A stretch of 64,000 bases of DNA from a virus. Its lineage: Duplodnaviria; Caudoviricetes. The notes below the pieces were generated by a model. That model worked only from the letters and a program-made list of their open reading frames with translations, searched no databases and was not told the DNA's origin. The DNA lies in IMG/VR virus record IMGVR_UViG_3300043781_000069, positions 445 to 64,444 of that record. The stretch is one strand, 5' to 3'. The number at the start of each line of letters is the position of its first letter. Positions within the stretch are counted from its first letter, which is position 1. The translations under genes were made by a program, and so were the position numbers. This document shows, piece after piece, positions 1 through 64,000 of this stretch.

Positions 1-686
1 TTCTAAAGCAAACAAGAGATATTTCAGTTTTTGCAGATTGCTAGTTTTCACCCAAACAGATGGAACAATGCGGCTAAAGGTCAGCAAGAATGTTAAAACA
101 ACTAGAATCACAATCACTAAGAGATTGAATCCATCACGCCAGCTGGCAATTGCGAAAGGATTACCACAACCACAACGCTTCAATAAGTACATGATTGCTA
201 AAAAGTAAACAATCGCACCGAGCAAGCCAGTTCTGACAAAAGACAATTCAACTGGAGCGATGTTTAAAGACAGGTTGTAAAACTTTAACGGCAAGATAGC
301 ACATTGAAAAAGCCAAATCACAATCAACAAGCGCCGAAGATTATTGGTTTCTTGGCCAGCATAAAAATGCAGCAATGGGAAAAAGCTGGCAACAAAAATG
401 GCTGCTAAGATGCAAAATAAAAGCGGCTGTAAAACATGCAGTTTTAAAACATAGCCAGTTAATGTGCCCCAACTCAGAATTAATGCGAATGGCTGCGTCA
501 ATAGCGATTCAAAAGCTTGATCTTTTCACTGTTATTTCCATTGAGAATAACCAATCCAAGCATCATCGAGATTACTAAGCTAGCGCTAAACTTTGGCCAC
601 TGAAAATTTAAGAGGCTGATAAACAGCAAAATTGCTACAACTATGGTTTGCCAATTATGCCATTTCAGCCAGATTTTTTCATTCAT
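1..686 (-). pseudogene. Multi-pass membrane protein, probably CPBP/CAAX (Abi) intramembrane protease family; frameshifted near 500 and running off the window
   Basis: 62-aa hydrophobic ORF 498-686 continues in another frame (LLTQPFALILSWG...KYLLFALE) with no stop to position 1; catalytic EE motif would lie outside the window. Confidence 0.5.
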
Positions 687-837
687 GATCTTTTCCTACT
701 AAATATCCTTCCCAAATTATCAACTCATGTTAAAAGTATTATATCAAATTGCTATCGATATAATAGATAATATATTGCAATTAGATAGCAAAGCGCTTCA
801 GAAGCTGATAAAATTAATGAAACGAAGGAGAACCAAA

Positions 838-1149
838 ATGTCCATCACAGAAAAAAAGAAAACTGCTAGCGTATTTACTAGAGTTTCACCAGAACTAAAA
901 GAGCAGGCTGAGGCAGTGCTTAATCAATTACAAATACCAATGTCAACGGCGTTAAACATGTTTTTAGAACAAATAGTCATCCAACAGGGCATTCCATTTG
1001 ACATCAAACTACATCATCCCACTGTCGATTATCGCTATCTTCCGCAAGAACAATTTGATAGCAAGATTGCAGAAGGATTGGCAGATATTCAAGCCGGCCG
1101 AGCTTATACCGCTAGCCAAATTCGAGATGAGTTCAATAAGAAAAGCTAA
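838..1149 (+). CDS. RelB/DinJ-family antitoxin
   Basis: AAGGAG RBS before ATG 838; RVSPELKEQAEAVL..IPMSTALNMFLEQI..QGIPF ribbon-helix-helix signature. Confidence 0.85.
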   Translation: MSITEKKKTASVFTRVSPELKEQAEAVLNQLQIPMSTALNMFLEQIVIQQGIPFDIKLHHPTVDYRYLPQEQFDSKIAEGLADIQAGRAYTASQIRDEFNKKS

Positions 1150-1152
1150 ACC

Positions 1153-1488
1153 ATGAATGGCAATTGGAAAACAATTTATTCTAAGCATGCCAGATTAGAC
1201 TTACACGAAATAGATAATTATATTAGAAATATTTTACTGGCCGAAAATGCTTCCACAAATACAATTGACGCTATTTTAAAAGAGATTGACGACCTTACTT
1301 TCTGGCCTCAGAAGCACCAACTATTCTCAACTCAGCCTTGACATGATTTAGGAATAAGATACGTTCCTGTCAAGCATTACACAATTTTCTATAAAGTAGA
1401 TGCTGAGACTCATACGGTGCAAATTATACGAATTTTGTAAGGCCGACAAGATAGCATTAATGCTTTGGTTTACCACTTTGATCATTAA
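1153..1488 (+). pseudogene. RelE/ParE-family toxin with two in-frame stop codons
   Basis: YSKHARLDLHEIDNYI N-terminus; same frame continues QP*HDLGIRYVPVKHYTIFYKVD..VQIIRIL*GRQD to TAA 1488. Confidence 0.8.
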
Positions 1489-1527
1489 AAAAAATCCTAG
1501 TTACCTACATCAGGAACTAGGATTTTT
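1487..1527. terminator. Bidirectional intrinsic terminator
   Basis: AAAATCCTAGTT...AACTAGGATTTT inverted repeat between convergent genes. Confidence 0.65.
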
Positions 1528-1536
1528 GCTTTTGAA

Positions 1537-2214
1537 TCATCCCAGCTGCAGCAAGTCGATCACCTTGCGCAGCTCTTTTTTGCGGGAATATTCATTATAC
1601 GCACTCACCGCTTCAATAACTCTGCGTTCCAATTTGCTTTCTTCGGCTGACTGTTCGTCCAGCTGAAACCCCATTTCGTCCGCAAAATCTTGCTTAAATT
1701 TTTCCCAGTCCGACTTTTCAGAATTAAGCGGCGACTTCGAAGCCTCCACCAACTCATTTTTCTCAGCTTGCAAATCTTCCTGCTCAATCCCGTATTCGGA
1801 GGCTTCGTACATAATATCGATGAGCAAATCTTCCAAATAGTACAGCGTTAAATCGGTTTCGGCTACCCAGTAACCTAAAATTTCGGACTGTTCGATCAGA
1901 TCATAGGCATATGGCAATGCTTGCTCGCCCTTGCTCTTCAGTTCATTTAAATAAACCAGCGCCGACGTTTCACTGCCCACGCCATCTTCAATATAACGGT
2001 GCACAAAAAAGATGCCTTGCTCTTTGCCCTGCTTAATTGGCAAAGTCTTCAGCCGCTGCAGATAATACTTCATCACGGAAAAAGCTGCGCTTTTGGCTTC
2101 GACGACATCCATGTCATCATCGCAATCAATCAAATCAATTGGATGTTTATCGTAGTAATCATCAATCAATTCGCCCTCATCAAAATCATTAAGCACTTCC
2201 TGAACTGTTCTCAT
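1537..2214 (-). CDS. Acidic hypothetical protein
   Basis: 225-aa ORF with GAGGT RBS; no motif recognised. Confidence 0.7.
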   Translation of the reverse strand: MRTVQEVLNDFDEGELIDDYYDKHPIDLIDCDDDMDVVEAKSAAFSVMKYYLQRLKTLPIKQGKEQGIFFVHRYIEDGVGSETSALVYLNELKSKGEQALPYAYDLIEQSEILGYWVAETDLTLYYLEDLLIDIMYEASEYGIEQEDLQAEKNELVEASKSPLNSEKSDWEKFKQDFADEMGFQLDEQSAEESKLERRVIEAVSAYNEYSRKKELRKVIDLLQLG

Positions 2215-2380
2215 AGCGGCACCTCTTTCTTCATAGCGTTAATAGTTAAACCCAGTGTAACAGAAACGTTTATTAAATAGTGACAAATCATTCAGAAAAT
2301 AAAAAGCCGCATAACTGTTAGAGTTACACCTAACAATTATGCGATATTTGACAACCATATGCTGGCAGTATTTTTAGATA

Positions 2381-2941
2381 TTAATCTGCATTTTCAACAG
2401 CTACAGTGATTAAAGCATCCCGTTGCATATATTTAATCGCTTTTAAAGCATATTCATGAGCTTCTTGACTAGAACCAGCCACTGCATCTGTCACAACTTT
2501 AACAAAGTAATTATTCTGGTGAGCATCCACCGCTGTGTAATGAATGCATACACCGGTTAACCCGCCAATTAAATAAAGAGTATCGACATGAAGACATTTT
2601 AAGAGCAGCTCTAAATCAGTTGCAAAGAAAGCACTGTAACGTCTCTTAATGATGCGATATTCTCCTTCAATCGGATAGGTCAGCTTAGCATAATCGGTAT
2701 CTGGGTTGCTGTCCAGACAATGTACATCTTCAGCACCATCAAGCTCACGTCCAAAATCAACCATATTAGCACGATGAACTTCTTTCACCTGAATTACTGG
2801 CAGTTTCTTTGCTCTAAAAACGTCTAAAACTCTTTTGGCATTGTGAATCGTGGTCCAACGGGGATCATTTTTATCCAAGTTGTTGAAATCTTCTTGTTGA
2901 ATGTCAATCACTAGCAACGCACTGTTTTTCTCAATCTTCAT
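2381..2941 (-). CDS. Isochorismatase-family cysteine hydrolase
   Basis: ALLVIDIQ, KRRYSAFFATDL, catalytic C in VCIHYTAVDA. Confidence 0.9.
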   Translation of the reverse strand: MKIEKNSALLVIDIQQEDFNNLDKNDPRWTTIHNAKRVLDVFRAKKLPVIQVKEVHRANMVDFGRELDGAEDVHCLDSNPDTDYAKLTYPIEGEYRIIKRRYSAFFATDLELLLKCLHVDTLYLIGGLTGVCIHYTAVDAHQNNYFVKVVTDAVAGSSQEAHEYALKAIKYMQRDALITVAVENAD

Positions 2942-3103
2942 TTTGAATATCCTTTCTGATTATCGCTTACAAAACCAAAACGGATATCAATCTCGATCAA
3001 AATTTACTCCTAAGCCTTCTTCCAGTTTCATATTCCTCTCCGAATTAATAATCACGCAAAACTAAAGACACTAAATTCATAATATCAAAAACAGATCTAA
3101 CTA

Positions 3104-3414
3104 TTAAATTTGCTCTTTAATTTCCTTTAATTTTGTGATCGCGTCGGTCAAATCTAATTCCGTTAGAAAAGGGACAATTTTATCGAGCAGTTCATCTGGA
3201 AAATCCCACCAGCTAATTTCCTCTAATGCTGAAATTGTTGCATCATCAAATCTTGCCCTGATTAGTTTGGCCGGATTTCCTCCAACAATCGTGTACGGCG
3301 CAACATTTTTTGTAACAACGGCTTGCGCTCCAATAATGCCCCATCACCAATCGTGACTCCCGGCATGATGGTTGCCTTTCGCCCAATCCAAACATCATTG
3401 CCAATGGCTGTGTC
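3104..3414 (-). pseudogene. 3' fragment of Vat/CatB-like hexapeptide-repeat acetyltransferase
   Basis: DTAIGNDVWIG..IMPGVTIGDGA then, after a frameshift, VVTKNVAPYTIVGGNPAKLIRARFDD..WWD; 5' part missing. Confidence 0.8.
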
Positions 3415-3897
3415 TACGATGATCAGCAACAAGTTGTTCAAATCCACCAGCGCAAACTCGATGCTTTAGAAGATCTAATCGAAGCCGCAAATGGCAAGCC
3501 CGTGCTAGTCGCTTACTGGTTCAAGCATGACCTTGTGCAGATTAAACAACGTTTCACGGTTCGAGAGATTAAAACACCTAAAGATATTCAAGACTGGAAC
3601 GCTGGCAGAATTCCACTCGCACTGATCCATCCGGCTTCTGCGGGTCACGGGCTCAACCTTCAAGCTGGTGGCGCCACTTTAATTTGGTATGGACTAACCT
3701 GGAGCTTGGAGCTTTACCAGCAAACCAATGCCCGGCTCTGGAGGCAGGGTCAGCAACAGCCCGTGGTGATCCACCACATCATCACCAAAGACACAATTGA
3801 TGAGAACATTTTGGACGCCTTGAAGCACAAGGATAAAACGCAGCTAGCATTGATCAACGCGGTGAGGGCTAACTTGAGAGGAAGTGTTGTGGCATGA
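3400..3897 (+). pseudogene. C-terminal fragment of phage SNF2-family helicase
   Basis: HPASAGHGLNLQAGG..QQTNARLWRQGQ; homologous to 29948-30446. Confidence 0.85.
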
Positions 3898-4361
3898 GTA
3901 TCATGTGGAATTACCTAGATAAACGAAGAGCTACCGTTGCAGCTTTGAAAGACTACGATGGTATGAAGTTCATCATTGACTCTTATCAGGATGGTTTGAA
4001 GCTGGCTAAGGAACAGATGATAGGCATCAATTCACCACAGTACGTTTTTGCTCCCGGCGGCACCAACAAAGATAACCCCACTGAGCACCGCTTGCTTCAT
4101 GGCATCAATCAGACGGCTAAGCTGAATGAACGCTACCGGCAAGCCCAGCTCTACTTCAAATGGTTTGAACCGGCCTGGCAGGAACTGTCTGAAGATGAAC
4201 GCTTTATCCTGGACGTTTGCTACCGGGCTCCGCACCAATCAATGAACGAAGGATTGACAATCATAATGGATAAATATTTCATTGCTAAGACAACAGCTTA
4301 CAATCGCAAGAACAAGTCCCTCGATCACTTAACTCTGCTCCTCTATGGCACCCACCACTAA
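3894..4361 (+). CDS. RinA/ArpU-like late transcriptional activator
   Basis: Position between helicase and HNH; C-terminal LSEDERFIL..KTTAYNRKNK HTH-like segment; paralogue at 30443-30910. Confidence 0.65.
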   Translation: MSIMWNYLDKRRATVAALKDYDGMKFIIDSYQDGLKLAKEQMIGINSPQYVFAPGGTNKDNPTEHRLLHGINQTAKLNERYRQAQLYFKWFEPAWQELSEDERFILDVCYRAPHQSMNEGLTIIMDKYFIAKTTAYNRKNKSLDHLTLLLYGTHH

Positions 4362-4507
4362 AAAGGTAAAACGGAGAACAAATAGAAACCTTATTCATGT
4401 TACGATGATAGTGTAGAAAATTAAGACAAGGCATTTGCTTTATAAGACTTAAGCCTGGCAGGCTACCCTGCTTGGCTTTTCTTATGCCTGTGGAAAGGAG
4501 GAGTGCC

Positions 4508-4885
4508 ATGCCTTACTCACCCAAGAAACCGTGCCGTTACCCCGGCTGCCCGCGACTGACTCACAACACTTACTGTGACATCCACGCTAGGCAAGTCAGC
4601 TCTTACTACAATCAATACCAACGACCAAAGCGCAACCGACCACGTTATCATCATGGCTGGCCTAGGATCAGGAAGCGATACCTGCTTCACCATCCCTTCT
4701 GTGAGATGTGTCTGAGCCAGGGCAGATATACCCAAGCTACCGAGGTTCATCATGTTTTACCGCTCGAACACGGTGGCACCAACGACTTCAAGAACCTAAT
4801 GGCGTCATGCAAGCCATGTCACTCCCGTATCACAGCGCAGATGGATGATCTCTGGCATCAAAAACCACGTCAATATCATTATTAG
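4508..4885 (+). CDS. Packaging-associated HNH endonuclease
   Basis: CEMC..VHHVLPLEHGGTN..NLMASCKPCH; GGAGG RBS before ATG 4508. Confidence 0.9.
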   Translation: MPYSPKKPCRYPGCPRLTHNTYCDIHARQVSSYYNQYQRPKRNRPRYHHGWPRIRKRYLLHHPFCEMCLSQGRYTQATEVHHVLPLEHGGTNDFKNLMASCKPCHSRITAQMDDLWHQKPRQYHY

Positions 4886-4889
4886 ACTA

Positions 4890-4985
4890 CGGAGGGGGCC
4901 ATTAAATCCTTAAAAATTTTGCGCGCGGGAGCGGGGCTGGGCATTCGTGTACAAAAAATCGAAATCAAACGGGGTATTAACCCCT
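4890..4985. other. Putative cos region (element 1)
   Basis: GC-rich spacer GGAGGGGGCC..GCGCGGGAGCGGG between HNH and terS, conserved at 31441-31535. Confidence 0.5.
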
Positions 4986-5004
4986 GCCGGAAGGAGGGAA
5001 AGAT

Positions 5005-5547
5005 TTGGCTAAAGATGGTGCAAATCGTGGTGGCGCTCGAGTCGGGGCTGGTCGTAAATCTAAATCACTACACGATAAGCTCGAAGCCGGTCAAGAAGCA
5101 ACCGTCATCGACCTGCCAACGCAAACCGATCTTGAAGGTCACGTGATGCCGCCAGTCAAAAAGTACCTGAAAGCCAAGCAGAAAAATGGTTTAGAGTTTG
5201 ACGCTGCCGATATCTTCAAAGAAACCTGGGAATGGTTGGTTGAACGGGGTTGTGAGAAATTGGTTAATACTCAGCTAATCGAACAATATGCAGTCAGTGT
5301 TAGTCGGTGGATTCAGTGTGAAGAATGTATCTCTAAGTTTGGTTTTCTTGCTCGCCACCCTACCACCGGCAATGCTATCGCTCCTCCATATGTTTCTATG
5401 AGCCGTGATTACATGAAGCAATCAAGCCAGTTATGGTTTCAGATTTTTCAAGTAGTTAAGGAAAACAACGCAACTGCCTATCAGGGATCTACCCCACAAG
5501 ATGATGTCATGGAGCGGCTCTTAAGAAGCCGGAAAGGGATGAACTAA
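5005..5547 (+). CDS. terS: Terminase small subunit (P27-like family)
   Basis: RGGARVGAGRK N-terminus, HPTTGNAI.PYV motif, position after HNH. Confidence 0.8.
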   Translation: MAKDGANRGGARVGAGRKSKSLHDKLEAGQEATVIDLPTQTDLEGHVMPPVKKYLKAKQKNGLEFDAADIFKETWEWLVERGCEKLVNTQLIEQYAVSVSRWIQCEECISKFGFLARHPTTGNAIAPPYVSMSRDYMKQSSQLWFQIFQVVKENNATAYQGSTPQDDVMERLLRSRKGMN

Positions 5548-5615
5548 AAAATCCTCCAATTATGGAGGACTCTTTATTTATGAAACTTCTTTGAACTATT
5601 TTGATTTGGAAAAAG

Positions 5616-5921
5616 TCAATCATGTGACCCTACTCGAACACCGACTGCAACTAACTCATTATGTTCAATATACCAAACTACTAATACATCATTAGTATCA
5701 TCTGGCTTTTGCCCTTTAGGTGTATCACGAACATGAAACTCGCGATAACCCGACAAACGACGCTTAAGTGGATGGCCATTGTATTCAGGCGACAATTTGC
5801 CTGTTTCTAAAATTTCATCAATGGCATCCTTGACTTCATCAATAATTGACGGATCTAATCGACCAAGTCTTTTCAGATCAGCATTAAAGGTCGCTCGAGG
5901 TCTAAATCTAAGTTTTGCCAT
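5616..5921 (-). CDS. YafQ/RelE-family mRNA interferase toxin
   Basis: YNGHPLK..GYREFHV..DVLVVW..RVGSH. Confidence 0.85.
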   Translation of the reverse strand: MAKLRFRPRATFNADLKRLGRLDPSIIDEVKDAIDEILETGKLSPEYNGHPLKRRLSGYREFHVRDTPKGQKPDDTNDVLVVWYIEHNELVAVGVRVGSHD

Positions 5922-6199
5922 TATTTAAACTGCCCCCAATAGTCATCATTAGATTCAACAATTGGATCATCTGGTAAAACATGCCGCTGAATTAATTGAT
6001 CACGAGCTACAGCATAATCTAAAGAGTCTTCTTTAGCCTGCAATGCTTTTTCCATCCAATACAGTTTATCTTGAGATAAAACTGCAACAGAACGACTATT
6101 AGATCTTGCTACATAAACAACCTCATCATCGTCATTAACTTGGTCTAGGTACTTCTTAATGTGAGCTCTAAAATCACTTTGAGTTAATGCTAAAGTCAT
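5921..6199 (-). CDS. Phd/YefM-family antitoxin
   Basis: QSDFRAHIKKYLDQVNDDDEVVYVAR; GGAGGTG RBS; stop overlaps toxin start. Confidence 0.85.
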   Translation of the reverse strand: MTLALTQSDFRAHIKKYLDQVNDDDEVVYVARSNSRSVAVLSQDKLYWMEKALQAKEDSLDYAVARDQLIQRHVLPDDPIVESNDDYWGQFK

Positions 6200-6288
6200 T
6201 TTATTCACCTCCTTGTACTTAATATTGTACTAAATCTTGTTAAATAATCAATTATTACATATCCAGAAAGAGTGATTTTTATGAAAAT

Positions 6289-7305
6289 CCTGAATTGTCA
6301 ACTCAAGTGCAACATGGCTATGAAGCTAAACATTGATGGAAACACTGTTGAGCGGTGTGGTAGTGAAGAAGCTTGCGGGGTTTAGTGTTGATAGCTTGGA
6401 CTGCTTGGTGGAGGTAGAGAAGGGATTGCTTGATGGGCTGTCCCTTAGGGTAGAATTGGCGAAGCAGTCCATTATTGTTTTCATTGCTTCCGCGTTCCCA
6501 AGGCGAGTACGGGTGGGCAAAGTAAATCTTGGCATGCCTAATTTTGGCCAGCTTGGAGAATTCAGCACCGTTATCAAAGGTAATCGAGTTAAACCAAGTT
6601 AATCACCTTCTGAAGCTCCTGACGACAGGTCTCTGCTTGGTAATTGGGAATCTTAATGACAATCTCAAAGCGCGTTAAGCGTTCTGTGAGAGTCATCAGG
6701 GCCGGCTGATTCTTACGCCGAACTCCCTTGACTAAATCGCCCTCCCAATCAAAGGGGTGCTGGCGCTGGTTAATCTCCAGCGGACGTTTTTCAATTGAGA
6801 CTCCCAGCCGCTTCACTGCTTGCCGCGAGTGAGAACGATGGTGCCTTTTTAGGTGTCGACTTAGCTTCTGTGGTAAATCAAGGTTCTTAATGGTTAATCG
6901 TCCCTGGTCAATATAACGGTAAACGGTTGGCGTTGACGGGCAAAACTGGTCAGGGAACTTTAACTTAAACTGACCGATAAACTCGTCCACACTTATCGCG
7001 TTAAATTGACATTTAAACTGCTTGGTTAGGAGCTTAAAGAAGAAATGACCCCGTTTAAGCTCACGGCCAATCGTTGACCGATGACAGTGAAGCTTTCTGG
7101 CGATCGCGGCATTAGACCAGTTCAGATCATGGAGGGCCTCGATCTGTCCACGCTGCTCACTGGTCAGTTGATGGTAATGACGAGGAATGTTAGAATCAAT
7201 TTGAGTCATGAAGATCACCTTTCTTATTTTTTGAGTCAATTTAAGTTTAGGTCTTCATGGCCTTTTTGTTTAATTTATGATGTTGCACTTAGATTGTAAA
7301 TCCGG
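6289..7305 (-). mobile_element. IS30-family insertion sequence (defective)
   Basis: Imperfect terminal IRs ending AAGTGCAACA (6289-6314) / TGTTGCACTT (7281-7305) flanking the transposase. Confidence 0.85.
6326..7209 (-). pseudogene. IS30 transposase, frameshifted near 6590 and apparently internally deleted
   Basis: YHQLTSEQRGQIE..HRSTIGRELKR HTH; DWEGDLV..LTERLTR DDE region; C-terminus in another frame. Confidence 0.85.
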
Positions 7306-7488
7306 CGTCATATGAAAAACTGTGCGCTTGAATTATTTAGGGTTGCATACAGCGAATTAAAGTGTTAAAGTTAGTTAAGTTAACATATACGGAAGTTATA
7401 AGTATCATTCATCTTTGCTATCTATTATTTTCTTAGATGTTAATTCAATTTGGTTACTTTGGTTTGATTCCTAGGAGGATATATATAT

Positions 7489-7689
7489 ATGCAAAATGGT
7501 ACTGTAAAATGGTTTAATGCTGATAAGGGCTTTGGGTTTATCGCTGGTTCAGATGGTAAAGATGTATTCGTACACTTTTCATCAATTAAAACTAACGGTT
7601 TTAAGAGTCTTGAGGAAGGGCAAAAAGTTAGTTACGATGTTGAACAAGGCGATCGAGGACCTCAAGCGACTAATGTTGTTCCACAATAA
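7489..7689 (+). CDS. cspA: Cold-shock protein (CspA family)
   Basis: [29 protein letters not shown]. Confidence 0.95.
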
Positions 7690-7705
7690 TTTGTCTAATA
7701 TTATG

Positions 7706-7737
7706 AAGAACTGCTTTTGATGGAGCAGTTCTTTTTT
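7706..7737 (+). terminator. Intrinsic terminator of csp gene
   Basis: AAGAACTGCT...AGCAGTTCTT plus T-run. Confidence 0.75.
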
Positions 7738-7739
7738 AT

Positions 7740-8200
7740 GGCTCTTCGTCAAGAAGTACTGATAGAAAAATTTGAATAACTTTTCAAACAGCTCGTGTCT
7801 GAGATTGGACATGAGCTGTTCTTTTATTCTTCCAGTTGATGGCAAAGTATGAGTTAGGAAGGGCAAGCAGGATTGGCGCCCGAAAATTAAAGAAGTTACG
7901 AAAGCCATAAGCAGTTCGTTTAATAACTTTGATCTTATTGTTAGTTCCTTCGACTGGACCATTAGTGTAGTCACCATATTTAAAGCTGGTGATAATCTCT
8001 TTACGATGCCTCCGGAGAGTCCGTTGAACTTTTTGAAGTGATTGGGGAAGCTGGGTCCATTTAATCGCGAGTAAATGATTGAGTTCATCCTTACTACGAT
8101 GATTGATCGCGAGAATAAGGTCCTGATAATAACGATAAGCTTGTTTAAGATCATCATTGAAAGCCAGTAAGCGTTGAATAACTTCAACGTCGGTCAACTG
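7740..8200 (-). mobile_element. ISL3-family remnant (transposase C-terminus and one end)
   Basis: YTNGPVEGTNNKIKVIKRTAYGFRNF motif in ORF 7784-8197; GGCTCTT terminus at 7740. Confidence 0.85.
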
Positions 8201-8649
8201 AGTATACTCTATTGTAGCAGACTATTGAAAACGTTTACTTATTTTTGCTGATTATTCCAACTTTAAATCGGCTTGACTGACCATAGTATCAACCTTCGAT
8301 TCATGGATTGAATATTCAGTTGAAATTTGTGATAAATGCTGATTAACATTTATTTCTTGCATAGCTGATTTATCCTTAAAAAAGGATAATTTTTGTCATA
8401 CACGTCGAGTATACAACTCTCCTGCGAATTTTCGATATTTTAACCGAATTAGCATACATTCAATATTATTTTCGTTAACTCACTCCTTGGTACCAAACTT
8501 ACCGATTCGTACATACCACAAACGCTACCATATCAAGGCTCACTTCTACTTTCACTACTCTAATCAACACAATCTGCCAAACTGGACATTCGCACACTCG
8601 ACTATCGAAATAGGACATAGAACACTCGACCCGCTAGTCCTCAATAGAA

Positions 8650-8729
8650 AAAGTGTACTAATTCCAATCAATAAAACGGGAATTAGTACACTTTCAATCT
8701 ATCATGAATGCCATCACACCGGCATTCAT
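8650..8729 (-). terminator. Twin hairpins downstream of rlmD-like 3' fragment
   Basis: AAAGTGTACTAATTCC/GGAATTAGTACACTTT (16-bp perfect stem) and ATGAATGCC/GGCATTCAT; degenerate copy at 47433-47515. Confidence 0.65.
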
Positions 8730-8732
8730 ACG

Positions 8733-8803
8733 CTATTTTTCTGTACGTTCGAGGACCGTTACGCTCTCAACATGCCACGAGCTTAATTGATTAATTACAC
8801 ATT
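8733..8803 (-). other. att junction 1: replacement 3' end of rlmD/rumA-type RNA methyltransferase gene plus element arm
   Basis: 8780-8733 reads SWHVESVTVLERTEK*, the HVE catalytic tail of TrmA/RlmD proteins; repeated at 47517-47587. Confidence 0.8.
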
Positions 8804-8981
8804 CTTGCTGAACCGCTTTATTCGGTAGCTTTTGTTATTTACAATGAATTAGCACAGTTATTAACTCGGGAACACAATGCCGGATTTCAGCTAAAATTCG
8901 ACATGAATTGTAGAGCTCAAATTCTAGTGGTTTGTGGGAACAAGCAAGTATCAAAAAATGGATTAGGTAATTTGTGGAAAA

Positions 8982-9380
8982 CTAGATTCCCATTTGATGC
9001 TTTATGATTTGTGTAATCACCCCAGCTGCTACATTAGAAACTAATGTCAGCGAAACACTAGAAAATTTGGACAAAATATTTTTAGTGTCTTTCCACACTC
9101 CGTCATCTCTGATGTTATCTAAGAATTTATGACCTTCATAAGTTAAGTTCCCTGGAGAAATAATAACAGGTTGATTATTTCCCCATTGTACATCACCAGT
9201 AATGTATTTTGCCTCCTTTAATTTCATCACTGTATAGGCAATTTGATTTCTATCATATTCACCATAATTACTAAGATTAGCTAACAGCTCATCTTCCAGA
9301 GGCCCTGTTATATTTTTACTTGACTCAATTGAAAGCATTGTATATCTCACCAAATCATGATTTAACTTCAAATTATTCAC
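8982..9380 (-). CDS. DUF2513-like protein
   Basis: KLNHDLVR..LTYEGHKFLDNIRDDGVWKDTK. Confidence 0.8.
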   Translation of the reverse strand: MNNLKLNHDLVRYTMLSIESSKNITGPLEDELLANLSNYGEYDRNQIAYTVMKLKEAKYITGDVQWGNNQPVIISPGNLTYEGHKFLDNIRDDGVWKDTKNILSKFSSVSLTLVSNVAAGVITQIIKHQMGI

Positions 9381-11351
9381 CTACTTTACCGCATACGAAA
9401 CCTGATCAGTAATATCACAAATTTCAGAAATCTTAGCAATGATAGCTAAAATCACTGTTGCTGAGAAGTTAGTTTCTACCACTGTTCCATTTTCCAATTT
9501 TTCTGGCGCATTCCCTGGCCTAAAGAGCATCCGGCTCAACTGGCGATTTTCTTTGATACGATCAAAGTTAAGGCTATCCTTATTCCAAATATCATTAAGG
9601 AAAGTAACTAGCATTTGACGCCAAGTTTTTACCGGATATTCATTTTCACTAATCGTGATTTGAACTGGTTTTTTACCAGTAACATCAGTGGTCTGATCAA
9701 TAGTATATTCACCAGTAACTTCTTCTTCATTAACCTCTTTGATATCAGGCATTGGGAAGATTTGGATTAACTCTTTCGTCAATTTTTCAGTTCGATCAAC
9801 GATAGAGTCTTTCCCCCACTTATCATATGTTTCTGCAACTTCCCGGGTAAGAGATACATTCGATTCCTTATAGAATTCTTTTTTCTCACTGTAAGGTTTG
9901 TTGCTCATTTCTTGGTTGTATTTCGTGAGAGTTAAATTTCCCAGCGTACCACCATATTGTTCCTTCACCTTGTCGGCATTAGTGACTTGAAGTCGCCATT
10001 CGGCATTGAGTCTTTGTGGCATAATGTGCTCAACCTGGGCATCATCAAAGTTTATTGTTTCCCTGGTCCGATATTCTTCTAGAACAACCAAAGATAATTT
10101 AGCCAGGTGATTCCTTTGATGATATAAATCTACTTCCATCAAGCCATTCGCTAATTTACGGTCATCAGGAAAATTAGCCTTGAGTAGTCTAAGTAGTCTG
10201 AGTCTTAAATTACCTGCTTCCTTGGATAGATCACATAGTCCTACAACAATTTTATTTAGCCCATTGGTTGGCATTTGGCATGCTTTCAACCGGAATAAAT
10301 AACTTTCTAGAATATGCGCCAGCTTATTGGCTTCCTCCTGATCGGTTTCACCTGTATCAACTAAATCCATTAACAGCATCAAATAAGGAAATACAACCTT
10401 GCTATCCATTACGTTGATATGCTCTAAGATTTTGTTAAAGACATCATCATCGGATTTATAATTTAGAATCTGATCATAGTAGGTAGCAAACTTAAACAGA
10501 TCAGCCAAAGCATCTTCCGAACTTAATCCTTGAGAGATGAAATAGTCCTTGTAGCTGTTATAAACACCATTTCTTTTAACAGACACATGCGTTTTTACAA
10601 CTAGATAATGTCGGATGAATTCAGCAAAAGTCTTAGTTGCAAACATCCGCTCTATCTTAACCCAGTATTTTTTATAAAGGTCCGACTGCTCCTGCGAATC
10701 TAGTTTCATTAAAAGAAAGTTTCGCACTAGATCCGAGGATGAGAGTGAAACCCCAGTTGAGTTTAAACTTTCAAAAATGACTTGCGGATTTTCTTCATTA
10801 GGATCACTACTTAACTCAATATAAACCATGTTGAAGTGATTCATTGCTTCATACAATTTAGAACTATCAATGTCTGAATTACTAATCAATTTTTGAAACA
10901 GTCGATAGTTATCGATGACTTTTGACGGCTGATCGTAATCAGCCATTTCATTCATAACAGATTCAAATGCTTCATAGTCATGCTCGACCGGCTTTAACTT
11001 AAGGTGATTATTATCATCAAGATATTTATTGGTTAAATATTCTTCCTCAATTTCAGCGTGGTCTTGTTTATCAGCATCTGATAATGCCTTTAGTAGCAGA
11101 GTCAAACTAGTTAAACGTTGCTGTCCATCAATGATGCGATAGATATGACTCATCTTATTTCCAGTTTCAGTAACATAAACAATCGCGCCTATAAAATGAT
11201 CAGTATCGTTTTGTGCAGCTATCGTTAAATCCTTAAAAAGCTGCTCACACTGTGCTTTATCCCATTCATAATTTCGCTGAAAAACAGGGATTTCAAAAAT
11301 AGTTTTCCCACTTCCTAGGAAATCAAACAGATGGATACTATCAGCTTTCAT
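9381..11351 (-). CDS. GmrSD-type (DUF262 + DUF1524 HNH) modification-dependent restriction protein with extra C-terminal domain
   Basis: IPVFQRNYEW, IIDGQQRLTS, FESLN; VEHIMPQ..LGNLTL..N..MSN. Confidence 0.88.
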   Translation of the reverse strand: MKADSIHLFDFLGSGKTIFEIPVFQRNYEWDKAQCEQLFKDLTIAAQNDTDHFIGAIVYVTETGNKMSHIYRIIDGQQRLTSLTLLLKALSDADKQDHAEIEEEYLTNKYLDDNNHLKLKPVEHDYEAFESVMNEMADYDQPSKVIDNYRLFQKLISNSDIDSSKLYEAMNHFNMVYIELSSDPNEENPQVIFESLNSTGVSLSSSDLVRNFLLMKLDSQEQSDLYKKYWVKIERMFATKTFAEFIRHYLVVKTHVSVKRNGVYNSYKDYFISQGLSSEDALADLFKFATYYDQILNYKSDDDVFNKILEHINVMDSKVVFPYLMLLMDLVDTGETDQEEANKLAHILESYLFRLKACQMPTNGLNKIVVGLCDLSKEAGNLRLRLLRLLKANFPDDRKLANGLMEVDLYHQRNHLAKLSLVVLEEYRTRETINFDDAQVEHIMPQRLNAEWRLQVTNADKVKEQYGGTLGNLTLTKYNQEMSNKPYSEKKEFYKESNVSLTREVAETYDKWGKDSIVDRTEKLTKELIQIFPMPDIKEVNEEEVTGEYTIDQTTDVTGKKPVQITISENEYPVKTWRQMLVTFLNDIWNKDSLNFDRIKENRQLSRMLFRPGNAPEKLENGTVVETNFSATVILAIIAKISEICDITDQVSYAVK

Positions 11352-11354
11352 CTA

Positions 11355-14300
11355 TTATTCCTCCCCAAATTCTCGTTGGACGACTTCCTGCAAAGTACCT
11401 TCTTGGGCATATTTAGCAGCATCAATTTGCTTAAAGTGCTTTTCCATCAAGGAATCCTTTATTTCTTTATCAAAGCCAAAAATATAGTTAGTAGCGATCA
11501 GATAAATAATCCGCGTTGGTGCAAATCCATAAACCTGATGCTCCATAATATGCCTAATTCGTTCATGATCATCAGGGAAAAGTTGCTTCATCTTCTCGCT
11601 TCGGAAGAGACGCTTTACAATCTCGGTGATATATAATCCAGATTTCATGTAAAGGTCAGCAAAAGTCTTATCTGGATCATCAAAGATCCCTGGATTATTT
11701 GTTTCAAGATCATCCACCATATGTTTAACAACTGCTTTTGGTGTAAAAATCTGATTGGTCTTTTGAGGTGGGATGTAATCGAAAATATCCTCTTTGCTAC
11801 TATCATCGAAATAGTTACTTAATTGCTCCATCTTCTCCAGGAATTGTTGAATAGAGTCGTTAAAGACATCCTTGTCAAATAAGTGACCATCAAAATGTTT
11901 CTTTTCATTAGTGTTGGCATCAACATAGTCACCACCATCACGTAAGAAACGGAATTGATCCTCAGTGATACCTGTCACTTCTTTGAACACATCGTCCTCA
12001 GTGTAGTCATCAAAATTCTGAAGTGTCAGATTTTTATCACCATAGGCCATGATAAAACTAGGAATTGTACGAGAAAAGCCACGCAGGTGTGCCCGAGCGT
12101 CCTCTTCAACGTTGTTCAACTTCTTTTGTTCTTCGTTCTTCTCAACACGTTCAACTACTTTAGCCGGAACATCTTCAATAGTCTGTTTTACGTGGTCTTG
12201 CACTCTTTTACCAAAATCATCCACAATATTTTGAACAGTGGTTTCGTATTTTACCTTGGCTTCGTTAAGTTCTGCTTGGTCACGTGCAGCATCTTGTTCC
12301 TTCTTATAATTAACTTCGGCTACTTTCTTCTGATCGTTAAGTTCGTCAGCAATCTTATTTAGAGCCTGTTCATTTTCTTTCTCAATCCGTTGCTGTTGCT
12401 TTTTAGCTTCTCTCTTTGACAAACCATAATCGTTAGCGACTCTGTTAACAACTTCTTTATTTAAGGAGTCATTAACCTTCTTAGAAATAGACTTAGCAGC
12501 TGACTTAAAATCAGTGCTATCCGTATCAGATACTGAATAAACCAATTGATTTCCTAAATCAGAGTAAACCTTATCACCAAAAAGCTCCTTCGATTTGCCA
12601 ATTACCCTTTCCTTAGGAATTTCAACTTCACCATCGTCATTAACAGAAACTTCTTCTGCACCTTCGATGGCATCTTCATCACTTTTCTTAGCTTTACCCT
12701 CTTTAGCAGCTACTAAGCCATTCAAAATTTCACGTACTTCTGCAGGTGCTGCAAAGATTCGAGAAATATTGGTAAATAGGAAATTACTCATAAAGCCACG
12801 TTTAACAACTTCTTGTGACTTTAGCTGACGAGGAATAGACATTACTTGCTTAGCATCAAGTTCAACCATCTTCCCATTGTCATCTTCACCGATAACTGGG
12901 AAAAAATTCAGTAGTTTACGAATGTTCGTTTCATGCTCAGCAGCGGTCCCTTTGCCATTTGAAGTTTCAGCCATTAAGTCATTAGCAAATTCGTCAAAGA
13001 TAGTCAGTGTCCGTGTTGGGTCAAAATCAAAAACATAGGCATTTTCTTTTTGTATTAACTCGCCATTACGCTCAAAAGTATATGGATTTTGTGCTCTAAA
13101 GGCAGCCTGCATGTACTCGGCGGGACTCTTCATACTGGAAAGCATCAAAACGGCCGACCAAGGTTTAACTGTTACACCAGTAGTCAGTTGGCCCACGCTT
13201 AAAGTGATAGTTTTATCGTATTCTTTAGTTGCTTTTTGAACTTTATCAAAGGCTTTCTCATTGGCCTTATCAAGTTGATCATCATTTAATTGGTCATCAT
13301 CAAGTTTGCCATCACCTGCCGCAAGAATAATATGATAATGTTTAAAAACAGGATGCTGCTTCAGTTTCTTTGCCAGAGCTTTAGCACTATCTACTCGGTT
13401 AAGCAGCCAAAAAGTATGTGCAAGTTCTGTTCTTAATTCTGGAGTTGAGAATGGGTATTTTTCTCCAGTAGTTAATGTATCAAGAAAATGATCCACTGCT
13501 TTATCGTAAACAAATTTATCATTCTGCGTTTTGAAAAATTCATTTAAATCAAATGCTGGATCTGCTTTGTCACCATTGTCTAAATCAACACCCTGTTTTA
13601 AAGTGTCTGCTATCATTTCTGATAATTGGTAAGTAAACATGTTTAAGCGTGGCATTACGGCATATGGATTGCTACCACCTTCAGCATCTTCATTCCAATC
13701 GGCTTTGGCTTGTTGTTCATCAGCATAAGACCAGTTGTAGATTTGATCTGCAGCAAATTTACCTTTGGCTAGGGCCTTAAACGGTGTACCAGTAAGATGA
13801 AGTGTATACTTACGTTTGATTTTGTCGAATGCCTTATCCGTCTTATAAGTATCCACACCTTCATGGGCCTCATCAATGATCAATAAATCCCAGTTAAGAT
13901 CTTCAATCCACTTTAATTTGTCGTATTCTCCACCAAAGTAAACCGAACCTTTTAACCCTTGAAGACTCTCAAAAACAACCTGACCATAATCATTGCCATC
14001 AGAAATGGAATCAATAAATTCCTGACGAGAAAGTACTGGCTTATCTTTTAAGGCATCCGTTTCACTAACGAATTTAAGATTAGTTTGCCAGGCAATAAAT
14101 TTGTCAAAATCATCAAACCAGGAGTTTGCAATACTAGGCCGATTTGTAACTACCAGTACATTCTGCATCTGCATCTTACGGATTAAGTCATAAGTAGTGA
14201 GTGTCTTACCAAACCGTGGCTTAGCATTCCACAAGAATTCGCTGCCTTCACCATTTTTAAGAAAGTAAGCAATTGTTTGATCAACTGCCTTTTGCTGTTC

Positions 14301-14699
14301 TTTACGAAGCTCATACTGAACATGCTTATCATTACCTTGAACATTCCCATAATCACGGTCAGCAAATTCGTGAAAGTAATGATGTGAAGTTGGACCATCA
14401 ATGTGAAACCACTCTGTCCTAGGTTTCCGTTCAATCTGCTTTTTCTGGGTTAAGTAATCATGAAAATCATGGTCGGTAAAGGTTTCATCGGACCCATCTT
14501 CATATCGAGCATTGCCACGCCATAACAATTTAACTTTGGCATCAACGGTATGGCTCTGTTGCTTAATTCGATCTTCAACAGATTGTGATGCAGTGTAACC
14601 TATCTTAGTCCATCCATTATGTGAAATATCGTTAGGAGTGGTGTAGGCATAAATCATTGGAATGATTCGTTTGAATGATTTAATTTTAGGCATTGCCAT
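11355..14699 (-). CDS. Restriction subunit: GIY-YIG/T5orf172 nuclease + SF2 helicase + coiled coil + degenerate MTase-like C-terminal domain
   Basis: IYAY..KIGYT..VEDRIKQ; AKPRFGKT, IIDEAH, LTGTP, QAAFRAQ; QIFTPKAVVKHMVDDL..FADLYMKSGLY. Confidence 0.8.
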   Translation of the reverse strand: MAMPKIKSFKRIIPMIYAYTTPNDISHNGWTKIGYTASQSVEDRIKQQSHTVDAKVKLLWRGNARYEDGSDETFTDHDFHDYLTQKKQIERKPRTEWFHIDGPTSHHYFHEFADRDYGNVQGNDKHVQYELRKEQQKAVDQTIAYFLKNGEGSEFLWNAKPRFGKTLTTYDLIRKMQMQNVLVVTNRPSIANSWFDDFDKFIAWQTNLKFVSETDALKDKPVLSRQEFIDSISDGNDYGQVVFESLQGLKGSVYFGGEYDKLKWIEDLNWDLLIIDEAHEGVDTYKTDKAFDKIKRKYTLHLTGTPFKALAKGKFAADQIYNWSYADEQQAKADWNEDAEGGSNPYAVMPRLNMFTYQLSEMIADTLKQGVDLDNGDKADPAFDLNEFFKTQNDKFVYDKAVDHFLDTLTTGEKYPFSTPELRTELAHTFWLLNRVDSAKALAKKLKQHPVFKHYHIILAAGDGKLDDDQLNDDQLDKANEKAFDKVQKATKEYDKTITLSVGQLTTGVTVKPWSAVLMLSSMKSPAEYMQAAFRAQNPYTFERNGELIQKENAYVFDFDPTRTLTIFDEFANDLMAETSNGKGTAAEHETNIRKLLNFFPVIGEDDNGKMVELDAKQVMSIPRQLKSQEVVKRGFMSNFLFTNISRIFAAPAEVREILNGLVAAKEGKAKKSDEDAIEGAEEVSVNDDGEVEIPKERVIGKSKELFGDKVYSDLGNQLVYSVSDTDSTDFKSAAKSISKKVNDSLNKEVVNRVANDYGLSKREAKKQQQRIEKENEQALNKIADELNDQKKVAEVNYKKEQDAARDQAELNEAKVKYETTVQNIVDDFGKRVQDHVKQTIEDVPAKVVERVEKNEEQKKLNNVEEDARAHLRGFSRTIPSFIMAYGDKNLTLQNFDDYTEDDVFKEVTGITEDQFRFLRDGGDYVDANTNEKKHFDGHLFDKDVFNDSIQQFLEKMEQLSNYFDDSSKEDIFDYIPPQKTNQIFTPKAVVKHMVDDLETNNPGIFDDPDKTFADLYMKSGLYITEIVKRLFRSEKMKQLFPDDHERIRHIMEHQVYGFAPTRIIYLIATNYIFGFDKEIKDSLMEKHFKQIDAAKYAQEGTLQEVVQREFGEE

Positions 14700-14702
14700 T
14701 GT

Positions 14703-15755
14703 CTAGTCCATCTCCTTTACTTTGGTTTCAATAAAATTGATTTCTTCCTGGTTTAATCCATATTTCTTGTACAGTTGCTGATCAATATCATGAACGGATT
14801 TTGACCAATCTATATCAGAATGTTGGGTAAAGTCTTGCAATGGAATATTAACCCAAGTGCGTTTCTTATTATCCTGCGTTACTTTCAGCGTACCTAGCAT
14901 CGCTCGTGCAAATTTCGACTTAATATATTTCATAGCCGCTTTCGTACAATTTATATCTTGAAAGTTACCAATTGTAATAAATGTTTGAGTTCCCCCGATT
15001 AGGGGTTCCCCGATTAGGGGTTCCCCGATTAGGGGTGTGGTTAAAACCTCTCCAAGTGCACCGCTACCATTTGATTTAGGAACTAAAATTTTGTAATTTT
15101 CCAGATTATCCGGTCCCTTAACATACTTACTCTTGATCCATTTTAACGTTCTTCGATTATTTTGCCGACCGTATAATCCTACATATTGCTCTGAACTACC
15201 AGAAGGCTTTACATTTTGAAAAATATCACCTAATTTATCAAAAATGTTAGTAGTAATATCAAATTTATGTCCCTTACTTAATCGCGACCCTATATCTGGA
15301 AAATCGTCATGTAATTTTTGGGTAAGCTTATAGCTTTCTGGCGCATAAATAAGTTCACTAAATGATTTAAAATTGCTTGTTTTTACTTTTTTTAGTATAG
15401 AATTTAATTCTGCATAGGGTGTAAATGTACCAATTGCGCCAAAACTCGAATCTACATCTCGATATGTAACACAAACTCCACCTTTAATATCTGTATTACT
15501 AAAAACTTTACTACTATCCTGCTCGAAAAAAAGTACTTTTAAATGAGGATCTTTTAACATCTTCTCATTCCATTTTTTGGGCGTTTTTCCTGCATTAGAT
15601 AAGAATTTAGCGGGTGTTATTAGCTCAACCTTTTTTCCAATTTTATAGGCCTGATCCATAAAATATGGAAAAATCTGTTTATCACTAGTTCCCTCAACTT
15701 CTTCTTGATATGGTGGATTACCAATTACAACATCAAATTTAAATTCTTTACTCAT
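14703..15755 (-). CDS. Eco57I-like adenine methyltransferase catalytic half plus target-recognition domain
   Basis: FDVVIGNPPY (motif IV) at N-terminus; no motif I. Confidence 0.85.
   Translation of the reverse strand: MSKEFKFDVVIGNPPYQEEVEGTSDKQIFPYFMDQAYKIGKKVELITPAKFLSNAGKTPKKWNEKMLKDPHLKVLFFEQDSSKVFSNTDIKGGVCVTYRDVDSSFGAIGTFTPYAELNSILKKVKTSNFKSFSELIYAPESYKLTQKLHDDFPDIGSRLSKGHKFDITTNIFDKLGDIFQNVKPSGSSEQYVGLYGRQNNRRTLKWIKSKYVKGPDNLENYKILVPKSNGSGALGEVLTTPLIGEPLIGEPLIGGTQTFITIGNFQDINCTKAAMKYIKSKFARAMLGTLKVTQDNKKRTWVNIPLQDFTQHSDIDWSKSVHDIDQQLYKKYGLNQEEINFIETKVKEMD
14993..15036. repeat. In-frame 15-bp tandem repeat x3 (PLIGE)
   Basis: CCCCGATTAGGGGTT twice plus a 14-bp third copy. Confidence 0.95.
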
Positions 15756-15758
15756 TTT

Positions 15759-16496
15759 CTATCCCATCCTAAATACTTTAGTAATAATAATTTTCTGCTT
15801 ACTCGTATCATCACTATTTTCTAAGTCATCAAATAGACTTAATTGACCTTCATTAGCGCCTATATCATTTGCATCACTATTATTGAACAATGATTTAAAA
15901 GTAAAAATCTCTCGTTCAACTTTTGATCCAGACGGAATCCAGTTGCTAAAAGTAATTAACTTTCCATCATCATTTCTATAGGTAAGTGTATTACCCTGGA
16001 CGATATTTAAATTGATTACATATTTTGCTGATTTATAAATATCAGTTTTTGAACTCAAACTTTTCTGCATAAAGGCTTGATAATGATTGACAAAAATATT
16101 CATCATTGCTTCTTTTGATCGAGCTAAATTATCTTTCAACAATTCAATAGCGTAAATGCTCATTAATGACCATAATGCGTTGCTTTTCCAAGTTGTTTTA
16201 TTAGAAATTTGGTCTACATAGTTCAGCTTCTGATGTAGGATTTCTTTCAAGAAAGCACCCTCACCTGCACTAGGTTCAAAAAAAGTGGCATGCAGATCAT
16301 GAAGCTTTTCTTGAATAGCCGGTTCAGACAGCATCTTTTTCACCATCCATTTAGGGGTAAAAACTTCACCATGATGTTGAACTCGTTCCTTAGACTTAAT
16401 TAGGTGACCATCATCACCTATTGCTTTTAATTCAAATTTTTTATGATCGGTTTCAAATTTTTGATCATCGAAAAGGCTTATTTCTTCCTTGCTCAT
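15759..16496 (-). CDS. Methyltransferase N-terminal (SAM-binding) half
   Basis: HGEVFTPKWMV, FFEPSAGEGAF (motif I), IYAIEL, IVQGNTL; no NPPY. Confidence 0.85.
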   Translation of the reverse strand: MSKEEISLFDDQKFETDHKKFELKAIGDDGHLIKSKERVQHHGEVFTPKWMVKKMLSEPAIQEKLHDLHATFFEPSAGEGAFLKEILHQKLNYVDQISNKTTWKSNALWSLMSIYAIELLKDNLARSKEAMMNIFVNHYQAFMQKSLSSKTDIYKSAKYVINLNIVQGNTLTYRNDDGKLITFSNWIPSGSKVEREIFTFKSLFNNSDANDIGANEGQLSLFDDLENSDDTSKQKIIITKVFRMG

Positions 16497-16539
16497 TTTA
16501 AATAAATGTCACCTCTATCCTCCTGTATTATTCCTTCTG

Positions 16540-16758
16540 TTACTTTCGTACGATCTCCATAATGTCACTAATATCGCAGTCTAAGGCCTTACAAACCTTT
16601 AGTAATACCTCAATCGTAACATTACCATTCCTACCCAACTTAGCAATTGAAGCGGCACTAACTCCACTAGCCTGTTGTAGATCTTTCTTTTTCATGCCAC
16701 GATCAATTAATAGCTTCCATAATTTGTTGTAACTGATGCTTAAGTTTTCGTTATTCAT
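16540..16758 (-). CDS. Xre/Cro-C1 HTH regulator (possible R-M controller)
   Basis: ISYNKLWKLLIDRGMKKKDL..LLKVCKALDCDISDIME. Confidence 0.9.
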   Translation of the reverse strand: MNNENLSISYNKLWKLLIDRGMKKKDLQQASGVSAASIAKLGRNGNVTIEVLLKVCKALDCDISDIMEIVRK

Positions 16759-16769
16759 GATTACTTCCT

Positions 16770-19382
16770 CTAAATAAAAATTTCTGGAACGTTTATTTCA
16801 ATTTCCTTAGTCTCACTAACAGCATCAAGATCGTTCGCTTTTAAAATATTCTTGGAGACAAAGTAATTATTATCGGTTTGAATGATAAATTCATCTTTAT
16901 TGTCTTCTATATATTCTGAGGATTCTCTGGAATAACCATTCTGCTGTAACCAAATCCGTAAGTCACTATCTGTTCCATACTCCATGAAACGATACCAGTC
17001 ATTCTGAGGTGGCATTCCACTCTTAGTTAACTCCTGGGTAACTTTCAAGAAATATTTACCTAATACAAACTGAAGATTTTGCAATCTTTTCATCACTAAA
17101 TTAATGGTTATAGTCTCCCAGTCAATATTAGGGGTATTCTCATGGTATTGCCTTACCCTATTAAGAAATCTTGTATCTCCACGCTCAGGATCACGGATTT
17201 GAATTGCAAAGTCGCAAATCCGTTGCAGGCTGTACCCACTCATCCAAAGTAAGGCTATTTTAGCGTCATCCTCGATGACCTTATCTTGAGTTTCCTTGTC
17301 TTGTTTTGACTTAACAAAGTCGGATTCATAAATAGCCCAGTTAAATATTTCTGATAGTTTGAGTAAAAAAGCTTTGGCTTCTGGCCACCTCAATTTTTCC
17401 CCATCATGAATATTAGGATATCCTTTAATATTTTCCTGACTAATCTTGTTTCTAAGACTTTCAGACTGATCAGAAGAGAAGTTAATATCATCCTCTAATT
17501 CGTCAACATATCGTTCTTGTAAGGATTGTAAAATTTTTCGTTCTTCTTTGTAGGTTATATGTTTTGCTAAATGGGTTCTAACTACTCCATGATGATGATT
17601 CCGTAATTCCTTGACATAAAGTAATGATAATTTACGAATTAAATCATAGTTCTTATCTTTTTCAATGTTATCTAAACGCACATCGCCTTTCTCTAGGCTC
17701 TTCTTAATTGCTGCCGCTTGCTTAGGCTTAATAACATCAACAGATAACTTAGCTTTTTTTAGTCTGTTATTCATCCTAGATAAATAAGCAGCACGGTTGC
17801 TATGCGAATTCGCTGTATCGCCAGTAATTAGAAAGACATTTCCTAGCATGGAGTGACCTAACCTACCCACTCGACCAATTAAGTTCAAGAAGTCTAATTG
17901 ACTGAGCGTCCTTTTTCCGTTTTGCAGCGTAGTAACGAAAATATTATCAGCCGGCAAATTTACTCCCTCCAGTAGGGTGCTGGTGCAGAAAATCAGCTTT
18001 AAGATTCCTTGCCGACAGGCTTCCTCGATTCTAATGCGAACATCAACCGGCAATTCTCCAGTGTGGAAGGCTATTCCTTTTCTAACTAGTTTTACCAAGA
18101 TGTATTTAGGGTGAATTTTACGTGAAATATAATCAGCTAACTCTATCAACCTTGGATCGTTACTTTCTTCCATTGAACGACTAACAACCACAGCATCTGA
18201 AATAGCATTTACTTTTGAACCGTAATAAACCAAATTGCAATTACTATTCCCTAAAACTCTCATCATCTTCCGAATAATATCTGGTACTGACGGAGTTTCC
18301 TTAAATGTACCTATCGGAATAGTATTTTGATTCAAATCATCATATATTTCTGCTTTATTAGCGGAGCGATCAAAGATGATTTTCACCTGGGTTACTGGGG
18401 ATTCGACAATGCGAAGGCCATCATTCGATGCGGCTGTTTGTACTAACTTTTTAAATATTCCTGGATTTGGAATCAATGGTGAGGCAAAGGTTACCTTCGG
18501 TCGATTTTTCCATGCACTAACCCTGTCAAATATTTCATAGTAAAAGACACTACGCGAACTTGCTTCTGTAACTTTTTGAGACTCATCAATAAACAGGTGT
18601 ATTAACCGTGCTTCTGAATATTGTATTAAAAGGGCTAATAGGCGTTCAGGAGTCATTACGCAAATATAGCTTCCCTCGTAATCTAATCTGTACTCTTCAG
18701 GATGAGAAATGACTCGATATTGTTTTTCGCCTAATTTTGCCCCTAAATCCTTAATAAGCTGAACCTTTACTTCGGTAATAAGTGCTTTGCTTGGTACAGT
18801 GATCGCAAAGTTGCCTACGACACCCTCCTTCACTTGAAGCTCAATATACTTCTCAATTAAAAAGGTCTTCCCCATCGATGTTGGAGCTGAAAAACTAGTA
18901 AGTTCATTGCTCAAAGACTTAAAAATTATATCTTGCTTACCGATAAACGACTTACTTTCTTCTCCAGGAATCTGGCGTTTCTCTTTTTGATAGTTTACCA
19001 CGGCTTCGTTCCATAACTGCTCAATTGTTGGAACTAGCGTATAGCTTTGTCCTTGACGAGGCAAAAAGTTGTTAAAGCTGGTCAAAACTTCATTAGTAAT
19101 CAGTGCAACCTCGGGGTCGTCGGGATACATTTTGGATAGAGTAGCAACGATTTTCAAGGCAATATTTTTTTGCCTACTGTCTCCCTTTTTATTGATTGAT
19201 TTTGCTAGCAGATCGGCGAAGCGTAGAAGATCATGCTTCTGCTTACCTGTTAACTTCCAATCTAGATGAAATAGCCAATAGGTGTACCGTTTTGATAAAG
19301 TACCCACTAATTTGTGTAAGTAATCATCGTTTTTCAAATAATCATAAAGGTATTCACCCAATTTTTTCCCTTGGTTTGGCAT
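16770..19382 (-). CDS. hamB: Hachiman HamB-like SF2 (Ski2-type) helicase
   Basis: SAPTSMGKT, MTPER, IDESQK, CTSTLLEGVNLP, NLIGRVGR; follows DUF1837-like gene. Confidence 0.8.
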   Translation of the reverse strand: MPNQGKKLGEYLYDYLKNDDYLHKLVGTLSKRYTYWLFHLDWKLTGKQKHDLLRFADLLAKSINKKGDSRQKNIALKIVATLSKMYPDDPEVALITNEVLTSFNNFLPRQGQSYTLVPTIEQLWNEAVVNYQKEKRQIPGEESKSFIGKQDIIFKSLSNELTSFSAPTSMGKTFLIEKYIELQVKEGVVGNFAITVPSKALITEVKVQLIKDLGAKLGEKQYRVISHPEEYRLDYEGSYICVMTPERLLALLIQYSEARLIHLFIDESQKVTEASSRSVFYYEIFDRVSAWKNRPKVTFASPLIPNPGIFKKLVQTAASNDGLRIVESPVTQVKIIFDRSANKAEIYDDLNQNTIPIGTFKETPSVPDIIRKMMRVLGNSNCNLVYYGSKVNAISDAVVVSRSMEESNDPRLIELADYISRKIHPKYILVKLVRKGIAFHTGELPVDVRIRIEEACRQGILKLIFCTSTLLEGVNLPADNIFVTTLQNGKRTLSQLDFLNLIGRVGRLGHSMLGNVFLITGDTANSHSNRAAYLSRMNNRLKKAKLSVDVIKPKQAAAIKKSLEKGDVRLDNIEKDKNYDLIRKLSLLYVKELRNHHHGVVRTHLAKHITYKEERKILQSLQERYVDELEDDINFSSDQSESLRNKISQENIKGYPNIHDGEKLRWPEAKAFLLKLSEIFNWAIYESDFVKSKQDKETQDKVIEDDAKIALLWMSGYSLQRICDFAIQIRDPERGDTRFLNRVRQYHENTPNIDWETITINLVMKRLQNLQFVLGKYFLKVTQELTKSGMPPQNDWYRFMEYGTDSDLRIWLQQNGYSRESSEYIEDNKDEFIIQTDNNYFVSKNILKANDLDAVSETKEIEINVPEIFI

Positions 19383-19386
19383 GCTC

Positions 19387-20703
19387 TTAGTCCCCTATCA
19401 AATCCTTCATTATTGCAAAGCTGTCTTCTTCTGCATTAGTAAAAGGTAACAAGTACACGTAAAAAGATGACTTTTGCCAATGATACTGCTGAATCGCCCT
19501 ATTTAACCGACCGATTGCTTGCTTCATGTCACTATTAATAGCTTGACAGCATCTCTCCTTTGCTTCTTCTTGTGTGCAGTCATCTAAATCTAATTTGGTT
19601 CTAAACTTATAGCCAATAAAGATCCCATACGATGCAATATCTTCAAAATCTGTTTCGGTTGGGGCCATTAGCTTAATAATGGCATTACTCTTATCTTCAC
19701 CAAATTGTGTCTGAAGAATAGAACTGTCCACTATATCGGTAGCCAGTACCATCTCATTGGACTGGTTATTATTAAAGTTTGATATCTTCTTTACTACATT
19801 ATTGATTGCATTCTCAAGATTATTGCTTAATTGCGATGCTCCAAGAATTAGTTGGGATTTCCCTTGGTCCCTTTTCAGATACATTCCCTCACTGTCGATT
19901 GTACGTTTATCTTTTGAAATTTCCGCTCTGGTATAGAGCTTAAGCGCGTTATCTTCATGCTCTAAAAAGATATATGCCAGTAATTCGCCAAGTAAGTTAT
20001 TTGGAATACCGCTTTTGGCATATCTTCTCAGTAAACTCGCTGCCTGTATACCTACAACAGCTGTTTTACTAACTCCACGAGCCACTGCGTAGTTAGCAAT
20101 ATTAGATGTCACTAAATTCTTTAGGTTTGTGTAGCTGAACGGTAACAATTCAGGCTTCAAAACAAAAGCATGGATTGCGTTTCTATTTTTAACCGCATCC
20201 ATTTTGCTAGTATTAACTTGACGAAAAACGGTTGCAAATGTCTTATCCGAAACAGTCTTTGTAAATATATCCTCATCCTCACTTTTGGTGGGGAATTTTT
20301 GTTTGCGTTTATTTTTTCTGTTTGCTGCTCTGTCAAACGTATCATAAAAAAGCTTAGCTAGTAATGCTGGTACTTTACCTCGATACACATCCGGTGAAAT
20401 TTCATCCTTCTTCAATTTCTTAGCAATCAAAGTTAATTGATCTGCACCAATTTTTCTGAAATATTCTTCCAGCGAAGATGTTTCTTTGTTTGTTAACTTA
20501 AGTATCTTTTTTGCCGCAGTCCTAGATATTCCCCCAGAAGCATATGTGTTCAATGTTGATGAAGCTGGTATAGGTGCAAACCGATTGTTTGATGCCCGCT
20601 TAATTATTAATCTAACTGTCTCTTCTACTGAAGTGTCTTCAGCATCAGGTAAATAAGGATTAACCAAATCTATTAAATAAGTGAAACTAGCTTCCTTTGC
20701 CAT
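19387..20703 (-). CDS. hamA: Hachiman HamA-like (DUF1837) protein with extra N-terminal domain
   Basis: LLGELLAYIFLEH..LKLY, YGIFIGY, FYVYLLPF; likely ATG 20703. Confidence 0.7.
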   Translation of the reverse strand: MAKEASFTYLIDLVNPYLPDAEDTSVEETVRLIIKRASNNRFAPIPASSTLNTYASGGISRTAAKKILKLTNKETSSLEEYFRKIGADQLTLIAKKLKKDEISPDVYRGKVPALLAKLFYDTFDRAANRKNKRKQKFPTKSEDEDIFTKTVSDKTFATVFRQVNTSKMDAVKNRNAIHAFVLKPELLPFSYTNLKNLVTSNIANYAVARGVSKTAVVGIQAASLLRRYAKSGIPNNLLGELLAYIFLEHEDNALKLYTRAEISKDKRTIDSEGMYLKRDQGKSQLILGASQLSNNLENAINNVVKKISNFNNNQSNEMVLATDIVDSSILQTQFGEDKSNAIIKLMAPTETDFEDIASYGIFIGYKFRTKLDLDDCTQEEAKERCCQAINSDMKQAIGRLNRAIQQYHWQKSSFYVYLLPFTNAEEDSFAIMKDLIGD

Positions 20704-20952
20704 TTTGCTTCCCAGCTTTTTTGGAGTTTTTCGGAGTTTCATATAAAAACTCGGAGGTGGATTTATGCCCATCTTGTTACTATTCAAATATCAGCTAAAG
20801 ATTAGTACTTAACAATAATAATTATACCAGACCAGCATTGTTTTCTCGGATAATTATTTTTACATTCGCACATATTTTTAGCTGATGAGCGTGGGATAAA
20901 TGATCAATATCCATTACTAGCATGCCATCCCAATTTAATAACACTCTGTGAC

Positions 20953-21075
20953 AAAGCCACTAGTAAGGCGCTGTTGCAGTACCCAAGCGATCTCTTCGTT
21001 TAGGTCTGTTTAACACACCCCTAGTGGCTTTTTGTGTACCTTCGATTCCTTCGCTTGGGCGATCCCAAGAGGAGG
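20953..21075 (+). promoter_or_regulatory. Structured leader (long hairpin plus alternative pairing) upstream of sigma-like gene
   Basis: AAGCCACTAG/CTAGTGGCTT stem with T-tail; CCCAAGCGA complementary to downstream TCGCTTGGG; conserved at 58400-58523. Confidence 0.6.
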
Positions 21076-21082
21076 AATTTTT

Positions 21083-21601
21083 ATGAAGTTTAATAATAGC
21101 GAGTACAAATTAGTCGGTGAACAAGATGACAAGCTAATTGTCCGTGTTAAGCATGTGGATAACCAAACTATTGAAGTTACAAAGACTCAGGGCAACATCA
21201 TCTTCGACTTTGACCATCAACAGTACAACTCCGATCATCGCAATGAGCGTCACCAAGATAAGTTTTTCAAGAATGATCCAACTAATCCAAATATGAATAT
21301 GATAGATACTCTGGCAGATCGAGGGTCTATTGAAGTCACCTCAATTTATGGTAAAGACAACCTGCTTAACCAAATCATCCAAAAAGAAGAACATCAAAGT
21401 CGGCAAATGTTAGCTGAACAATTACCGGCCGCCTTAGCTACTTTAACGGACAAACAAAAATACACTGTCACACAGTATTACTGCCACGGCATGAAGAAAA
21501 ATCAAATTGCTAAAGAGATGGGCATCAGCAAGGTCATGGCCGGTCGTCACGTTAAAGCCGCAATTAAAAAGCTGCGCCAGTTTTACGGCATTGAAAATTA
21601 A
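21083..21601 (+). CDS. Sigma70 region 4-like transcription regulator
   Basis: ALATLTDKQK..YY..GMKKNQIAKEMGIS..AIKKLR; GGAGG RBS before ATG 21083. Confidence 0.8.
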   Translation: MKFNNSEYKLVGEQDDKLIVRVKHVDNQTIEVTKTQGNIIFDFDHQQYNSDHRNERHQDKFFKNDPTNPNMNMIDTLADRGSIEVTSIYGKDNLLNQIIQKEEHQSRQMLAEQLPAALATLTDKQKYTVTQYYCHGMKKNQIAKEMGISKVMAGRHVKAAIKKLRQFYGIEN

Positions 21602-21624
21602 TTAGAAAAAAGTGGACCACAGTA

Positions 21625-21653
21625 GGTTCACTTTTTTGTTGTCTCTGGCAAAT
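21625..21653 (+). promoter_or_regulatory. Element-specific bipartite motif GGTTYACTT-N11-CTGGCWWAT (copy 1)
   Basis: Same motif and spacing at 25892, 40557, 59074, 63356. Confidence 0.6.
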
Positions 21654-21700
21654 AGGTGTGAGAAATGGCTCACCTAACTTAATGAAAGGAGCTAGCAAGA

Positions 21701-21904
21701 ATGGCTAACAAAGTATCAATCAGTGTTACCAATCATCACCGCCAAGATGGCGTCGTCAGCATGCGCAACGTTACAATCCGTGAACGACTGCTGCGTTTAC
21801 TACTTGGTCAACCTCACCATCTGATGGTGATTGCACCCGGTAAGGATGTTCAACATCTAGAGATTAACGAAGTAAAGGAGGATTCCTATGAGCGCAATGA
21901 ATGA
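21701..21904 (+). CDS. Small hypothetical protein
   Basis: AAAGGAG RBS; frameshifted homologue at 59148-59337. Confidence 0.7.
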   Translation: MANKVSISVTNHHRQDGVVSMRNVTIRERLLRLLLGQPHHLMVIAPGKDVQHLEINEVKEDSYERNE

Positions 21905-22205
21905 CCTCGATTTACAACTCAAGGAAGCTGAGAACCAGCTTGATCACACCCAGGAAACCATTCGGTCCATTCGCCAATTGTTATCAAGCAACGAAAATGA
22001 AGCTTCAAGTGATGATGAGCAACCAAAGCGTGACTCAATTGAAGACAAAGTAACGGTTCGCAAGATGCTGGCAAAGAAGAGTGCCGAAGGTTATACCGAC
22101 CAAGTGAAAGAATTGCTTCATAAATTTGGTGCGGAGAAACTCTCTGATGTGGATCCCAAGGATTACGAGGATCTTTACTACAGTGCGGAGGGATTAGGAC
22201 AATGA
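21888..22205 (+). CDS. Conserved phage hypothetical protein
   Basis: VRKMLAKKS..VKELLHKFGAEKLSDVDPKDY; homologue at 59334-59669. Confidence 0.75.
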   Translation: MSAMNDLDLQLKEAENQLDHTQETIRSIRQLLSSNENEASSDDEQPKRDSIEDKVTVRKMLAKKSAEGYTDQVKELLHKFGAEKLSDVDPKDYEDLYYSAEGLGQ

Positions 22206-23341
22206 GTTCACCAACCCACCACGCATTATTATCGGCTTCCAGTGCTCATCGTTGGCTAAGTGCTCCACCACTACCACGACTAGAGCAGTACTTTCCGCAC
22301 ACCACTTCAAACGCTGCCGCTGAAGGAACAGCTGCCCACGCACTAGGAGAATATAAGATCCATCGATTGCTCGGTGATAGGTTCAAGCGTCCAACCTCTG
22401 ATTATCAATCCGATGAAATGGAAAGTCTGACCGATGATTATGCCAGCTATGTCATGGAACAATATCAGGAAGCTAAGCAATACGCCAAAGATGCCACCAT
22501 TAGCGTGGAACAAAAGCTTGACTTTTCAAAATACGTCCCTGAGGGCTTCGGTACCGGCGACTGCGTGATCGTTTCTGATCACCTACTCCACATTATCGAC
22601 TTTAAGTATGGCAAAGGCGTCCAAGTGGAAGCGCAGAACAATCCTCAGATGAAACTTTATGCCGTTGGAGCATTAGAGATGTTCGGCAGTCTGTATAACG
22701 TCGACGAAGTTGAAGTCACCATTTTTCAACCTCGTATGGCCAATATCAGTACCTGGACCATTAACGTGCAAAAACTGATGCACTGGGCCAATACCGAACT
22801 GAAGGAAAAAGCAGAACTGGCTTTCGTCGGCAAAGGCACGGTGCGCTACGGTCCCTGGTGTCAGTTTTCTGTCTGCAATGCCGTGCTACGCGCCCGATTC
22901 GATTACCACCATAAACTTACCCGCTTCCAGCTACGATCCCCCAATTTGCTTACCGACGCGGAAGTTACTGAAGTACTAGAGCACATTGATGATCTAAACC
23001 GCTGGGCTCACGAAGTTAAAGACTATGCTGCCAACTTAGCCATTAACCATGGGAAACAGTGGCCCGGCTACAAAATCGTTGAAGGACGATCTGTTCGTCA
23101 TTATAAAGATGAAGCAGCTATAGCAAAAATTGCTGAAGAACACGGCTACCATGATATTTATCAAAAGAAGCTACTACCAATTACAAAACTAGAAAAACAG
23201 CTCGGTAAGAAGAAATTCACTGAACTGTTTAGTCAAGAAATTGTAAAACCTGCGGGTAAGCCAACCTTGGTGCCAAATTCTGATCGGCGTCAGAGTATTA
23301 GCAAATCTAGCCCAAAGGATGAATTTAAGGAGGAAAAATAA
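22202..23341 (+). CDS. DUF2800 Cas4-like PD-(D/E)xK exonuclease
   Basis: HALLSASS.HRW, EGTAAH, FGTGD, IIDFKYGKG, NPQMKLYA. Confidence 0.85.
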   Translation: MSSPTHHALLSASSAHRWLSAPPLPRLEQYFPHTTSNAAAEGTAAHALGEYKIHRLLGDRFKRPTSDYQSDEMESLTDDYASYVMEQYQEAKQYAKDATISVEQKLDFSKYVPEGFGTGDCVIVSDHLLHIIDFKYGKGVQVEAQNNPQMKLYAVGALEMFGSLYNVDEVEVTIFQPRMANISTWTINVQKLMHWANTELKEKAELAFVGKGTVRYGPWCQFSVCNAVLRARFDYHHKLTRFQLRSPNLLTDAEVTEVLEHIDDLNRWAHEVKDYAANLAINHGKQWPGYKIVEGRSVRHYKDEAAIAKIAEEHGYHDIYQKKLLPITKLEKQLGKKKFTELFSQEIVKPAGKPTLVPNSDRRQSISKSSPKDEFKEEK

Positions 23342-23342
23342 T

Positions 23343-23894
23343 ATGTCACAACAAACTAAAGTTGTTACTGGTATCAACACTCGTCTCTCTTATGCTAACG
23401 TCTGGGAACCAAAGTCTATCAATGGTGGTAAGGAAAAGTATTCAGTTAGTCTTATCATCCCTAAATCGGATAAGCCGACAATCAGCGCTATTGAGAAGGC
23501 CATTGATACCGCCATCCAAGAAGGTATTGGTAAGTTTGGTGGCAAGAAGCCAAACAAGGCCAATCTCAAGCTACCTCTTCGAGATGGAGATGTGGAACGT
23601 GATGATGTTGCCTACCAAGATAGTTACTTTATCAATGCTAATTCGATCACGGCACCACAGATTGTGGACAAGCATGTCCAACCAATCCTTAATCGTGATG
23701 AAGTTTACAGTGGCTGCTATGCCCGAGTATCGATTAACTTCTATGCTTTTAACACCAACGGTAACCGTGGAATTGCCTGTGGCCTGGGTAACATCCAAAA
23801 GATCCGTGATGGAGAACCACTAGGTGGACATGCTAGTGCCAGCGATGACTTCACAGCGATTGATGATAGCAATGACGATGATTTCTTAGCTTAA
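23343..23894 (+). CDS. DUF2815 ssDNA-binding protein (T7 gp2.5-like)
   Basis: RLSYANVWEP..KYSVSLIIPK..YSGCY..GLGNIQK; acidic C-tail DDDFLA. Confidence 0.85.
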   Translation: MSQQTKVVTGINTRLSYANVWEPKSINGGKEKYSVSLIIPKSDKPTISAIEKAIDTAIQEGIGKFGGKKPNKANLKLPLRDGDVERDDVAYQDSYFINANSITAPQIVDKHVQPILNRDEVYSGCYARVSINFYAFNTNGNRGIACGLGNIQKIRDGEPLGGHASASDDFTAIDDSNDDDFLA

Positions 23895-23949
23895 ACCAAA
23901 AGATGGGCAGTCGACTTTGACTACCCATTTTTTGTAGAAAGGATTCCTG

Positions 23950-25884
23950 ATGAAGCAAATTTCAATTGATATTGAAACTTATTCCGGCACTAACCTAAAT
24001 CAGACTGGAGTCTATCGTTATGCAGATAGTAAAGACTTTGAACTCCTGCTTTTTGGCTACGCTATCGACTTCGGTCCAGTAAAGGTTATAGACCTCACTC
24101 AGGGTGAATCAATTCCTCCTCAGGTTATTAAGGCGTTAGATGATCCTACTATTATTAAAAGTGCCTTTAACGCTCAATTTGAACGGGTCTGTCTGTCACG
24201 TTTCGTAAGCCACCGCTTAAAGCCTGCTGGTTGGCATTGCTCACGGGTATGGTCGGCTACCTTAGGACTACCCTTGTCGCTTCGTGATGTAGGTACCGTC
24301 TTAGGGCTACCACGACAAAAAATCACCGCAGGAAAAGAACTCGTTCGTTACTTCTGCACGCCTTGCAAACCGACCAAAGCTAATCAAAATCGTACTCGTA
24401 ACTTTCCATATCATGCCCCCGATAAGTGGCAGCAATTCAAGCAATACAATCAGCGTGACGTCGAGGTTGAAATGGAAATCACCCAAAAGCTCGAACGCTT
24501 TCCCGTCCCACAGAATGAATGGGAAAACTACTGGATGGATCAAGACATTAATGATTGCGGTATCCGGATTGATCAACAATTAGTCAACCAGGCCATCAAG
24601 TGTCAGGGGGAGTTTCACGACCAATACCTGAAAAAGTCTCAACAACTAACTGGTTTGGCTAATCCGAACTCGCCCCTGCAACTGAAAGAATGGCTTCAAC
24701 GGCAAGGTGTGAAAACTGACTCACTGTCTAAAGCGTCAGTAGCTCAGCTGCTAGAAACAACTACCGGCACGGTTCATCAAGTATTAGCTCTCCGTCAGTT
24801 ACTCTCCAAATCAAGTGTCAAAAAGTACCAGGCTATGCAAAAAACAATGTGCCAAGATGGACGCGTCCATGGACTCTTACAGTTCTATGGGGCAAATCGT
24901 ACCGGTCGCTGGGCCGGCAGATTAGTACAAGTTCAAAATCTCCCCCGTAATTCAATGCCCGACTTAGAAGAAGCGCGTGCGCTGGTCAAGCAAGGAAACA
25001 CAACGGCACTAGCAATGCTTTACGATTCGGTCCCAGAGGTCTTATCCCAGTTAATCCGGACTGCCTTTATTCCAAGTGAAGGTCATCATTTTTACGTTGC
25101 TGACTTTTCAGCTGTAGAAGCGCGGGTCATCGCCTGGCTTTCTGGTGAACAGTGGCGCCAAAAGGCCTTCGCTAATAACGAGGATATCTACTGTGCATCC
25201 GCTAGTCAGATGTTTGGTGTTCCAGTCGTGAAATACGGGATTAATGGTGAGCTCCGCCAAAAAGGCAAGATTGCTGAATTGGCGCTTGGCTATGGCGGTT
25301 CGATCGGCGCTCTAAAGGCCATGGGTGCTACCAAGTTAGGTTTGACAGAAGATGAACTGCCACCATTAGTTGAGATGTGGCGGCAGGCCAGCCCTCATAT
25401 TGTCCACTTCTGGTGGGACATTGATAAAGCGGCTAAAGTATGTATTAAAACTCGCCTTTCTCAAGAATCTCACGGTATGAAATTCACCTACCGTAGTGGT
25501 TGTATGTTTCTAAAATTACGTTCTGGTCGGTCTCTTTGTTATCCCCAACCTAAGATCGGCATTAACCGCTTTGGTAGTGAGTCCATTACTTTCATGGGCA
25601 TTAATACCGTCAAGAAATGGTCACGAATTGAAACCTATGGCGCTAAGCTAGTCGAAAACATCGTCCAGGCCACTAGTCGTGATCTCTTAGCTGAAGCTAT
25701 GTACCGTCTAGAAGCAGCCGGTAACCCAGTCGTAATGCACATTCATGACGAAGCCGTAATTGAAGCCCCAACTGGGCGGTCGCTCGACACAATAGTTAAG
25801 ATTATGACCGAAGTCCCTGACTGGGCTGATGGCTTGATCCTCAATGCTGCTGGCTTTGTCGGAGACTTCTACAAAAAAGATTAA
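23950..25884 (+). CDS. Phage family A DNA polymerase with 3'-5' exonuclease
   Basis: IDIETY, FNAQFER, TGRWAG, ADFSAVEAR, RQKGKIAELALGYGG, HIHDE. Confidence 0.92.
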   Translation: MKQISIDIETYSGTNLNQTGVYRYADSKDFELLLFGYAIDFGPVKVIDLTQGESIPPQVIKALDDPTIIKSAFNAQFERVCLSRFVSHRLKPAGWHCSRVWSATLGLPLSLRDVGTVLGLPRQKITAGKELVRYFCTPCKPTKANQNRTRNFPYHAPDKWQQFKQYNQRDVEVEMEITQKLERFPVPQNEWENYWMDQDINDCGIRIDQQLVNQAIKCQGEFHDQYLKKSQQLTGLANPNSPLQLKEWLQRQGVKTDSLSKASVAQLLETTTGTVHQVLALRQLLSKSSVKKYQAMQKTMCQDGRVHGLLQFYGANRTGRWAGRLVQVQNLPRNSMPDLEEARALVKQGNTTALAMLYDSVPEVLSQLIRTAFIPSEGHHFYVADFSAVEARVIAWLSGEQWRQKAFANNEDIYCASASQMFGVPVVKYGINGELRQKGKIAELALGYGGSIGALKAMGATKLGLTEDELPPLVEMWRQASPHIVHFWWDIDKAAKVCIKTRLSQESHGMKFTYRSGCMFLKLRSGRSLCYPQPKIGINRFGSESITFMGINTVKKWSRIETYGAKLVENIVQATSRDLLAEAMYRLEAAGNPVVMHIHDEAVIEAPTGRSLDTIVKIMTEVPDWADGLILNAAGFVGDFYKKD

Positions 25885-25891
25885 TTTTTAT

Positions 25892-25930
25892 GGTTTACTT
25901 CTCGCCCTCATCTGGCTTATCAGTGAGGGC
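25892..25930 (+). promoter_or_regulatory. Bipartite motif copy 2, embedded in hairpin
   Basis: GGTTTACTT-N11-CTGGCTTAT; GCCCTCA..TGAGGGC stem. Confidence 0.6.
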
Positions 25931-25970
25931 TTTTTTAGTCCCATAAATTATTAAGAAAGGATCTGAATCT

Positions 25971-26356
25971 ATGTCAGAAGCAACGCTAGCTATCGCCAAG
26001 CTACGTACCAATAAGCCTAATCCCAACTACCGACCGTTGATCTTCGTAGTCGCTCCCTTTGCGGAAGTAGTGAAAAAAGATCCAGTGATCGTTCATAAGG
26101 TGCAGTCTTACTGCCAATTTGTCTATCAACATGGCGGTATTCCCATTTGTCCACAGCTTTACCTACCTCAATTTATTAACCTGCACCATTCACAGGAATT
26201 TCAAGTAGCCACTTTATTAACATTGTGCTACTGACTAAATGCGCCGAAGCCTGGTCATTTGGTAAACCGACGCACGATATGTGCTACTTCATCCGCTTTG
26301 CCAAACGTAAAAATAAAAATATCCGCTACTTTAATAATGAAATGGAGGCCAACTAA
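25971..26356 (+). pseudogene. DUF4406-like (nucleoside deoxyribosyltransferase-fold) protein, frameshifted
   Basis: YRPLIFVVAPF..PICPQLYLPQF; intact homologue at 63433-63828. Confidence 0.65.
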
Positions 26357-26358
26357 AG

Positions 26359-28616
26359 ATGCATTTTACTTTATCGATGGCAGGTAATTCCGGTCAGGCT
26401 AGCAATACGATCTATCCTCATCAACAAGCTATTACTAATGCACAGGAATTAGAACAAGCTGTCCGCTATGACCATGTCTGCGGTCAATTTCAAAATAACC
26501 AACGCACCATTGCCAACTTCATCAAAGCCGATTGCCTAATTATGGATTGTGACAATGATCATTCTGACGATCCGACTACTTGGATCAACCCTGCAAACAT
26601 TGCTAACTATTTTGATGATGTTTCCTACGCCATTACTTTCTCACGAAACAATATGAAGGCTAAACATCACAAAGCTCCACGACCGAAGTTTCATATCTAC
26701 TTTCCAATTACTGAGATCACGAATGCTAAAACCTACGCCGAACTAAAACACGAAATCCAAGAATACTTTCCCTATTTTGATGACAATGCGCTTGATGCGG
26801 CCCGTTTTGTCTTTGGTGTGCCTAGTACTAAAGCCATCTGGCATGATGGTAGCCAAAATGTGGACCAGTTCATGGTGGCCCAACGTTACTTTGAACAACA
26901 AGGAGTGGGGGGCAATTCATGAAGGCCAACGTAATGCAACCCTCTCTCACTTTGCTGGTCGCATCATTATGCGCCTTGGCAATACTGCTGAAGCCCAGCA
27001 AGCATTTCAAGAGGAAGCTGCCAAGTGCGATCCGCCACTAAGCAAGCAGGAATTAAAAACTATTTGGAATAGTGCTATTAAATTTGGCCAGCGGATGGCA
27101 AGCCAAAAGGGATATATTCCACCCGAAGAATACAACCAGCCTAATGATGAATTACAGCCGGCTGACTACTCGGATACTGGTGAATCTTATGTCTTTGTCA
27201 ACAACTGCAAGAACCGAGTTTGCTACACCAATCAATCAGGATTCATGTGGTTCGATGGCAAGGTTTGGCAAGAGTCTGAACCCTTAGCTCTCGGTGAAGT
27301 CCAGCGCTTTACCGATAAACAATTGGCCGATGCTCAACTTCGAGTCACTCAAAGTTACCAAGCAATTCAGAACAATGGGGTCGCCAAGGCGCTTCAAACT
27401 ATGGGTAAAACTAAAGCTAGTCGGACTTTTAACGATGAACAACAGGCAGCGTTCAAGAATTACGAAAATGCTAAAGCTTACGAAGCCTTCATTCTCAAGG
27501 AACGCAGCACCCGTGGTATTAACGGGATCTTAACTAATTCTCGACCAAAGCTCGTCAAAGAGATTAATGATTTTGATGCTGATCCGTTTTTGTTGAACAC
27601 GCCCAACGGAGCTTTCAATTTAAAGAAAGGGATGCACGGTCAACAGGAAATTCAAGCTGATGAATTAATCACCAAATCCACATTCTGTGTTCCTGGTAAT
27701 CAAGGAGCTTCACTCTGGCAAGAAGCACTCACTACTTTCTTCTGTGGTGACCAAGCGTTGATTAATTACGTTCAAGAAATCGTGGGTTTGGTAGCAATCG
27801 GTCAGGTTTACTTAGAAGCCCTGATCATTGCTTATGGCAGCGGACGAAATGGTAAATCAACTTTCTGGAACACGATTGCCAATGTGCTCGGTACTTACAC
27901 CGGCCACCTCTCGGCCGATGCCTTAACGACTGGTGTCCATCGTAATGTGAAGCCAGAGATGGCCGAAGTCAAAGGCAAGCGGCTAATCATCTCCGCTGAA
28001 CTAGAAGAAGGTAAGCGACTGAACACTTCCATCGTCAAGCAACTCTGTTCAACTGATGAAATCTATGCCGAAAAGAAATACATGAAACCTTTCTCCTTTA
28101 CGCCCAGCCACACCATCGTGTTATACACCAATTACCTGCCCCACGTAGGTGGTAATGATGAAGGAATCTGGCGACGGTTAATTGTGATCCCCTTTAAAGC
28201 TACGATCGCTAAACGCAATGATATTAAGAATTACGCCCAGTACCTAACCGAAAAAGCTGGGCCGGCAGTCTTGCAGTGGATCATTGAAGGGCGCACAGCG
28301 AACCATTCAGCAAAATTACCGATTAACTACTCCGGCGGCAGTCGAAAAAGCGGTCAATGCTTACCACGCTGATAACGATTGGCTAGGACATTTTCTTAAT
28401 GAGAATTGTGAACTTGACCCCAGTTATGAGCAAAAGTCCGGTGACCTCTATCAAAAGTACCGTGAATACTGCCAAGGTATCGGTGAATATATCCGCAGCA
28501 CAACTGACTTTTACACGGCCCTCAAAAATGCTGGCTTTCAACGTCAACACAAACAAAACGGTCGTTTCATCAAGGGACTGCGATTAAAAGTTGAGGCTGA
28601 TGAATTCCTCAGTTGA
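26359..28616 (+). pseudogene. P4-family primase-helicase, two frameshifts (about 26908 and 28289)
   Basis: IMDCDN, PKFHIYFP, EGQRNATL, YGSGRNGKST (Walker A), GIWRRLIVIPF across three overlapping ORFs. Confidence 0.85.
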
Positions 28617-28790
28617 CTGTCATCGACTGTCACACTTTAAAACTCTAAAAGCTTGATACATCAGTGTTTACCAACCCTAATGACAGTCGTGACACTCTTT
28701 TACATTACTTGTATATAGGAATAAAAATAGAAAAAAAGAGTATAGAGAAGAGTAGTAAAACAACTGTCACGACCGTCATTAACCCTGACG
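28612..28790. other. Putative replication origin
   Basis: ACTGTCA/TGACAGT direct and inverted repeats flanking an A/T-rich tract just downstream of the primase. Confidence 0.55.
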
Positions 28791-28828
28791 AATCACCGAT
28801 ATATCAACGTTTAGGAAGGATTTTACAA

Positions 28829-29110
28829 ATGTTAGAAAAACAAATCGAAACTGCTTTTGTCAAAGCTACCCACCAACGTGGAGGTCTTTGCCTAAAGTTC
28901 ATCTCGCCATCTATGGCCGGAGTACCTGATCGATTGGTCCTCCTGCCTGATGGTCACATGGGCTTTGTGGAGATGAAGGCTCCTGGTAAACATCCCCGCC
29001 CGTTACAAGTGCAAAGACTCAACCAGTTAAAACAACTTGGTTTCCAAGTCTTTGTTTGTGACCAATTTGGACAGATTGGAGGAATGCTAGATGCAATACA
29101 AACCGCATGA
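28829..29110 (+). CDS. VRR-NUC domain nuclease
   Basis: LKFISPSMAGVPDRLVLLP..FVEMKAPG..RPLQ. Confidence 0.9.
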   Translation: MLEKQIETAFVKATHQRGGLCLKFISPSMAGVPDRLVLLPDGHMGFVEMKAPGKHPRPLQVQRLNQLKQLGFQVFVCDQFGQIGGMLDAIQTA

Positions 29111-30446
29111 ATATCAACAATATGCAACTCGGTTTATTTTGGACCATCCCGTAGCAGCCATCTTGCTTGATATGGGACTTGGCAAGAGTGTCATTACCCT
29201 AACTGCTATTAAGCAGCTTATTCAGCAAGGTAAAGTTCAACGAGTATTAGTTGTCGCACCACTGCGCGTGGCAAAACAAACCTGGCCAGAAGAAATTGAA
29301 AAATGGGACCACTTAAAGGACCTTACCTACTCGGTCGTCACTGGTTCTAGGCTACAACGCATTAAAGCACTACAACAAGATGTCGACATTTATATCATCA
29401 ATCGGGAAAACTTGAAATGGCTAATTGAATCCTCTGGTAATTCCTTTGACTACGACATGTTGGTGATCGATGAACTCTCTAGTTTTAAGTCTTACCGCTC
29501 ACAACGCTTCAAAGCCCTCAAACGAGTACGACCTCTGATTAAACGCGTGGTTGGCTTAACAGGTACACCGTCGTCTAATGGCTTGATGGATCTGTGGGCA
29601 GAGTTCCGCGTACTGGACATGGGCCAACGACTCGGCCGCTTTATCTCATCTTACCGGATGAACTACTTTGACCCCGACAAGCGAAACATGTATCAAGTGT
29701 TTACCTACAAACCTAAGCCCGGTGCTGAGCAAAGTATCTACCGTGCCATTGATGACATCACCATTTCTATGAAGTCTAAGGACTACTTGAATCTGCCACC
29801 ATTAACTATGAACACCGTTCCGGTAAAAATGAGTAATAGTGAGCAGGCTATCTATGATGAGCTTAACGCCCAGCTAGTAGTTTCAACCCAGGGTAAACAA
29901 ATCGATGCCTGAACGCTGCTAGCTTGTCGAATAAACTTTGCCAGATGGCCAATGGTTGTGTCTACGACGACCAGCAGCAGATTGTTCAAATTCACCAGCG
30001 AAAACTTGATGCCCTTGAAGATTTGGTTGAAGCTGCTAATGGTAAACCTGTCTTGGTAGCTTACTGGTTCAAGCATGATCTAATCCAGATTAAAAGTCGT
30101 TTCAAGGTTCGTGAGATCAAAACACCCCGTGACATTCAGGACTGGAATGCCTGGTAAGATTCCTTTAGCTTTGATCCACCCCGCTTCTGCTGGTCATGGT
30201 CTTAACCTGCAGGCTGGTGGTGCTACCTTAATCTGGTATGGATTAACTTGGAGTCTGGAACTTTACCAGCAAACCAACGCTCGGCTCTGGCGGCAAGGAC
30301 AGCGTCAGCCAGTAGTTATCCACCACATCATCACCGAAGGCACCATTGACGAAAACATTCTGGCGGCCCTGAAACGCAAAGACAAAACCCAGTTAGCTTT
30401 AATTAACGCAGTGAAAGCCAACCTGAAAGGAAGTGTTATGGCATGA
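29091..30446 (+). pseudogene. SNF2-family helicase, two frameshifts
   Basis: LDMGLGKS, VIDELSSFK, GLTGTP, HPASAGHGLNLQ over three ORFs. Confidence 0.88.
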
Positions 30447-30910
30447 GTATCATGTGGAACTACTTAGACAAACGACGAGCAACCGTCGCAGCCTTGAAAG
30501 ATTACGATGGTATGAAGTTCATCATTAACTCTTACCAAGACGACTTGAAGCTAGCCAAGGAACAAATGATTGGTGTCAGTTCGCCACGCTACGGTTTCGT
30601 ACCTGGCAGCAGTAAAAAAGATAACCCAACTGAGCATCGCCTGCTGCATGGCATCGATGAGACAACCAAGCTGAATGAACGCTACCAACAAGCCCAACTT
30701 TACTTCAAGTGGTTCGAGCCAGCCTGGCAAGAGTTATCTGAAGACGAGCGCTTTGTTTTAGATGTCTGCTATCGCACTCCAAACCAGTCAATGAACGAGG
30801 GACTAACCATCGTGATGGACAAGTACTTCATTGCGAAAACCACTGCTTACAATCGAAAGAACAAAGCACTCGATCACCTCACGCTCTTACTTTATGGATC
30901 CCATCATTAG
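30443..30910 (+). CDS. RinA/ArpU-like late transcriptional activator
   Basis: Close paralogue of 3894-4361; same position before HNH. Confidence 0.65.
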   Translation: MSIMWNYLDKRRATVAALKDYDGMKFIINSYQDDLKLAKEQMIGVSSPRYGFVPGSSKKDNPTEHRLLHGIDETTKLNERYQQAQLYFKWFEPAWQELSEDERFVLDVCYRTPNQSMNEGLTIVMDKYFIAKTTAYNRKNKALDHLTLLLYGSHH

Positions 30911-31057
30911 AAAGGTAAAACGCAGAACAAACAATCAGCTTATCCATGTTACGATGGTAGTGTAGAAAATTAGGATAAAGGCATTTGCTTTATAACATTG
31001 AAGCCTAGCGGTGCAAACTGCTGGGCTTTTCTTATGCCCTCAGAAAGGAGGAGTGTC

Positions 31058-31435
31058 ATGCCTTACTCACCCAAGAAACCTTGTCGTTACCCTGGCTGCC
31101 CGCGACTAACCCACAACACTTATTGTGACGTCCATGCTAAGCAAGTCAGTTCTCACTACAATCGTTACCAACGACCAAAACGTAGTCGTCCGCGCTATCA
31201 TCGTGGCTGGCCAAAGATCAGACAAAGGTACCTACTCCACCATCCCTTCTGTGAGATGTGCCTGAGCCAAGGAAGGTATACCCAAGCTACCGAGGTCCAT
31301 CACGTTCTGCCCTTAGAGCACGGTGGCACCAACGAGTTCAAGAACCTGATGGCATTATGTAAGCCATGCCACTCCCGCATCACCGCCCAGATGGATGATC
31401 GCTGGCATAAAAAGCCACGTCGATATCATTACTAA
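31058..31435 (+). CDS. Packaging-associated HNH endonuclease
   Basis: CEMC..HHVLP..GGTN..NLMALCKPCH. Confidence 0.9.
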   Translation: MPYSPKKPCRYPGCPRLTHNTYCDVHAKQVSSHYNRYQRPKRSRPRYHRGWPKIRQRYLLHHPFCEMCLSQGRYTQATEVHHVLPLEHGGTNEFKNLMALCKPCHSRITAQMDDRWHKKPRRYHY

Positions 31436-31440
31436 ACCAC

Positions 31441-31535
31441 GGAGGGGGCCATCGAATCCTTAAAAATTTTTCGCGCGGGAGCGGGCCTGGGCCTTCGTGT
31501 ACAAAAAATTGAAATCAAACAGGGTATTAACCCCT
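31441..31535. other. Putative cos region (element 2)
   Basis: GC-rich HNH-terS spacer nearly identical to 4890-4985. Confidence 0.5.
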
Positions 31536-31554
31536 GCCGGAAGGAGGGAGAGAT

Positions 31555-32096
31555 TTGGCTAAAGATGGTACGAATCGTGGTGGAGCGCGAGTTGGGGCTG
31601 GCAGAAAATCTAAATCACTTCACGATAAGCTCGAAGCTGGCCAAGAAGCAACCGTCATCGATTTGCCAGAACCAGCTAATCTGGAAGGTCACGTGATGCC
31701 GCCAGTCAAGAAGTACCTCAAGGCCAAACAGAAGAATGGTTTAGAATTTGACGCCGCTGATATTTTCAAAGAAACCTGGGAATGGTTGGTCGAGCGTGGT
31801 TGTGAAAAACTAGTTAACACTCAGCTGATTGAACAATATGCCTGTTAGCGTCAGCCGGTGGATCAGTGTGAAGAATGTATCTCTAAGTTTGGTTTCTCGC
31901 TCGCCACCCTACGACTGGTAACGCAATTGCTTCACCATATGTTTCCATGAGCCGCGACTATATGAAACAGTCCAGCCAATTATGGTTTCAAATTTTTCAA
32001 GTGGTTAAGGAAAATAACGCCACAACTTATCAAGGATCAACACCACAAGATGATGTCATGGAACGGCTCTTAAGAAGCCGGAAAGGAATGAACTAA
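31555..32096 (+). pseudogene. terS: Terminase small subunit, about three single-base indels at 31840-31900
   Basis: Colinear with intact 5005-5547 to the same RKGMN* end. Confidence 0.85.
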
Positions 32097-33308
32097 TGAA
32101 ATTTGTTAAAAAGAAAATTACCGATTTAATCCCTGCCGATTACAATCCAAGGAAGGATCTCAAGCCTGGTGATCCTGATTATGAAAAATTAAAACGCTCG
32201 ATGCATGAATTTGGCTATGTCGATCCAATTATTTGGAACCAACAAACTGGTCACGTGGTTGGTGGCCACCAACGGTTAAAAATCCTCCAAGATGAAGGAA
32301 TCCAGGAAGCCGAATGTGTGGTCGTTAGTCTGGATGATGAGAAAGAAAAGACACTGAACATTGCGCTCAACAAGATCAGTGGTGATTGGGATAAGGATAA
32401 GTTAGCCCTCCTAATGACTGACTTACAAGCCAGTGATCTAGATGTTTCATTAACGGGCTTTGACGAGAATGAGATCTCCGACCTTCTTGGCACGGCTGAC
32501 GACACGCATGATGATGACTTTGACGTTGATAGTGAATTGACTAAACCAACCTTCTCTAAAGCAGGAGATCTTTGGCACCTAGGAAAGCACACATTGCTAT
32601 GTGGTGATGCTACAAAAAAGGAAAGTTTCCATAAATTACTCAGCGATAATAAGGTTAACTTAGTTCTTACTGATCCACCATACAACGTTGATTACCAAAG
32701 TAAAGCCGGCAAGATTAAGAACGATCATCAGGATAATGATAAGTTCTATAAATTTTTATTAGCTGCTTTTCAAAATACGAATCAAGCAATGGCTAATGAC
32801 GCCAGCATCTATGTTTTCCATGCCGATACGGAAGGACTGAACTTCCGGCGAGCCTTTCAAGATGCTGGTTTTTATCTATCCGGTTGTTGTATCTGGAAAA
32901 AAGCAATCATTAGTGCTTGGTCGCTCACCCTACCAGTGGCAGCATGAGCCAGTTCTATATGGCTGGAAGAAAGATGGTAAACACGAATGGTACACCGGAC
33001 GAAAGGAATCTACCATCTGGGAATTTGATCGTCCAAAGCAAAGTAAGGAACACCCAACGATGAAACCAATCCCATTACTAGCCTATCCAATCATGAACTC
33101 TACTATGTCGAACTGCACGGTTCTTGATCCATTCGGCGGTTCTGGTTCGACTCTGATTGCTTGTGAACAGACTAATCGGATTTGCTACATGATGGAGCTG
33201 GATCCTAAATATTGCGATGTGATTGTTAATCGCTACATCAAACAAGTCGATTCGGATCAGAAAGTCAGTGTGGAAAGAGATGGTAAAACATTCCTTACAG
33301 TAAGTTAA
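32096..33308 (+). pseudogene. ParB-N + N6/N4 DNA methyltransferase, frameshift in A-run near 32900
   Basis: DYNPRK, VGGHQR, TDPPY, HPTMKP, VLDPFGGSGST. Confidence 0.88.
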
Positions 33309-33392
33309 AAAGCCGGCCTAAACGTCGAAAAGCCTTGCTATCTGTGCCTTTTAGAGTGATGTATACAGTGATCAAACAAGGAGGTACAGAAT

Positions 33393-34013
33393 ATGGAAAT
33401 TAATTTTAATGTTCATGGCCAACAGCGCAAAAAGTTAGTCGAACAGATTGCTGAATACACTCAGCAAAAGGCAGAGTATCAGTACACACCAACTTATGCA
33501 TACCAGATTGGCAAGTACACTGTTAACAAAGATGGAGTCCTAACATCCCCGGATGAGATTCCTCGGCAATTTAATCGACATCTTAAGCAACAGGGATTCC
33601 ACCCAGCTGAACTAGTCAAGTTGAACATAGCATACCGCCGCAGATGAGTTTACTGATCAAGCTCTTAGATAACCTGCGCCACCTAATCTGGGCCAAGGGA
33701 CAGTTAATCAAAGACGCTTGCCAGCTGAATCTCTGCACTTAACGTTGATGACCAACAGGTAACATTTAACTGGTTCAACAAGGTAAAGCTTGATGATGCC
33801 ACAGCTTATCAACAATTTATCGACAAACTTGTGCAATATGCAAAAGATCATCAACGGATTGTGTCAGAACCTCATGAAGAAAGCAATGAGAAATATGCTT
33901 TTCGTTGTTTTCTACTACGCCTGGGTTTTATCGGTCCCGAATACAAAACACAACGGAAAGTACTGTTACGAAATTTAGCCGGATCAGCTGCTTTTAAGAA
34001 TCAGGAGGCCTAA
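33393..34013 (+). pseudogene. Conserved phage hypothetical protein (often labelled virulence-related), fragmented
   Basis: PTYAYQIG N-part and [34 protein letters not shown]-part in separate frames. Confidence 0.7.
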
Positions 34014-34015
34014 TC

Positions 34016-34222
34016 ATGAGCAGAATCAAAGATGAACTAGCTAGACGTGACCGAATTCGCCAGCAGGTCTTACAAATTCGCAATACTGGCGAAGTAAACA
34101 TGTTTGATATCGAGAATGTTAAACGACTGGCCTACTATTACAACTGCCACGATTTGATCGATTACCTGACTACTGAACGGGCCGGCTATGTCAATTTGAT
34201 TTTAACTGGTAAATTCAATTAA
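34016..34222 (+). CDS. DUF5049-like protein
   Basis: IRQQVLQIRNTGEVNMFD..YVNLILTG. Confidence 0.75.
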   Translation: MSRIKDELARRDRIRQQVLQIRNTGEVNMFDIENVKRLAYYYNCHDLIDYLTTERAGYVNLILTGKFN

Positions 34223-34285
34223 TCATTAAGCATTGAGTTCATTCTCAGTGCTTTTTTAGTACAACTGAAAGGATGTGATGCCCTC

Positions 34286-35883
34286 TTGCGAAAAATAAAA
34301 GATTACAAGCCAACTAGGTTCATGGCCAAGGACTCTACTTATAACAAAGACGCAGCTGATTTTGCAGTTTCATTTATCGAATGCCTATGCCATACCAAAG
34401 GGACCTGGGCAGGAAAACCGTTTGATTTAATTGATTGGCAAGAGAAAATAATTCGTGATATCTTTGGCATTCTTAAGCCTGATGGCTACCGTCAATTCAA
34501 CACTGCTTATGTTGAAATTCCCAAGAAGCAAGGAAAGTCAGAACTAGCCGCTGCCGTTGCCCTCCTACTTTGTTGTGCTGATGGAGAAGAGCGGGCGGAA
34601 GTTTATGGCTGCGCGGCTGATCGTCAACAGGCCGCCATTGTTTTTGACGTGGCTGCCGATATGGTACGGATGAATCCTGCCTTGAAGAAGCGGTGCAAGA
34701 TCTTAGCTTCTCAGAAGCGCTTGATCTATGAACCAACTAATAGTTTCTACCAAGTCTTGTCCGCCGACGCCTACTCCAAGCATGGCTTTAATGTTTCTGG
34801 CGTTATTTTTGATGAATTGCATACTCAGCCTAACCGTAAACTTTATGACGTTATGACTAAGGGCTCTGGGGACGCTCGTACTCAACCGCTCTACTTTTTG
34901 ATCACGACGGCTGGTAACGATGAAAATTCAATCTGTTATCAGGTCCACCAAAAAGCCATTGACATCATGAAGGGACGTAAACATGACCCTCGCTTCTACC
35001 CAGTCATTTACGGTGCCGGACGTGACGAAGATTGGTCAAGTCCCGAAGTTTGGAAGAAAGCTAATCCCTCCCTGGGTATCACGTCAAGATGGAGAAGGTT
35101 AAGGATGCTTATAATTCAGCTAAGGAGAATCCGGCTGAAGAGAACACCTTCCGACAACTACGGTTAAATCAGTGGGTGAAGCAAGATGTTCGATGGATGC
35201 CGATGGACAAATGGGATGCTTGTGCATTTCCTGTTGATCCCGATGAGTTACGTGGTCACGATTGCTATGGTGGCCTTGACCTGTCATCAACTACTGATAT
35301 TACGGCTTTTGTACTGGTGTTTCCTCCTAGAGATGATTCAGAAGGTTACACCCTGCTACCTTACTTCTGGATTCCCGAGGATAACGTTGATTTGCGGGTT
35401 CGCCGTGATCATGTCCCCTACGATATTTGGAAGCAGCAGGGATATCTACAAACCACGGAAGGTAATGTAGTTCACTACGGTTTTATTGAACAATTTATTG
35501 ATGATCTTGGTAAAAAATACCACATCAAAGAAATCGCCTTTGACCGATGGGGTGCGGTAGAAATGGTTCAAAATCTCGAAGGTATGGGATTCACTGTAGT
35601 TCCATTTGGTCAGGGATTTAAAGATATGACCCCACCAACTAAAGAACTAATGCGATTAACTCTGGAAAAGAAGATCGCTCATGGTGGTCACCCAGTATTA
35701 CGCTGGATGATGGACAACATCTACATCCGCACTGACCCAGCCGGGAATATCAAACCTGATAAGGCTAAGTCAACCGAAAAAATTGATGGCGTAGTGGCCA
35801 CCATTATGGGACTGGATCGTGCTATCCGAAATGAGGATAATGGTGATTCTGTTTATGATGGTCGAGGTTTATTGATGTTGTAA
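34286..35883 (+). pseudogene. terL: Terminase large subunit, one frameshift near 35085
   Basis: IPKKQGKS (Walker A), IFDELH, ITTAG; GGLDLSSTTD, KIDGVVA nuclease motifs. Confidence 0.92.
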
Positions 35884-35911
35884 TTGCGAAGAACTGAAAG
35901 GAGTTGATGCC

Positions 35912-37186
35912 ATGAGTCTATTTAATAAATTGTTCCATACCAATAAAGCTTCACCCAAAAACACCCTATCCAGCACCATGTCATTTTTCTTCGGCAGTTC
36001 GATGGCTGGCCAAAATGTGACCGAACGCACCGCAATGCAGAATACTGCAGTTTATGCTTGTGTTCGAGTCTTGGCTGAAGGATTAGCTGAACTGCCACTC
36101 CATATTTATCAATATACCAGCGATGGTGGGAAAAAGCGGGCAACTAACCACCCGCTTTATTTTTTGCTTCATGATGCGCCAAATCCAGAAATGACCAGTT
36201 TTATCTTTCGCGAAACCATGATGAACCATTTATTACTGTGGGGTAATGCCTATGCACAAATCATTCGAAACGGTCAAGGCAAGATCACTGGGCTCTATCC
36301 TTTGATGCCAGATCGAATGGACGTTAACCGTGCTGCTAACGGTGAAATCTACTACACCTATACTCGCAACTATGATGATTACCAGGCAAAGAATAAATCG
36401 AAGCAAGTAATTCTCTTGTCCGATGAAGTCCTTCACATCGCAGGGTTAGGATTTGATGGTTTGATTGGTTACAGTCCTATTGCTATGGCTAAGAATGCTA
36501 TTGGATTATCCATGGCTGCCGAACAATATGGGGCCACCTTTTTCAAAAATGATGCCACACCTGGTGGTGTTCTCGAGCATCCTAATGTAGTCAAAGATCC
36601 CGAACGGCTCCGGAAAAGTTGGCAATCACAATTTTCGGGATCTAATAATCACAGCATTGCTGTTTTGGAAGAAGGAATGACTTTTCATCAGCTTTCCATT
36701 CCACCCGACCAAGCGCAATTTCTTGATACTCGAAAATTCCAACTCGACGAAATCGCCAGAATTTTTCGTGTACCACCGCATATGGTTGGTGACCTAGATC
36801 GTTCGACATTCTCAAATATCGAGCAACAATCACTAGAATTTGTAAAGTACACCCTGAACCCTTGGTGCATTCGCTGGGAACAAGCTATGAATCAACAGCT
36901 TCTTTCCGCTGATGATCAACGAAAGTTTTTCGTCAAATTCAATGTTGATGGATTACTACGTGGCGATTACGAAAGCCGAATGAATGGCTATGCTATTGGG
37001 CGCCAAAATGGTTGGCTGTCTGCAAATGATATTCGAGAACTGGAGGACCTCAACCGCATCCCAGCAAACGAAGGTGGTGATCAATACTTGGTTAACGGTA
37101 ATATGCTACCACTCAGTCAAGCTGGTAACTTCTATCAAAAGCAATCTGCAAATAAGAACACAGAAAGTGAGGATGATCAATCTTGA
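35912..37186 (+). CDS. HK97-family portal protein
   Basis: AVYACVRVLAE, LLWGNAY, IGYSPI, FRVPPHM, FSNIEQQ. Confidence 0.93.
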   Translation: MSLFNKLFHTNKASPKNTLSSTMSFFFGSSMAGQNVTERTAMQNTAVYACVRVLAEGLAELPLHIYQYTSDGGKKRATNHPLYFLLHDAPNPEMTSFIFRETMMNHLLLWGNAYAQIIRNGQGKITGLYPLMPDRMDVNRAANGEIYYTYTRNYDDYQAKNKSKQVILLSDEVLHIAGLGFDGLIGYSPIAMAKNAIGLSMAAEQYGATFFKNDATPGGVLEHPNVVKDPERLRKSWQSQFSGSNNHSIAVLEEGMTFHQLSIPPDQAQFLDTRKFQLDEIARIFRVPPHMVGDLDRSTFSNIEQQSLEFVKYTLNPWCIRWEQAMNQQLLSADDQRKFFVKFNVDGLLRGDYESRMNGYAIGRQNGWLSANDIRELEDLNRIPANEGGDQYLVNGNMLPLSQAGNFYQKQSANKNTESEDDQS

Positions 37187-37854
37187 AACGCTTCTGGAAC
37201 TGGAATCAAGATGGCGATCAGCGTCAGCTAGCTATTTCTGGGGTAATTGCTCCCGATAGCTGGATTCATGACGATGTTTCGCCACAAGTATTCCAAGATG
37301 AACTTAATGAAAGCCAAGGACCAATCGATCTCTGGCTTAACTCACCCGGTGGCGACTGCACCGCTGCCAGTCAAATCTACACGATGTTGATGAATTATCC
37401 AAATGACGTCAACGTCAAAATCTCAGGAATTGCGGCTTCGGCAGCTTCAGTCATTGCCATGGCAGGGACGACCGTTTCGATGGCTCCTTCTGCTATGCTG
37501 ATGATCCACAATCCCTTAACCATTGTTGGTGGCCAAGAAAAGGATCTCGATCACGCAGCTCAAATGCTAGTGGAAACTAAAGAAGCCATTATCAATGCTT
37601 ACGAACTGAAAACAAACCTACCCCGCGAGAAGATTTCAGCCATGATGGATGACGAAACCTGGATGAACGTCAATAAAGCGATCGAGTTGGGCTTCGCTGA
37701 CGATATGCTAGGTCAAAACAAAGATGTCACGGATTGTTACTCCTATTCAGATAAACAATCTGAATTGGTTCTATTGAACAAGCTAAAACCACAAGCAAAA
37801 TCTAATATCTCTGTAAAGTCGCTGCAAAAGCGGCTTTCTTTGTTATCACACTAA
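37183..37854 (+). CDS. ClpP-like head maturation protease
   Basis: LNSPGGD, AASAASVIAMAG, LMIHNP, ETWM..AIELGFAD. Confidence 0.92.
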   Translation: MKRFWNWNQDGDQRQLAISGVIAPDSWIHDDVSPQVFQDELNESQGPIDLWLNSPGGDCTAASQIYTMLMNYPNDVNVKISGIAASAASVIAMAGTTVSMAPSAMLMIHNPLTIVGGQEKDLDHAAQMLVETKEAIINAYELKTNLPREKISAMMDDETWMNVNKAIELGFADDMLGQNKDVTDCYSYSDKQSELVLLNKLKPQAKSNISVKSLQKRLSLLSH

Positions 37855-37873
37855 TTTTTAGGAGGACTTATCA

Positions 37874-39052
37874 ATGAGTAAAATTACTGAATTACAAGAA
37901 AAGCGTGCCCGTATTTGGAAACAAGCAAAGGATTTCCTAGATGCTAAGCAAAAGGAATCAGATGTACTCTCAGCCGAAGACAATGCCCGTTATGAAAAGA
38001 TGGAGCAAGAAGTTGTCGACTTAGGTAAGGAAATCAATCGACGGCACAAGCAGGCAGAAATTGAAGTGGCACTGAACCAACCTACCTGTAAGGCCCTTAC
38101 TAATTCCCCAACTGCTGATCAGCTACCAAAGAGACAGGATGCTTATGCAAAAGATTTCTGGCAAATGATGCGTGGACATGCCGTCGTGGATGCTCTTAAG
38201 GAAGGTGCGGACCCCGATGGTGGTTTCTTAGTGCCCGACGAATTTGAAAACCAACTTATCCAAAAGTTGCAAGAAGCAAACGTGCTGCGAACGATCAGTC
38301 ATGTCATCCAAACCAATAGCGGCGAACACAAAATTACAGTGGTAGCCAGTGAAGGTACTGCAGCCTGGCTCGAAGAAGAAGCGGCCTACACAGAGTCCAA
38401 CACTCAATTTAGTCAGGTGTCACTAGGCGCACATAAGTTGGGGACCCTGATCAAAGTATCAGAAGAATTACTAAACGATTCCGCATTTGATTTGATGTCT
38501 TATCTCTCCGATGAATTTGGACGCCGACTCGGTAATGCTGAAGAACAGGCCTTTTTAACCGGTACCGGTACTGGTCAACCTACTGGTATCCTAACCGACA
38601 CTAATGGCGCTTCAGCCGGATCCACAGCTGCCAAGGCCGATGCGTTAACTTTTGATGATTTAATTGACCTTTTCTATTCCTTAAAGGCGCCATATCGTCA
38701 AAACGCTGTCTTTTTGATGAACGATGATACCGTGAAAGCCATCCGCAAAATGAAAGATAAGAACGACCAATACATTTGGCAACCTTCCGTTCAGGTAGGC
38801 CAACCAGACCGAATTCTTAACTGTCCGGTTTACACTAGTCCATTCATGCCGACATTGGCTGCTGCTAATAAGCCAGTTCTTTTCGGTGACTTTAACTACT
38901 ACTGGATTGCAGATCGAGAAGGACGAACCTTCAAACGTCTGAATGAACTTTATGCCGTAACTGGTCAAGTTGGCTTCTTAGGCTCACAACGAGTTGACGG
39001 TAAAGTTATCCTACCAGAAGCAATTAAAACCTTGTCCATGGCTGCTAAATAG
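37874..39052 (+). CDS. HK97-fold major capsid protein with N-terminal delta domain
   Basis: GGFLVPDEF, VSEELLNDS, GTGQPTGI, FGDFNYY, RVDGK. Confidence 0.93.
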   Translation: MSKITELQEKRARIWKQAKDFLDAKQKESDVLSAEDNARYEKMEQEVVDLGKEINRRHKQAEIEVALNQPTCKALTNSPTADQLPKRQDAYAKDFWQMMRGHAVVDALKEGADPDGGFLVPDEFENQLIQKLQEANVLRTISHVIQTNSGEHKITVVASEGTAAWLEEEAAYTESNTQFSQVSLGAHKLGTLIKVSEELLNDSAFDLMSYLSDEFGRRLGNAEEQAFLTGTGTGQPTGILTDTNGASAGSTAAKADALTFDDLIDLFYSLKAPYRQNAVFLMNDDTVKAIRKMKDKNDQYIWQPSVQVGQPDRILNCPVYTSPFMPTLAAANKPVLFGDFNYYWIADREGRTFKRLNELYAVTGQVGFLGSQRVDGKVILPEAIKTLSMAAK

Positions 39053-39068
39053 AAAGGATTGATGAAAT

Positions 39069-39347
39069 GTGGCTGCTATTACTTTGGCCGAAGCAAAAGC
39101 CTACCTGAGGGTGGATAACACTGTTGAGGATGACCTAATTACGAAGTTAATTGGATCGGCAACAGCTACAGTCGAGAATGTACTTCGTCAACCACTATCC
39201 GCATTCGACCCCCTCCCCGATGATATTCATACCGCAATTCTTTATACCGTGGCTTACCTTTATGAATATCGGGAAACAGCTGATTTTGATGCCATGATTA
39301 AATTTCTTCGGGCCATCTTGTCCCCTTACCGGAAGGAGGAATTTTAA
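39069..39347 (+). CDS. Head-tail connector (HK97 gp6-like)
   Basis: ITLAEAKAYLRVD..EDDLI..AILYTVAYLYEYRE. Confidence 0.9.
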   Translation: MAAITLAEAKAYLRVDNTVEDDLITKLIGSATATVENVLRQPLSAFDPLPDDIHTAILYTVAYLYEYRETADFDAMIKFLRAILSPYRKEEF

Positions 39348-39730
39348 TGCAACAGCAAAACGAACGTATCAGTAAGATTGCTGATATTGGTGAGCTAGAT
39401 CGCCGCATTACGCTGACGAAAAAGAAATATGTCGGCGAAAATCCTAATACTGGAATGTCGATGTACAAGGATGTTCGCCTGGGCGATGTCTGGGCAAAAG
39501 TTTCTGCCCTGCACGGTCAAGAGTATTACACGGCGGTTAGTGTGAAGTTGGAAAAACAATTGTCCTTTATTATACGATATCGCGATGATGTTGACGAAGA
39601 AACCAACATTTGGTTTGAAGGCCATGGCTATAACATTGGTTTTATTGATGACGTCAAGTATAACCACGAGTATATGGAGATCAAGGCTGAATATTCGAGA
39701 GGAGTTGATAATCCGAATGAAGACAACTAG
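39347..39730 (+). CDS. Head-closure / head-tail adaptor (SPP1 gp16-like)
   Basis: IGELDRRITL..VWAKVSALHGQEY..FIIRYR..IWFEG..YNI. Confidence 0.85.
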   Translation: MQQQNERISKIADIGELDRRITLTKKKYVGENPNTGMSMYKDVRLGDVWAKVSALHGQEYYTAVSVKLEKQLSFIIRYRDDVDEETNIWFEGHGYNIGFIDDVKYNHEYMEIKAEYSRGVDNPNEDN

Positions 39731-40127
39731 TTTAACGGTAATCAATACTTGTTTTGGAGCTATTGGAGCCTTTCTTGGCTGGTTTCTAGGAGGACTCGAC
39801 GGTTTCTTATATGTTCTCCTGATTTTTATGGTCGTGGACTACATCACTGGAGTCCTTTGCGCAGTTAATGAGCATAAGCTCTCCAGCGAGATTGGCTTTC
39901 GTGGGCTTACGCGCAAAGTATTAATCCTATTGTTAGTTGGCATTGCACATTGCCTTGATATTTACCTATTAAAGAATGGTTCAGCAATCCGTACCGCTAC
40001 TATTTTCTTCTATATCTCTAATGAAGGTATTTCTCTATTAGAAAATATAAGCCGTCTGGGGCTACCCGTACCTGATAAATTGAAAAGTGTTCTCCAACAA
40101 TTGCACGATAAGGACGATAATAACTAA
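39717..40127 (+). CDS. Phage holin (toxin-secretion/phage lysis family)
   Basis: LGWFLGGLD..VVDYITG..LSSEIGFRG..FYISNEGISLLEN..GLPVP. Confidence 0.9.
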   Translation: MKTTSLTVINTCFGAIGAFLGWFLGGLDGFLYVLLIFMVVDYITGVLCAVNEHKLSSEIGFRGLTRKVLILLLVGIAHCLDIYLLKNGSAIRTATIFFYISNEGISLLENISRLGLPVPDKLKSVLQQLHDKDDNN

Positions 40128-40285
40128 CTTTTACCTGTGGACTGCGGTCTGCAGGCTTTTTGTTGTTTCTATGGTAAAATATCATCAGGTCTGAAATGGT
40201 GGGTCGCTCCCAACATGGAAGGCTTAGTGATAAGGACATGGTCGCATCACCCTTCAACTATTCCTGATAACGCGAGGTGATGACT

Positions 40286-40412
40286 ATGTTAATTTGGAAA
40301 GAATCGAGGACTCGGCATTACTGCCGCCATAGTTATCGTGGCAGTCGGCCAGTTGATCATTGACTGCGCCAAAGCCTACGCGATAATAAAAAAAGCCAAC
40401 CATAACGGTTAG
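40286..40412 (+). pseudogene. Small hydrophobic peptide, type I toxin-like (one extra base near 40298)
   Basis: GAGGTG RBS; removing one A gives MLIWKNRGLGITAAIVIVAVGQLIIDCAKAYAIIKKANHNG*. Confidence 0.55.
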
Positions 40413-40480
40413 CTTCATCCTCGATCATTCCTGATCACGCTTGAGGGTAACGAGATGCAGCTCGTTGCTCTCTTTTCTTT
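40388..40480 (-). ncRNA. Putative antisense antitoxin RNA
   Basis: Minus-strand TTGAAA-N17-TATCAT promoter (40513-40485); terminator hairpin 40393-40415 followed by U-run. Confidence 0.5.
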
Positions 40481-40556
40481 TATTATGATAGCTGATCTAT
40501 CCTGTTTTTTCAACTTTTTAGCTGGCAGTTTTCTGTCAGCTTTTTTCTTTTACCAT

Positions 40557-40594
40557 GGTTTACTTTTCGACCTCCGCTGGCTTATCAGTGGAGG
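40557..40594 (+). promoter_or_regulatory. Bipartite motif copy 3, upstream of recombinase operon
   Basis: GGTTTACTT-N11-CTGGCTTAT; CCTCC..GGAGG stem covers the RBS. Confidence 0.6.
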
Positions 40595-40602
40595 TAATTA
40601 AG

Positions 40603-40842
40603 ATGACCAAACAAGTTAAAGAAGTAACTCATCAACCACTGACGTCGATCAATACAACAATTTCGCAAAAGCAATTGCTAAATGACTTACATTATCGACA
40701 ATCCAAACAGATCATCCAACATTTGCTGGATCAAGGGTTGATTTCGGCTGATCAATTTCAAAAGATTGACCAATTAAACAAGCAGTCCTTTCCACCACTA
40801 TATAGTCCTGAATGTGTTGCTACATCAACGATCCAGAGCTAA
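40603..40842 (+). CDS. Small SHOCT-like protein preceding recombinases (candidate directionality factor)
   Basis: LLDQGLISADQFQKIDQLNKQSF; GGAGGT RBS before ATG 40603. Confidence 0.65.
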   Translation: MTKQVKEVTHQPLTSINTTISQKQLLNDLHYRQSKQIIQHLLDQGLISADQFQKIDQLNKQSFPPLYSPECVATSTIQS

Positions 40843-40871
40843 CATACCACACTGACGAAAGGAGGTTTGCC

Positions 40872-42533
40872 ATGTCGACCATTACTAAAATTCAAGGTTA
40901 TCACAATGATGTCAAGCAACTACGTGTGGCAGCCTACTGCCGGGTTTCTACTGACAATGTCGAACAGTTGGAAAGTCTGCAAAATCAGCGTGAGCATTAT
41001 CAGGAGTACATTAGTCACCATCCCAATTGGCAACTTGCCAAAATCTACTATGATGAAGGCATTTCTGGCACTAAATTAACGAAACGGAATGCTTTAAAAG
41101 AATTACTGGGTGATTGTCGCAATCACCGGATTGACCTGATAGTAACCAAATCCATCAGTCGCTTATCACGAAATACGACTGATTGTTTACAAATTGTCCG
41201 TGAATTGCAACAGCTGAACATTCCGATCATTTTTGAAAAGGAACATCTTAATACTGGTGCAATGGCGAGTGAACTATTCTTGTCCATTCTCAGTAGTATC
41301 GCTCAGGATGAATCGCGCTCCACAGCTGGCAACTTACGCTGGGCAATTCGGCAGCGCTTTGCCAGTGGTGAATTTAGAGTATCTTCTGCACCTTACGGTT
41401 ATAAGCTTCGAGATGGCAACTTATTAATCTATCCAGCAGAAGCACGGACCGTGAAACATATTTTCCATAAATTTCTGACTGGCACTTCTGCCACGCAAAT
41501 TGCTAAAGAGCTAAATGGACATCAAGTTGCTACCCAACGTGGCGGTCACTGGCGCAGTAATACGGTCCTTAACATTCTACGAAACATCAACTACACCGGT
41601 GACATGCTGTGCCAGAAAACTTATCGTGATGATCAATATCATCGCCATTTCAACCATGGTGAACTAGCCCAATACCTAATTGAAAACCATCATCCAAGTT
41701 TGATCAGTCACCAAGCCTTCGATCAAGCTCAGAAAATAATTAAGGAAAATGCGCAAAAGCGCCACATTGAAGTCGGTACTCACAAGTATCAGCAACATTA
41801 TCCTTTCTCAGGAAAAATCATCTGTGGATATTGCAGTACCACCTTTAAGCGACAAACCAGACCTAATAAAATCTGTTGGGCATGTCAAAAGCACTTAAAG
41901 TCTGCCAAGCAATGCCCGATTAAAGCAATTAGTGAAGAAAGTTTGGAAGCCGCCTTCTGCAGCATGATGAATAAGTTAATCTTCAGCCAGAAGTTCCTAC
42001 TGCAACCATTGCTTGAAGAACTACAAAATCAAGCTAATAGCAATTCCAATGGTGAATTAGGAAAATTGGCTGAGCAAATCAAAGCTAACGACCATAAGGC
42101 CGAAACGCTAACCCGATTGATGCAATCAGGGCTGCTCGACAAGGCCATTTATGTTAACCAAACGGCCAAACTAGAACAAGACACTTATCAATGCCGACAA
42201 AAGATCAAACTACTGAATAGTCAAAACACTGATTCAGCCAACAATTTTGAAGAAGTCAGGTCTTTACTGTGTTGGTGCCAGAAAGGGCAAACGCTAACCA
42301 GCTTTAATCCCAACTTATTTCAAACTTTTGCACAGCAAATCATTGTCAACGATCCGACTGAAGTGATTTTTAAACTCAAATGTGCCTTGGAATTAACTGA
42401 AAAACTAACCAAGAAAGCCGCAGTCTATCAACAATTCTACCGTGGCATCATTAAGCAACGGTTCAATGAACCAATCAAGCAAGCAGAATATCTGTACAGC
42501 ATTATCGAAAGTGAAGGTGATTTAATTGGGTAA
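40872..42533 (+). CDS. Large serine recombinase
   Basis: [26 protein letters not shown], Zn-ribbon CGYC. Confidence 0.93.
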
Positions 42534-44109
42534 AGTACGCATTATTCCTGCCCATCAGCAAAAAGGAAACAGTGTCCATCATCAACGTAGTCCACAATCT
42601 TTTGAAAAGCTCCGGGTAGCTGCTTATTGCCGGGTTTCGACCGACTATGATGAGCAAACTAGCTCCTACGAAACTCAGGTAGCTCACTACAAAGAGCTAA
42701 TTCAAAAGGAACCAACCTGGGAATTTGCAGGTATCTATGCTGATGATGGAATCTCCGGAACCAACACCAAGAAACGGGAACAATTCAATAAAATGATTGC
42801 GGCCTGTAAAGCCGGTAAAATTGACTTAATTGTCACCAAGTCAATTAGCCGATTTGCTCGAAATACTATTGATTGCCTGAAGTATATCAGAGACTTAAAA
42901 GCCTATCAATGTTGCGATCTTCTTTGAAAAGGAAAATATCAACACCATGGATGCCAAAGGTGAAGTTCTGATTACCATCATGGCTTCCCTTGCTCAACAA
43001 GAAAGTGAGTCCTTATCGCAAAACGTCAAGATGGGGATTCAGTACCGCTATCAGCAAGGAAAAGTATTCGTGAATCATAATCACTTCCTGGGCTATACCA
43101 AGGATGCTCAAGGTAACTTGGTAATTGAACCGGAAGAAGCCAAGGTTATTAAACGGATCTTCTATAGCTACCTAAACGGAATGAGCATGAAGCAAATCGC
43201 TGATTCACTCAAAGCTGATGGTATTCTGACTGGTGGCAAAACAAAAAATTGGCGCTCTAGCAGCGTGGCCTAAAATCCTAAAAATGAAAAATACATGGGT
43301 GATGCCCTTTTACAGAAGACTTACACCGTTGACTTTCTTAATAAAAAACGAGTGAAGAATGAAGGCATCATGCCACAATACTACGTGGAGAATGATCACC
43401 CGGCGATTATTCCCAAGTCTGTTTTCATGCAAGTACAGCAGATCATCAAACAGCGCCGAAATGGTATCACTACTAAGAACGGTAAGCATAGGCGCCTTAA
43501 CGGTAAATATTGCTTCTCTCAAAAAATATTTTGTGGTAAGTGCGGTGATATCATGCAGCGAAACATGTGGTATCGACCAGAGAAAGTAGCAGTCTGGCGC
43601 TGTGCAAGCCGCGATAAGGACGCAAGTAAAACTGGTCCGGCGCTGCATGATTCGAAACGTCAAAGAACCCCTTGCTAAAGAAGCCACAGTTGAAGCATTC
43701 AACCAGCTCATTGAAGGGCATGAGCTTAGCCAACAAACAAATCAAAGCCAACATCATGAAGGTCATCGAGAACTCTAAAGGACCAACACTCGATCAAATC
43801 GACCAACAGCTGGAAGAAGTGCAAATGAAGTTGATTCAAGCTGCCAACCAGCATCAAGACTGCGACGCACTAACCCAGCAAATCATGGACCTTCGCAAAC
43901 AAAAAGAAAAAGTACAGAGTCGGGAAACTGATCAACAAGCCAAACTACACAGCCTTGATGAAATCAACAAATTAGTCGAATTGCACAAGTATGGCTTAGT
44001 TGACTTTGATGAACAATTGGTTCATCGCTTGGTAGAAAAAATCACCATCTTCCAACGCTACATGGAGTTCACGTTCAAAGATGGTGAAGTTATCAGAGTA
44101 AATAAATGA
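42526..44109 (+). pseudogene. Second large serine recombinase, several frameshifts
   Basis: [45 protein letters not shown] across four ORFs. Confidence 0.9.
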
Positions 44110-44159
44110 ATTTTAGGATGTTTGGTACTCAGCTATTTTGGCTGGGTGCTGTTTTTAGA

Positions 44160-44434
44160 TTGTAGTTTTTTAATTTTGGCAGATTGAATTAAATTATCTT
44201 GAATCAGTCGCCAAGTGTTTCTGGAAATTAGTGTGCGCGTAACCATGAACGCATCAGCTAATTCACTAGCAGTGGCTTGTCCGTGTTGTTCCAGATAGAT
44301 TAATTTTCCCACTCACGCATTGAGAAACCAGTTGTGGTCAGCCCTTGCATTAACATCTGGTATGCTTGTTTCTGAATAGCCTGTAGGGTTGCTAAGCTCT
44401 CAAACAGGATCTTAGTTTGCCGATGATTTAGCAT
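44160..44434 (-). pseudogene. MarR-family regulator fragment
   Basis: MLNHRQTKILF..GFSMREWE / LIYLEQHGQATASELADAFMVTRTLISR after a frameshift. Confidence 0.6.
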
Positions 44435-44445
44435 ATAATATCATC

Positions 44446-47319
44446 CTATTCTTTGCGCTGCCGCTTAGTCATTCCAAAGAGCCCTAACAAACTACTCATG
44501 GCTAATAGTAATAAGCCACTCAGCGTCATGTGTTGTTGATCAGTTTCACCAGTTTGAGGCAACCGTTGATCCACAAAATTAGTAGCCGCTGCTTGACCAG
44601 CCTGAACCGGCTTTGTTGGCGTCGCTGGTTGACTTGGGTTAACTGGTTTTGCTGGCGTCGTTGGTTGAATTGGATTAACTTGTTTTGCTGGCGTCGTTGG
44701 TTGAATTGGATTAACTGGTTTTGTTGGCGCATCCTTGGCATAAACCACCGTGAAATCAAGATCACTGGAGTCACCACTCACAGTTTGTGCCCCAATTTCA
44801 GCCTGGTCTGGCGTATAACCCTTAATAACTGGACTAGTTACTGCCGCAAAGCTTTGATCAGCTGACCAAGACCCATAGGTCTTTTCACCTGTAACCGTAT
44901 CAGTTGAAACTTGACGCGTAAATTCAACCGGCTTGGCCACATAATCATCATGAGCTGTCGTACCATCTTTGTAGACGTAATGGATAGTTTCATTAATCGT
45001 CTTGCTTTCAGTTGTAATAGTTGGCGCATTCTTGGCATAAACCACCGTGAAATCAAGATCACTGGAGTCACCACTCACAGTTTGTGCCCCAATTTCAGCC
45101 TGGTCTGGCGTATAACCCTTAATAACTGGACTAGTTACTGCCGCAAAGCTTTGATCTGCTGACCAAGACCCATAGGTCTTTTCACCTGTCACCGCATCAG
45201 TTGAGACTTCACGCGTAAATTCAACCGGCTTGGCCACATAATCATCATGAGCTGTCGTACCATCTTTGTAGACGTAATGGATAGTTTCATTAATCGTCTT
45301 GCTTTCAGTTGTAATAGTTGGCGCATTCTTGGCATAAACCACCGTGAAGTCAAGATCACTGGAGTCACCACTCACAGTTTGTGCCCCAATTTCAGCCTGG
45401 TCTGGCGTATAACCCTTAATAACTGGACTAGTTACTGCCGCAAAGCTTTGATCTGCTGACCAAGACCCATAGGTCTTTTCACCTGTAACCGTATCAGTTG
45501 AAACTTGACGCGTAAAGGTCACTTGAGCGGTGTTATCAGCAGGAGTTTGATTACCAGCGCCTTGATAATGAATAGTCTCTGTAAGGGTTTTGGCCTCTGT
45601 AGACTGAATGTTTTGATGCTTCAAGTGAACCGTGAAATTCTGATCAGTTGTGTCATCATTGTCGAACGTCAAATCTGCTGGATAGCCATCGGTGACCAAC
45701 TCATACCCTTGTTTCTTATAATCGGCAATGCTACCGCTGGTACTATAGCTGGATTTTGAACCCGTTGTTCCTGAGATTGAGTCCGTCTTTAAAGTTTTTC
45801 CGGTCGTATCATCAACGTAGCTGACACTACCTTTTTGCTTATCTGCTGTATAGGTGATCGTTGTATCTGTACCAATATCAGAAGGTGTTGGTGGAATATA
45901 GCCCTTAGTACGATCATCGGGATTAACTGGCACCAAAGGAGTCCCCATATGATCTTCAGGTGTATAGCCAGGAATAAAAGCAATAACCGGATAATCAGGC
46001 ACCGATGAATCAGCAATCTTAGTAGGGTCACTAGGATCATTGGGATAAATAATTGATGTTGTCGAGCCATTAGGATTAGAGACGACCCAGTTGCCGAGCT
46101 TGCTGTAAACATACTTAATATCAGAGGTTTGTGGAATATATGGATTTAAAATTCCGTATGTCGCAGAACCTAGTGGATACATTATCGCAGAACCTGAGGG
46201 CTTTATACCTGTCCATGTTTTGAGAACTTTTCCATTTTGAGCAATTGAAGCAGACATTGTTCCATCTGAACCAGTCTGAGTGTAAGTAATAACTACTCCA
46301 TTATGAAAGTTTTTAACATAACTAGCACCAATCTCTCCGTATGGTGACATAACGCCATTTGAATTAGAAGGTGCAGTAGCATAGTAACCATTTACAACAT
46401 TTACGTCGCTGGTCGTATAATTTTGGCCAACTAACCCTTTTTGTGTATAAGGAGCAACTGGATTACCATTACTGTCGGTGATTTGCTTGCCATCTTTATC
46501 AACGTAATAGGTTGTTTGTGTGATCAATTTGGGTACAAAATAAGAAAGTGTACTGTAGTAGTTACTATCAAATTTACTAGCAGTATATTTAGTAACAAAA
46601 CTATTGTTTGAACTTTGAACCATTTCAAAATAAGCATCATTATAGTAGGTAGTGCTATCAAATACAGCAGATGTTACCTGAGTATTTTGATTTAAAGTGT
46701 ATTGTTTTAAAACTTTATTTAATGCCGATAATTCCGTTACATAAACAATTCCATCGCCCGTTCGATTAGTTGAAAAAACAATCTGGTTTCCACCATATTT
46801 TGCTTGCAACCATTCATAACTGTAATGAGAGTTATCTGGATCAATCCACATTCCAGATGGATAATCTGGATCACTAACTGAGAAACCCGTATTGGTAACT
46901 GAACCTGCCAATACCTTTCTACCGTAGTTTTGAGCAAACTTAGTTGTAACTATTGCACTATTTTTAGAAACATTAGTGGCTATCTGCGCTACACTCTGTT
47001 TTCCACCTGCACTGGTTACATCAGCCTTTGCTGCACTGCTACTACTTGCACTAGTCGTTTCGGCCTTTGCTGCACTGCTACTACTTGCACTAGTCGTTTC
47101 GGCCTTTGCTGCACTGCTACTACTTGCACTAGTCGTTTCGGCCTTTGCTGCACTGCTTGAGGTGCTGGTGGCTGTCACATCAGCTGACACTGGCTGGCTG
47201 GTAACTAGCATCCCTAATCCCAGCGAAAATAATGAAATCCCCATGACAGCCCAATTCTTACCGCATTTATATAATTTATAATGCGTTTTAGTCTCTCCAA
47301 AATAATTATTCCTTAACAT
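44446..47319 (-). CDS. Cell-wall-anchored mucus-binding (MucBP/Mub) adhesin
   Basis: KLYKCGKNW (KxYKxGKxW) signal, Ser/Ala repeats, Mub-type repeats, Pro-rich spacer, LPQTG + TM + basic tail. Confidence 0.9.
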   Translation of the reverse strand: MLRNNYFGETKTHYKLYKCGKNWAVMGISLFSLGLGMLVTSQPVSADVTATSTSSSAAKAETTSASSSSAAKAETTSASSSSAAKAETTSASSSSAAKADVTSAGGKQSVAQIATNVSKNSAIVTTKFAQNYGRKVLAGSVTNTGFSVSDPDYPSGMWIDPDNSHYSYEWLQAKYGGNQIVFSTNRTGDGIVYVTELSALNKVLKQYTLNQNTQVTSAVFDSTTYYNDAYFEMVQSSNNSFVTKYTASKFDSNYYSTLSYFVPKLITQTTYYVDKDGKQITDSNGNPVAPYTQKGLVGQNYTTSDVNVVNGYYATAPSNSNGVMSPYGEIGASYVKNFHNGVVITYTQTGSDGTMSASIAQNGKVLKTWTGIKPSGSAIMYPLGSATYGILNPYIPQTSDIKYVYSKLGNWVVSNPNGSTTSIIYPNDPSDPTKIADSSVPDYPVIAFIPGYTPEDHMGTPLVPVNPDDRTKGYIPPTPSDIGTDTTITYTADKQKGSVSYVDDTTGKTLKTDSISGTTGSKSSYSTSGSIADYKKQGYELVTDGYPADLTFDNDDTTDQNFTVHLKHQNIQSTEAKTLTETIHYQGAGNQTPADNTAQVTFTRQVSTDTVTGEKTYGSWSADQSFAAVTSPVIKGYTPDQAEIGAQTVSGDSSDLDFTVVYAKNAPTITTESKTINETIHYVYKDGTTAHDDYVAKPVEFTREVSTDAVTGEKTYGSWSADQSFAAVTSPVIKGYTPDQAEIGAQTVSGDSSDLDFTVVYAKNAPTITTESKTINETIHYVYKDGTTAHDDYVAKPVEFTRQVSTDTVTGEKTYGSWSADQSFAAVTSPVIKGYTPDQAEIGAQTVSGDSSDLDFTVVYAKDAPTKPVNPIQPTTPAKQVNPIQPTTPAKPVNPSQPATPTKPVQAGQAAATNFVDQRLPQTGETDQQHMTLSGLLLLAMSSLLGLFGMTKRQRKE
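44724..45515. repeat. 297-bp near-identical intragenic repeats (about 2.7 copies, Mub B2-type)
   Basis: TTGGCGCAT.CTTGGCATAAACCACCGTGAA recurs at about 44724, 45021 and 45318. Confidence 0.9.
47024..47157. repeat. 39-bp tandem repeat x3.4 (AETTSASSSSAAK)
   Basis: GCCTTTGCTGCACTGCTACTACTTGCACTAGTCGTTTCG repeated exactly. Confidence 0.95.
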
Positions 47320-47516
47320 AAAAGAACCGACCTTTTTCACTTTTTTAGATAAAATCATGCCAAAATCCCATCATTAAATCAAATGGTTTCAAGAAACTAC
47401 ATTAATAATAACACTCAAGGCATAAAAAGCAAAAAGTGTACTAATTCCAATCGTTTGGGAAGGAAAATGCACACTTTCAATCTATCTAGAAATACCGTCA
47501 TACCGGCGTTTAGCGG

Positions 47517-47587
47517 CTATTTTTCTGTACGTTCAAGGACGGTAACGCTCTCAACATGCCACGAGCTGATGTTATCAATTACACATT
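47517..47587 (-). other. att junction 2: replacement 3' end of rlmD/rumA-type gene plus element 3 arm
   Basis: 47564-47517 reads SWHVESVTVLERTEK*; three synonymous differences from 8733-8780; shared AATTACACATT at the same offset. Confidence 0.8.
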
Positions 47588-47887
47588 GAAGTTAAGTGGC
47601 TACGTGTCGCGGTTTGCTATGTCTGTGTAATAGTAGCTCTCATGTCTACACAACCGGTGTAACCCCATGAATTTGGGAATTTTCTGCATTACTCAGAGAC
47701 AAGATTTTTAATTGGTCTGTGGAAACCCATTAGTGCTATAAATCAGGACAGTGAGTTTGTGGGAAACCTATCTACAACTCTAAATAAATCTCAAATCCCC
47801 CATCCAGGTATGACATAATCATTTCTCACCAGAAGTTTTATGTGCGGTGTTTTCTTTAGACTGTTCAATAAGAACAAAATGAATAAC

Positions 47888-49117
47888 TTAGAATTCGGGA
47901 TAAGGTAATACTTCAAGTCTATGTTCTAAGACCAACTTATTAACAATATTTTCACCGTGAATATTACTAAGGGTTTGTCCATAGCTAGTCAATAAACGTA
48001 CAACGTCTGAGGTGTATTGTTCGCGACTCGTTAACGGATTATCTTCTTCATAGTAATAAAAAATCAGTTTAGTCTGACTATTATATAAGTTTGAATCATC
48101 AAACAGTGTTTCAAAATATGAATAATCAGCTCTGCCAAGTGAATGACCGTAAAACATAATACACTCGGCATTAGCAAAAGTATCAGTTTGAATCATAGAG
48201 ATAATATTATTGTTGACAAGTCGATAAGACTTAGTAAATAGCAACCGTAAATCATCAGGGAAATCATTGCGAAGAATATCATGATTATCAATACCAAAAA
48301 TTGGAGCAGGTAACTTCTTCAACCTCTTCTTCTGAATACGATTTATATAGCCTTCTGCATTTTTATCCCTGTAACTTGCTAGTCCATGAATATTGGTCCA
48401 AGAATTAAGGGGATATCCTTTATCTTGCAACTCTTTGCCAAATCGTGCATCCAACGAATAATTAAAGGAAAGTACATCTAACGTAGACCTACTTGTACTA
48501 CTATTCTCCCACCCAGCTAATACTTTTATTAGGTCAGTAGCTTCGCTTTTATACGAAGCCTCTTTTTGATTAGAGTCGCCTAAAATATACTCAGAAAAAA
48601 TTCTTTCAAACTCATTCAAGCTTTGCAATAAATTATTTGCTTTTTTCTCTAAACTATCAGACTCTGATCCGGCAAAGCACATTACCATATTATAAAATTT
48701 TTCTTCATTAGCTTGCTTTTCTTCTGTCGAAGATCCTTTAAATAGTAAATTAGTTTTGAATTCTTCAGATGAATTAGCCGGCCACAAAGCTATTGATACA
48801 ACATTAAAAATTATGTTTTCAACATCCTGCCACTGCTTAGTTTCACCATTGTCTAAGAATTTCTCGGCATAAATAAAAATGCAATCCCATCTAGTTATTC
48901 CATTAGGCCAGTTGCTTTTGCTAGCAAGAAAACGATCAAATTTCTTTTCATTCCATTCATTGTTCTTTTCCCTTTGTTCCAATGAAATACGTATTACATC
49001 GTAATTATCGAACTTGCCAAATAGACTTTTTATCCTATCCTTAAAGAAATCAGAATATCTGCTTTCTAGGCCGCAAGATAAATCAAATCCATTTCCAATC
49101 ACAGCAATCCGTTTCAC
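47888..49117 (-). CDS. abiH: AbiH-family abortive infection protein
   Basis: IAVIGNGFDLSCGLESRYSDFF, SFNY, NIHG, IFGID, FTKSYR, YGHSLGRADYSYF. Confidence 0.88.
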   Translation of the reverse strand: MKRIAVIGNGFDLSCGLESRYSDFFKDRIKSLFGKFDNYDVIRISLEQREKNNEWNEKKFDRFLASKSNWPNGITRWDCIFIYAEKFLDNGETKQWQDVENIIFNVVSIALWPANSSEEFKTNLLFKGSSTEEKQANEEKFYNMVMCFAGSESDSLEKKANNLLQSLNEFERIFSEYILGDSNQKEASYKSEATDLIKVLAGWENSSTSRSTLDVLSFNYSLDARFGKELQDKGYPLNSWTNIHGLASYRDKNAEGYINRIQKKRLKKLPAPIFGIDNHDILRNDFPDDLRLLFTKSYRLVNNNIISMIQTDTFANAECIMFYGHSLGRADYSYFETLFDDSNLYNSQTKLIFYYYEEDNPLTSREQYTSDVVRLLTSYGQTLSNIHGENIVNKLVLEHRLEVLPYPEF

Positions 49118-49253
49118 TAACCATCATCACCCCGTACTGTTTCTAAATGATTAATAATTTTTTAGAAAAAGCCACATCAAATTAGTAAATTTTCTTAATT
49201 TCGACGTACTTAATATATAAGGAGGCAAAATAGTAAAAGAATAGCCTGATATA

Positions 49254-49682
49254 TCAAATATTCTTTTGCTTCTTCCTTATAGCATCCAATATCGTGTCAG
49301 TACAGTAATCCAAATCCTTTAATACTTGGTGTCTTTCCCAAAAGCGGATTACTGTCCACCCCAGCTGTTTAAGCTCCGCATTGACTTGCTTATCGTGTCC
49401 CATATTATAGCTTATTTTCTTAAGCCAATATTGTCGGTTACGATGCACCCTTTTACCCGACTTGATTTCATCAAAATTGTAGCCATGCCAGTATTCTCCA
49501 TCAACAAATACTGCAATCTTGTATTTCGTAATCGCTAAATCTGGCTTGCCAGGAAGCTTTTTATAATTGCGAAAATATCGTACTCCTTTATGCCAAATTG
49601 CTTTACCAAGAATGGTCTCTGCCTTTCCGCCAGTTGAACGAATTTTTGACATCATTTCAGATCGATACTTTGTTGTCTTCAT
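49254..49682 (-). CDS. vsr: Very short patch repair endonuclease
   Basis: RSEMMSKIRS, LPGKPD, VFVDGEYWHG, GWTVIRFWE. Confidence 0.93.
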   Translation of the reverse strand: MKTTKYRSEMMSKIRSTGGKAETILGKAIWHKGVRYFRNYKKLPGKPDLAITKYKIAVFVDGEYWHGYNFDEIKSGKRVHRNRQYWLKKISYNMGHDKQVNAELKQLGWTVIRFWERHQVLKDLDYCTDTILDAIRKKQKNI

Positions 49683-51538
49683 TATTCGTCCTTCTTCCCC
49701 GTGACGTGATAAATGGCCTTGTTAACCGGGAATTTAATGGTTGGAACCCAGATTTTATCCGATTTCCAGCCACTACCAACAACTTCGTAAAGAGTCATAA
49801 CTGGCATTTTGGTGATTTGATTTCCTAGCGCTAAATCATTTGGTGAAAGTAATGCACCTGTGCCTTGAGTAATGTCACGGTTTCGCCGAATGATTATAAC
49901 CCCTTGGCTTAGGTGATCCTTTATCATATCTCGCAAGGCAGTGATATAGTCATTAACATTAAAGTCAATGCCACCGTCAATATTCTCTAAAATGCGAATA
50001 AAGAAAGCCAAGTTAACCTGTTCATATTGTTTGTGTGCATCAATGGGATCAATTGCATTTGCAATCTTAGTAATTGCTTCAAACGACTTGTTAAGCGGAT
50101 TAAAAGGAAAATAATTTTTACCCCCTACAAAGACGTGCACGAACCTATTATCAAGGACATTGGCACGTGTTGGTGATAACCCTTCTGGCAAAGATATAGT
50201 CATTTGCGAAAGGTCACCATTACTACTGTCGATCTGCTGAACGATCGCGTTGTTAACTGAGTTGATATCTTCAAATAGCTTATAAAGTTCTTTACTAATA
50301 TATACCGCCATTAGTTCCGCATGTCGATCATACCCAAACATCCGGCTATGTTGCCACATAGTATCAGCTTGAGGGCGTTTGGAAGAGCGTACGTAATAAA
50401 TAGTTTGCAGCTTTGGGAAAGTGACTCCTCGTCCAAGTGTGTTCCCGCCGATTACGATATTGCTTCCTGTAGCATAGTCTTTTGCTTCCACATTTTCCCT
50501 ACCGTTGAGCATATAGATGTCTGTATTATCTAACAGATTATCAGCCAGTCGGAACAGTTGATTCTTTGGCAACAGATCAGCATTTTTTACAACAGTGTCA
50601 TATTCTTGAGAAAACCTATCCTTAAAATCATCACTATCTTTTTTGTAATAACTAATAATTTTCTTCACTTTGTTTGCGTATTCTTGGTGTTTAGCAACCC
50701 GAACAGAGGGATGAATCATCATATTGCAAACTTTGTCCCCGTTGCTCAATATTTGGGCTGCAACAACCAGGTGGTGAAGTACAGCCTCTTCAAGCGGATC
50801 TGGAATTTCATCAATATAGTGAATGCATGAAGGCAACTTATTTTCTGGAAAAAAGAAGTTGCCACCAAGATATTGTTTGCCCGGTGTAAAGTAAACAGCA
50901 AAATCAGGGTGCCACGTACTATCAGCTGTTTGCAGGAGCAACGCTTGTGGAGTGGCAGTTGATTGCAGATAAATGGACCCGATTGAAAGTTGGTTGATTT
51001 GATCCAAGTACTTGTTAATCGTGGACTGTTTATCCTTATTAACTAGCGTGTTAAGCGATGAAGCATCGGCCTCGTCATCTAGAATAAACAGCGGATTTCC
51101 AGCAACGACACCAGATGATTTTAAATTATTGGCCCATTGATGAAGTGTATGGAAGTTCTTTTTTAGTACAACGACTGTGGGCTTTTCAAGATTATTTTCA
51201 TTAAATTTTGTAGTGTCGTATTCTCCACAAATGCAGAAATCTGGCAGGTCATTTTGAATTCGTTCGAGTGTTTGCTTTTGTAAAGTCACATTATCGGTAG
51301 TAAGTAAAATAAAAAGCGGAAAAATGTCATCTGCAGCCGCACAAATAATACCGAACATGTGTCCTGTTTTTCCAGATTGAATATTGCCGAATAACAGTCC
51401 GGTTTTCCGGCCGCCCATAAAGTCAAAATTATTGGAGATCTTCTCATACGCTTCTTCGGCAGTCTCTTTAATAGAGTTCGCAAATTGTGGATTCCCACTA
51501 TTAGTAATTCGTGATACGAAATCGTTTAAATAGCTCAT
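49682..51538 (-). CDS. Z1-domain helicase-like ATPase subunit (N.NgoAVII/H.CglI-like)
   Basis: GNIQSGKT, LDDEAD, TATPQA, IGGNTLGRGVT, DTMWQHSRMFGY. Confidence 0.85.
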   Translation of the reverse strand: MSYLNDFVSRITNSGNPQFANSIKETAEEAYEKISNNFDFMGGRKTGLLFGNIQSGKTGHMFGIICAAADDIFPLFILLTTDNVTLQKQTLERIQNDLPDFCICGEYDTTKFNENNLEKPTVVVLKKNFHTLHQWANNLKSSGVVAGNPLFILDDEADASSLNTLVNKDKQSTINKYLDQINQLSIGSIYLQSTATPQALLLQTADSTWHPDFAVYFTPGKQYLGGNFFFPENKLPSCIHYIDEIPDPLEEAVLHHLVVAAQILSNGDKVCNMMIHPSVRVAKHQEYANKVKKIISYYKKDSDDFKDRFSQEYDTVVKNADLLPKNQLFRLADNLLDNTDIYMLNGRENVEAKDYATGSNIVIGGNTLGRGVTFPKLQTIYYVRSSKRPQADTMWQHSRMFGYDRHAELMAVYISKELYKLFEDINSVNNAIVQQIDSSNGDLSQMTISLPEGLSPTRANVLDNRFVHVFVGGKNYFPFNPLNKSFEAITKIANAIDPIDAHKQYEQVNLAFFIRILENIDGGIDFNVNDYITALRDMIKDHLSQGVIIIRRNRDITQGTGALLSPNDLALGNQITKMPVMTLYEVVGSGWKSDKIWVPTIKFPVNKAIYHVTGKKDE

Positions 51539-51542
51539 CTAA

Positions 51543-52670
51543 CTAATCTTCTTTCAATTGTTGTGGCAGGAATGATAGGAGCCATACATCAAGTACATCT
51601 CCCTGTTCATTTTTAGTTTTCTGGGTTGTTTTGGTAAGGCTCAATGTGGTTTTGCCATACTGTTTTAGCATTTCTTCGGTAATGAGACCTTTGAATTCTT
51701 TATCGTTTTCAACGTGGTCAATGGGCTTAACAATACCTGCAGCGACAAGGCGGCCCTTTAGCCAGTAGCCCATAATTTTAAGATCATCTTTGGAATAAAA
51801 ATTTTTGTTATTGTCGCCGCATGTCCATGCTTCAAATTTCCATCCATCATCAGTAACAACCATAAACGGCTTTTTATACTCGGGATATTCTGGCAAAGTA
51901 TATATTTTCTTTCCGTTTACAATCTCGGTTTCCCACCATTCGCGTTTACGACCTTTTGCGTAACAAACATTAATGTTGGACCCTCTAAACTTTTGATCAT
52001 TGTCATCCTTTGGAACTTTTAATGGGATTTCGATTGTTGAACCTGTAAGATGACGTTCATAAGCGGCAATTTCGTCCGAATTGATACGCTGAACGTGTTC
52101 AACATCTTTTAGCTTGAAGTTTTCCTGGCGAATTAATGGGATCTTATTTTTAACATCAGTGATTGATTTACAGCATAGCTTTTGAAGCTTTGCAATATGT
52201 TCTTTTAGCTCATTCAGGCTATTAGAATCATCTAAACTGATAGCTAGTTCATATTGGCGGCGTGTTTGTGCATTTAATGAAATAGCACCTAAGTTAGCCG
52301 ATCCGATAATACCCGCAAAAGGTTCTCCATCATGTGAAAATAGGTAGCACTTACCATGATAGCGAAATGTGCATACTATATCGATTTCTCCAATACCATG
52401 AGCGCCCCAATTGTGGTCCATGCTTAAAAGAGTATTATAAATATTTTCAGGCATCCCCTCGATAAAGTACATGCCGACAATCAGTTTAATCCGCCTGATA
52501 TTATATTCGGATATACAGCTATTAAGTTCTTCGAGCGAATCTTGAGAAACATACCCAGTCGCAATTTCTATACTATCAGCTCGTTTAATGTTTTCACTAA
52601 ACTGATCGCGAAAGTTATCCTTAATTTTCTCTGTTCGAAGCGGCGGTACATTAGTATATAGAATTGACAT
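51543..52670 (-). CDS. PLD-family restriction endonuclease (NgoFVII/NgoAVII-like)
   Basis: IATGYVS, YHGKCY..IIGSAN (HxK motif); C-terminal SNIN..SKDDLKIMGYWLKGRL. Confidence 0.85.
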   Translation of the reverse strand: MSILYTNVPPLRTEKIKDNFRDQFSENIKRADSIEIATGYVSQDSLEELNSCISEYNIRRIKLIVGMYFIEGMPENIYNTLLSMDHNWGAHGIGEIDIVCTFRYHGKCYLFSHDGEPFAGIIGSANLGAISLNAQTRRQYELAISLDDSNSLNELKEHIAKLQKLCCKSITDVKNKIPLIRQENFKLKDVEHVQRINSDEIAAYERHLTGSTIEIPLKVPKDDNDQKFRGSNINVCYAKGRKREWWETEIVNGKKIYTLPEYPEYKKPFMVVTDDGWKFEAWTCGDNNKNFYSKDDLKIMGYWLKGRLVAAGIVKPIDHVENDKEFKGLITEEMLKQYGKTTLSLTKTTQKTKNEQGDVLDVWLLSFLPQQLKED

Positions 52671-52778
52671 TTTATACTCCTTTTTGCTGCGTATTCGAAA
52701 AATATTGCTTATTTATTTCTTTATCGCAGCTAATGTGTTAAACTTATAATCAATTAATTAATATGAGGAAGGCGTTGC

Positions 52779-53105
52779 ATGAGTAAGTCGTTAGGTCAAT
52801 ATTTGAAAAGTCTTCGCAATAGTAAGCACATGAGCATGGCTACTGTGTTTGAGCAGACTGGCATAACAAATTCGAGGCTTTCAAAACTAGAACATGATCA
52901 GATAACTGACCCCTCAATATCAGTTATCTGTAAATTATCAAAATGCTATAAAGTAGATGTCGTTAATATGCTGAACGAAGCAGGAATGGACATAAAAAAG
53001 ACCACTCCTTTTCAACACACATCTTTCTTAAACAAGGACGAAGTGGTTGGCTTGCAGTATATTATTGACCTTTTAACGAAAGAGAGATGGAATCATGAAG
53101 TATAG
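52779..53105 (+). CDS. Xre HTH regulator (probable R-M controller)
   Basis: LGQYLKSLRN..TGITNSRLSKLE..PSISVICKL; overlaps MTase start. Confidence 0.85.
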   Translation: MSKSLGQYLKSLRNSKHMSMATVFEQTGITNSRLSKLEHDQITDPSISVICKLSKCYKVDVVNMLNEAGMDIKKTTPFQHTSFLNKDEVVGLQYIIDLLTKERWNHEV

Positions 53106-54144
53106 ATTAGGTGAGTTATTTTGCGGACCGGGAGGTTTAGCCCTTGGTGCTAAGACTGCTGATATAGGTAATGGTGATCGAATTATTCATGCGTGGGCTA
53201 ATGATTTCGATAAAGATACGTGTGAAACCTATATTCGTAATATATGCCCAGGAAATCCGGAATCCGTCTACTGCGAGGACGTTAGAAAATTTGATTTAAC
53301 TCAGTTAACGCCAATTGATGGATTAGCATTCGGATTCCCTTGCAACGACTTTTCTGTTGTCGGTAAACAGAAGGGCTTTGAAGGAACATATGGGCCACTT
53401 TACACCTATGGTGTTAAGGCGTTGAAGCTTTATCAGCCAAAGTGGTTCCTTGCTGAAAACGTTGGCGGAATCAAATCCGCAAATCAGGGTAAAGCATTTC
53501 AAAAAATTCTTTCAGATATGAAAGATGCAGGCTACACAATCGTACCAAACCTATATAAATTTGAAGAATATGGGGTTCCACAAGCACGCCATCGTATTAT
53601 TGTCGTTGGTATCCGCAACGATTTAGCTTCCAAATATCATTATAAAGTACCTTCTACAGAAATGTATAAAGACGTAGATAATAGCGCTAAAAATGCTATT
53701 GATAATCCACCTATTCCAACTGACGCATTTAACAATGAACGAACACGTCAAACAAAGACTGTTGTGGAGCGGCTTAAATATATTAAACCAGGGCAAAATG
53801 CTTTTAATGCTGATATTCCTGATAATCTCAAATTGCATGTCAAGGGTGCTAAAATCAGTCAGATTTATCGACGATTAGAGCCGGATAAGCCATCATATAC
53901 AGTTACTGGTTCCGGGGGTGGTGGCACACATATGTATCATTGGTCAGAACCACGAGCATTAACTAACCGTGAAAAAGCACGTTTACAGACATTCCCAGAT
54001 AATTTTGAATTTATGGGATCAAAAGAGAGCGTACGAAAGCAAGTAGGAATGGCTGTACCTGTTCGTGGGGCACGTATAATCTTTGAAGCAATTCTTAAAA
54101 CGTTTGCAGGCATTGACTACCCATCTCAAGAAGCTCACATATAA
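53095..54144 (+). CDS. DNA cytosine-5 methyltransferase
   Basis: LFCGPGG, GFPCNDFS, ENV, QARHR, RLQTFP, VGMAVP. Confidence 0.95.
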   Translation: MKYRLGELFCGPGGLALGAKTADIGNGDRIIHAWANDFDKDTCETYIRNICPGNPESVYCEDVRKFDLTQLTPIDGLAFGFPCNDFSVVGKQKGFEGTYGPLYTYGVKALKLYQPKWFLAENVGGIKSANQGKAFQKILSDMKDAGYTIVPNLYKFEEYGVPQARHRIIVVGIRNDLASKYHYKVPSTEMYKDVDNSAKNAIDNPPIPTDAFNNERTRQTKTVVERLKYIKPGQNAFNADIPDNLKLHVKGAKISQIYRRLEPDKPSYTVTGSGGGGTHMYHWSEPRALTNREKARLQTFPDNFEFMGSKESVRKQVGMAVPVRGARIIFEAILKTFAGIDYPSQEAHI

Positions 54145-54208
54145 TAAGCATTTTTAGGCCCAATTATGAATTGCATGGAAATTAAATAAAGTAATATACC
54201 GCACTATT

Positions 54209-54243
54209 CAGTACCGATGAAAATCTTTCATTGGTACTTTTTG
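54209..54243. terminator. Intrinsic terminator between convergent genes
   Basis: AGTACCGATGAAA..TTTCATTGGTACT plus T-run. Confidence 0.65.
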
Positions 54244-54284
54244 TTTATAAAGACTATTTAATTTTTTCGTTACTGATAAATAAG

Positions 54285-56576
54285 TTATTTATTCATCATC
54301 ATATTGAAATGTTGTTCCTGACCCATACACTGAAATATCAGTTCAAATATTTTTCGACATTGATCATCATTTACATCTGTCTCTACAACTAGTACATCAT
54401 CAGTTATTCCCATTGATTCATCGGTAATATAGGACAGAATTGCTGACGCTAGATTATAATTTCGAAATCCATCTTGAATGAATTTATCTTTATTGTCTTC
54501 CAAAATCTGCTTACGTAGGCTTGATCTGCTGTGCCCACATATTTGCAAAAAATAATATTCCAGAATTCTGCGCATAACATTAATTAGGGCCGCACCAGAC
54601 GCCTGCTGGTATTCATCCCACAAAGCAGCATAAGAATTTTTAACTGGATTAACATTCATCATGTGGGTTGGACAGTTGGGATTTTGTTTCTCGCAAAGTT
54701 TAACATCCGACTGATTATTCTTTTTGCTGATCAGATAGAAAGAAACGTAGTTATATTCATTTTCGTATTCATAGGAAACTTCACGCTGGAAGAAGGCATT
54801 ATGCGTAAAGATGAAAATCTGCTTAATAAAATTGTCGTCAGTCAAATTGCGTCTATTGTCAGCATTATTTCTACAAATTGATACTAGCTTCCTAATTTCA
54901 GCACTGACGATAAACAGCGTACTGCTATCCATGCTGGAAACCGGATCATCAATAATCACTATCTTGTCTTTCAAATTTCCATTCTTGTTGTCGCTTCCAT
55001 AAACTTGCTGAAGAAAATACATGAAGGCGATAAAGTTTCTTTCTCCTTCACTAAGGTTCTTAGCTGCTGTACGGGTTTCGGCACGTACAACCACATAATT
55101 GATAGTTGGCGTTTCTTTGTCGCCAGAAGAGGTTTTTATTGGACGAAGTTCGAACCCCTGAAATCCTGAATCTTGTAGCATAGCATTAATGTTATTCATG
55201 GCAGTCTCAGTTTCTACCGTCTGCTGATTTAATTCAACGATCTGTTCATTTATAGAAGTTAAACTTGTATCTGACTCTTTGATTTTTGTTTCCTGTGCTT
55301 TTATTTCATCATCTATCTGTTCTTTAGCTTGCTGATAATTGGCAATTAGTTCCTTCATGTCAAAAGCCATCAAAGCAAAAACAGCTTCTTTACATTCTTG
55401 CTTCTTTGCTGACTTAGACGCAACGATTGTATTGTTCTCATCAATAAGACCATTAAACTCGGTAATCATACCTTGCAGATCAGTCAGCATTGCTTTTAAA
55501 CTGTCAAGTTTAACTATTTTTGAAGGCTCCTTTATTTTGAAATAAATCTTTCCAAGGTTATCCGTAATTACACCTTTAATAGCGTTCAGTTTATCCTTGT
55601 AATTCTGGATCTCAATTGCTGGATATAACGGTTCAGGAAGATTACTAATAGATAAAAACAAATTATTAGCTGTGCTTCGGTAATTGTTAAGAAACTGACT
55701 TAATCTTTGGCGATTATTTGCATACTGATCGTCAAAGCTCCGCTGAAACTCTTCTTCAAAAGAAGGCTCTAATTCTCTAGAACAATATGGGCACCTGCCA
55801 TCGGTTTTCGCTTGAAATTCAGCATGTCCTTGTTGTGCCCACTCTGTAGCGCCAATTTGTTTAAGAAACACGGCTAACTGTGTATCAGCTGAATTTACAA
55901 TGGCTATGGAGAGAATCTCATTATCCTGCACTTTATCTAGAATTGATAGATCAATTGATTCGTTAAACTTCGGATACTGTTTTGCATCATTTGCGTAAGT
56001 AGTATTATACAAATTCTTTAATTTTTGAATATCTTGAAAACGTGGTGATGTTTCTAACAACTTATCAACAAATTTTTTCTTAGAACCCTTAAAGCCATTC
56101 TGAGTCTTTTCAAATGCTTTACGAAGATCTTCCGTCCTATCCCAGCAATTACTATAAAATTGACGATTCAGCTGTTCTAATTTTTGCTTATGTCGATTGC
56201 AATTTTCTATGGCCTTGGTTCTCTTTTCACCCAACATCTCTTTATTCTTCTTAAGCCTTGTAATATTTTTCTGAATCTCGGCGTTGGTTGAATTAATTGT
56301 ATAAACACCCGGTAAGTTCTCATTGCTTCGGACATTCCGTTCAATATAACCTTGATCATAAAGCATAACTTTATAATCTTCAGCAGTCGTTCCTGTAGCA
56401 AATGTTACTCCCTTGCCTGACCGTATTGTTTTAGCAATAGTCGACTTACCAGTACCGTTGCTACCGAAGAAATAGTTGATATACGTGGGGGTAATTTTTG
56501 CTGGATTGTTTTTGAATGTGGCTTGATTTACTAATACCTCTGTTATCTTCGATGGCATTTTCCTAGAATTAATCAT
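54285..56576 (-). CDS. RloC-like (AAA_13) ABC ATPase with zinc hook and HEPN-like C-terminus
   Basis: GSNGTGKST, CPYC, LSEGE, IIDDPVSSMD, FTHN, NVMRRILEYY; ATG 56576 overlaps upstream stop. Confidence 0.82.
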   Translation of the reverse strand: MINSRKMPSKITEVLVNQATFKNNPAKITPTYINYFFGSNGTGKSTIAKTIRSGKGVTFATGTTAEDYKVMLYDQGYIERNVRSNENLPGVYTINSTNAEIQKNITRLKKNKEMLGEKRTKAIENCNRHKQKLEQLNRQFYSNCWDRTEDLRKAFEKTQNGFKGSKKKFVDKLLETSPRFQDIQKLKNLYNTTYANDAKQYPKFNESIDLSILDKVQDNEILSIAIVNSADTQLAVFLKQIGATEWAQQGHAEFQAKTDGRCPYCSRELEPSFEEEFQRSFDDQYANNRQRLSQFLNNYRSTANNLFLSISNLPEPLYPAIEIQNYKDKLNAIKGVITDNLGKIYFKIKEPSKIVKLDSLKAMLTDLQGMITEFNGLIDENNTIVASKSAKKQECKEAVFALMAFDMKELIANYQQAKEQIDDEIKAQETKIKESDTSLTSINEQIVELNQQTVETETAMNNINAMLQDSGFQGFELRPIKTSSGDKETPTINYVVVRAETRTAAKNLSEGERNFIAFMYFLQQVYGSDNKNGNLKDKIVIIDDPVSSMDSSTLFIVSAEIRKLVSICRNNADNRRNLTDDNFIKQIFIFTHNAFFQREVSYEYENEYNYVSFYLISKKNNQSDVKLCEKQNPNCPTHMMNVNPVKNSYAALWDEYQQASGAALINVMRRILEYYFLQICGHSRSSLRKQILEDNKDKFIQDGFRNYNLASAILSYITDESMGITDDVLVVETDVNDDQCRKIFELIFQCMGQEQHFNMMMNK

Positions 56577-57223
56577 TTCCACCCTCCTTTTGTAATATCT
56601 ATTTTTAGACGCTTTAAAACCTGAAAAACATTTTTGGAGCGGACAGACCAGCCGCAAATATTTAGATCGGTTAAATCACAGCCAACGTTGATCCCCAGCG
56701 AGTGTGCGATGTCTGGCTTACAAATGGCCTGTTTAGAAACTATACACAAGGTTCTAAAATCTAATCTTATAAAAGTATTCCTGACAAACACATCGTGAAT
56801 GTATCCCAATGCGAATATTTGATCATAGCTAGTACTATTGGTTTCACAGTGATATCCTGTGTTTTTTCGACAAATCAAAGCTGGGAAAGTTTTTAATTCT
56901 GCTATTCCCTTTTCTGATAAGGAAGAGCACCTGCGCAGTATTTCAGGCGGTACCATATTCTTAATTAACGCCCGGTTTGTGGGGACAATCACGTAATTTT
57001 CCTCTAACATTCCTGAATTATCGGCCACTATCAGCTGGTAATATCGATGACTAAATGACCGTAAAGCAATCATATCAGCCGTGGAACCGTGCAATGGTTG
57101 CCTTTTTTGAGCAGAATTATAAATATTTACCGTTCCATGATTATCTATGTATGTACTTTTGTCACCATTCTGCGTGACCTTTTTGGCAATTTCTTTTCCG
57201 TATTCCATTAGATAGTTACCCAT
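56573..57223 (-). CDS. Hypothetical protein, defence-associated
   Basis: 216-aa ORF translationally coupled to the ATPase; start may be a few codons downstream. Confidence 0.65.
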   Translation of the reverse strand: MGNYLMEYGKEIAKKVTQNGDKSTYIDNHGTVNIYNSAQKRQPLHGSTADMIALRSFSHRYYQLIVADNSGMLEENYVIVPTNRALIKNMVPPEILRRCSSLSEKGIAELKTFPALICRKNTGYHCETNSTSYDQIFALGYIHDVFVRNTFIRLDFRTLCIVSKQAICKPDIAHSLGINVGCDLTDLNICGWSVRSKNVFQVLKRLKIDITKGGWK

Positions 57224-57235
57224 TAAAATCTCCCC

Positions 57236-58105
57236 TTACAAATTCATATTTATCGTTCCATTGTTCGTCAAGTTGATGTTATGATCACCATTTTGCACAA
57301 CATTTGTCTGATGATTAATTACTGTTTGATTCGCCCTTGAACGTTCATCATGTTTTTGAGGTTCAATAATATCGACCTTCTCAGATTCGTCTGAGGAGGC
57401 TTTTTTATTTTGGGCACTATCCGATGACCCATCTTTTACCCAGCCAGACACTGTAATTTTCTTGGCCGTCATCTGTCCAATATCACTGCTAAACACTCTC
57501 GGCTTCCGATTTTCTTTTTTACCTAAGATATTTAAAGTTGCTACCCCTTTTTTATTTTCCCCTCGTCTTTCAGATAATATGAAAAACAGGATGCCTACAA
57601 GAAAAGGCTCCAATTCAAAACTTTTATTCTTCAAAAGTTGCTCTTTAGTTATGGCTTTACCGTTAGCCATTGTATAAAACTTCTGGCTGTCACTAATAGA
57701 ATCATCTTTCTGTATAACCTCCAATACAGCTCCTACAAACCACTCACTTGTTTGGAGATCAAAGTGTTTATCAATGAAAACTTTCATTCTATCCAGGGCC
57801 AGCAAGTAATTATTATCTATAAGTTTCTGATAAACAGATATTTTTACGCAATCATTGAACGGTATATTTTTTGTTCCTTCTGTTTTTCCGTCTTTATATT
57901 GCGAGGTATCTTTAGCAGAAATGGAGTAATCATCACCTGTAAATGTACGTATCAATTCGTTCATGACAATTGGATCAGAGTGTTCATCATGATTACCTGA
58001 TATATGTGATCTTGCATTACCATTTGGCTTCACGCTCTGTAAAAGTAAGAAAAATAGAACACACCCGCATAAATACATTTGATCATGTTTGCCTGCGTCT
58101 TTCAC
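57236..58105 (-). CDS. Hypothetical protein, first divergent gene (candidate element regulator)
   Basis: 289-aa ORF, AAGGTGG RBS; same position as 19387-20703 in element 2. Confidence 0.65.
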   Translation of the reverse strand: MKDAGKHDQMYLCGCVLFFLLLQSVKPNGNARSHISGNHDEHSDPIVMNELIRTFTGDDYSISAKDTSQYKDGKTEGTKNIPFNDCVKISVYQKLIDNNYLLALDRMKVFIDKHFDLQTSEWFVGAVLEVIQKDDSISDSQKFYTMANGKAITKEQLLKNKSFELEPFLVGILFFILSERRGENKKGVATLNILGKKENRKPRVFSSDIGQMTAKKITVSGWVKDGSSDSAQNKKASSDESEKVDIIEPQKHDERSRANQTVINHQTNVVQNGDHNINLTNNGTINMNL

Positions 58106-58131
58106 TTTGGACCACCTTCAATCTACTCAAA

Positions 58132-58167
58132 AAGTAACTCAAGAAACCAAAGTAACTGAAGTAAGGC
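58132..58167. repeat. 9-bp tandem repeats x4 (AAGTAACTN-like), possible operator
   Basis: AAGTAACTC AAGAAACCA AAGTAACTG AAGTAAGGC. Confidence 0.6.
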
Positions 58168-58399
58168 GATATATCTATTGACATCGACTGAAGTAATGAC
58201 AGGTTAAAAGATGTAAAGAAATATAATCTCTTTACTTTGATTGCTTAAGGATGTTTACAAAAATTTTAATTTTGTATATATGCACATTTTAATTATATCA
58301 AGTTTTCAAATCTCTGTAGATATCTTTTTAATCAGTAGCATGTGTTGCCCGATCAACAACTTTTACTAGCATGCACCTAATTGCATAACTTTCTGTAAC

Positions 58400-58523
58400 A
58401 AGCCACTAGTAAGGCAAGTTGCAGTACCCAAGCGATTAATCGTTTAGGTCTGTTTCTTATTGCCTTGTTAGTGGCTTTTAGTGTGCCTTCGATTCCTTCG
58501 CTTGGGAGATCCCAAACGGAGGT
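58400..58523 (+). promoter_or_regulatory. Structured leader upstream of sigma-like gene (element 3 copy)
   Basis: AAGCCACTAGTAAGGCAA/TTGCCTTGTTAGTGGCTT stem; CCCAAGCGA/TCGCTTGGG. Confidence 0.6.
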
Positions 58524-58531
58524 TTTATTAA

Positions 58532-59050
58532 ATGAAGACAAATAATAGTGAGTACGAATTAGTCGGTGAACAAAATAACAAGCTAATCGTCCGTGTAAAG
58601 CATATGGGCAACCAAACAGTAGTGATCACTAAAGCTGAAGGCAATGTCATTTTCGACTTTGACCACCAACAATATAATTCCGATCACCGAAACGAACGTC
58701 ACCAAGATAAGTTCTTCAAGCAAGATCCATCTGATCCAGATATGAATATGATGGATACTCTGGCAGATCGAGGGTCTATTGAAGTTACCTCAGTTTATGG
58801 TAAGGACAACCTGCTTAACCAAATCATTCAAAAAGAAGACCATCAAAGTCGACAAATGTTAACTGAACAATTACCGGCTGCCTTAGCTACTTTAACGGAC
58901 AAACAAAAATATGCCGTCACACAGTATTACTGCAACGGCATGAAGAAAAATCAAATTGCTAAAGAGATGAGCATCAGCAAGGTTATGGCTGGTCGTCACG
59001 TTAAAGCCGCAATTAAAAAGATGCGCCAGTTTTACGGCATTGAAGATTAA
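58532..59050 (+). CDS. Sigma70 region 4-like transcription regulator
   Basis: Close homologue of 21083-21601, same length. Confidence 0.8.
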   Translation: MKTNNSEYELVGEQNNKLIVRVKHMGNQTVVITKAEGNVIFDFDHQQYNSDHRNERHQDKFFKQDPSDPDMNMMDTLADRGSIEVTSVYGKDNLLNQIIQKEDHQSRQMLTEQLPAALATLTDKQKYAVTQYYCNGMKKNQIAKEMSISKVMAGRHVKAAIKKMRQFYGIED

Positions 59051-59073
59051 TTAGAGAAAAGTGGACCATAGTA

Positions 59074-59102
59074 GGTTCACTTTTTTTTTGTCTCTGGCAA
59101 AT
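59074..59102 (+). promoter_or_regulatory. Bipartite motif copy 4
   Basis: GGTTCACTT-N11-CTGGCAAAT. Confidence 0.6.
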
Positions 59103-59147
59103 AGGTGTGAGAATAGCTCACTAGCCTAATGAAAGGAGCTAGCAAGA

Positions 59148-59337
59148 ATGGCTAACAAAGTTTCGAATAACGTTACCAAGTATCCCCATCAAGCTGAGTC
59201 GTCAGTATGCAAAACATCACGATCCGTGAACGATTACTCCGCTTGCTGCTTGGTAAACCACATCACTTGATGGTGATTACGCCCGGCAAAGATGTTCAGC
59301 AGTTACAGATTAATGAGGTAAAGGAGGCTTCCCATGA
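59148..59337 (+). pseudogene. Small hypothetical protein, frameshifted
   Basis: Homologue of 21701-21904 with a 1-bp deletion near 59197. Confidence 0.6.
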
Positions 59338-59669
59338 GTGCAATGAATGATTTGGATCTTCAACTAAAAGAACGCGAAGAATTCTATCAACGCATGGCTG
59401 AAGAAGCGGTGGAAGGTCTTAAAACCATTCAAGCCGTTCGTCAGCAGTTATCTGGTAACAACAATGATCAAGCTGTCGATGAACAGCCGAAACGCAATCC
59501 AGTTCAAGATAAGATCACGATCCGTCAACTGCTGGCTAAGAAGTGCCAAGAAGGTTATACAGAACAGGTCAAGGAGCTTCTTCACAAGTTCGGTGCCGAA
59601 AAGCTGTCGGATGTTGATCCTAAAGATTACGAGAATCTGTATTACAGTGCGGAGGGGATCGGCCAATGA
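59334..59669 (+). CDS. Conserved phage hypothetical protein
   Basis: Homologue of 21888-22205. Confidence 0.75.
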   Translation: MSAMNDLDLQLKEREEFYQRMAEEAVEGLKTIQAVRQQLSGNNNDQAVDEQPKRNPVQDKITIRQLLAKKCQEGYTEQVKELLHKFGAEKLSDVDPKDYENLYYSAEGIGQ

Positions 59670-60802
59670 GCTCACCAACCCACCATGCTTTATTATCGGC
59701 TTCCAGTGCCAATCGGTGGCTAAGTGCTCCGCCATTACCACGTCTAGAGCAATACTTCCCGCACTCCACATCAGAAGCCGCCGCTGAGGGAACTGTTGCT
59801 CACGCTTTAGGTGAATACAAGATCCATCGGCTGCTCGGCGATCAGTTCAAGCGTCCCACCTCGGATTATCAATCCGATGAGATGGAAAGTTTAACTGATG
59901 ACTATGCCAGTTATGTCATAGAGCAATACACCCAGGCTAAACAATATGCGGCTGATGCCAACATTAGCGTGGAACAGAAGCTGGACTTCTCTAAATATGT
60001 CCCACAGGGCTTCGGTACTGGCGATTGTGTGATTGTTTCTGATCACCTGCTCCATATCATCGACTTCAAATACGGCAAAGGTGTCCGTGTGGAAGCTAAA
60101 AACAATCCGCAGATGAAACTTTACGCGATCGGAGCCCTCGAGATGTTCGGCAGTCTTTACAACATTGATGAAGTCGAAGCAACGATCTTTCAACCCCGCA
60201 TGGCCAACATCAGTACTTGGACCATCAATGCCAAAGAACTGATGCACTGGGCCAACACCGAACTGAAAGAAAAAGCTGAACTGGCCTTCGCTGGTCAGGG
60301 AACGGTCCGATATGGTCCCTGGTGTCAGTTTTCAGCCTGCAATGCGGTACTGCGTGCTCGCTACAATTATCATCACAAGCTCACCCGGTTTCAGCTCCGT
60401 TCACCGAGTTTACTAACAGACAGCGAAGTAGCTGAAGTTCTGGAACATATTGATGATTTAAATCGGTGGGCACACGAAGTTAAAGATTACGCTGCTGACT
60501 TGGCAATTAATCATGGTAAGCGGTGGCCGGGCTACAAAATTGTTGAAGGCCGTTCCATCCGTCGTTATAAAGATGAGAAAGCAGTCGCCAAGATTGCTGA
60601 AACTAATGGCATTCATAACATCTACCAACAAAAGTTATTGCCAATTACTAAGTTAGAAAAACAGCTCGGCAAAAATAAATTCGCCGAACTGTTCAGTCAG
60701 GAAATTGTGAAACCTGCGGGTAAGCCAACCCTGGTGCCGAATTCCGATTGGCGTCAAAGTATTGGTAAATCGAACCCGAAGGATGAATTTAAGGAGGAAT
60801 AA
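59666..60802 (+). CDS. DUF2800 Cas4-like exonuclease
   Basis: Homologue of 22202-23341; FGTGD, IIDFKYGKG. Confidence 0.85.
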   Translation: MSSPTHHALLSASSANRWLSAPPLPRLEQYFPHSTSEAAAEGTVAHALGEYKIHRLLGDQFKRPTSDYQSDEMESLTDDYASYVIEQYTQAKQYAADANISVEQKLDFSKYVPQGFGTGDCVIVSDHLLHIIDFKYGKGVRVEAKNNPQMKLYAIGALEMFGSLYNIDEVEATIFQPRMANISTWTINAKELMHWANTELKEKAELAFAGQGTVRYGPWCQFSACNAVLRARYNYHHKLTRFQLRSPSLLTDSEVAEVLEHIDDLNRWAHEVKDYAADLAINHGKRWPGYKIVEGRSIRRYKDEKAVAKIAETNGIHNIYQQKLLPITKLEKQLGKNKFAELFSQEIVKPAGKPTLVPNSDWRQSIGKSNPKDEFKEE

Positions 60803-60806
60803 TAAT

Positions 60807-61358
60807 ATGTCACAACAAACAAAAGTCGTTACCGGTATCAACACTCGTCTCTCATACGCCAATGTTTGGGAACCAAAATCCATCAATGGTGGCAAGGAAA
60901 AATATTCGGTCAGTCTGATCATCCCCAAATCTGACAAGAAGACTATTACGGCGATTGAAAAAGCTATTGATGCCGCTATTCAAGAAGGCATCGGCAAGTT
61001 TGGCGGCAAAAAGCCTAACAAAGCCACTCTTAAGCTGCCTTTACGCGATGGCGACGTTGAACGAGATGATGAAGCATATCAAAATAGTTACTTCATTAAC
61101 GCTAACTCCATTACTGCCCCACAGATTGTGGATAAGCATGTCCAACCAATTCTCGACCGCAATGAAGTTTACAGCGGATGCTACGCTCGAGTATCGATCA
61201 ACTTCTACGCTTTCAACACTAACGGTAATCGCGGAATTGCCTGTGGACTTGGCAATATCCAGAAGATTCGGGATGGGGAGCCGCTTGGTGGCCATGCTAG
61301 TGCCAGCGATGACTTTACCGCCATTGATGACAACAGTGATGATGATTTCTTAGCTTAA
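60807..61358 (+). CDS. DUF2815 ssDNA-binding protein
   Basis: Near-identical protein to 23343-23894. Confidence 0.85.
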   Translation: MSQQTKVVTGINTRLSYANVWEPKSINGGKEKYSVSLIIPKSDKKTITAIEKAIDAAIQEGIGKFGGKKPNKATLKLPLRDGDVERDDEAYQNSYFINANSITAPQIVDKHVQPILDRNEVYSGCYARVSINFYAFNTNGNRGIACGLGNIQKIRDGEPLGGHASASDDFTAIDDNSDDDFLA

Positions 61359-61413
61359 ATCAAAAGATGGGCAGCCGAAAAGGACTACCCATTTTTTGTA
61401 GAAAGGATTTCTA

Positions 61414-63348
61414 ATGAAACAGCTTTCGATTGATATTGAAACTTATTCCAGCACCAACCTAAATCAGACCGGGGTTTACCGTTATGCCGATAGTGATGAC
61501 TTTGAACTCTTGCTATTCGGCTATGCTGTCGACTTTGGACCAGTTAAAGTCGTTGATTTAACCCAAGGCGAAAAGATTCCATCACAGATTATCCAAGCCC
61601 TGGACGACCCTGCCATTATTAAAAGTGCCTTCAACGCGCAGTTTGAACGCGTCTGCCTATCACGTTTTGTTGGTCACCGCTTAAAGCCGGCTGGTTGGCA
61701 TTGTTCACGAGTTTGGTCAGCTACCCTCGGTCTGCCCTTATCCCTCCGTGACGTAGGGACAGTTCTTGGCCTTCCCCGTCAAAAGATCACCGCTGGCAAA
61801 GAACTAGTACGCTACTTTTGCACTTCCTGCAAGCCTACAAAAGCCGACCAAAACCGCACTCGTAATTTTCCCTACCATGCACCCGACAAATGGCAGCAAT
61901 TCAAACAGTACAACCAACGTGACGTTGAAGTTGAAATGGAAATCACCCAGAAGCTCGAACGCTTTCCAGTTCCAAAAAATGAATGGGAAAACTACTGGAT
62001 GGATCAGGATATCAATGATCGTGGTATTCGGATCGATCAACAATTAGTTAGCAATGCGATCAAGTGCCAAGAGGAGTTTCACAACCAATACCTGAAAATG
62101 TCTCAACAACTAACAGGTTTGGATAATCCGAACTCGCCCCTGCAGTTAAAAGATTGGCTCAACCAGCGGGGAGTGAATACCGACTCTCTATCCAAAGCCT
62201 CAGTAGCTCAACTTTTACAAACTACCACCGATAAGGTTCATCAAGTTCTAAGCCTGCGTCAACTATTATCAAAGTCTAGCGTAAAGAAGTATCAGGCAAT
62301 GCAAAAATCAATGTGCCAAGATGGTCGCGTTCATGGACTCCTGCAATTTTATGGTGCCAATCGGACTGGGCGGTGGGCTGGGCGCTTAGTACAAGTACAA
62401 AACCTGCCACGCAATTCAATGCCTGACCTAGAAGAAGCTCGTGAACTAGTTAAACAAGGCAGCACTACTGTGCTCTCGATGCTTTACGACTCAGTACCTG
62501 ACGTCCTATCACAATTAATTAGAACTGCCTTCATCCCCAGCCAAGGACATCATTTCTATGTAGCTGACTTTTCAGCCGTTGAAGCACGTGTAATTGCTTG
62601 GCTCTCTGATGAGCAATGGCGACAAGAGGCCTTTGCCAATAATGAGGACATCTACTGTGCATCCGCTAGTCAGATGTTCGGGGTTCCCGTTGTTAAGCAT
62701 GGGGTTAATGGTGGACTCCGGCAAAAGGGTAAGATTGCTGAACTTGCACTAGGCTATGGTGGTTCCATCGGTGCACTCAAAGCGATGGGTGCCACTAAAT
62801 TGGGTTTAACCGAGGAAGAATTACTCCCGTTAGTACAAATGTGGCGTAATGCCAGCCCTCATATAGTGCAGTTTTGGTGGGATATCGACAGAGCAGCAAA
62901 AGAATGCATTAAATCACATCTACCGCAAGCCACCCACGGCATGAGGTTTATTTATCGTAGTGGCTGCATGTTCTTACGATTACGGTCCGGTCGCTATCTC
63001 TGCTATCCTCAACCCAAGATTGGTACCAACCGTTTTGGCAGTGAATCAATTACTTTTATGGGTATCAACACTGTTAAAAAGTGGTCCCGTATTGAAACTT
63101 ATGGGGCGAAGCTCGTCGAAAACATTGTTCAAGCAACCAGTCGCGATCTATTAGCTGAAGCAATGCGACGTTTAGAAGCAGCCGGTAACCCAGTCGTAAT
63201 GCACATTCATGACGAAGCCGTAATTGAAGCCCCAACTGGGCGTTCACTCGCTACCATGGTCAAGATTATGACTGAAGTGCCTGATTGGGCAAATGGTCTA
63301 ATTTTGAACGCTGCTGGTTTTGTCGGTGATTTTTACAAAAAAGATTAA
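61414..63348 (+). CDS. Phage family A DNA polymerase
   Basis: 644 aa, same motifs as 23950-25884. Confidence 0.92.
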   Translation: MKQLSIDIETYSSTNLNQTGVYRYADSDDFELLLFGYAVDFGPVKVVDLTQGEKIPSQIIQALDDPAIIKSAFNAQFERVCLSRFVGHRLKPAGWHCSRVWSATLGLPLSLRDVGTVLGLPRQKITAGKELVRYFCTSCKPTKADQNRTRNFPYHAPDKWQQFKQYNQRDVEVEMEITQKLERFPVPKNEWENYWMDQDINDRGIRIDQQLVSNAIKCQEEFHNQYLKMSQQLTGLDNPNSPLQLKDWLNQRGVNTDSLSKASVAQLLQTTTDKVHQVLSLRQLLSKSSVKKYQAMQKSMCQDGRVHGLLQFYGANRTGRWAGRLVQVQNLPRNSMPDLEEARELVKQGSTTVLSMLYDSVPDVLSQLIRTAFIPSQGHHFYVADFSAVEARVIAWLSDEQWRQEAFANNEDIYCASASQMFGVPVVKHGVNGGLRQKGKIAELALGYGGSIGALKAMGATKLGLTEEELLPLVQMWRNASPHIVQFWWDIDRAAKECIKSHLPQATHGMRFIYRSGCMFLRLRSGRYLCYPQPKIGTNRFGSESITFMGINTVKKWSRIETYGAKLVENIVQATSRDLLAEAMRRLEAAGNPVVMHIHDEAVIEAPTGRSLATMVKIMTEVPDWANGLILNAAGFVGDFYKKD

Positions 63349-63355
63349 TCTTCAT

Positions 63356-63394
63356 GGTTTACTTTCAGTCCTCATCTGGCTTATCAGTGAGGAC
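63356..63394 (+). promoter_or_regulatory. Bipartite motif copy 5, embedded in hairpin
   Basis: GGTTTACTT-N11-CTGGCTTAT; GTCCTCA..TGAGGAC stem. Confidence 0.6.
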
Positions 63395-63432
63395 TTTTTT
63401 AGTTCTTAAATTTTATGAAAGGATCTGAATTA

Positions 63433-63828
63433 ATGTCAGAAGTCATTCAAGCCCAAGCGGCAATCGACAAGCTGCGGATTGATAAGTCAAATTCTCACTA
63501 CCGGCCCTTTATCTTTGTCATCGCTCCATTTACAGAGGTTGTGAAAAGACAGGATAAAGCAATTCAGGCAGTTCAAAGCTACTGCCGCTTTGTCTACCAA
63601 GCAGGTGGTATTCCAATCTGTCCACAACTTTATCTACCGCAATTCATTAACATGCACCGTTCGCGAGAATTTCAAATCGCTGCTTTTATTAATATCGTGC
63701 TGCTCACCAAATGCTCTGAAGCCTGGTCATTCGGTCAACCAACTCATGACATGCGATATTTCTGCCGTTTAGCTAAACGCAAGGGCAAAAAGGTTCGTTA
63801 CTTTAATTTGAAAATGGAGGTTCATTAA
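63433..63828 (+). CDS. DUF4406-like protein
   Basis: YRPFIFVIAPF..PICPQLYLPQF..LLTKCSEAWSFG. Confidence 0.7.
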   Translation: MSEVIQAQAAIDKLRIDKSNSHYRPFIFVIAPFTEVVKRQDKAIQAVQSYCRFVYQAGGIPICPQLYLPQFINMHRSREFQIAAFINIVLLTKCSEAWSFGQPTHDMRYFCRLAKRKGKKVRYFNLKMEVH

Positions 63829-63829
63829 G

Positions 63830-64000
63830 ATGCACTTTACCTTATCCACTGCCCTGGTAACTGGTCAGGCTAGCAACACTAGCTATCCTCAACAGATCAT
63901 CATTACCAACCAAGATGAATTGCTCAAAGCAGTTAGCCACGACCATGTCTGCGGAATTTTCAAATCTAACCAACGAAATATTGGGAACTTTATCAGTGCG
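63830..64000 (+). CDS. Primase-helicase, N-terminal part (runs off window)
   Basis: MHFTLSTA..GQASNT.YP..HDHVCG, homologous to 26359 onward. Confidence 0.8.
   Translation, partial: MHFTLSTALVTGQASNTSYPQQIIITNQDELLKAVSHDHVCGIFKSNQRNIGNFISA

Follow-up and report, generated by a model that had tools for sequence, protein, structure and literature searches.

The 64,000-nucleotide stretch of DNA analysed here (the window) probably represents a tandem array of three related, phage-derived elements lodged in the 3' end of a Lactobacillus rlmD (rumA) gene, each of which rebuilt the target as it entered, so that the older elements were displaced away from the gene. In addition to the window itself we examined the corresponding loci of related genomes, above all that of G001, a near-identical Lactobacillus MAG with an array in an independent 1.55-Mb contig, which matches the window at 99.94% identity over 670-8775 and at 100% over 1-678. 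From left to right the window contains the following features:

1..3396: distal flank, with a membrane protein fragment (1-501, minus strand), a RelB-like gene (727-1149), a hypothetical gene (1537-2214, minus strand) and an isochorismatase-family gene (2381-2941, minus strand)
3397..8426, plus strand: element 1 remnant, with an SNF2 C-terminal piece, a 155-aa gene, HNH and small terminase genes (3502-5547)
5616-6208, minus strand: YafQ/Phd toxin-antitoxin pair of element 1 (Pfam)
6589-7239 and 7582-8197: IS30-type fragment and ISL3-type fragments, respectively, of element 1 (Pfam)
8427..8732, minus strand: right-end non-coding module of element 1, made up of a conserved block (8427-8650) and two post-stop hairpins (8651-8732)
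8733..8774, minus strand: orphan rlmD tail from element 1 (HVESVTVLERTEK*), the G001 tail at 74293 being identical
8775..8816, minus strand: left-end arm (P arm) of element 2, with its ..TCGTGG end at the crossover; includes AATGTGTAATT (minus-strand reading)
8982..20787, minus strand: defence arm of element 2, with DUF2513, a GmrSD-type restriction enzyme, a type IIG-like restriction-modification set and Hachiman (Pfam, PADLOC)
16770-19382 and 19387-20787, minus strand: HamB and HamA, respectively, of this Hachiman system (PADLOC)
21032..40127, plus strand: phage-like core of element 2 (Pfam)
40555-40842, plus strand: SHOCT protein of element 2
40812-42533, plus strand: large serine recombinase 1, intact, 573 aa
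42526-44109, plus strand: large serine recombinase 2, broken into four reading frames
44446..47358, minus strand: LPXTG mucus-binding adhesin of 970 aa (KxYKxGKxW signal, MucBP_2 and three Muc_B2 repeats), carried as cargo at the right end of element 2
47425..47558, minus strand: hairpins (47425-47516) and orphan rlmD tail from element 2 (47517-47558)
47559..47599, minus strand: left-end arm (P arm) of element 3
47888..58105: defence arm of element 3, with AbiH, Vsr, Z1 helicase, NgoFVII-type endonuclease, AAA_13/PDC-S06 ATPase and two further genes on the minus strand, and HTH and Dcm methylase genes on the plus strand (Pfam, PADLOC)
58532..64000, plus strand: start of the element 3 core, with sigma-like, DUF2800, SSB, PolA and DUF7768 genes, cut by the contig end

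Two repeats with orphan rlmD tails

A preliminary description of this DNA had drawn attention to two repeats of ~150 bp, each with a minus-strand tail fragment, and both were recovered by a repeat search and by BLAST. In the former 8707-8803 pairs with 47491-47587 at 84% over 97 nt (family D12), and comparison with the related locus in the latter widens copy 1 to 8427-8817 and copy 2 to 47423-47587. On the minus strand copy 1 encodes ..NQLSSWHVESVTVLERTEK, with the stop codon at 8733-8735, and copy 2 encodes ..DNISSWHVESVTVLERTEK, with the stop codon at 47517-47519, both tails being HVESVTVLERTEK*. The three synonymous differences that had been noticed between them (GTA/GTT, ACG/ACC, CTC/CTT) are borne out as the full set over the 42-nt tails (8733-8774 versus 47517-47558). 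On the plus-strand side both are preceded by an arm ending AATTACACATT (8793-8803 and 47577-47587). Hairpins had likewise been proposed behind the fragments and indeed fold after both stop codons, strongly in copy 1 (-42.3 kcal/mol, z -8.2, 0 of 200 shuffles as good) and more weakly in copy 2 (-21.2 kcal/mol, z -2.25, 6 of 200 shuffles as good). Every junction that we examined breaks at one point, a shared CATG preceded by the rlmD body or else by a conserved element arm with TCGTGG at its end.

Arrays in related genomes

The record (64,444 bp) ends within element 3, and hence the rlmD end of this element is not visible; the window contains no rlmD body, and no other viral contig extends it. 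An intact rlmD, such as had been predicted on the minus strand to the right of the window, was found at the head of the array in G001, the nearest relative. Here a 458-aa RlmD, residues 9-455 of which align with S. pneumoniae SP_1029, ends ..FPQTPHVESVTVLERTEK*, the same peptide as the window tails, and in this one relative the postulated match of the tail to the C-terminus of the host RlmD is thus seen. From rlmD outward the G001 array consists of element X (40,135 bp), element Y (39,635 bp), element Z (a 14,419-bp remnant) and the element 1 remnant; these four elements are parted by three orphan tails, and all four tail copies lie on one strand. The region 47425..47558 of the window matches the DNA downstream of the intact G001 rlmD at 97.7% identity over 216 nt, and the left end of Z, with AbiH, is an 84.5% relative of the left end of element 3. 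The arm common to element 2 and Y adjoins different tails in the window strain and in G001.

Two genomes of other species reveal the distal end of such arrays. In G014 an rlmD with an element-type tail is followed by 37.8 kb, after which an arm meets the native tail HVEAVTVLEKK* and, beyond it, a host gene; in G015 an element-type tail separates two small elements, and the native tail closes the array. Thus, in both the far junction joins the native tail HVEAV.VLEKK* to host DNA and the inner junctions carry element-type tails. The comparison with empty sites that had been suggested could be made in element-free genomes of other species, in which rlmD has the native HVEAV.VLEKK* end, with unrelated DNA and a beta-lactamase-like gene beyond it. 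Arrays built alike occur in G001, G015 and G333.

The element-type tail is present in 22 of the 401 species genomes searched, and adjoins an rlmD body in 21 of 30 pattern loci. These rlmD bodies are strongly divergent, yet the tail and the next 100-350 bp stay 72-92% identical, a pattern showing that this segment travels with the element across divergent rlmD genes. The right-end non-coding module of element 1 is similarly conserved (84% mean column identity across 12 loci of 11 genomes) and recurs behind the element-type tails of other genomes at 72-100% identity. The P arm of element 2 is kept in 8 of the 30 pattern loci, in 7 loci of 5 relatives and in 6 viral contigs. Taken together, the G001 array, the native far tails of G014 and G015 and the travelling of the tail with the element indicate that each element supplies the catalytic HVE end of the gene and rebuilds its target, as had been surmised from the window.

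Gene content of the elements

The distal flank, which is either host DNA or the debris of an older element, is 99.9-100% identical to the G001 DNA beyond its array, where it is broken by an additional transposase gene near window position 678. The native rlmD tail, expected in this flank beyond element 1, was not found there. The element 1 remnant is 99.94% identical to its G001 counterpart, and its segment 3397-5547 corresponds to 29945-32096 of element 2 at 79-85% identity.

Element 2 is 38,784 bp in size and decayed. Its defence arm is 98-100% identical to that of Y over the first 9-10 kb, declining to ~85% at the inner end. The core runs in the order sigma-like, DUF2800 nuclease, Enc34-type SSB, PolA, D5-type primase (split), VRR-NUC, SNF2 (split), HNH, TerS (truncated), ParB-methylase (split), TerL (split), portal, ClpP protease, capsid, connector, head completion and holin, which is the order of Streptococcus phage Javan105 minus the ~10-kb tail module of the latter. 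Pfam searches recovered no tail genes in the element 2 core, and the head completion and holin genes are direct neighbours in element 2, in X and Y, and in the elements of G014 and G333. The two recombinases are paralogues with 34% identity, and both combine Resolvase, Recombinase and Zn_ribbon_recom domains with the RVST serine motif; recombinase 2 is intact, as a 525-aa protein, in X, Y and Z. Element 3 is visible over 16.4 kb, of which 58469-63911 is 75-87% identical to 21022-26348 of element 2.

The adhesin of element 2 is 98-99.7% identical to the gene next to rlmD within X, directly after the intact rlmD of G001, and the rest of element 2 is only ~75-97% identical to X, bar one 1-kb window at 100%. 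This would be compatible with the adhesin and the tail at 47517-47558 being ordinary host DNA downstream of rlmD, with element 2 residing in a separate target further on. We consider this very improbable: the left junctions of X and element 2 each join an element arm to another rlmD tail, the adhesin is preceded by a tail and hairpins of the element type, Y and the G014 and G333 elements fill the same slot with other cargo, and element-free species have unrelated DNA and the beta-lactamase-like gene after rlmD, with no such adhesin.

The join between elements 2 and 3 rests on assembly, and could in principle be a chimera formed at 47433-47587 via the ~130-nt tail-and-hairpin repeat, in which case the window would comprise a two-member array and an unlinked element. 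The record is an assembled contig; in each of four public runs the short-read contigs break off at 47554-47575, alternative neighbours occur on either side of the repeat in the likely source-like run, and in G001 the adhesin and tail lead into the rlmD body with no element. Nevertheless, arrays of the same build are found in the independent G001 contig, in G015 and in G333; the junction 8774/8775 cannot be a k-mer chimera, because the G001 junctions share only 9-10-nt runs there; and a contig from run X15 joins such a tail to an element-3-like arm with another left neighbour. Hence, a chimeric origin of the join appears very unlikely, and we retain the three-member array. The loose contig ends at 47558/9 run into rlmD bodies that differ from that of G001 and so probably belong to other organisms. 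No excised-circle joint was seen in the assembled contigs of the public runs, which break at the repeat.

Proposed integration and order of arrival

The model that these observations suggest gives each element, toward its right end, two large serine recombinases and then cargo, hairpin terminators and a 42-nt replacement rlmD end. Recombination, presumably catalysed by recombinases 1 and 2, would attach the tail of the incoming element to the rlmD body immediately ahead of the His-Val-Glu codons, and because the body is joined to an element-supplied tail the gene would remain whole. The earlier tail would become an orphan against the left arm of the newcomer. Given that the rebuilt site would consist of the unchanged rlmD arm and a tail mimicking the native one, the next element could reuse it, and such reuse would displace the older members away from rlmD. 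As far as is known, canonical phage large serine integrases integrate only between the phage site and the bacterial site, and without a directionality factor a hybrid site of this kind, i.e. an rlmD arm with an element tail, would be expected to stay inert; we therefore infer its probable reuse from the arrays.

The structure of an array by itself fits proximal and distal insertion alike. The distal member is common to the window strain and G001 and their proximal members differ, a distribution consistent with insertion beside rlmD, and it is on this comparison of two strains that a time-ordered array can be proposed. Insertion may always have been proximal to rlmD, with the buried members trapped and decaying as their defence genes were kept. 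The gradient of decay away from the gene that had been proposed is seen in the window, where element 1 is an IS-ridden remnant, eight genes of element 2 are split or truncated (all intact in X and Y) and six of six comparable genes in the visible part of element 3 are full length relative to Y. It holds in G001 too; G015 departs from it, having remnants of 5 and 10 kb as its proximal members.

Alternatively, the array might be real and its order no record of arrival, with entry at any junction or reshuffling by homologous recombination, gene conversion or block excision. Element 2 is a patchwork, in which the left 6 kb and 37775-38775 match Y, and 40775-41775 matches X, at 100% identity in each case. 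Between Y and the G014 element the identity is 95-99.7% over 8 kb and 77-83% elsewhere. Relative to the Y type, an AbiH-type member is distal in G001 and proximal in the window. The AbiH-type ends are merely 84.5% identical, however, and thus need not represent one arrival. Moreover, the gene-body arm occurs only at the rlmD-proximal site, all inner junctions being formed by an element arm and a tail, and the distal remnant is the shared and most decayed member in both strains. We accordingly regard the loss of the arrival order as rather unlikely and favor stepwise insertion beside rlmD, with an order that mosaic recombination among the members has blurred.

Implications

The present findings extend the rum/rlmD hotspot, mainly described in streptococci, to the Lactobacillaceae, and offer a natural series of site renewal with the native tail last, element tails between and the intact gene first. 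The stacked members add differing defences, namely Hachiman, GmrSD, type II, IIG and III restriction, AbiH and PDC-S06, and the locus thereby acts as a growing defence island in which phage genes decay and defence genes stay intact. That copies in different species are tail-less and otherwise intact raises the question of how the elements travel. One possibility, which we offer tentatively, is that they are tail-less, capsid-forming serine-recombinase satellites derived from Phi-m46.1-like siphophages, which cross Lactobacillaceae species on helper-phage tails and stack last-in, first-out at rlmD. If so, only the rlmD-proximal member would keep a normal pair of excision sites, and the buried members would hence be trapped, lose their phage genes and be kept as defence islands. 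The conserved target and tail module might serve as a marker for such arrays and are a candidate site-specific integration system for lactobacilli.

Comparison with known systems

Genomic islands with tyrosine integrases in tRNA and tmRNA genes also restore the 3' end of their target, and tandem islands can form at the rebuilt site. They use another recombinase class, and the target here is a protein-coding end with a catalytic residue.

Integration and accretion at the rum locus are already known from Streptococcus (PMC4288039, PMC5053989, PMC13651849). As far as the published account describes them, prophages of the Phi-m46.1 group integrate in the 3' end of rum, with an 18-bp attB core covering the same H-V-E codons, and tailed particles are reported (PMC4288039). 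The elements described here resemble this group in the gene, the codons, the intactness of the gene and the use of serine recombinases, and share its backbone order of PolA, primase, SNF2, terminase, portal, ClpP, capsid, holin and recombinases. Recombinase 1 is 43% identical to the Javan105 integrase, and for PolA the identity to streptococcal members such as Javan422, Javan630 and phi-SsuHCJ31_comEC is 56-58%, gut-metagenome phages providing its best matches in the phage collection, at up to 62%. The Phi-m46.1 group as described consists of complete siphoviruses, Javan105 having its ~10-kb tail module, with drug-resistance genes as cargo; the Lactobacillaceae elements, judged from their genes, lack a tail and carry defence systems and an adhesin, and unlike in that group their supplied tail is accompanied by the conserved 100-350-bp non-coding module.

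The tandem accretion of ICEs and prophages at rum in Streptococcus suis (PMC5053989, PMC13651849) likewise has several elements lodged next to one another in the 3' end of this gene, an att site separating each from the next, and serine recombinases acting at rum. Those arrays, in the descriptions available, are mostly unlike pairs (ICE and phage) in either order, whereas those studied here have up to four members of one phage-derived family, the older ones being remnants. The composite SCC/SCCmec arrays at rlmH with CcrAB (PMC11470126) are comparable in their large serine recombinase pair (here a putative one), the intact 3' end of an rRNA methyltransferase gene as target, the tandem cassettes between repeated att sites and the enrichment of anti-phage defences. 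SCC, according to that source, targets rlmH (orfX) and lacks capsid and replication genes; our elements target rlmD and encode capsid and terminase.

Capsid-forming PICIs are described as encoding terminase, HNH, portal, protease, capsid and connectors with no tail (bioRxiv 10.1101/2022.09.08.507074), and near-identical copies are reported in different species (10.1101/2025.02.11.637232). The elements share with them their own capsid and packaging genes, the lack of tail genes and near-identical copies across species, and differ from them, as so described, in their size of 38-40 kb, a full PolA/primase replication module, a holin and lysin, serine recombinases and the rlmD target. PICIs, which depend on helper-phage tails, are also small, with the integrase at the left end, and the serine recombinases here lie at the right end. 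What sets the present arrays apart from those at rum and rlmH is the host family, the paired large serine recombinases, the defence-gene arms and the loss of the whole tail module in intact interspecies copies.

Tandem elements and their boundary repeats

A repeat search within the window aligned positions 8707-8803 with 47491-47587 at 84% identity over 97 nt, and comparison with a related locus extended the similarity to 8427-8817 and 47423-47587. Each copy bears a minus-strand coding fragment ending, before the stop codon, in ..NQLSSWHVESVTVLERTEK at copy 1 and ..DNISSWHVESVTVLERTEK at copy 2. The 42-nt tails in these fragments, which correspond to the end of rlmD (rumA) (8733-8774 and 47517-47558), show three differences, all synonymous. 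Hairpins follow both stop codons: that of copy 1 folds at -42.3 kcal/mol (z -8.2), and the weaker one of copy 2 at -21.2 kcal/mol (z -2.25; equalled by 6 of 200 shuffles). On its opposite side each tail adjoins the left end of an element (hereafter the arm), which carries an 11-mer recognized in the preliminary description. Thus the two repeats with their coding fragments, synonymous differences, hairpins and arm motifs, all first noted from the sequence alone, are real. We used Pfam and PADLOC scans to determine the gene content of the three units that these repeats delimit:

Units of the window and their content
Left of 8774: element 1 remnant, with an SNF2 piece, HNH and small terminase, then a toxin-antitoxin pair and IS fragments
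8775-47558: element 2, 38,784 bp
Element 2, minus strand: defence arm with a GmrSD-type enzyme, a IIG-like restriction-modification set and Hachiman
Element 2, plus strand: phage-like core with sigma-like protein, PolA, primase, SNF2, terminase, portal, ClpP protease, capsid, connector, head-completion protein and holin
Element 2, right end, in order after the core: SHOCT protein, two large serine recombinases, minus-strand LPXTG adhesin, hairpins, tail
47559 onward: element 3, with a new arm, AbiH, Vsr, Z1 helicase, NgoFVII-type endonuclease, Dcm methylase and an AAA_13/PDC-S06 protein
Element 3, core: same as the element 2 core, cut at PolA/DUF7768

The element 1 remnant is 79-85% identical to 29945-32096. 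The repeat search also recovered a 36-nt sequence present thrice at 89% identity (25890-25925, 40555-40590 and 63354-63389): two copies follow the PolA genes of elements 2 and 3, and one opens the SHOCT gene that immediately precedes recombinase 1.

An intact rlmD at the head of the array

As the window is approximately the whole 64,444-bp record, there is no sequence to its right. Scanning species genomes with a sequence pattern led to one locus, carried by the Lactobacillus sp. MAG G001, which is 99.94% identical to window 670-8775 and 100% identical to window 1-678. Here the array is headed by an intact rlmD with a matching C-terminus, of the kind that had been expected to the right of the window: it codes for a 458-aa RlmD ending in ..VDMFPQTPHVESVTVLERTEK before the stop codon, residues 9-455 of which align with the Streptococcus pneumoniae RlmCD-type enzyme SP_1029, whose structure has been solved. 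We take the glutamate of the His-Val-Glu motif in RlmD and SP_1029 to be the catalytic base of the family, which the glutamine variant of SP_1029 fits; this is the residue that the tail of the element must supply. Two deposited sequences of the S. pneumoniae homologue (PDB: 5xj1 and 5zq0) differ by this glutamate-to-glutamine change.

Order of the G001 array after rlmD
1: adhesin as in the window, with element X, 40,135 bp
2: orphan tail (a tail detached from the rlmD body), then element Y, 39,635 bp
3: orphan tail, then remnant Z, 14,419 bp
4: orphan tail identical to window copy 1, then the same element 1 remnant
5: presumed host DNA

The G001 contig is self-closing by homology, and its four tail copies lie on one strand, with none recovered by a reversed-pattern control. 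A gene for a 392-aa transposase is inserted in G001 (L011, 12260-13438) at a point where the window is uninterrupted (~678), the two being otherwise 99.9-100% identical in this region. The adhesin, which is the right-end cargo of element 2 (44446-47358, minus strand), is a mucus-binding LPXTG protein of 970 aa with three 99-aa Muc_B2 repeats; its counterpart in element X is 98-99.7% identical, above most of the element. In element Y the corresponding cargo slot (L001, 10410-13276) is taken by an NAD-salvage set: genes for a nicotinate phosphoribosyltransferase, for an isochorismatase-family (nicotinamidase-like) protein and for a Nudix regulator of the NrtR-like type. An isochorismatase gene in the window (2381-2941) was considered as a trace of an older element and rejected, being only 33% identical to the cargo gene of Y.

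Junctions and the native tail

All boundaries share one CATG, to the left of which stands either an rlmD body (..FPQTP) or a conserved arm ending in TCGTGG. The arms of elements 2 and Y are identical, and are joined to the element 1 tail in the window and to the different tail of Z (HVECVTVLKRVGK, then stop) in G001. At the two G001 junctions the common runs are only 9-10 nt long; hence, the first junction of the window arose by site-specific joining rather than in the assembly. For the second junction, assembled contigs from public runs all stop at the repeat, and from 47558/9 their loose ends enter rlmD bodies unlike that of G001; none of these contigs crosses 47400-47700 from the adhesin side. 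The link from the adhesin to element 3 is accordingly putative, coming from the window's own assembly. No end-to-end joint of an element appeared in the public-run contigs, which weigh neither for nor against excision. A metagenome scan with a 27-nt rlmD arm recovered two contigs from unrelated organisms, and a 45-mer taken at the right end of the window had no match among the viral contigs scanned.

RlmD was matched in 39 of 41 genomes (G001 and 40 relatives). Several of the closest orthologues terminate in a native tail resembling HVEAV.VLEKK, followed by unrelated DNA, and in four species the gene has an element-type (ERTEK-type) tail, with DNA that matches window 8427-8732 by homology downstream of it. 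By manual count, about 20 of the first 27 nucleotides agree between native and element tails. Searches with the element arm detected junctions in 5 of 61 genomes (G001 and 60 relatives). In one of these, from another Lactobacillaceae species (G014), 37.8 kb separate rlmD from the arm, which is joined to HVEAVTVLEKK and its stop codon, then to a host beta-lactamase-like gene. In a further species (G015), rlmD bears an element tail, an arm with an element-type tail follows 5 kb on, and 10.3 kb beyond this inner junction an arm with the native tail adjoins the same host gene as in G014. This series, with the native tail last and element tails between, is what a replacement-end model would predict, and supports the original proposal that each element supplies a new end to rlmD.

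The tail and the right-end block

The element-type tail is present in 22 of 401 Lactobacillaceae species genomes (control matches, 0), five of which contain 2-4 copies. Among the 30 tail loci, 21 follow an rlmD body, 8 an element arm and 1 lies at a contig edge. The rlmD bodies ahead of the tails are strongly divergent (..PVDQFPQTT, ..PVDMFPMTT and others), and the same two hairpins occur downstream of every locus except L054, weakly so at L037. Beyond the hairpins there is usually a conserved block whose identity to the window is 72-92%, with 84% mean column identity across 12 loci. As judged from these patterns, the tail belongs to the element. The arm-tail junction was also found in six IMG/VR contigs, with three element-type tails (one frameshifted) and three native-type tails.

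Both orphan tails of the window are still intact. The frameshifted one, an orphan in contig L077, has lost one base, so that its reading frame runs on to a stop farther along; such decay would be expected where a tail is not in use.

The block beyond the terminator (window 8375-8650, minus sense; also in L035, L038-L040, L043, L047-L049, L053, L055 and L058) is non-coding and exceeds the coding tail in conservation, some 85 of its columns being almost invariant. Within it lie two direct repeats with the pattern GTCGAGT-N-ATGTCC, and some copies end with a promoter-like TTGCAG..TATAAT. Elements X and 2 are without the block and have the adhesin in its place. A consensus fold retained the terminator hairpin, with little covariation elsewhere (double change in 5 of 74 pairs), and an Rfam search of 8150-9000 returned only a chance microRNA match below threshold.

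Decay and order of the members

In element 2, eight genes that are intact in X and Y are split or truncated, namely those for primase, SNF2, TerS, ParB-methylase, a 206-aa protein, TerL, recombinase 2 and DUF7768. The 12-kb defence arm and the adhesin are unbroken, so the breaks are not due to sequencing error at large. By position, 8982-20787 and the adhesin contain no broken genes, and 21032-44109 contains the eight broken phage and recombinase genes; it seems that the cargo has been selectively retained while the element itself is dead.

Of the G001 members, X is intact, Y is split in a single gene (HamA), and only remnants are left of Z and element 1; hence, in both strains the members farther from rlmD are the more decayed. 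The preliminary description had read such a gradient as a time-ordered array in which newcomers push older elements away from the gene. The gradient stands in the window and G001, and fails in G015, where the proximal members are remnants. The distal remnant is common to the window and G001, and the proximal members differ. Element 2 alternates between stretches resembling Y and stretches resembling X, and Y is 95-99.7% identical to the G014 element over 8 kb and 77-83% elsewhere. An AbiH-type left end is distal to Y in G001 and proximal to element 2 in the window, and a native orphan tail looked for beyond element 1 was missing. This mosaicism, the position of the AbiH end, the G015 remnants and the missing native tail cut against a simple chronicle. 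Array structure alone cannot tell the entry point of a newcomer; proximal entry is favored because the gene-body arm is present only at the rlmD-proximal site.

Relationship to known systems

The published integration site of Phi-m46.1 is the 3' end of rum, where its 18-bp core spans these H-V-E codons, and many elements are described as using rum as a hotspot (PMC4288039). The Streptococcus suis rum locus likewise hosts Phi-m46.1-like prophages, ICEs with serine recombinases, and tandem elements in which three att sites occur (PMC5053989; PMC13651849). Recombinase 1 is 43% identical to an integrase of Javan105, a Streptococcus phage of the Phi-m46.1 group, and PolA is 56-62% identical to phage-collection records (streptococcal members, 56-58%). 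Javan105 has the same gene order with an additional tail module of ~10 kb. As read from gene order, this module is missing in elements 2 and X, where head completion leads directly into the holin, and in Y and the elements of G014 and a further species (G333), where head completion is followed by the holin and a GH25/CW_7 lysin. The reference genes are full length in 21 of 21 cases in the G014 element and 20 of 21 in that of G333 (sigma-like gene unmatched). Such tail-less, intact copies common to different species recall the capsid-forming PICIs (bioRxiv 10.1101/2022.09.08.507074); the present elements differ in being 38-40 kb long, with their own PolA for replication and serine recombinases.

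Among the papers listed by a literature search on rlmD, serine integrases, prophages and Lactobacillus, none was relevant to this locus in lactobacilli as judged by title or abstract, an absence that is not proof. Taken as a whole, the finding made at the outset holds in substance, and the relatives support it well. It is a known kind of rlmD/rum system in a new form, and the mechanism is not new. Outside phages, its closest analogue is provided by the defence-rich SCC arrays with CcrAB at rlmH (PMC11470126).

Follow-up and report, generated by a model that had tools for sequence, protein, structure and literature searches.

A family of tail-less, head-encoding integrative elements in Limosilactobacillus that probably spread on the tails of other phages

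The closest described satellites are the capsid-forming PICIs (cf-PICIs, e.g., EcCIEDL933 and KpCIDSM30104), which release DNA-filled tail-less capsids that acquire free phage tails (10.1101/2025.02.11.637232). Their median size is given as 14 kb, their left module is described as PICI-like, with an integrase, a regulator and a primase, and the model used for their detection treats a holin as a "forbidden" component and discards elements above 30 kb (PMC10085698). A second group of relatives is formed by tail-bearing phages, namely the Ca. Heliusvirales siphophages (Acutalibacteraceae phage NatCom_11578, PV036426) and the streptococcal Phi-m46.1/Phi1207.3 group. Their backbone and gene order are also those of the family described here: a minus-strand cargo arm, an early regulator, a DUF2800-type exonuclease, SSB, PolA and helicase/primase in the early part, followed by HNH, methylase, terminase, portal, protease, capsid, Ad1, Hc1, holin, endolysin and two serine recombinases in the late part.

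We analyzed a window of 64,000 nucleotides of the IMG/VR virus record IMGVR_UViG_3300043781_000069 and delimited within it a unit of 38,784 bp (8776-47559, plus strand), the middle copy of a tandem array of three elements. A 157-bp direct repeat of 80% identity (8648-8803 and 47431-47587) ends at the unit junction, and the junction motif, ...CTCAACATGC/CACGAG-N11-AATTACACATT (the slash marks the join), is present at both ends and sets the unit limits. The limits given in the original prediction (8781-47564) describe the identical 38,784-bp unit, its phase being arbitrary within the letters common to both junctions. Both junctions are element-to-element joins and not host flanks: the CACGAG-N11-AATTACACATT motif is repeated at 47560-47587 as the start of the next element, and a second copy of the rumA 3' end, at 8648-8775, forms the end of element 1. 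This upstream neighbor is a deletion remnant in which only the stretch from the SNF2 C-terminus through terS and the right arm were kept; element 3 begins with a sigma paralogue at 58532-59050. Serine recombinases have integrated the element into a rumA-type rRNA methyltransferase gene, at its 3' end (458-aa flank protein with TRAM and tRNA_U5-meth_tr domains). Since the element re-supplies the last rumA codons, an attB-like site is recreated, which explains the tandem arrays. Phi-m46.1 reportedly integrates in rum as well.

Table 1. Features of the 38,784-bp unit (window positions).
Feature	Position	Strand	Basis and remarks
Left-end motif CACGAG-N11-AATTACACATT, attP-derived half	8776..8803	+	At unit left ends in 8/10 relatives' genomes searched
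Left cargo arm	8982..20787	-	Pfam, PADLOC, composition
Sigma-70 region-4-like regulator, first gene of rightward operon	21032..21601	+	Pfam
Replication genes: DUF2800 PD-(D/E)XK nuclease, Enc34-type SSB, family A DNA polymerase	22202..25884	+	Pfam
D5-type primase-helicase	26359..28616	+	Pfam, PHROGs; split into three ORFs in window copy
VRR-NUC nuclease and SNF2 helicase	28664..30446	+	Pfam; SNF2 interrupted
155-aa late-activator-like protein and HNH endonuclease	30443..31435	+	PHROGs phrog_248 (transcriptional activator); Pfam
HNH endonuclease	30998-31435	+	Pfam
HNH-terS spacer, candidate cos/packaging site	31436..31554	+	123 nt by tblastn ends
Small terminase terS, 180 aa in relatives	31555..32096	+	PHROGs; broken in window copy
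ParB-N6/N4 DNA methylase, 206-aa amidoligase-like gene (interrupted), DUF5049	32096..34222	+	Pfam, PHROGs
Large terminase terL, 539 aa in relatives	34286..35883	+	Pfam; frame broken in window copy
Portal, 424 aa, intact	35912-37186	+	Pfam
ClpP-type prohead protease, 223 aa, intact	37183-37854	+	Pfam
HK97-fold major capsid protein, 392 aa, intact	37874-39052	+	Pfam
gp6-like connector/head-tail adaptor Ad1, 92 aa	39069-39347	+	Pfam
Head closure protein Hc1 (Phage_HCP), 127 aa	39347-39730	+	Pfam; PHROGs phrog_25
Holin (Phage_holin_4_1)	39717-40127	+	Pfam; overlaps Hc1 stop
415-bp segment without long plus-strand ORF	40161..40577	+	Present or absent among relatives; skipped in X1, X8 contigs
SHOCT protein	40555-40842	+	Pfam
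Large serine recombinase 1, 573 aa, intact	40812-42533	+	Pfam
Large serine recombinase 2, 525 aa in relatives	42526-44109	+	Pfam; four pieces in window copy
Right cargo arm: 970-aa LPXTG mucus-binding adhesin	44446..47358	-	Pfam; KxYKxGKxW signal, MucBP/Muc_B2 repeats
Right-end copy of rumA 3' end	47431..47559	-	Gives interrupted gene its last codons (...HVESVTVLERTEK)

As shown in Table 1, the unit is a distinct element with its own PolA (644 aa, intact in the window copy), SSB, primase, SNF2, serine recombinases and rum target, as had been proposed from the sequence. The left arm, with a GC content of 0.36 compared to 0.44 in the core, carries genes for DUF2513, a GmrSD-type type IV nuclease, an HTH protein, Hachiman HamB (870 aa) with HamA (466 aa), and type IIG/II restriction-modification-like proteins of 1114, 350 and 245 aa; it is 97-100% identical to the arm of another element (G001 element A). 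The right arm varies among relatives (pncA/pncB/nrtR in L001, an IS and ferritin in L006), and the arms of the family carry Hachiman, R-M and PDC-S06. The capsid of the window is 100% identical to that of L001. The nearest phage homologues of the element's Hc1 are HK97-like Hc1 proteins of at most 37% identity, a value above which no cultured phage was found to match the element Hc1. Several small conserved ORFs have no assigned function. The HNH-terS spacer was 123-126 nt long in 17/17 sequences and contained long invariant blocks, with a median dS of 1.1 in the flanking terS; it is thus conserved in the manner of a cis site, and is a candidate cos.

Pfam and PHROGs analyses bore out the gene content and order of the original prediction, in which head genes are followed directly by the holin and the recombinases. 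The Hc1 stop codon (TAG, 39728-39730) overlaps the holin start as predicted, the holin ATG lying at 39717 and being preceded by AGGAG. At this very place, with Hc1 on one side and the orthologous holin on the other, the tail-bearing cousins hold nine tail genes spanning about 11 kb, for neck and tail completion, major tail, chaperone, tape measure, Dit and tail-associated proteins; the window holin is 56-64% identical to that of tail-bearing PV036426. When the nine tail proteins of a tail-bearing relative were used as queries against the unit, no match was obtained at E<=1, and 465 ORFs that follow the capsid gene in 38 loci with tails matched only the connector, Hc1, holin and recombinases, in agreement with the predicted absence of tail genes. 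Likewise, no tail genes were found in six full units of the family, and there were no tail matches in 19 Lactobacillaceae genome loci or in 53 IMG/VR loci, so that the family does not encode a complete siphovirus virion module. These results confirmed that the tail-less, head-encoding layout of the window unit is real. The predicted lack of an endolysin held for the window copy, where an endolysin query gave nothing below E=5, and for 8/19 relatives, but not family-wide, since a GH25+CW_7 endolysin lies between the holin and SHOCT genes in the other 11.

It is very improbable that the element is a complete virus with no need of a borrowed tail, which would either encode an unrecognized tail or entry device or have infectious tail-less heads. 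The holin and often the endolysin are kept, making own lysis possible, and small conserved ORFs without known function are present. However, for each conserved ORF of the core there is an ORF at the matching position in relatives that hold full tails as well, the arms are variable and defense-like, and the 465 query ORFs revealed no tail homologue. To our knowledge, no HK97-fold head infects without a tail.

The proposal that the tail module gave way to about 15 kb of cargo did not survive the comparison with tail-bearing PV036426, whose early genes are likewise preceded by a minus-strand arm, of 13.7 kb; since tail-bearing relatives carry such an arm, the cargo is not a tail replacement. Units without tails are just smaller, at about 38 kb compared to 49-64 kb in 24 related phage records, and this difference of 11-25 kb from their tail-bearing relatives, which bears on how the heads would be filled, counts against the reading preferred below.

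Members of the family are integrative elements of 36-40 kb, found in Limosilactobacillus and in a small number of other Lactobacillaceae, from gut and food. Three properties by which the original prediction could be judged, a conserved junction, a narrow unit length and low dN/dS on head genes, were all observed. Hc1 and holin were adjacent in 19/19 Lactobacillaceae loci, with gaps between -10 and +14 nt. Of the 48 IMG/VR loci that could be used, 46 showed this adjacency and the remaining two had a broken Hc1 or holin, and the junction was found as one contiguous match in 17/74 Limosilactobacillus species genomes. Unit length in relatives was 36,327-40,135 bp (n=9). A tail module at the junction of close relatives, which would have spoken against the prediction, did not come up; the only tail carriers were cousins of at most 59% capsid identity. 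In a quick tree the 19 tail-less capsid rows formed one clade (SH-aLRT 100) nested among Ca. Heliusvirales-type phages, with 54-59% capsid identity to 24 such phage records. Judging from these capsid sequences, the tail-less elements make up one clade whose ancestor already had this layout. In IMG/VR the family is represented by proviruses or linear fragments with a CheckV completeness of 70-93% and not by an excised circle, and a second contig in G004 was a mere duplicate of attL.

Median dN/dS was 0.013 for terL, 0.022 for terS, 0.025 for Hc1, 0.026 for Ad1, 0.028 for the holin, 0.035 for the portal, 0.038 for the capsid and 0.051 for ClpP, at median dS of 0.4-1.4; the ten packaging, head and holin genes measured ranged from 0.013 to 0.065. 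Head genes (0.013-0.05) are therefore under strong purifying selection. Intact copies were present in relatives for terS (16/16), terL (16/16), portal (15/16), ClpP (17/17), capsid (18/19) and each of Ad1, Hc1 and holin (19/19), and in IMG/VR loci intact genes outnumbered broken ones for terL (36 vs. 3) and capsid (46 vs. 4). Synonymous differences between L006 and L007 were 0.94 in rumA, 0.00 in terL and 0.07 in the portal, and between L007 and L012 0.81 in rumA, 0.00 in terL and 0.02 in the capsid, other segments of both pairs being saturated. Synonymously identical segments between host species with saturated rumA show recent inter-species movement and recombination of the family. The missing tail module and the CheckV values resemble those of prophage remnants; in contrast to their idiosyncratic decay, the family has an identical junction in dozens of copies from at least 17 species, purifying selection and recent inter-species exchange, and neutral evolution with idiosyncratic gene loss was not seen at the family level.

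In the window copy itself the predicted complete head module stood as a gene set, but the terS and terL frames are broken. About ten 1-bp indels interrupt terS (two 1-base deletions, 31864 and 31897), terL, the primase (an extra G at 28289, absent from contigs of runs X1, X3 and X8), SNF2 (contigs of other runs differ by single-base indels at 29909 and 30152), the ParB-methylase (frameshift near 32897), the 206-aa gene and recombinase 2. In terL, a 1-base deletion at 35083 puts the ATPase and nuclease halves in different frames, and the run read tables gave just a loose end there, with no clear correction. Without exception the lesions are indels of a single base; several of them lie in short homopolymers, and five are clustered within 65 bp. 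With each run judged only at the positions that its contigs cover, intact letters were found in three DNA runs and one RNA run at 28289, 29909, 30152, 31843/31862, 42902 and 43269/43279. X1 pieces elsewhere match the window with no differences. The X-run contigs may derive from a sister copy.

Since public contigs are intact at most indel sites, the window indels represent assembly errors or decay. It is possible, though somewhat doubtful, that the frameshifts are real and the window copy is a dead, decaying middle member of the array that forms no capsids. The indels strike terS, terL, the primase, SNF2, the methylase and recombinase 2, the neighboring element 1 is clearly a deletion remnant, older copies would sit further from rumA under the attB-regenerating model, and the long cargo genes of the record are intact, so that errors would not be uniform. 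Against decay, single-base, partly homopolymer lesions are characteristic of the consensus errors that long reads leave in repeated DNA, and the intact letters of the other runs, possibly of a sister copy, point the same way. The record more likely carries single-base consensus errors.

Like cf-PICIs as described, the family encodes HNH, terS, terL, portal, protease, capsid, head-tail adaptor and connector without a tail, uses HK97-type packaging, and has near-alike elements in different species. In contrast to cf-PICIs, its units measure 36-40 kb and carry a holin (19/19 and the window) and in 11/19 an endolysin. Their right end is occupied by a pair of large serine recombinases, the replication module is of the PolA/SSB/DUF2800/primase/SNF2 type, and cargo lies in two arms; neither the absence of lysis genes nor the small size with a PICI-type left module applies. 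With its capsid lineage nested in Heliusvirales-type phages, the family is, on sequence grounds, of an origin independent of cf-PICIs.

The reading that we prefer, with a probability of roughly 0.6, is that the family descends from Ca. Heliusvirales/Phi-m46.1-type temperate siphophages by one clean deletion of the tail module between Hc1 and holin, and spreads in its own heads on borrowed tails. The serine recombinases would excise the element and the PolA/primase/SNF2 module would replicate it; the conserved spacer would be where HNH, TerS and TerL cut to load the DNA into HK97-type heads made by the element itself and closed by Ad1 and Hc1. The holin, with an own or foreign endolysin, would release these heads, which would turn infectious only on joining the tails of an unrelated siphophage, as in cf-PICIs. 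The conservation of Ad1 and Hc1 is no proof of tail docking, because both are also needed just to hold DNA in heads.

Alternatively, the family could be a domesticated or defective prophage lineage, kept for its defense islands and adhesins or for a host-beneficial lysis or capsid function and moving between species not in its own heads on borrowed tails but by routes such as generalized transduction in the heads of other phages, transformation or contact-dependent transfer. Profiling of five isolate genomes identified no helper phage, and in two of them (G004 and G009) Pfam detected neither Sipho_tail nor a tape-measure domain, the sole Phage_HCP being that of the element. Defense systems abound in the cargo arms, the endolysin was also lost in 8/19 relatives, and conjugation-like contact transfer has been reported for related streptococcal elements (PMC4260502). 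We consider this explanation unlikely, as a carrier not using its own heads would be expected to lose them as tails were lost, whereas packaging, head and holin genes are under the constraint given above, the HNH-terS spacer is conserved, and unit length is held at 36-40 kb despite differing cargo. Spread by borrowing the tails of other phages is probably the way in which the family moves.

There is about an even chance that these elements constitute a new satellite class of "tail-only parasites", near-complete temperate phages minus the tail, three times the size of cf-PICIs and of independent Heliusvirales-type origin. Such elements would replicate, package, build heads and lyse by themselves, dock on available siphophage tails across Limosilactobacillus species, carry 12-16 kb of cargo with defense and adhesin genes, and form tandem stacks in rumA, where attB regenerates itself.

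Current satellite finders miss the family because they forbid a holin and drop anything larger than 30 kb, and virus tools rate its members as incomplete prophages. It is present in about a quarter of the Limosilactobacillus species genomes examined and ferries Hachiman, restriction and adhesin cargo between lactobacilli species of gut, food and bioreactor. Cultured, harmless type strains carry the family, among them those of L003, L014 and L015 with intact copies, which makes tail-borrowing by a Gram-positive element directly testable. If the heads do form and take on foreign tails, small PICI-like islands would not be the only capsid-forming satellites, and a full-size temperate phage could turn into a parasite of tails without giving up its genes for replication, packaging and lysis.

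Gene order in the window, whose source is a virus record of 64,444 bases with no further sequence beyond it, was taken from an ORF listing together with Pfam, PHROGs and PADLOC scans. These analyses showed that the gene content given in the original prediction was correct, including the overlap of the holin start codon (ATG at 39717) with the stop codon (39728-39730) of the head closure gene Hc1. GC content was 0.36 in the left arm versus 0.44 in the core, and neither the Rfam nor the tRNA scan matched anything in the window. A nucleotide search (megablast) with 21000-44200 found nothing in the phage collection; relatives among phages were reachable by protein-level search.

Features of the tandem array in the window, in window coordinates
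Feature	Position	Strand
Isochorismatase gene, upstream within 1-8775	2381-2941	
Element 1: SNF2 C-terminus, 155-aa gene, HNH, intact 180-aa terS (83% identical to 29945-32096)	3355-5547	
Element 1: YafQ/Phd-type toxin-antitoxin pair	5616-6208	
Element 1: HTH_38 protein		
Element 1: conserved right end	8376-8775	
157-bp direct repeat (self-comparison)	8648-8803 and 47431-47587	
Right-end rumA mimicry	8700-8803 and 47500-47587	
Element 2 (38,784 bp)	8776-47559	
Left cargo arm: DUF2513, GmrSD-type nuclease, type IIG/II restriction-modification-like genes, HTH, Hachiman HamB and HamA	8982-20787	-
Operon, early part: sigma-region-4-like regulator, DUF2800 nuclease, Enc34-type SSB, PolA, D5-type primase-helicase	from 21032	+
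Operon, next: VRR-NUC, SNF2, activator-like 155-aa protein, HNH		+
Operon, packaging and head: terS, ParB-methylase, 206-aa gene, DUF5049, terL, portal, ClpP protease, HK97-fold capsid		+
Operon, end: Ad1 (gp6-like head-tail adaptor), Hc1 (Phage_HCP), holin, SHOCT, two large serine recombinases		+
1-bp indel, primase	28289	
1-bp indels, SNF2	29909, 30152	
1-bp indels, terS	31864, 31897	
1-bp indel, methylase	about 32897	
1-bp indel, terL	35083	
415-bp segment between holin and SHOCT	40161-40577	
1-bp indels, recombinase 2	42904 and cluster 43612-43677	
LPXTG mucus-binding adhesin, after the recombinases		-
Adhesin gene, 297-bp tandem repeats (98% identity)	44723-45516	
Element 3: AbiH-like, Vsr, Z1/helicase, NgoFVII-like nuclease, HTH, Dcm methylase, PDC-S06 AAA_13	from 47560	
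Element 3: core, 79.5% identical to 20902-26524, cut by record end	from 58351	

A capsid-based scan of species-representative genomes yielded 79 loci, 19 of which belonged to Lactobacillaceae (mostly Limosilactobacillus, plus Lactiplantibacillus garii and MAGs) with capsid identities of 79-100%. All 19 carried, in this order, Ad1, Hc1, holin, a gap of 0-1.3 kb, SHOCT, recombinase 1 and recombinase 2, with Hc1 and holin separated by -10 to +14 nt, and tail-protein matches were found in 0/19. The remaining loci showed capsid identities of at most 59% and, where enough downstream sequence was present, mostly contained tail matches or an ORF of 760-2272 aa. In IMG/VR, 53 loci were found at a capsid identity of at least 75%, some of them contigs already in the genome set; the Hc1-holin junction was present in 46 of the 48 with enough sequence, the other two having a damaged Hc1 or holin, and tail matches were detected in 0/53. 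A contiguous DNA match from the capsid end through Ad1 and Hc1 to the holin was also obtained in 17 of the 74 Limosilactobacillus species genomes searched, so that the adjacency of Hc1 and holin, part of a check proposed by the original prediction, was conserved in all three sets.

In PV036426 (Acutalibacteraceae phage NatCom_11578, Ca. Heliusvirales, 58.7 kb), a tail-bearing relative, nine genes spanning about 11.3 kb lie between Hc1 and a holin that is 56-64% identical to those of six complete units of the family, and the holin is followed by an endolysin and then two serine recombinases. The nine tail proteins of this phage gave no match at E<=1 in the six units, and 465 ORFs that follow the capsid gene in 38 loci with tails matched only the connector, Hc1, holin and recombinases there, in agreement with the earlier statement that no tail gene is recognisable. 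A PHROGs scan of 40 arm proteins showed no tail family among the 25 of 55 families listed. The deletion boundary exactly separates the genes for completing a DNA-filled head from those for building a tail.

In a quick maximum-likelihood tree of the capsid, the 19 tail-less rows grouped together as a single clade (SH-aLRT 100) nested among lineages with tails. A capsid homologue was present in 10 of 401 sampled Lactobacillaceae genomes: seven at 89-99% identity, one a remnant with stops, and two distant ones (59% and 45%), both with full tail modules. One Lactobacillaceae-placed genome (locus L168, G322:C39:28000-47900) contained a tail-bearing Heliusvirales-type prophage whose tail proteins were 62-82% identical to those of an Acutalibacteraceae phage, apart from an additional short match of 32% identity. 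Either the lineage has a wide host range or the contig is mis-binned.

The head genes were largely intact in the relatives (terS 16/16, terL 16/16, portal 15/16, ClpP 17/17, capsid 18/19, and Ad1, Hc1 and holin each 19/19), and ratios of intact to broken copies in IMG/VR loci were 36:3 for terL, 42:4 for portal and 46:4 for capsid. Intact copies occur in culture-collection strains of L. frumenti, L. antri, L. panis and L. coleohominis (L003, L014, L015 and L007). Low dN/dS, as anticipated for these genes, was found throughout, with medians of pairwise Nei-Gojobori estimates (median dS 0.37-1.42) of 0.013 for terL, 0.022 for terS, 0.025 for Hc1, 0.026 for Ad1, 0.028 for holin, 0.035 for portal, 0.038 for capsid and 0.051 for ClpP, compared to 0.088 for recombinase 1. 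Since the Hc1-holin junction is common to the relatives, the measured divergence arose in the tail-less state. Synonymous differences between two of these loci, L006 and L007, were 0.94 in the host gene rumA, 0.00 in terL and 0.07 in portal, and those between L007 and L012 were 0.81 in rumA, 0.00 in terL and 0.02 in capsid, with the methylase and recombinase 2 near saturation in both pairs. This strong mismatch between host and element divergence indicates that the elements recently moved between species and recombined.

Comparison with all relatives revealed 1-bp indels in the window copy, so that the head module described as complete is present in its genes but not intact as written, terS and terL both being affected. 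Public contigs from other studies (three DNA runs and one RNA-library run), each run covering part of the places concerned, were compared with the window; wherever a run reached 28289, 29909, 30152, 31843/31862, 42902 or 43269/43279, it carried the intact letters. Several pieces of the best-matching run (X1) match the window elsewhere with 0 differences, and at 35083 in terL the run contigs gave only a loose end. Cover was uneven, some runs lacking it in parts of the stretch (X8, for example, in several bins), and contigs of the RNA-library run (X15) span all 30 bins, a cover that is not a sign of transcription. In a MAG copy (G001 element A, loci L081/L001, unit position about 10600-12000) whose left arm shares 97-100% identity with that of the window, HamA is split by a frameshift and in the window it is intact, so each assembly has indels absent from the other. 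Because every lesion is a 1-bp indel and some of them fall in short homopolymers, consensus error within repeated sequence is the likelier explanation, and genuine decay of the copy keeps an appreciable, smaller probability.

The copies also differ behind the holin. The reported absence of an endolysin holds for the window copy and for 8 of the 19 relatives, but not for the family, since the other 11 encode a GH25+CW_7 enzyme after the holin, one of them with a stop. Neither a long plus-strand ORF nor an Rfam match was found in the 415-bp segment at this place in the window. Its identity is 99.8-100% in the loci L007 and L009 and 82% in L001 and L002; other relatives lack it, and contigs of two public runs pass over it. 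The repeat number of the adhesin gene apparently differs from that of the L009 copy.

The spacer between HNH and terS measured 123-126 nt in 17/17 sequences and contained long invariant blocks, its conservation being far above that of adjacent synonymous sites; it is a candidate cos or packaging site, for which such conservation would be expected. Nine complete units measured 36,327, 37,267, 37,580, 37,934, 38,167, 38,784, 38,932, 39,635 and 40,135 bp (the last figure presuming a circular MAG contig), a range as narrow as had been predicted. Both the conserved spacer and the narrow unit length fit a packaged unit. The left arm ranged from 10.2 to 12.5 kb and the right arm from 1.8 to 3.6 kb, and cargo differed among units (Hachiman, type I R-M, PDC-S06, methylases, adhesins, NAD-salvage genes, an IS element). 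The proposal that this cargo replaces the tail module was not sustained, since an equivalent arm of 13.7 kb on the minus strand, which encodes a methylase and a helicase, precedes the early genes of the tail-bearing PV036426. Among related phage records, 24 of the 25 listed were 49.2-63.9 kb long and the remaining one 90 kb. CheckV assigned a completeness of 70-93% to five family records in IMG/VR (G076-G080, 34.6-46.5 kb), the family thus being taken for incomplete phages, since tails are part of the reference genomes.

In relatives, the same approximately 130 bp close the element and are followed directly by a conserved host gene of the rumA type, encoding a 458-aa TRAM and tRNA(U5)-methyltransferase protein. 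The junction sequence reads ...CTCAACATGC up to the boundary and CACGAG-N11-AATTACACATT beyond it. The last rumA codons (...HVESVTVLERTEK) come from the right end of the element, the displaced native end being ...HVESVTVLER(V/T/TDK/D); integration therefore rebuilds the gene and an attB-like sequence. This mimicry of the rumA 3' end, which restores the C-terminus and is found in the window and in L006 (19379-20755), makes attR resemble attB and attL resemble attP. Such resemblance would permit repeated integration and explain tandem arrays in the window and in the MAG behind loci L001 and L009. At both junctions of the window, 8775/8776 and 47559/47560, what follows is a further element's left-end motif instead of rumA, and the window is thus itself an array of tandem elements. 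Of these, element 1 (to 8775) is a same-family deletion remnant retaining only the SNF2 C-terminus through terS and a right arm, and element 3 has its own defence arm. A self-regenerating attB would put the newest copy beside rumA and the oldest farthest from it, in keeping with element 1 as the most degraded copy. Parts of the element 3 arm apparently recur in a L. coleohominis unit, where ORFs of 375, 622, 108 and 349 aa correspond by length only to ORFs of 375, 618, 108 and 349 aa.

We propose that the serine recombinases would excise the element, which would then replicate by means of PolA; HNH, TerS and TerL would cut the HNH-terS spacer and fill self-made heads, Ad1 and Hc1 would close them, the holin would release them with an own or foreign endolysin, and the heads might take up tails from an unrelated siphophage. 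This last step has experimental precedent, because DNA-filled tail-less capsids of capsid-forming PICIs (cf-PICIs) are reported to be released and to take up free tails, also from other species (10.1101/2025.02.11.637232). Phage_HCP, Sipho_tail and tape-measure Pfam searches of five isolate host genomes revealed no consistent resident partner: in three the only Phage_HCP gene was the element's own, and two had no Sipho_tail or tape-measure match. The closest Hc1 among cultured phages was 37% identical, and no free, circular or packaged form was seen, the IMG/VR records with the motif consisting of proviruses or of linear fragments with chromosomal surroundings. The lack of an identified helper, the distant Hc1 and the absence of any observed excised or packaged form count against tail borrowing. 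A second motif-bearing contig in genome G004, considered as attP, was rejected as a 100% duplicate of attL.

The published cf-PICI model (PMC10085698) forbids a holin, has a median of 14 kb and discards elements above 30 kb, whereas the present family measures 36-40 kb, always has a holin, relies on serine recombinases together with a PolA module, and has its origin in another phage lineage. The element would work like a cf-PICI yet falls outside the cf-PICI definition. By descent it groups with Ca. Heliusvirales and Phi-m46.1-type phages, but is without their tail. A literature search, with supplements and subscription journals outside its scope, found no description of tail-less Lactobacillaceae or Limosilactobacillus elements; in the available text of the Heliusvirales paper (PMC11283538), Lactobacillus occurs only within the title of a cited reference and satellites are unmentioned. 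Collectively, these results establish a monophyletic, mobile and selectively maintained lineage that keeps its heads and is without tails.
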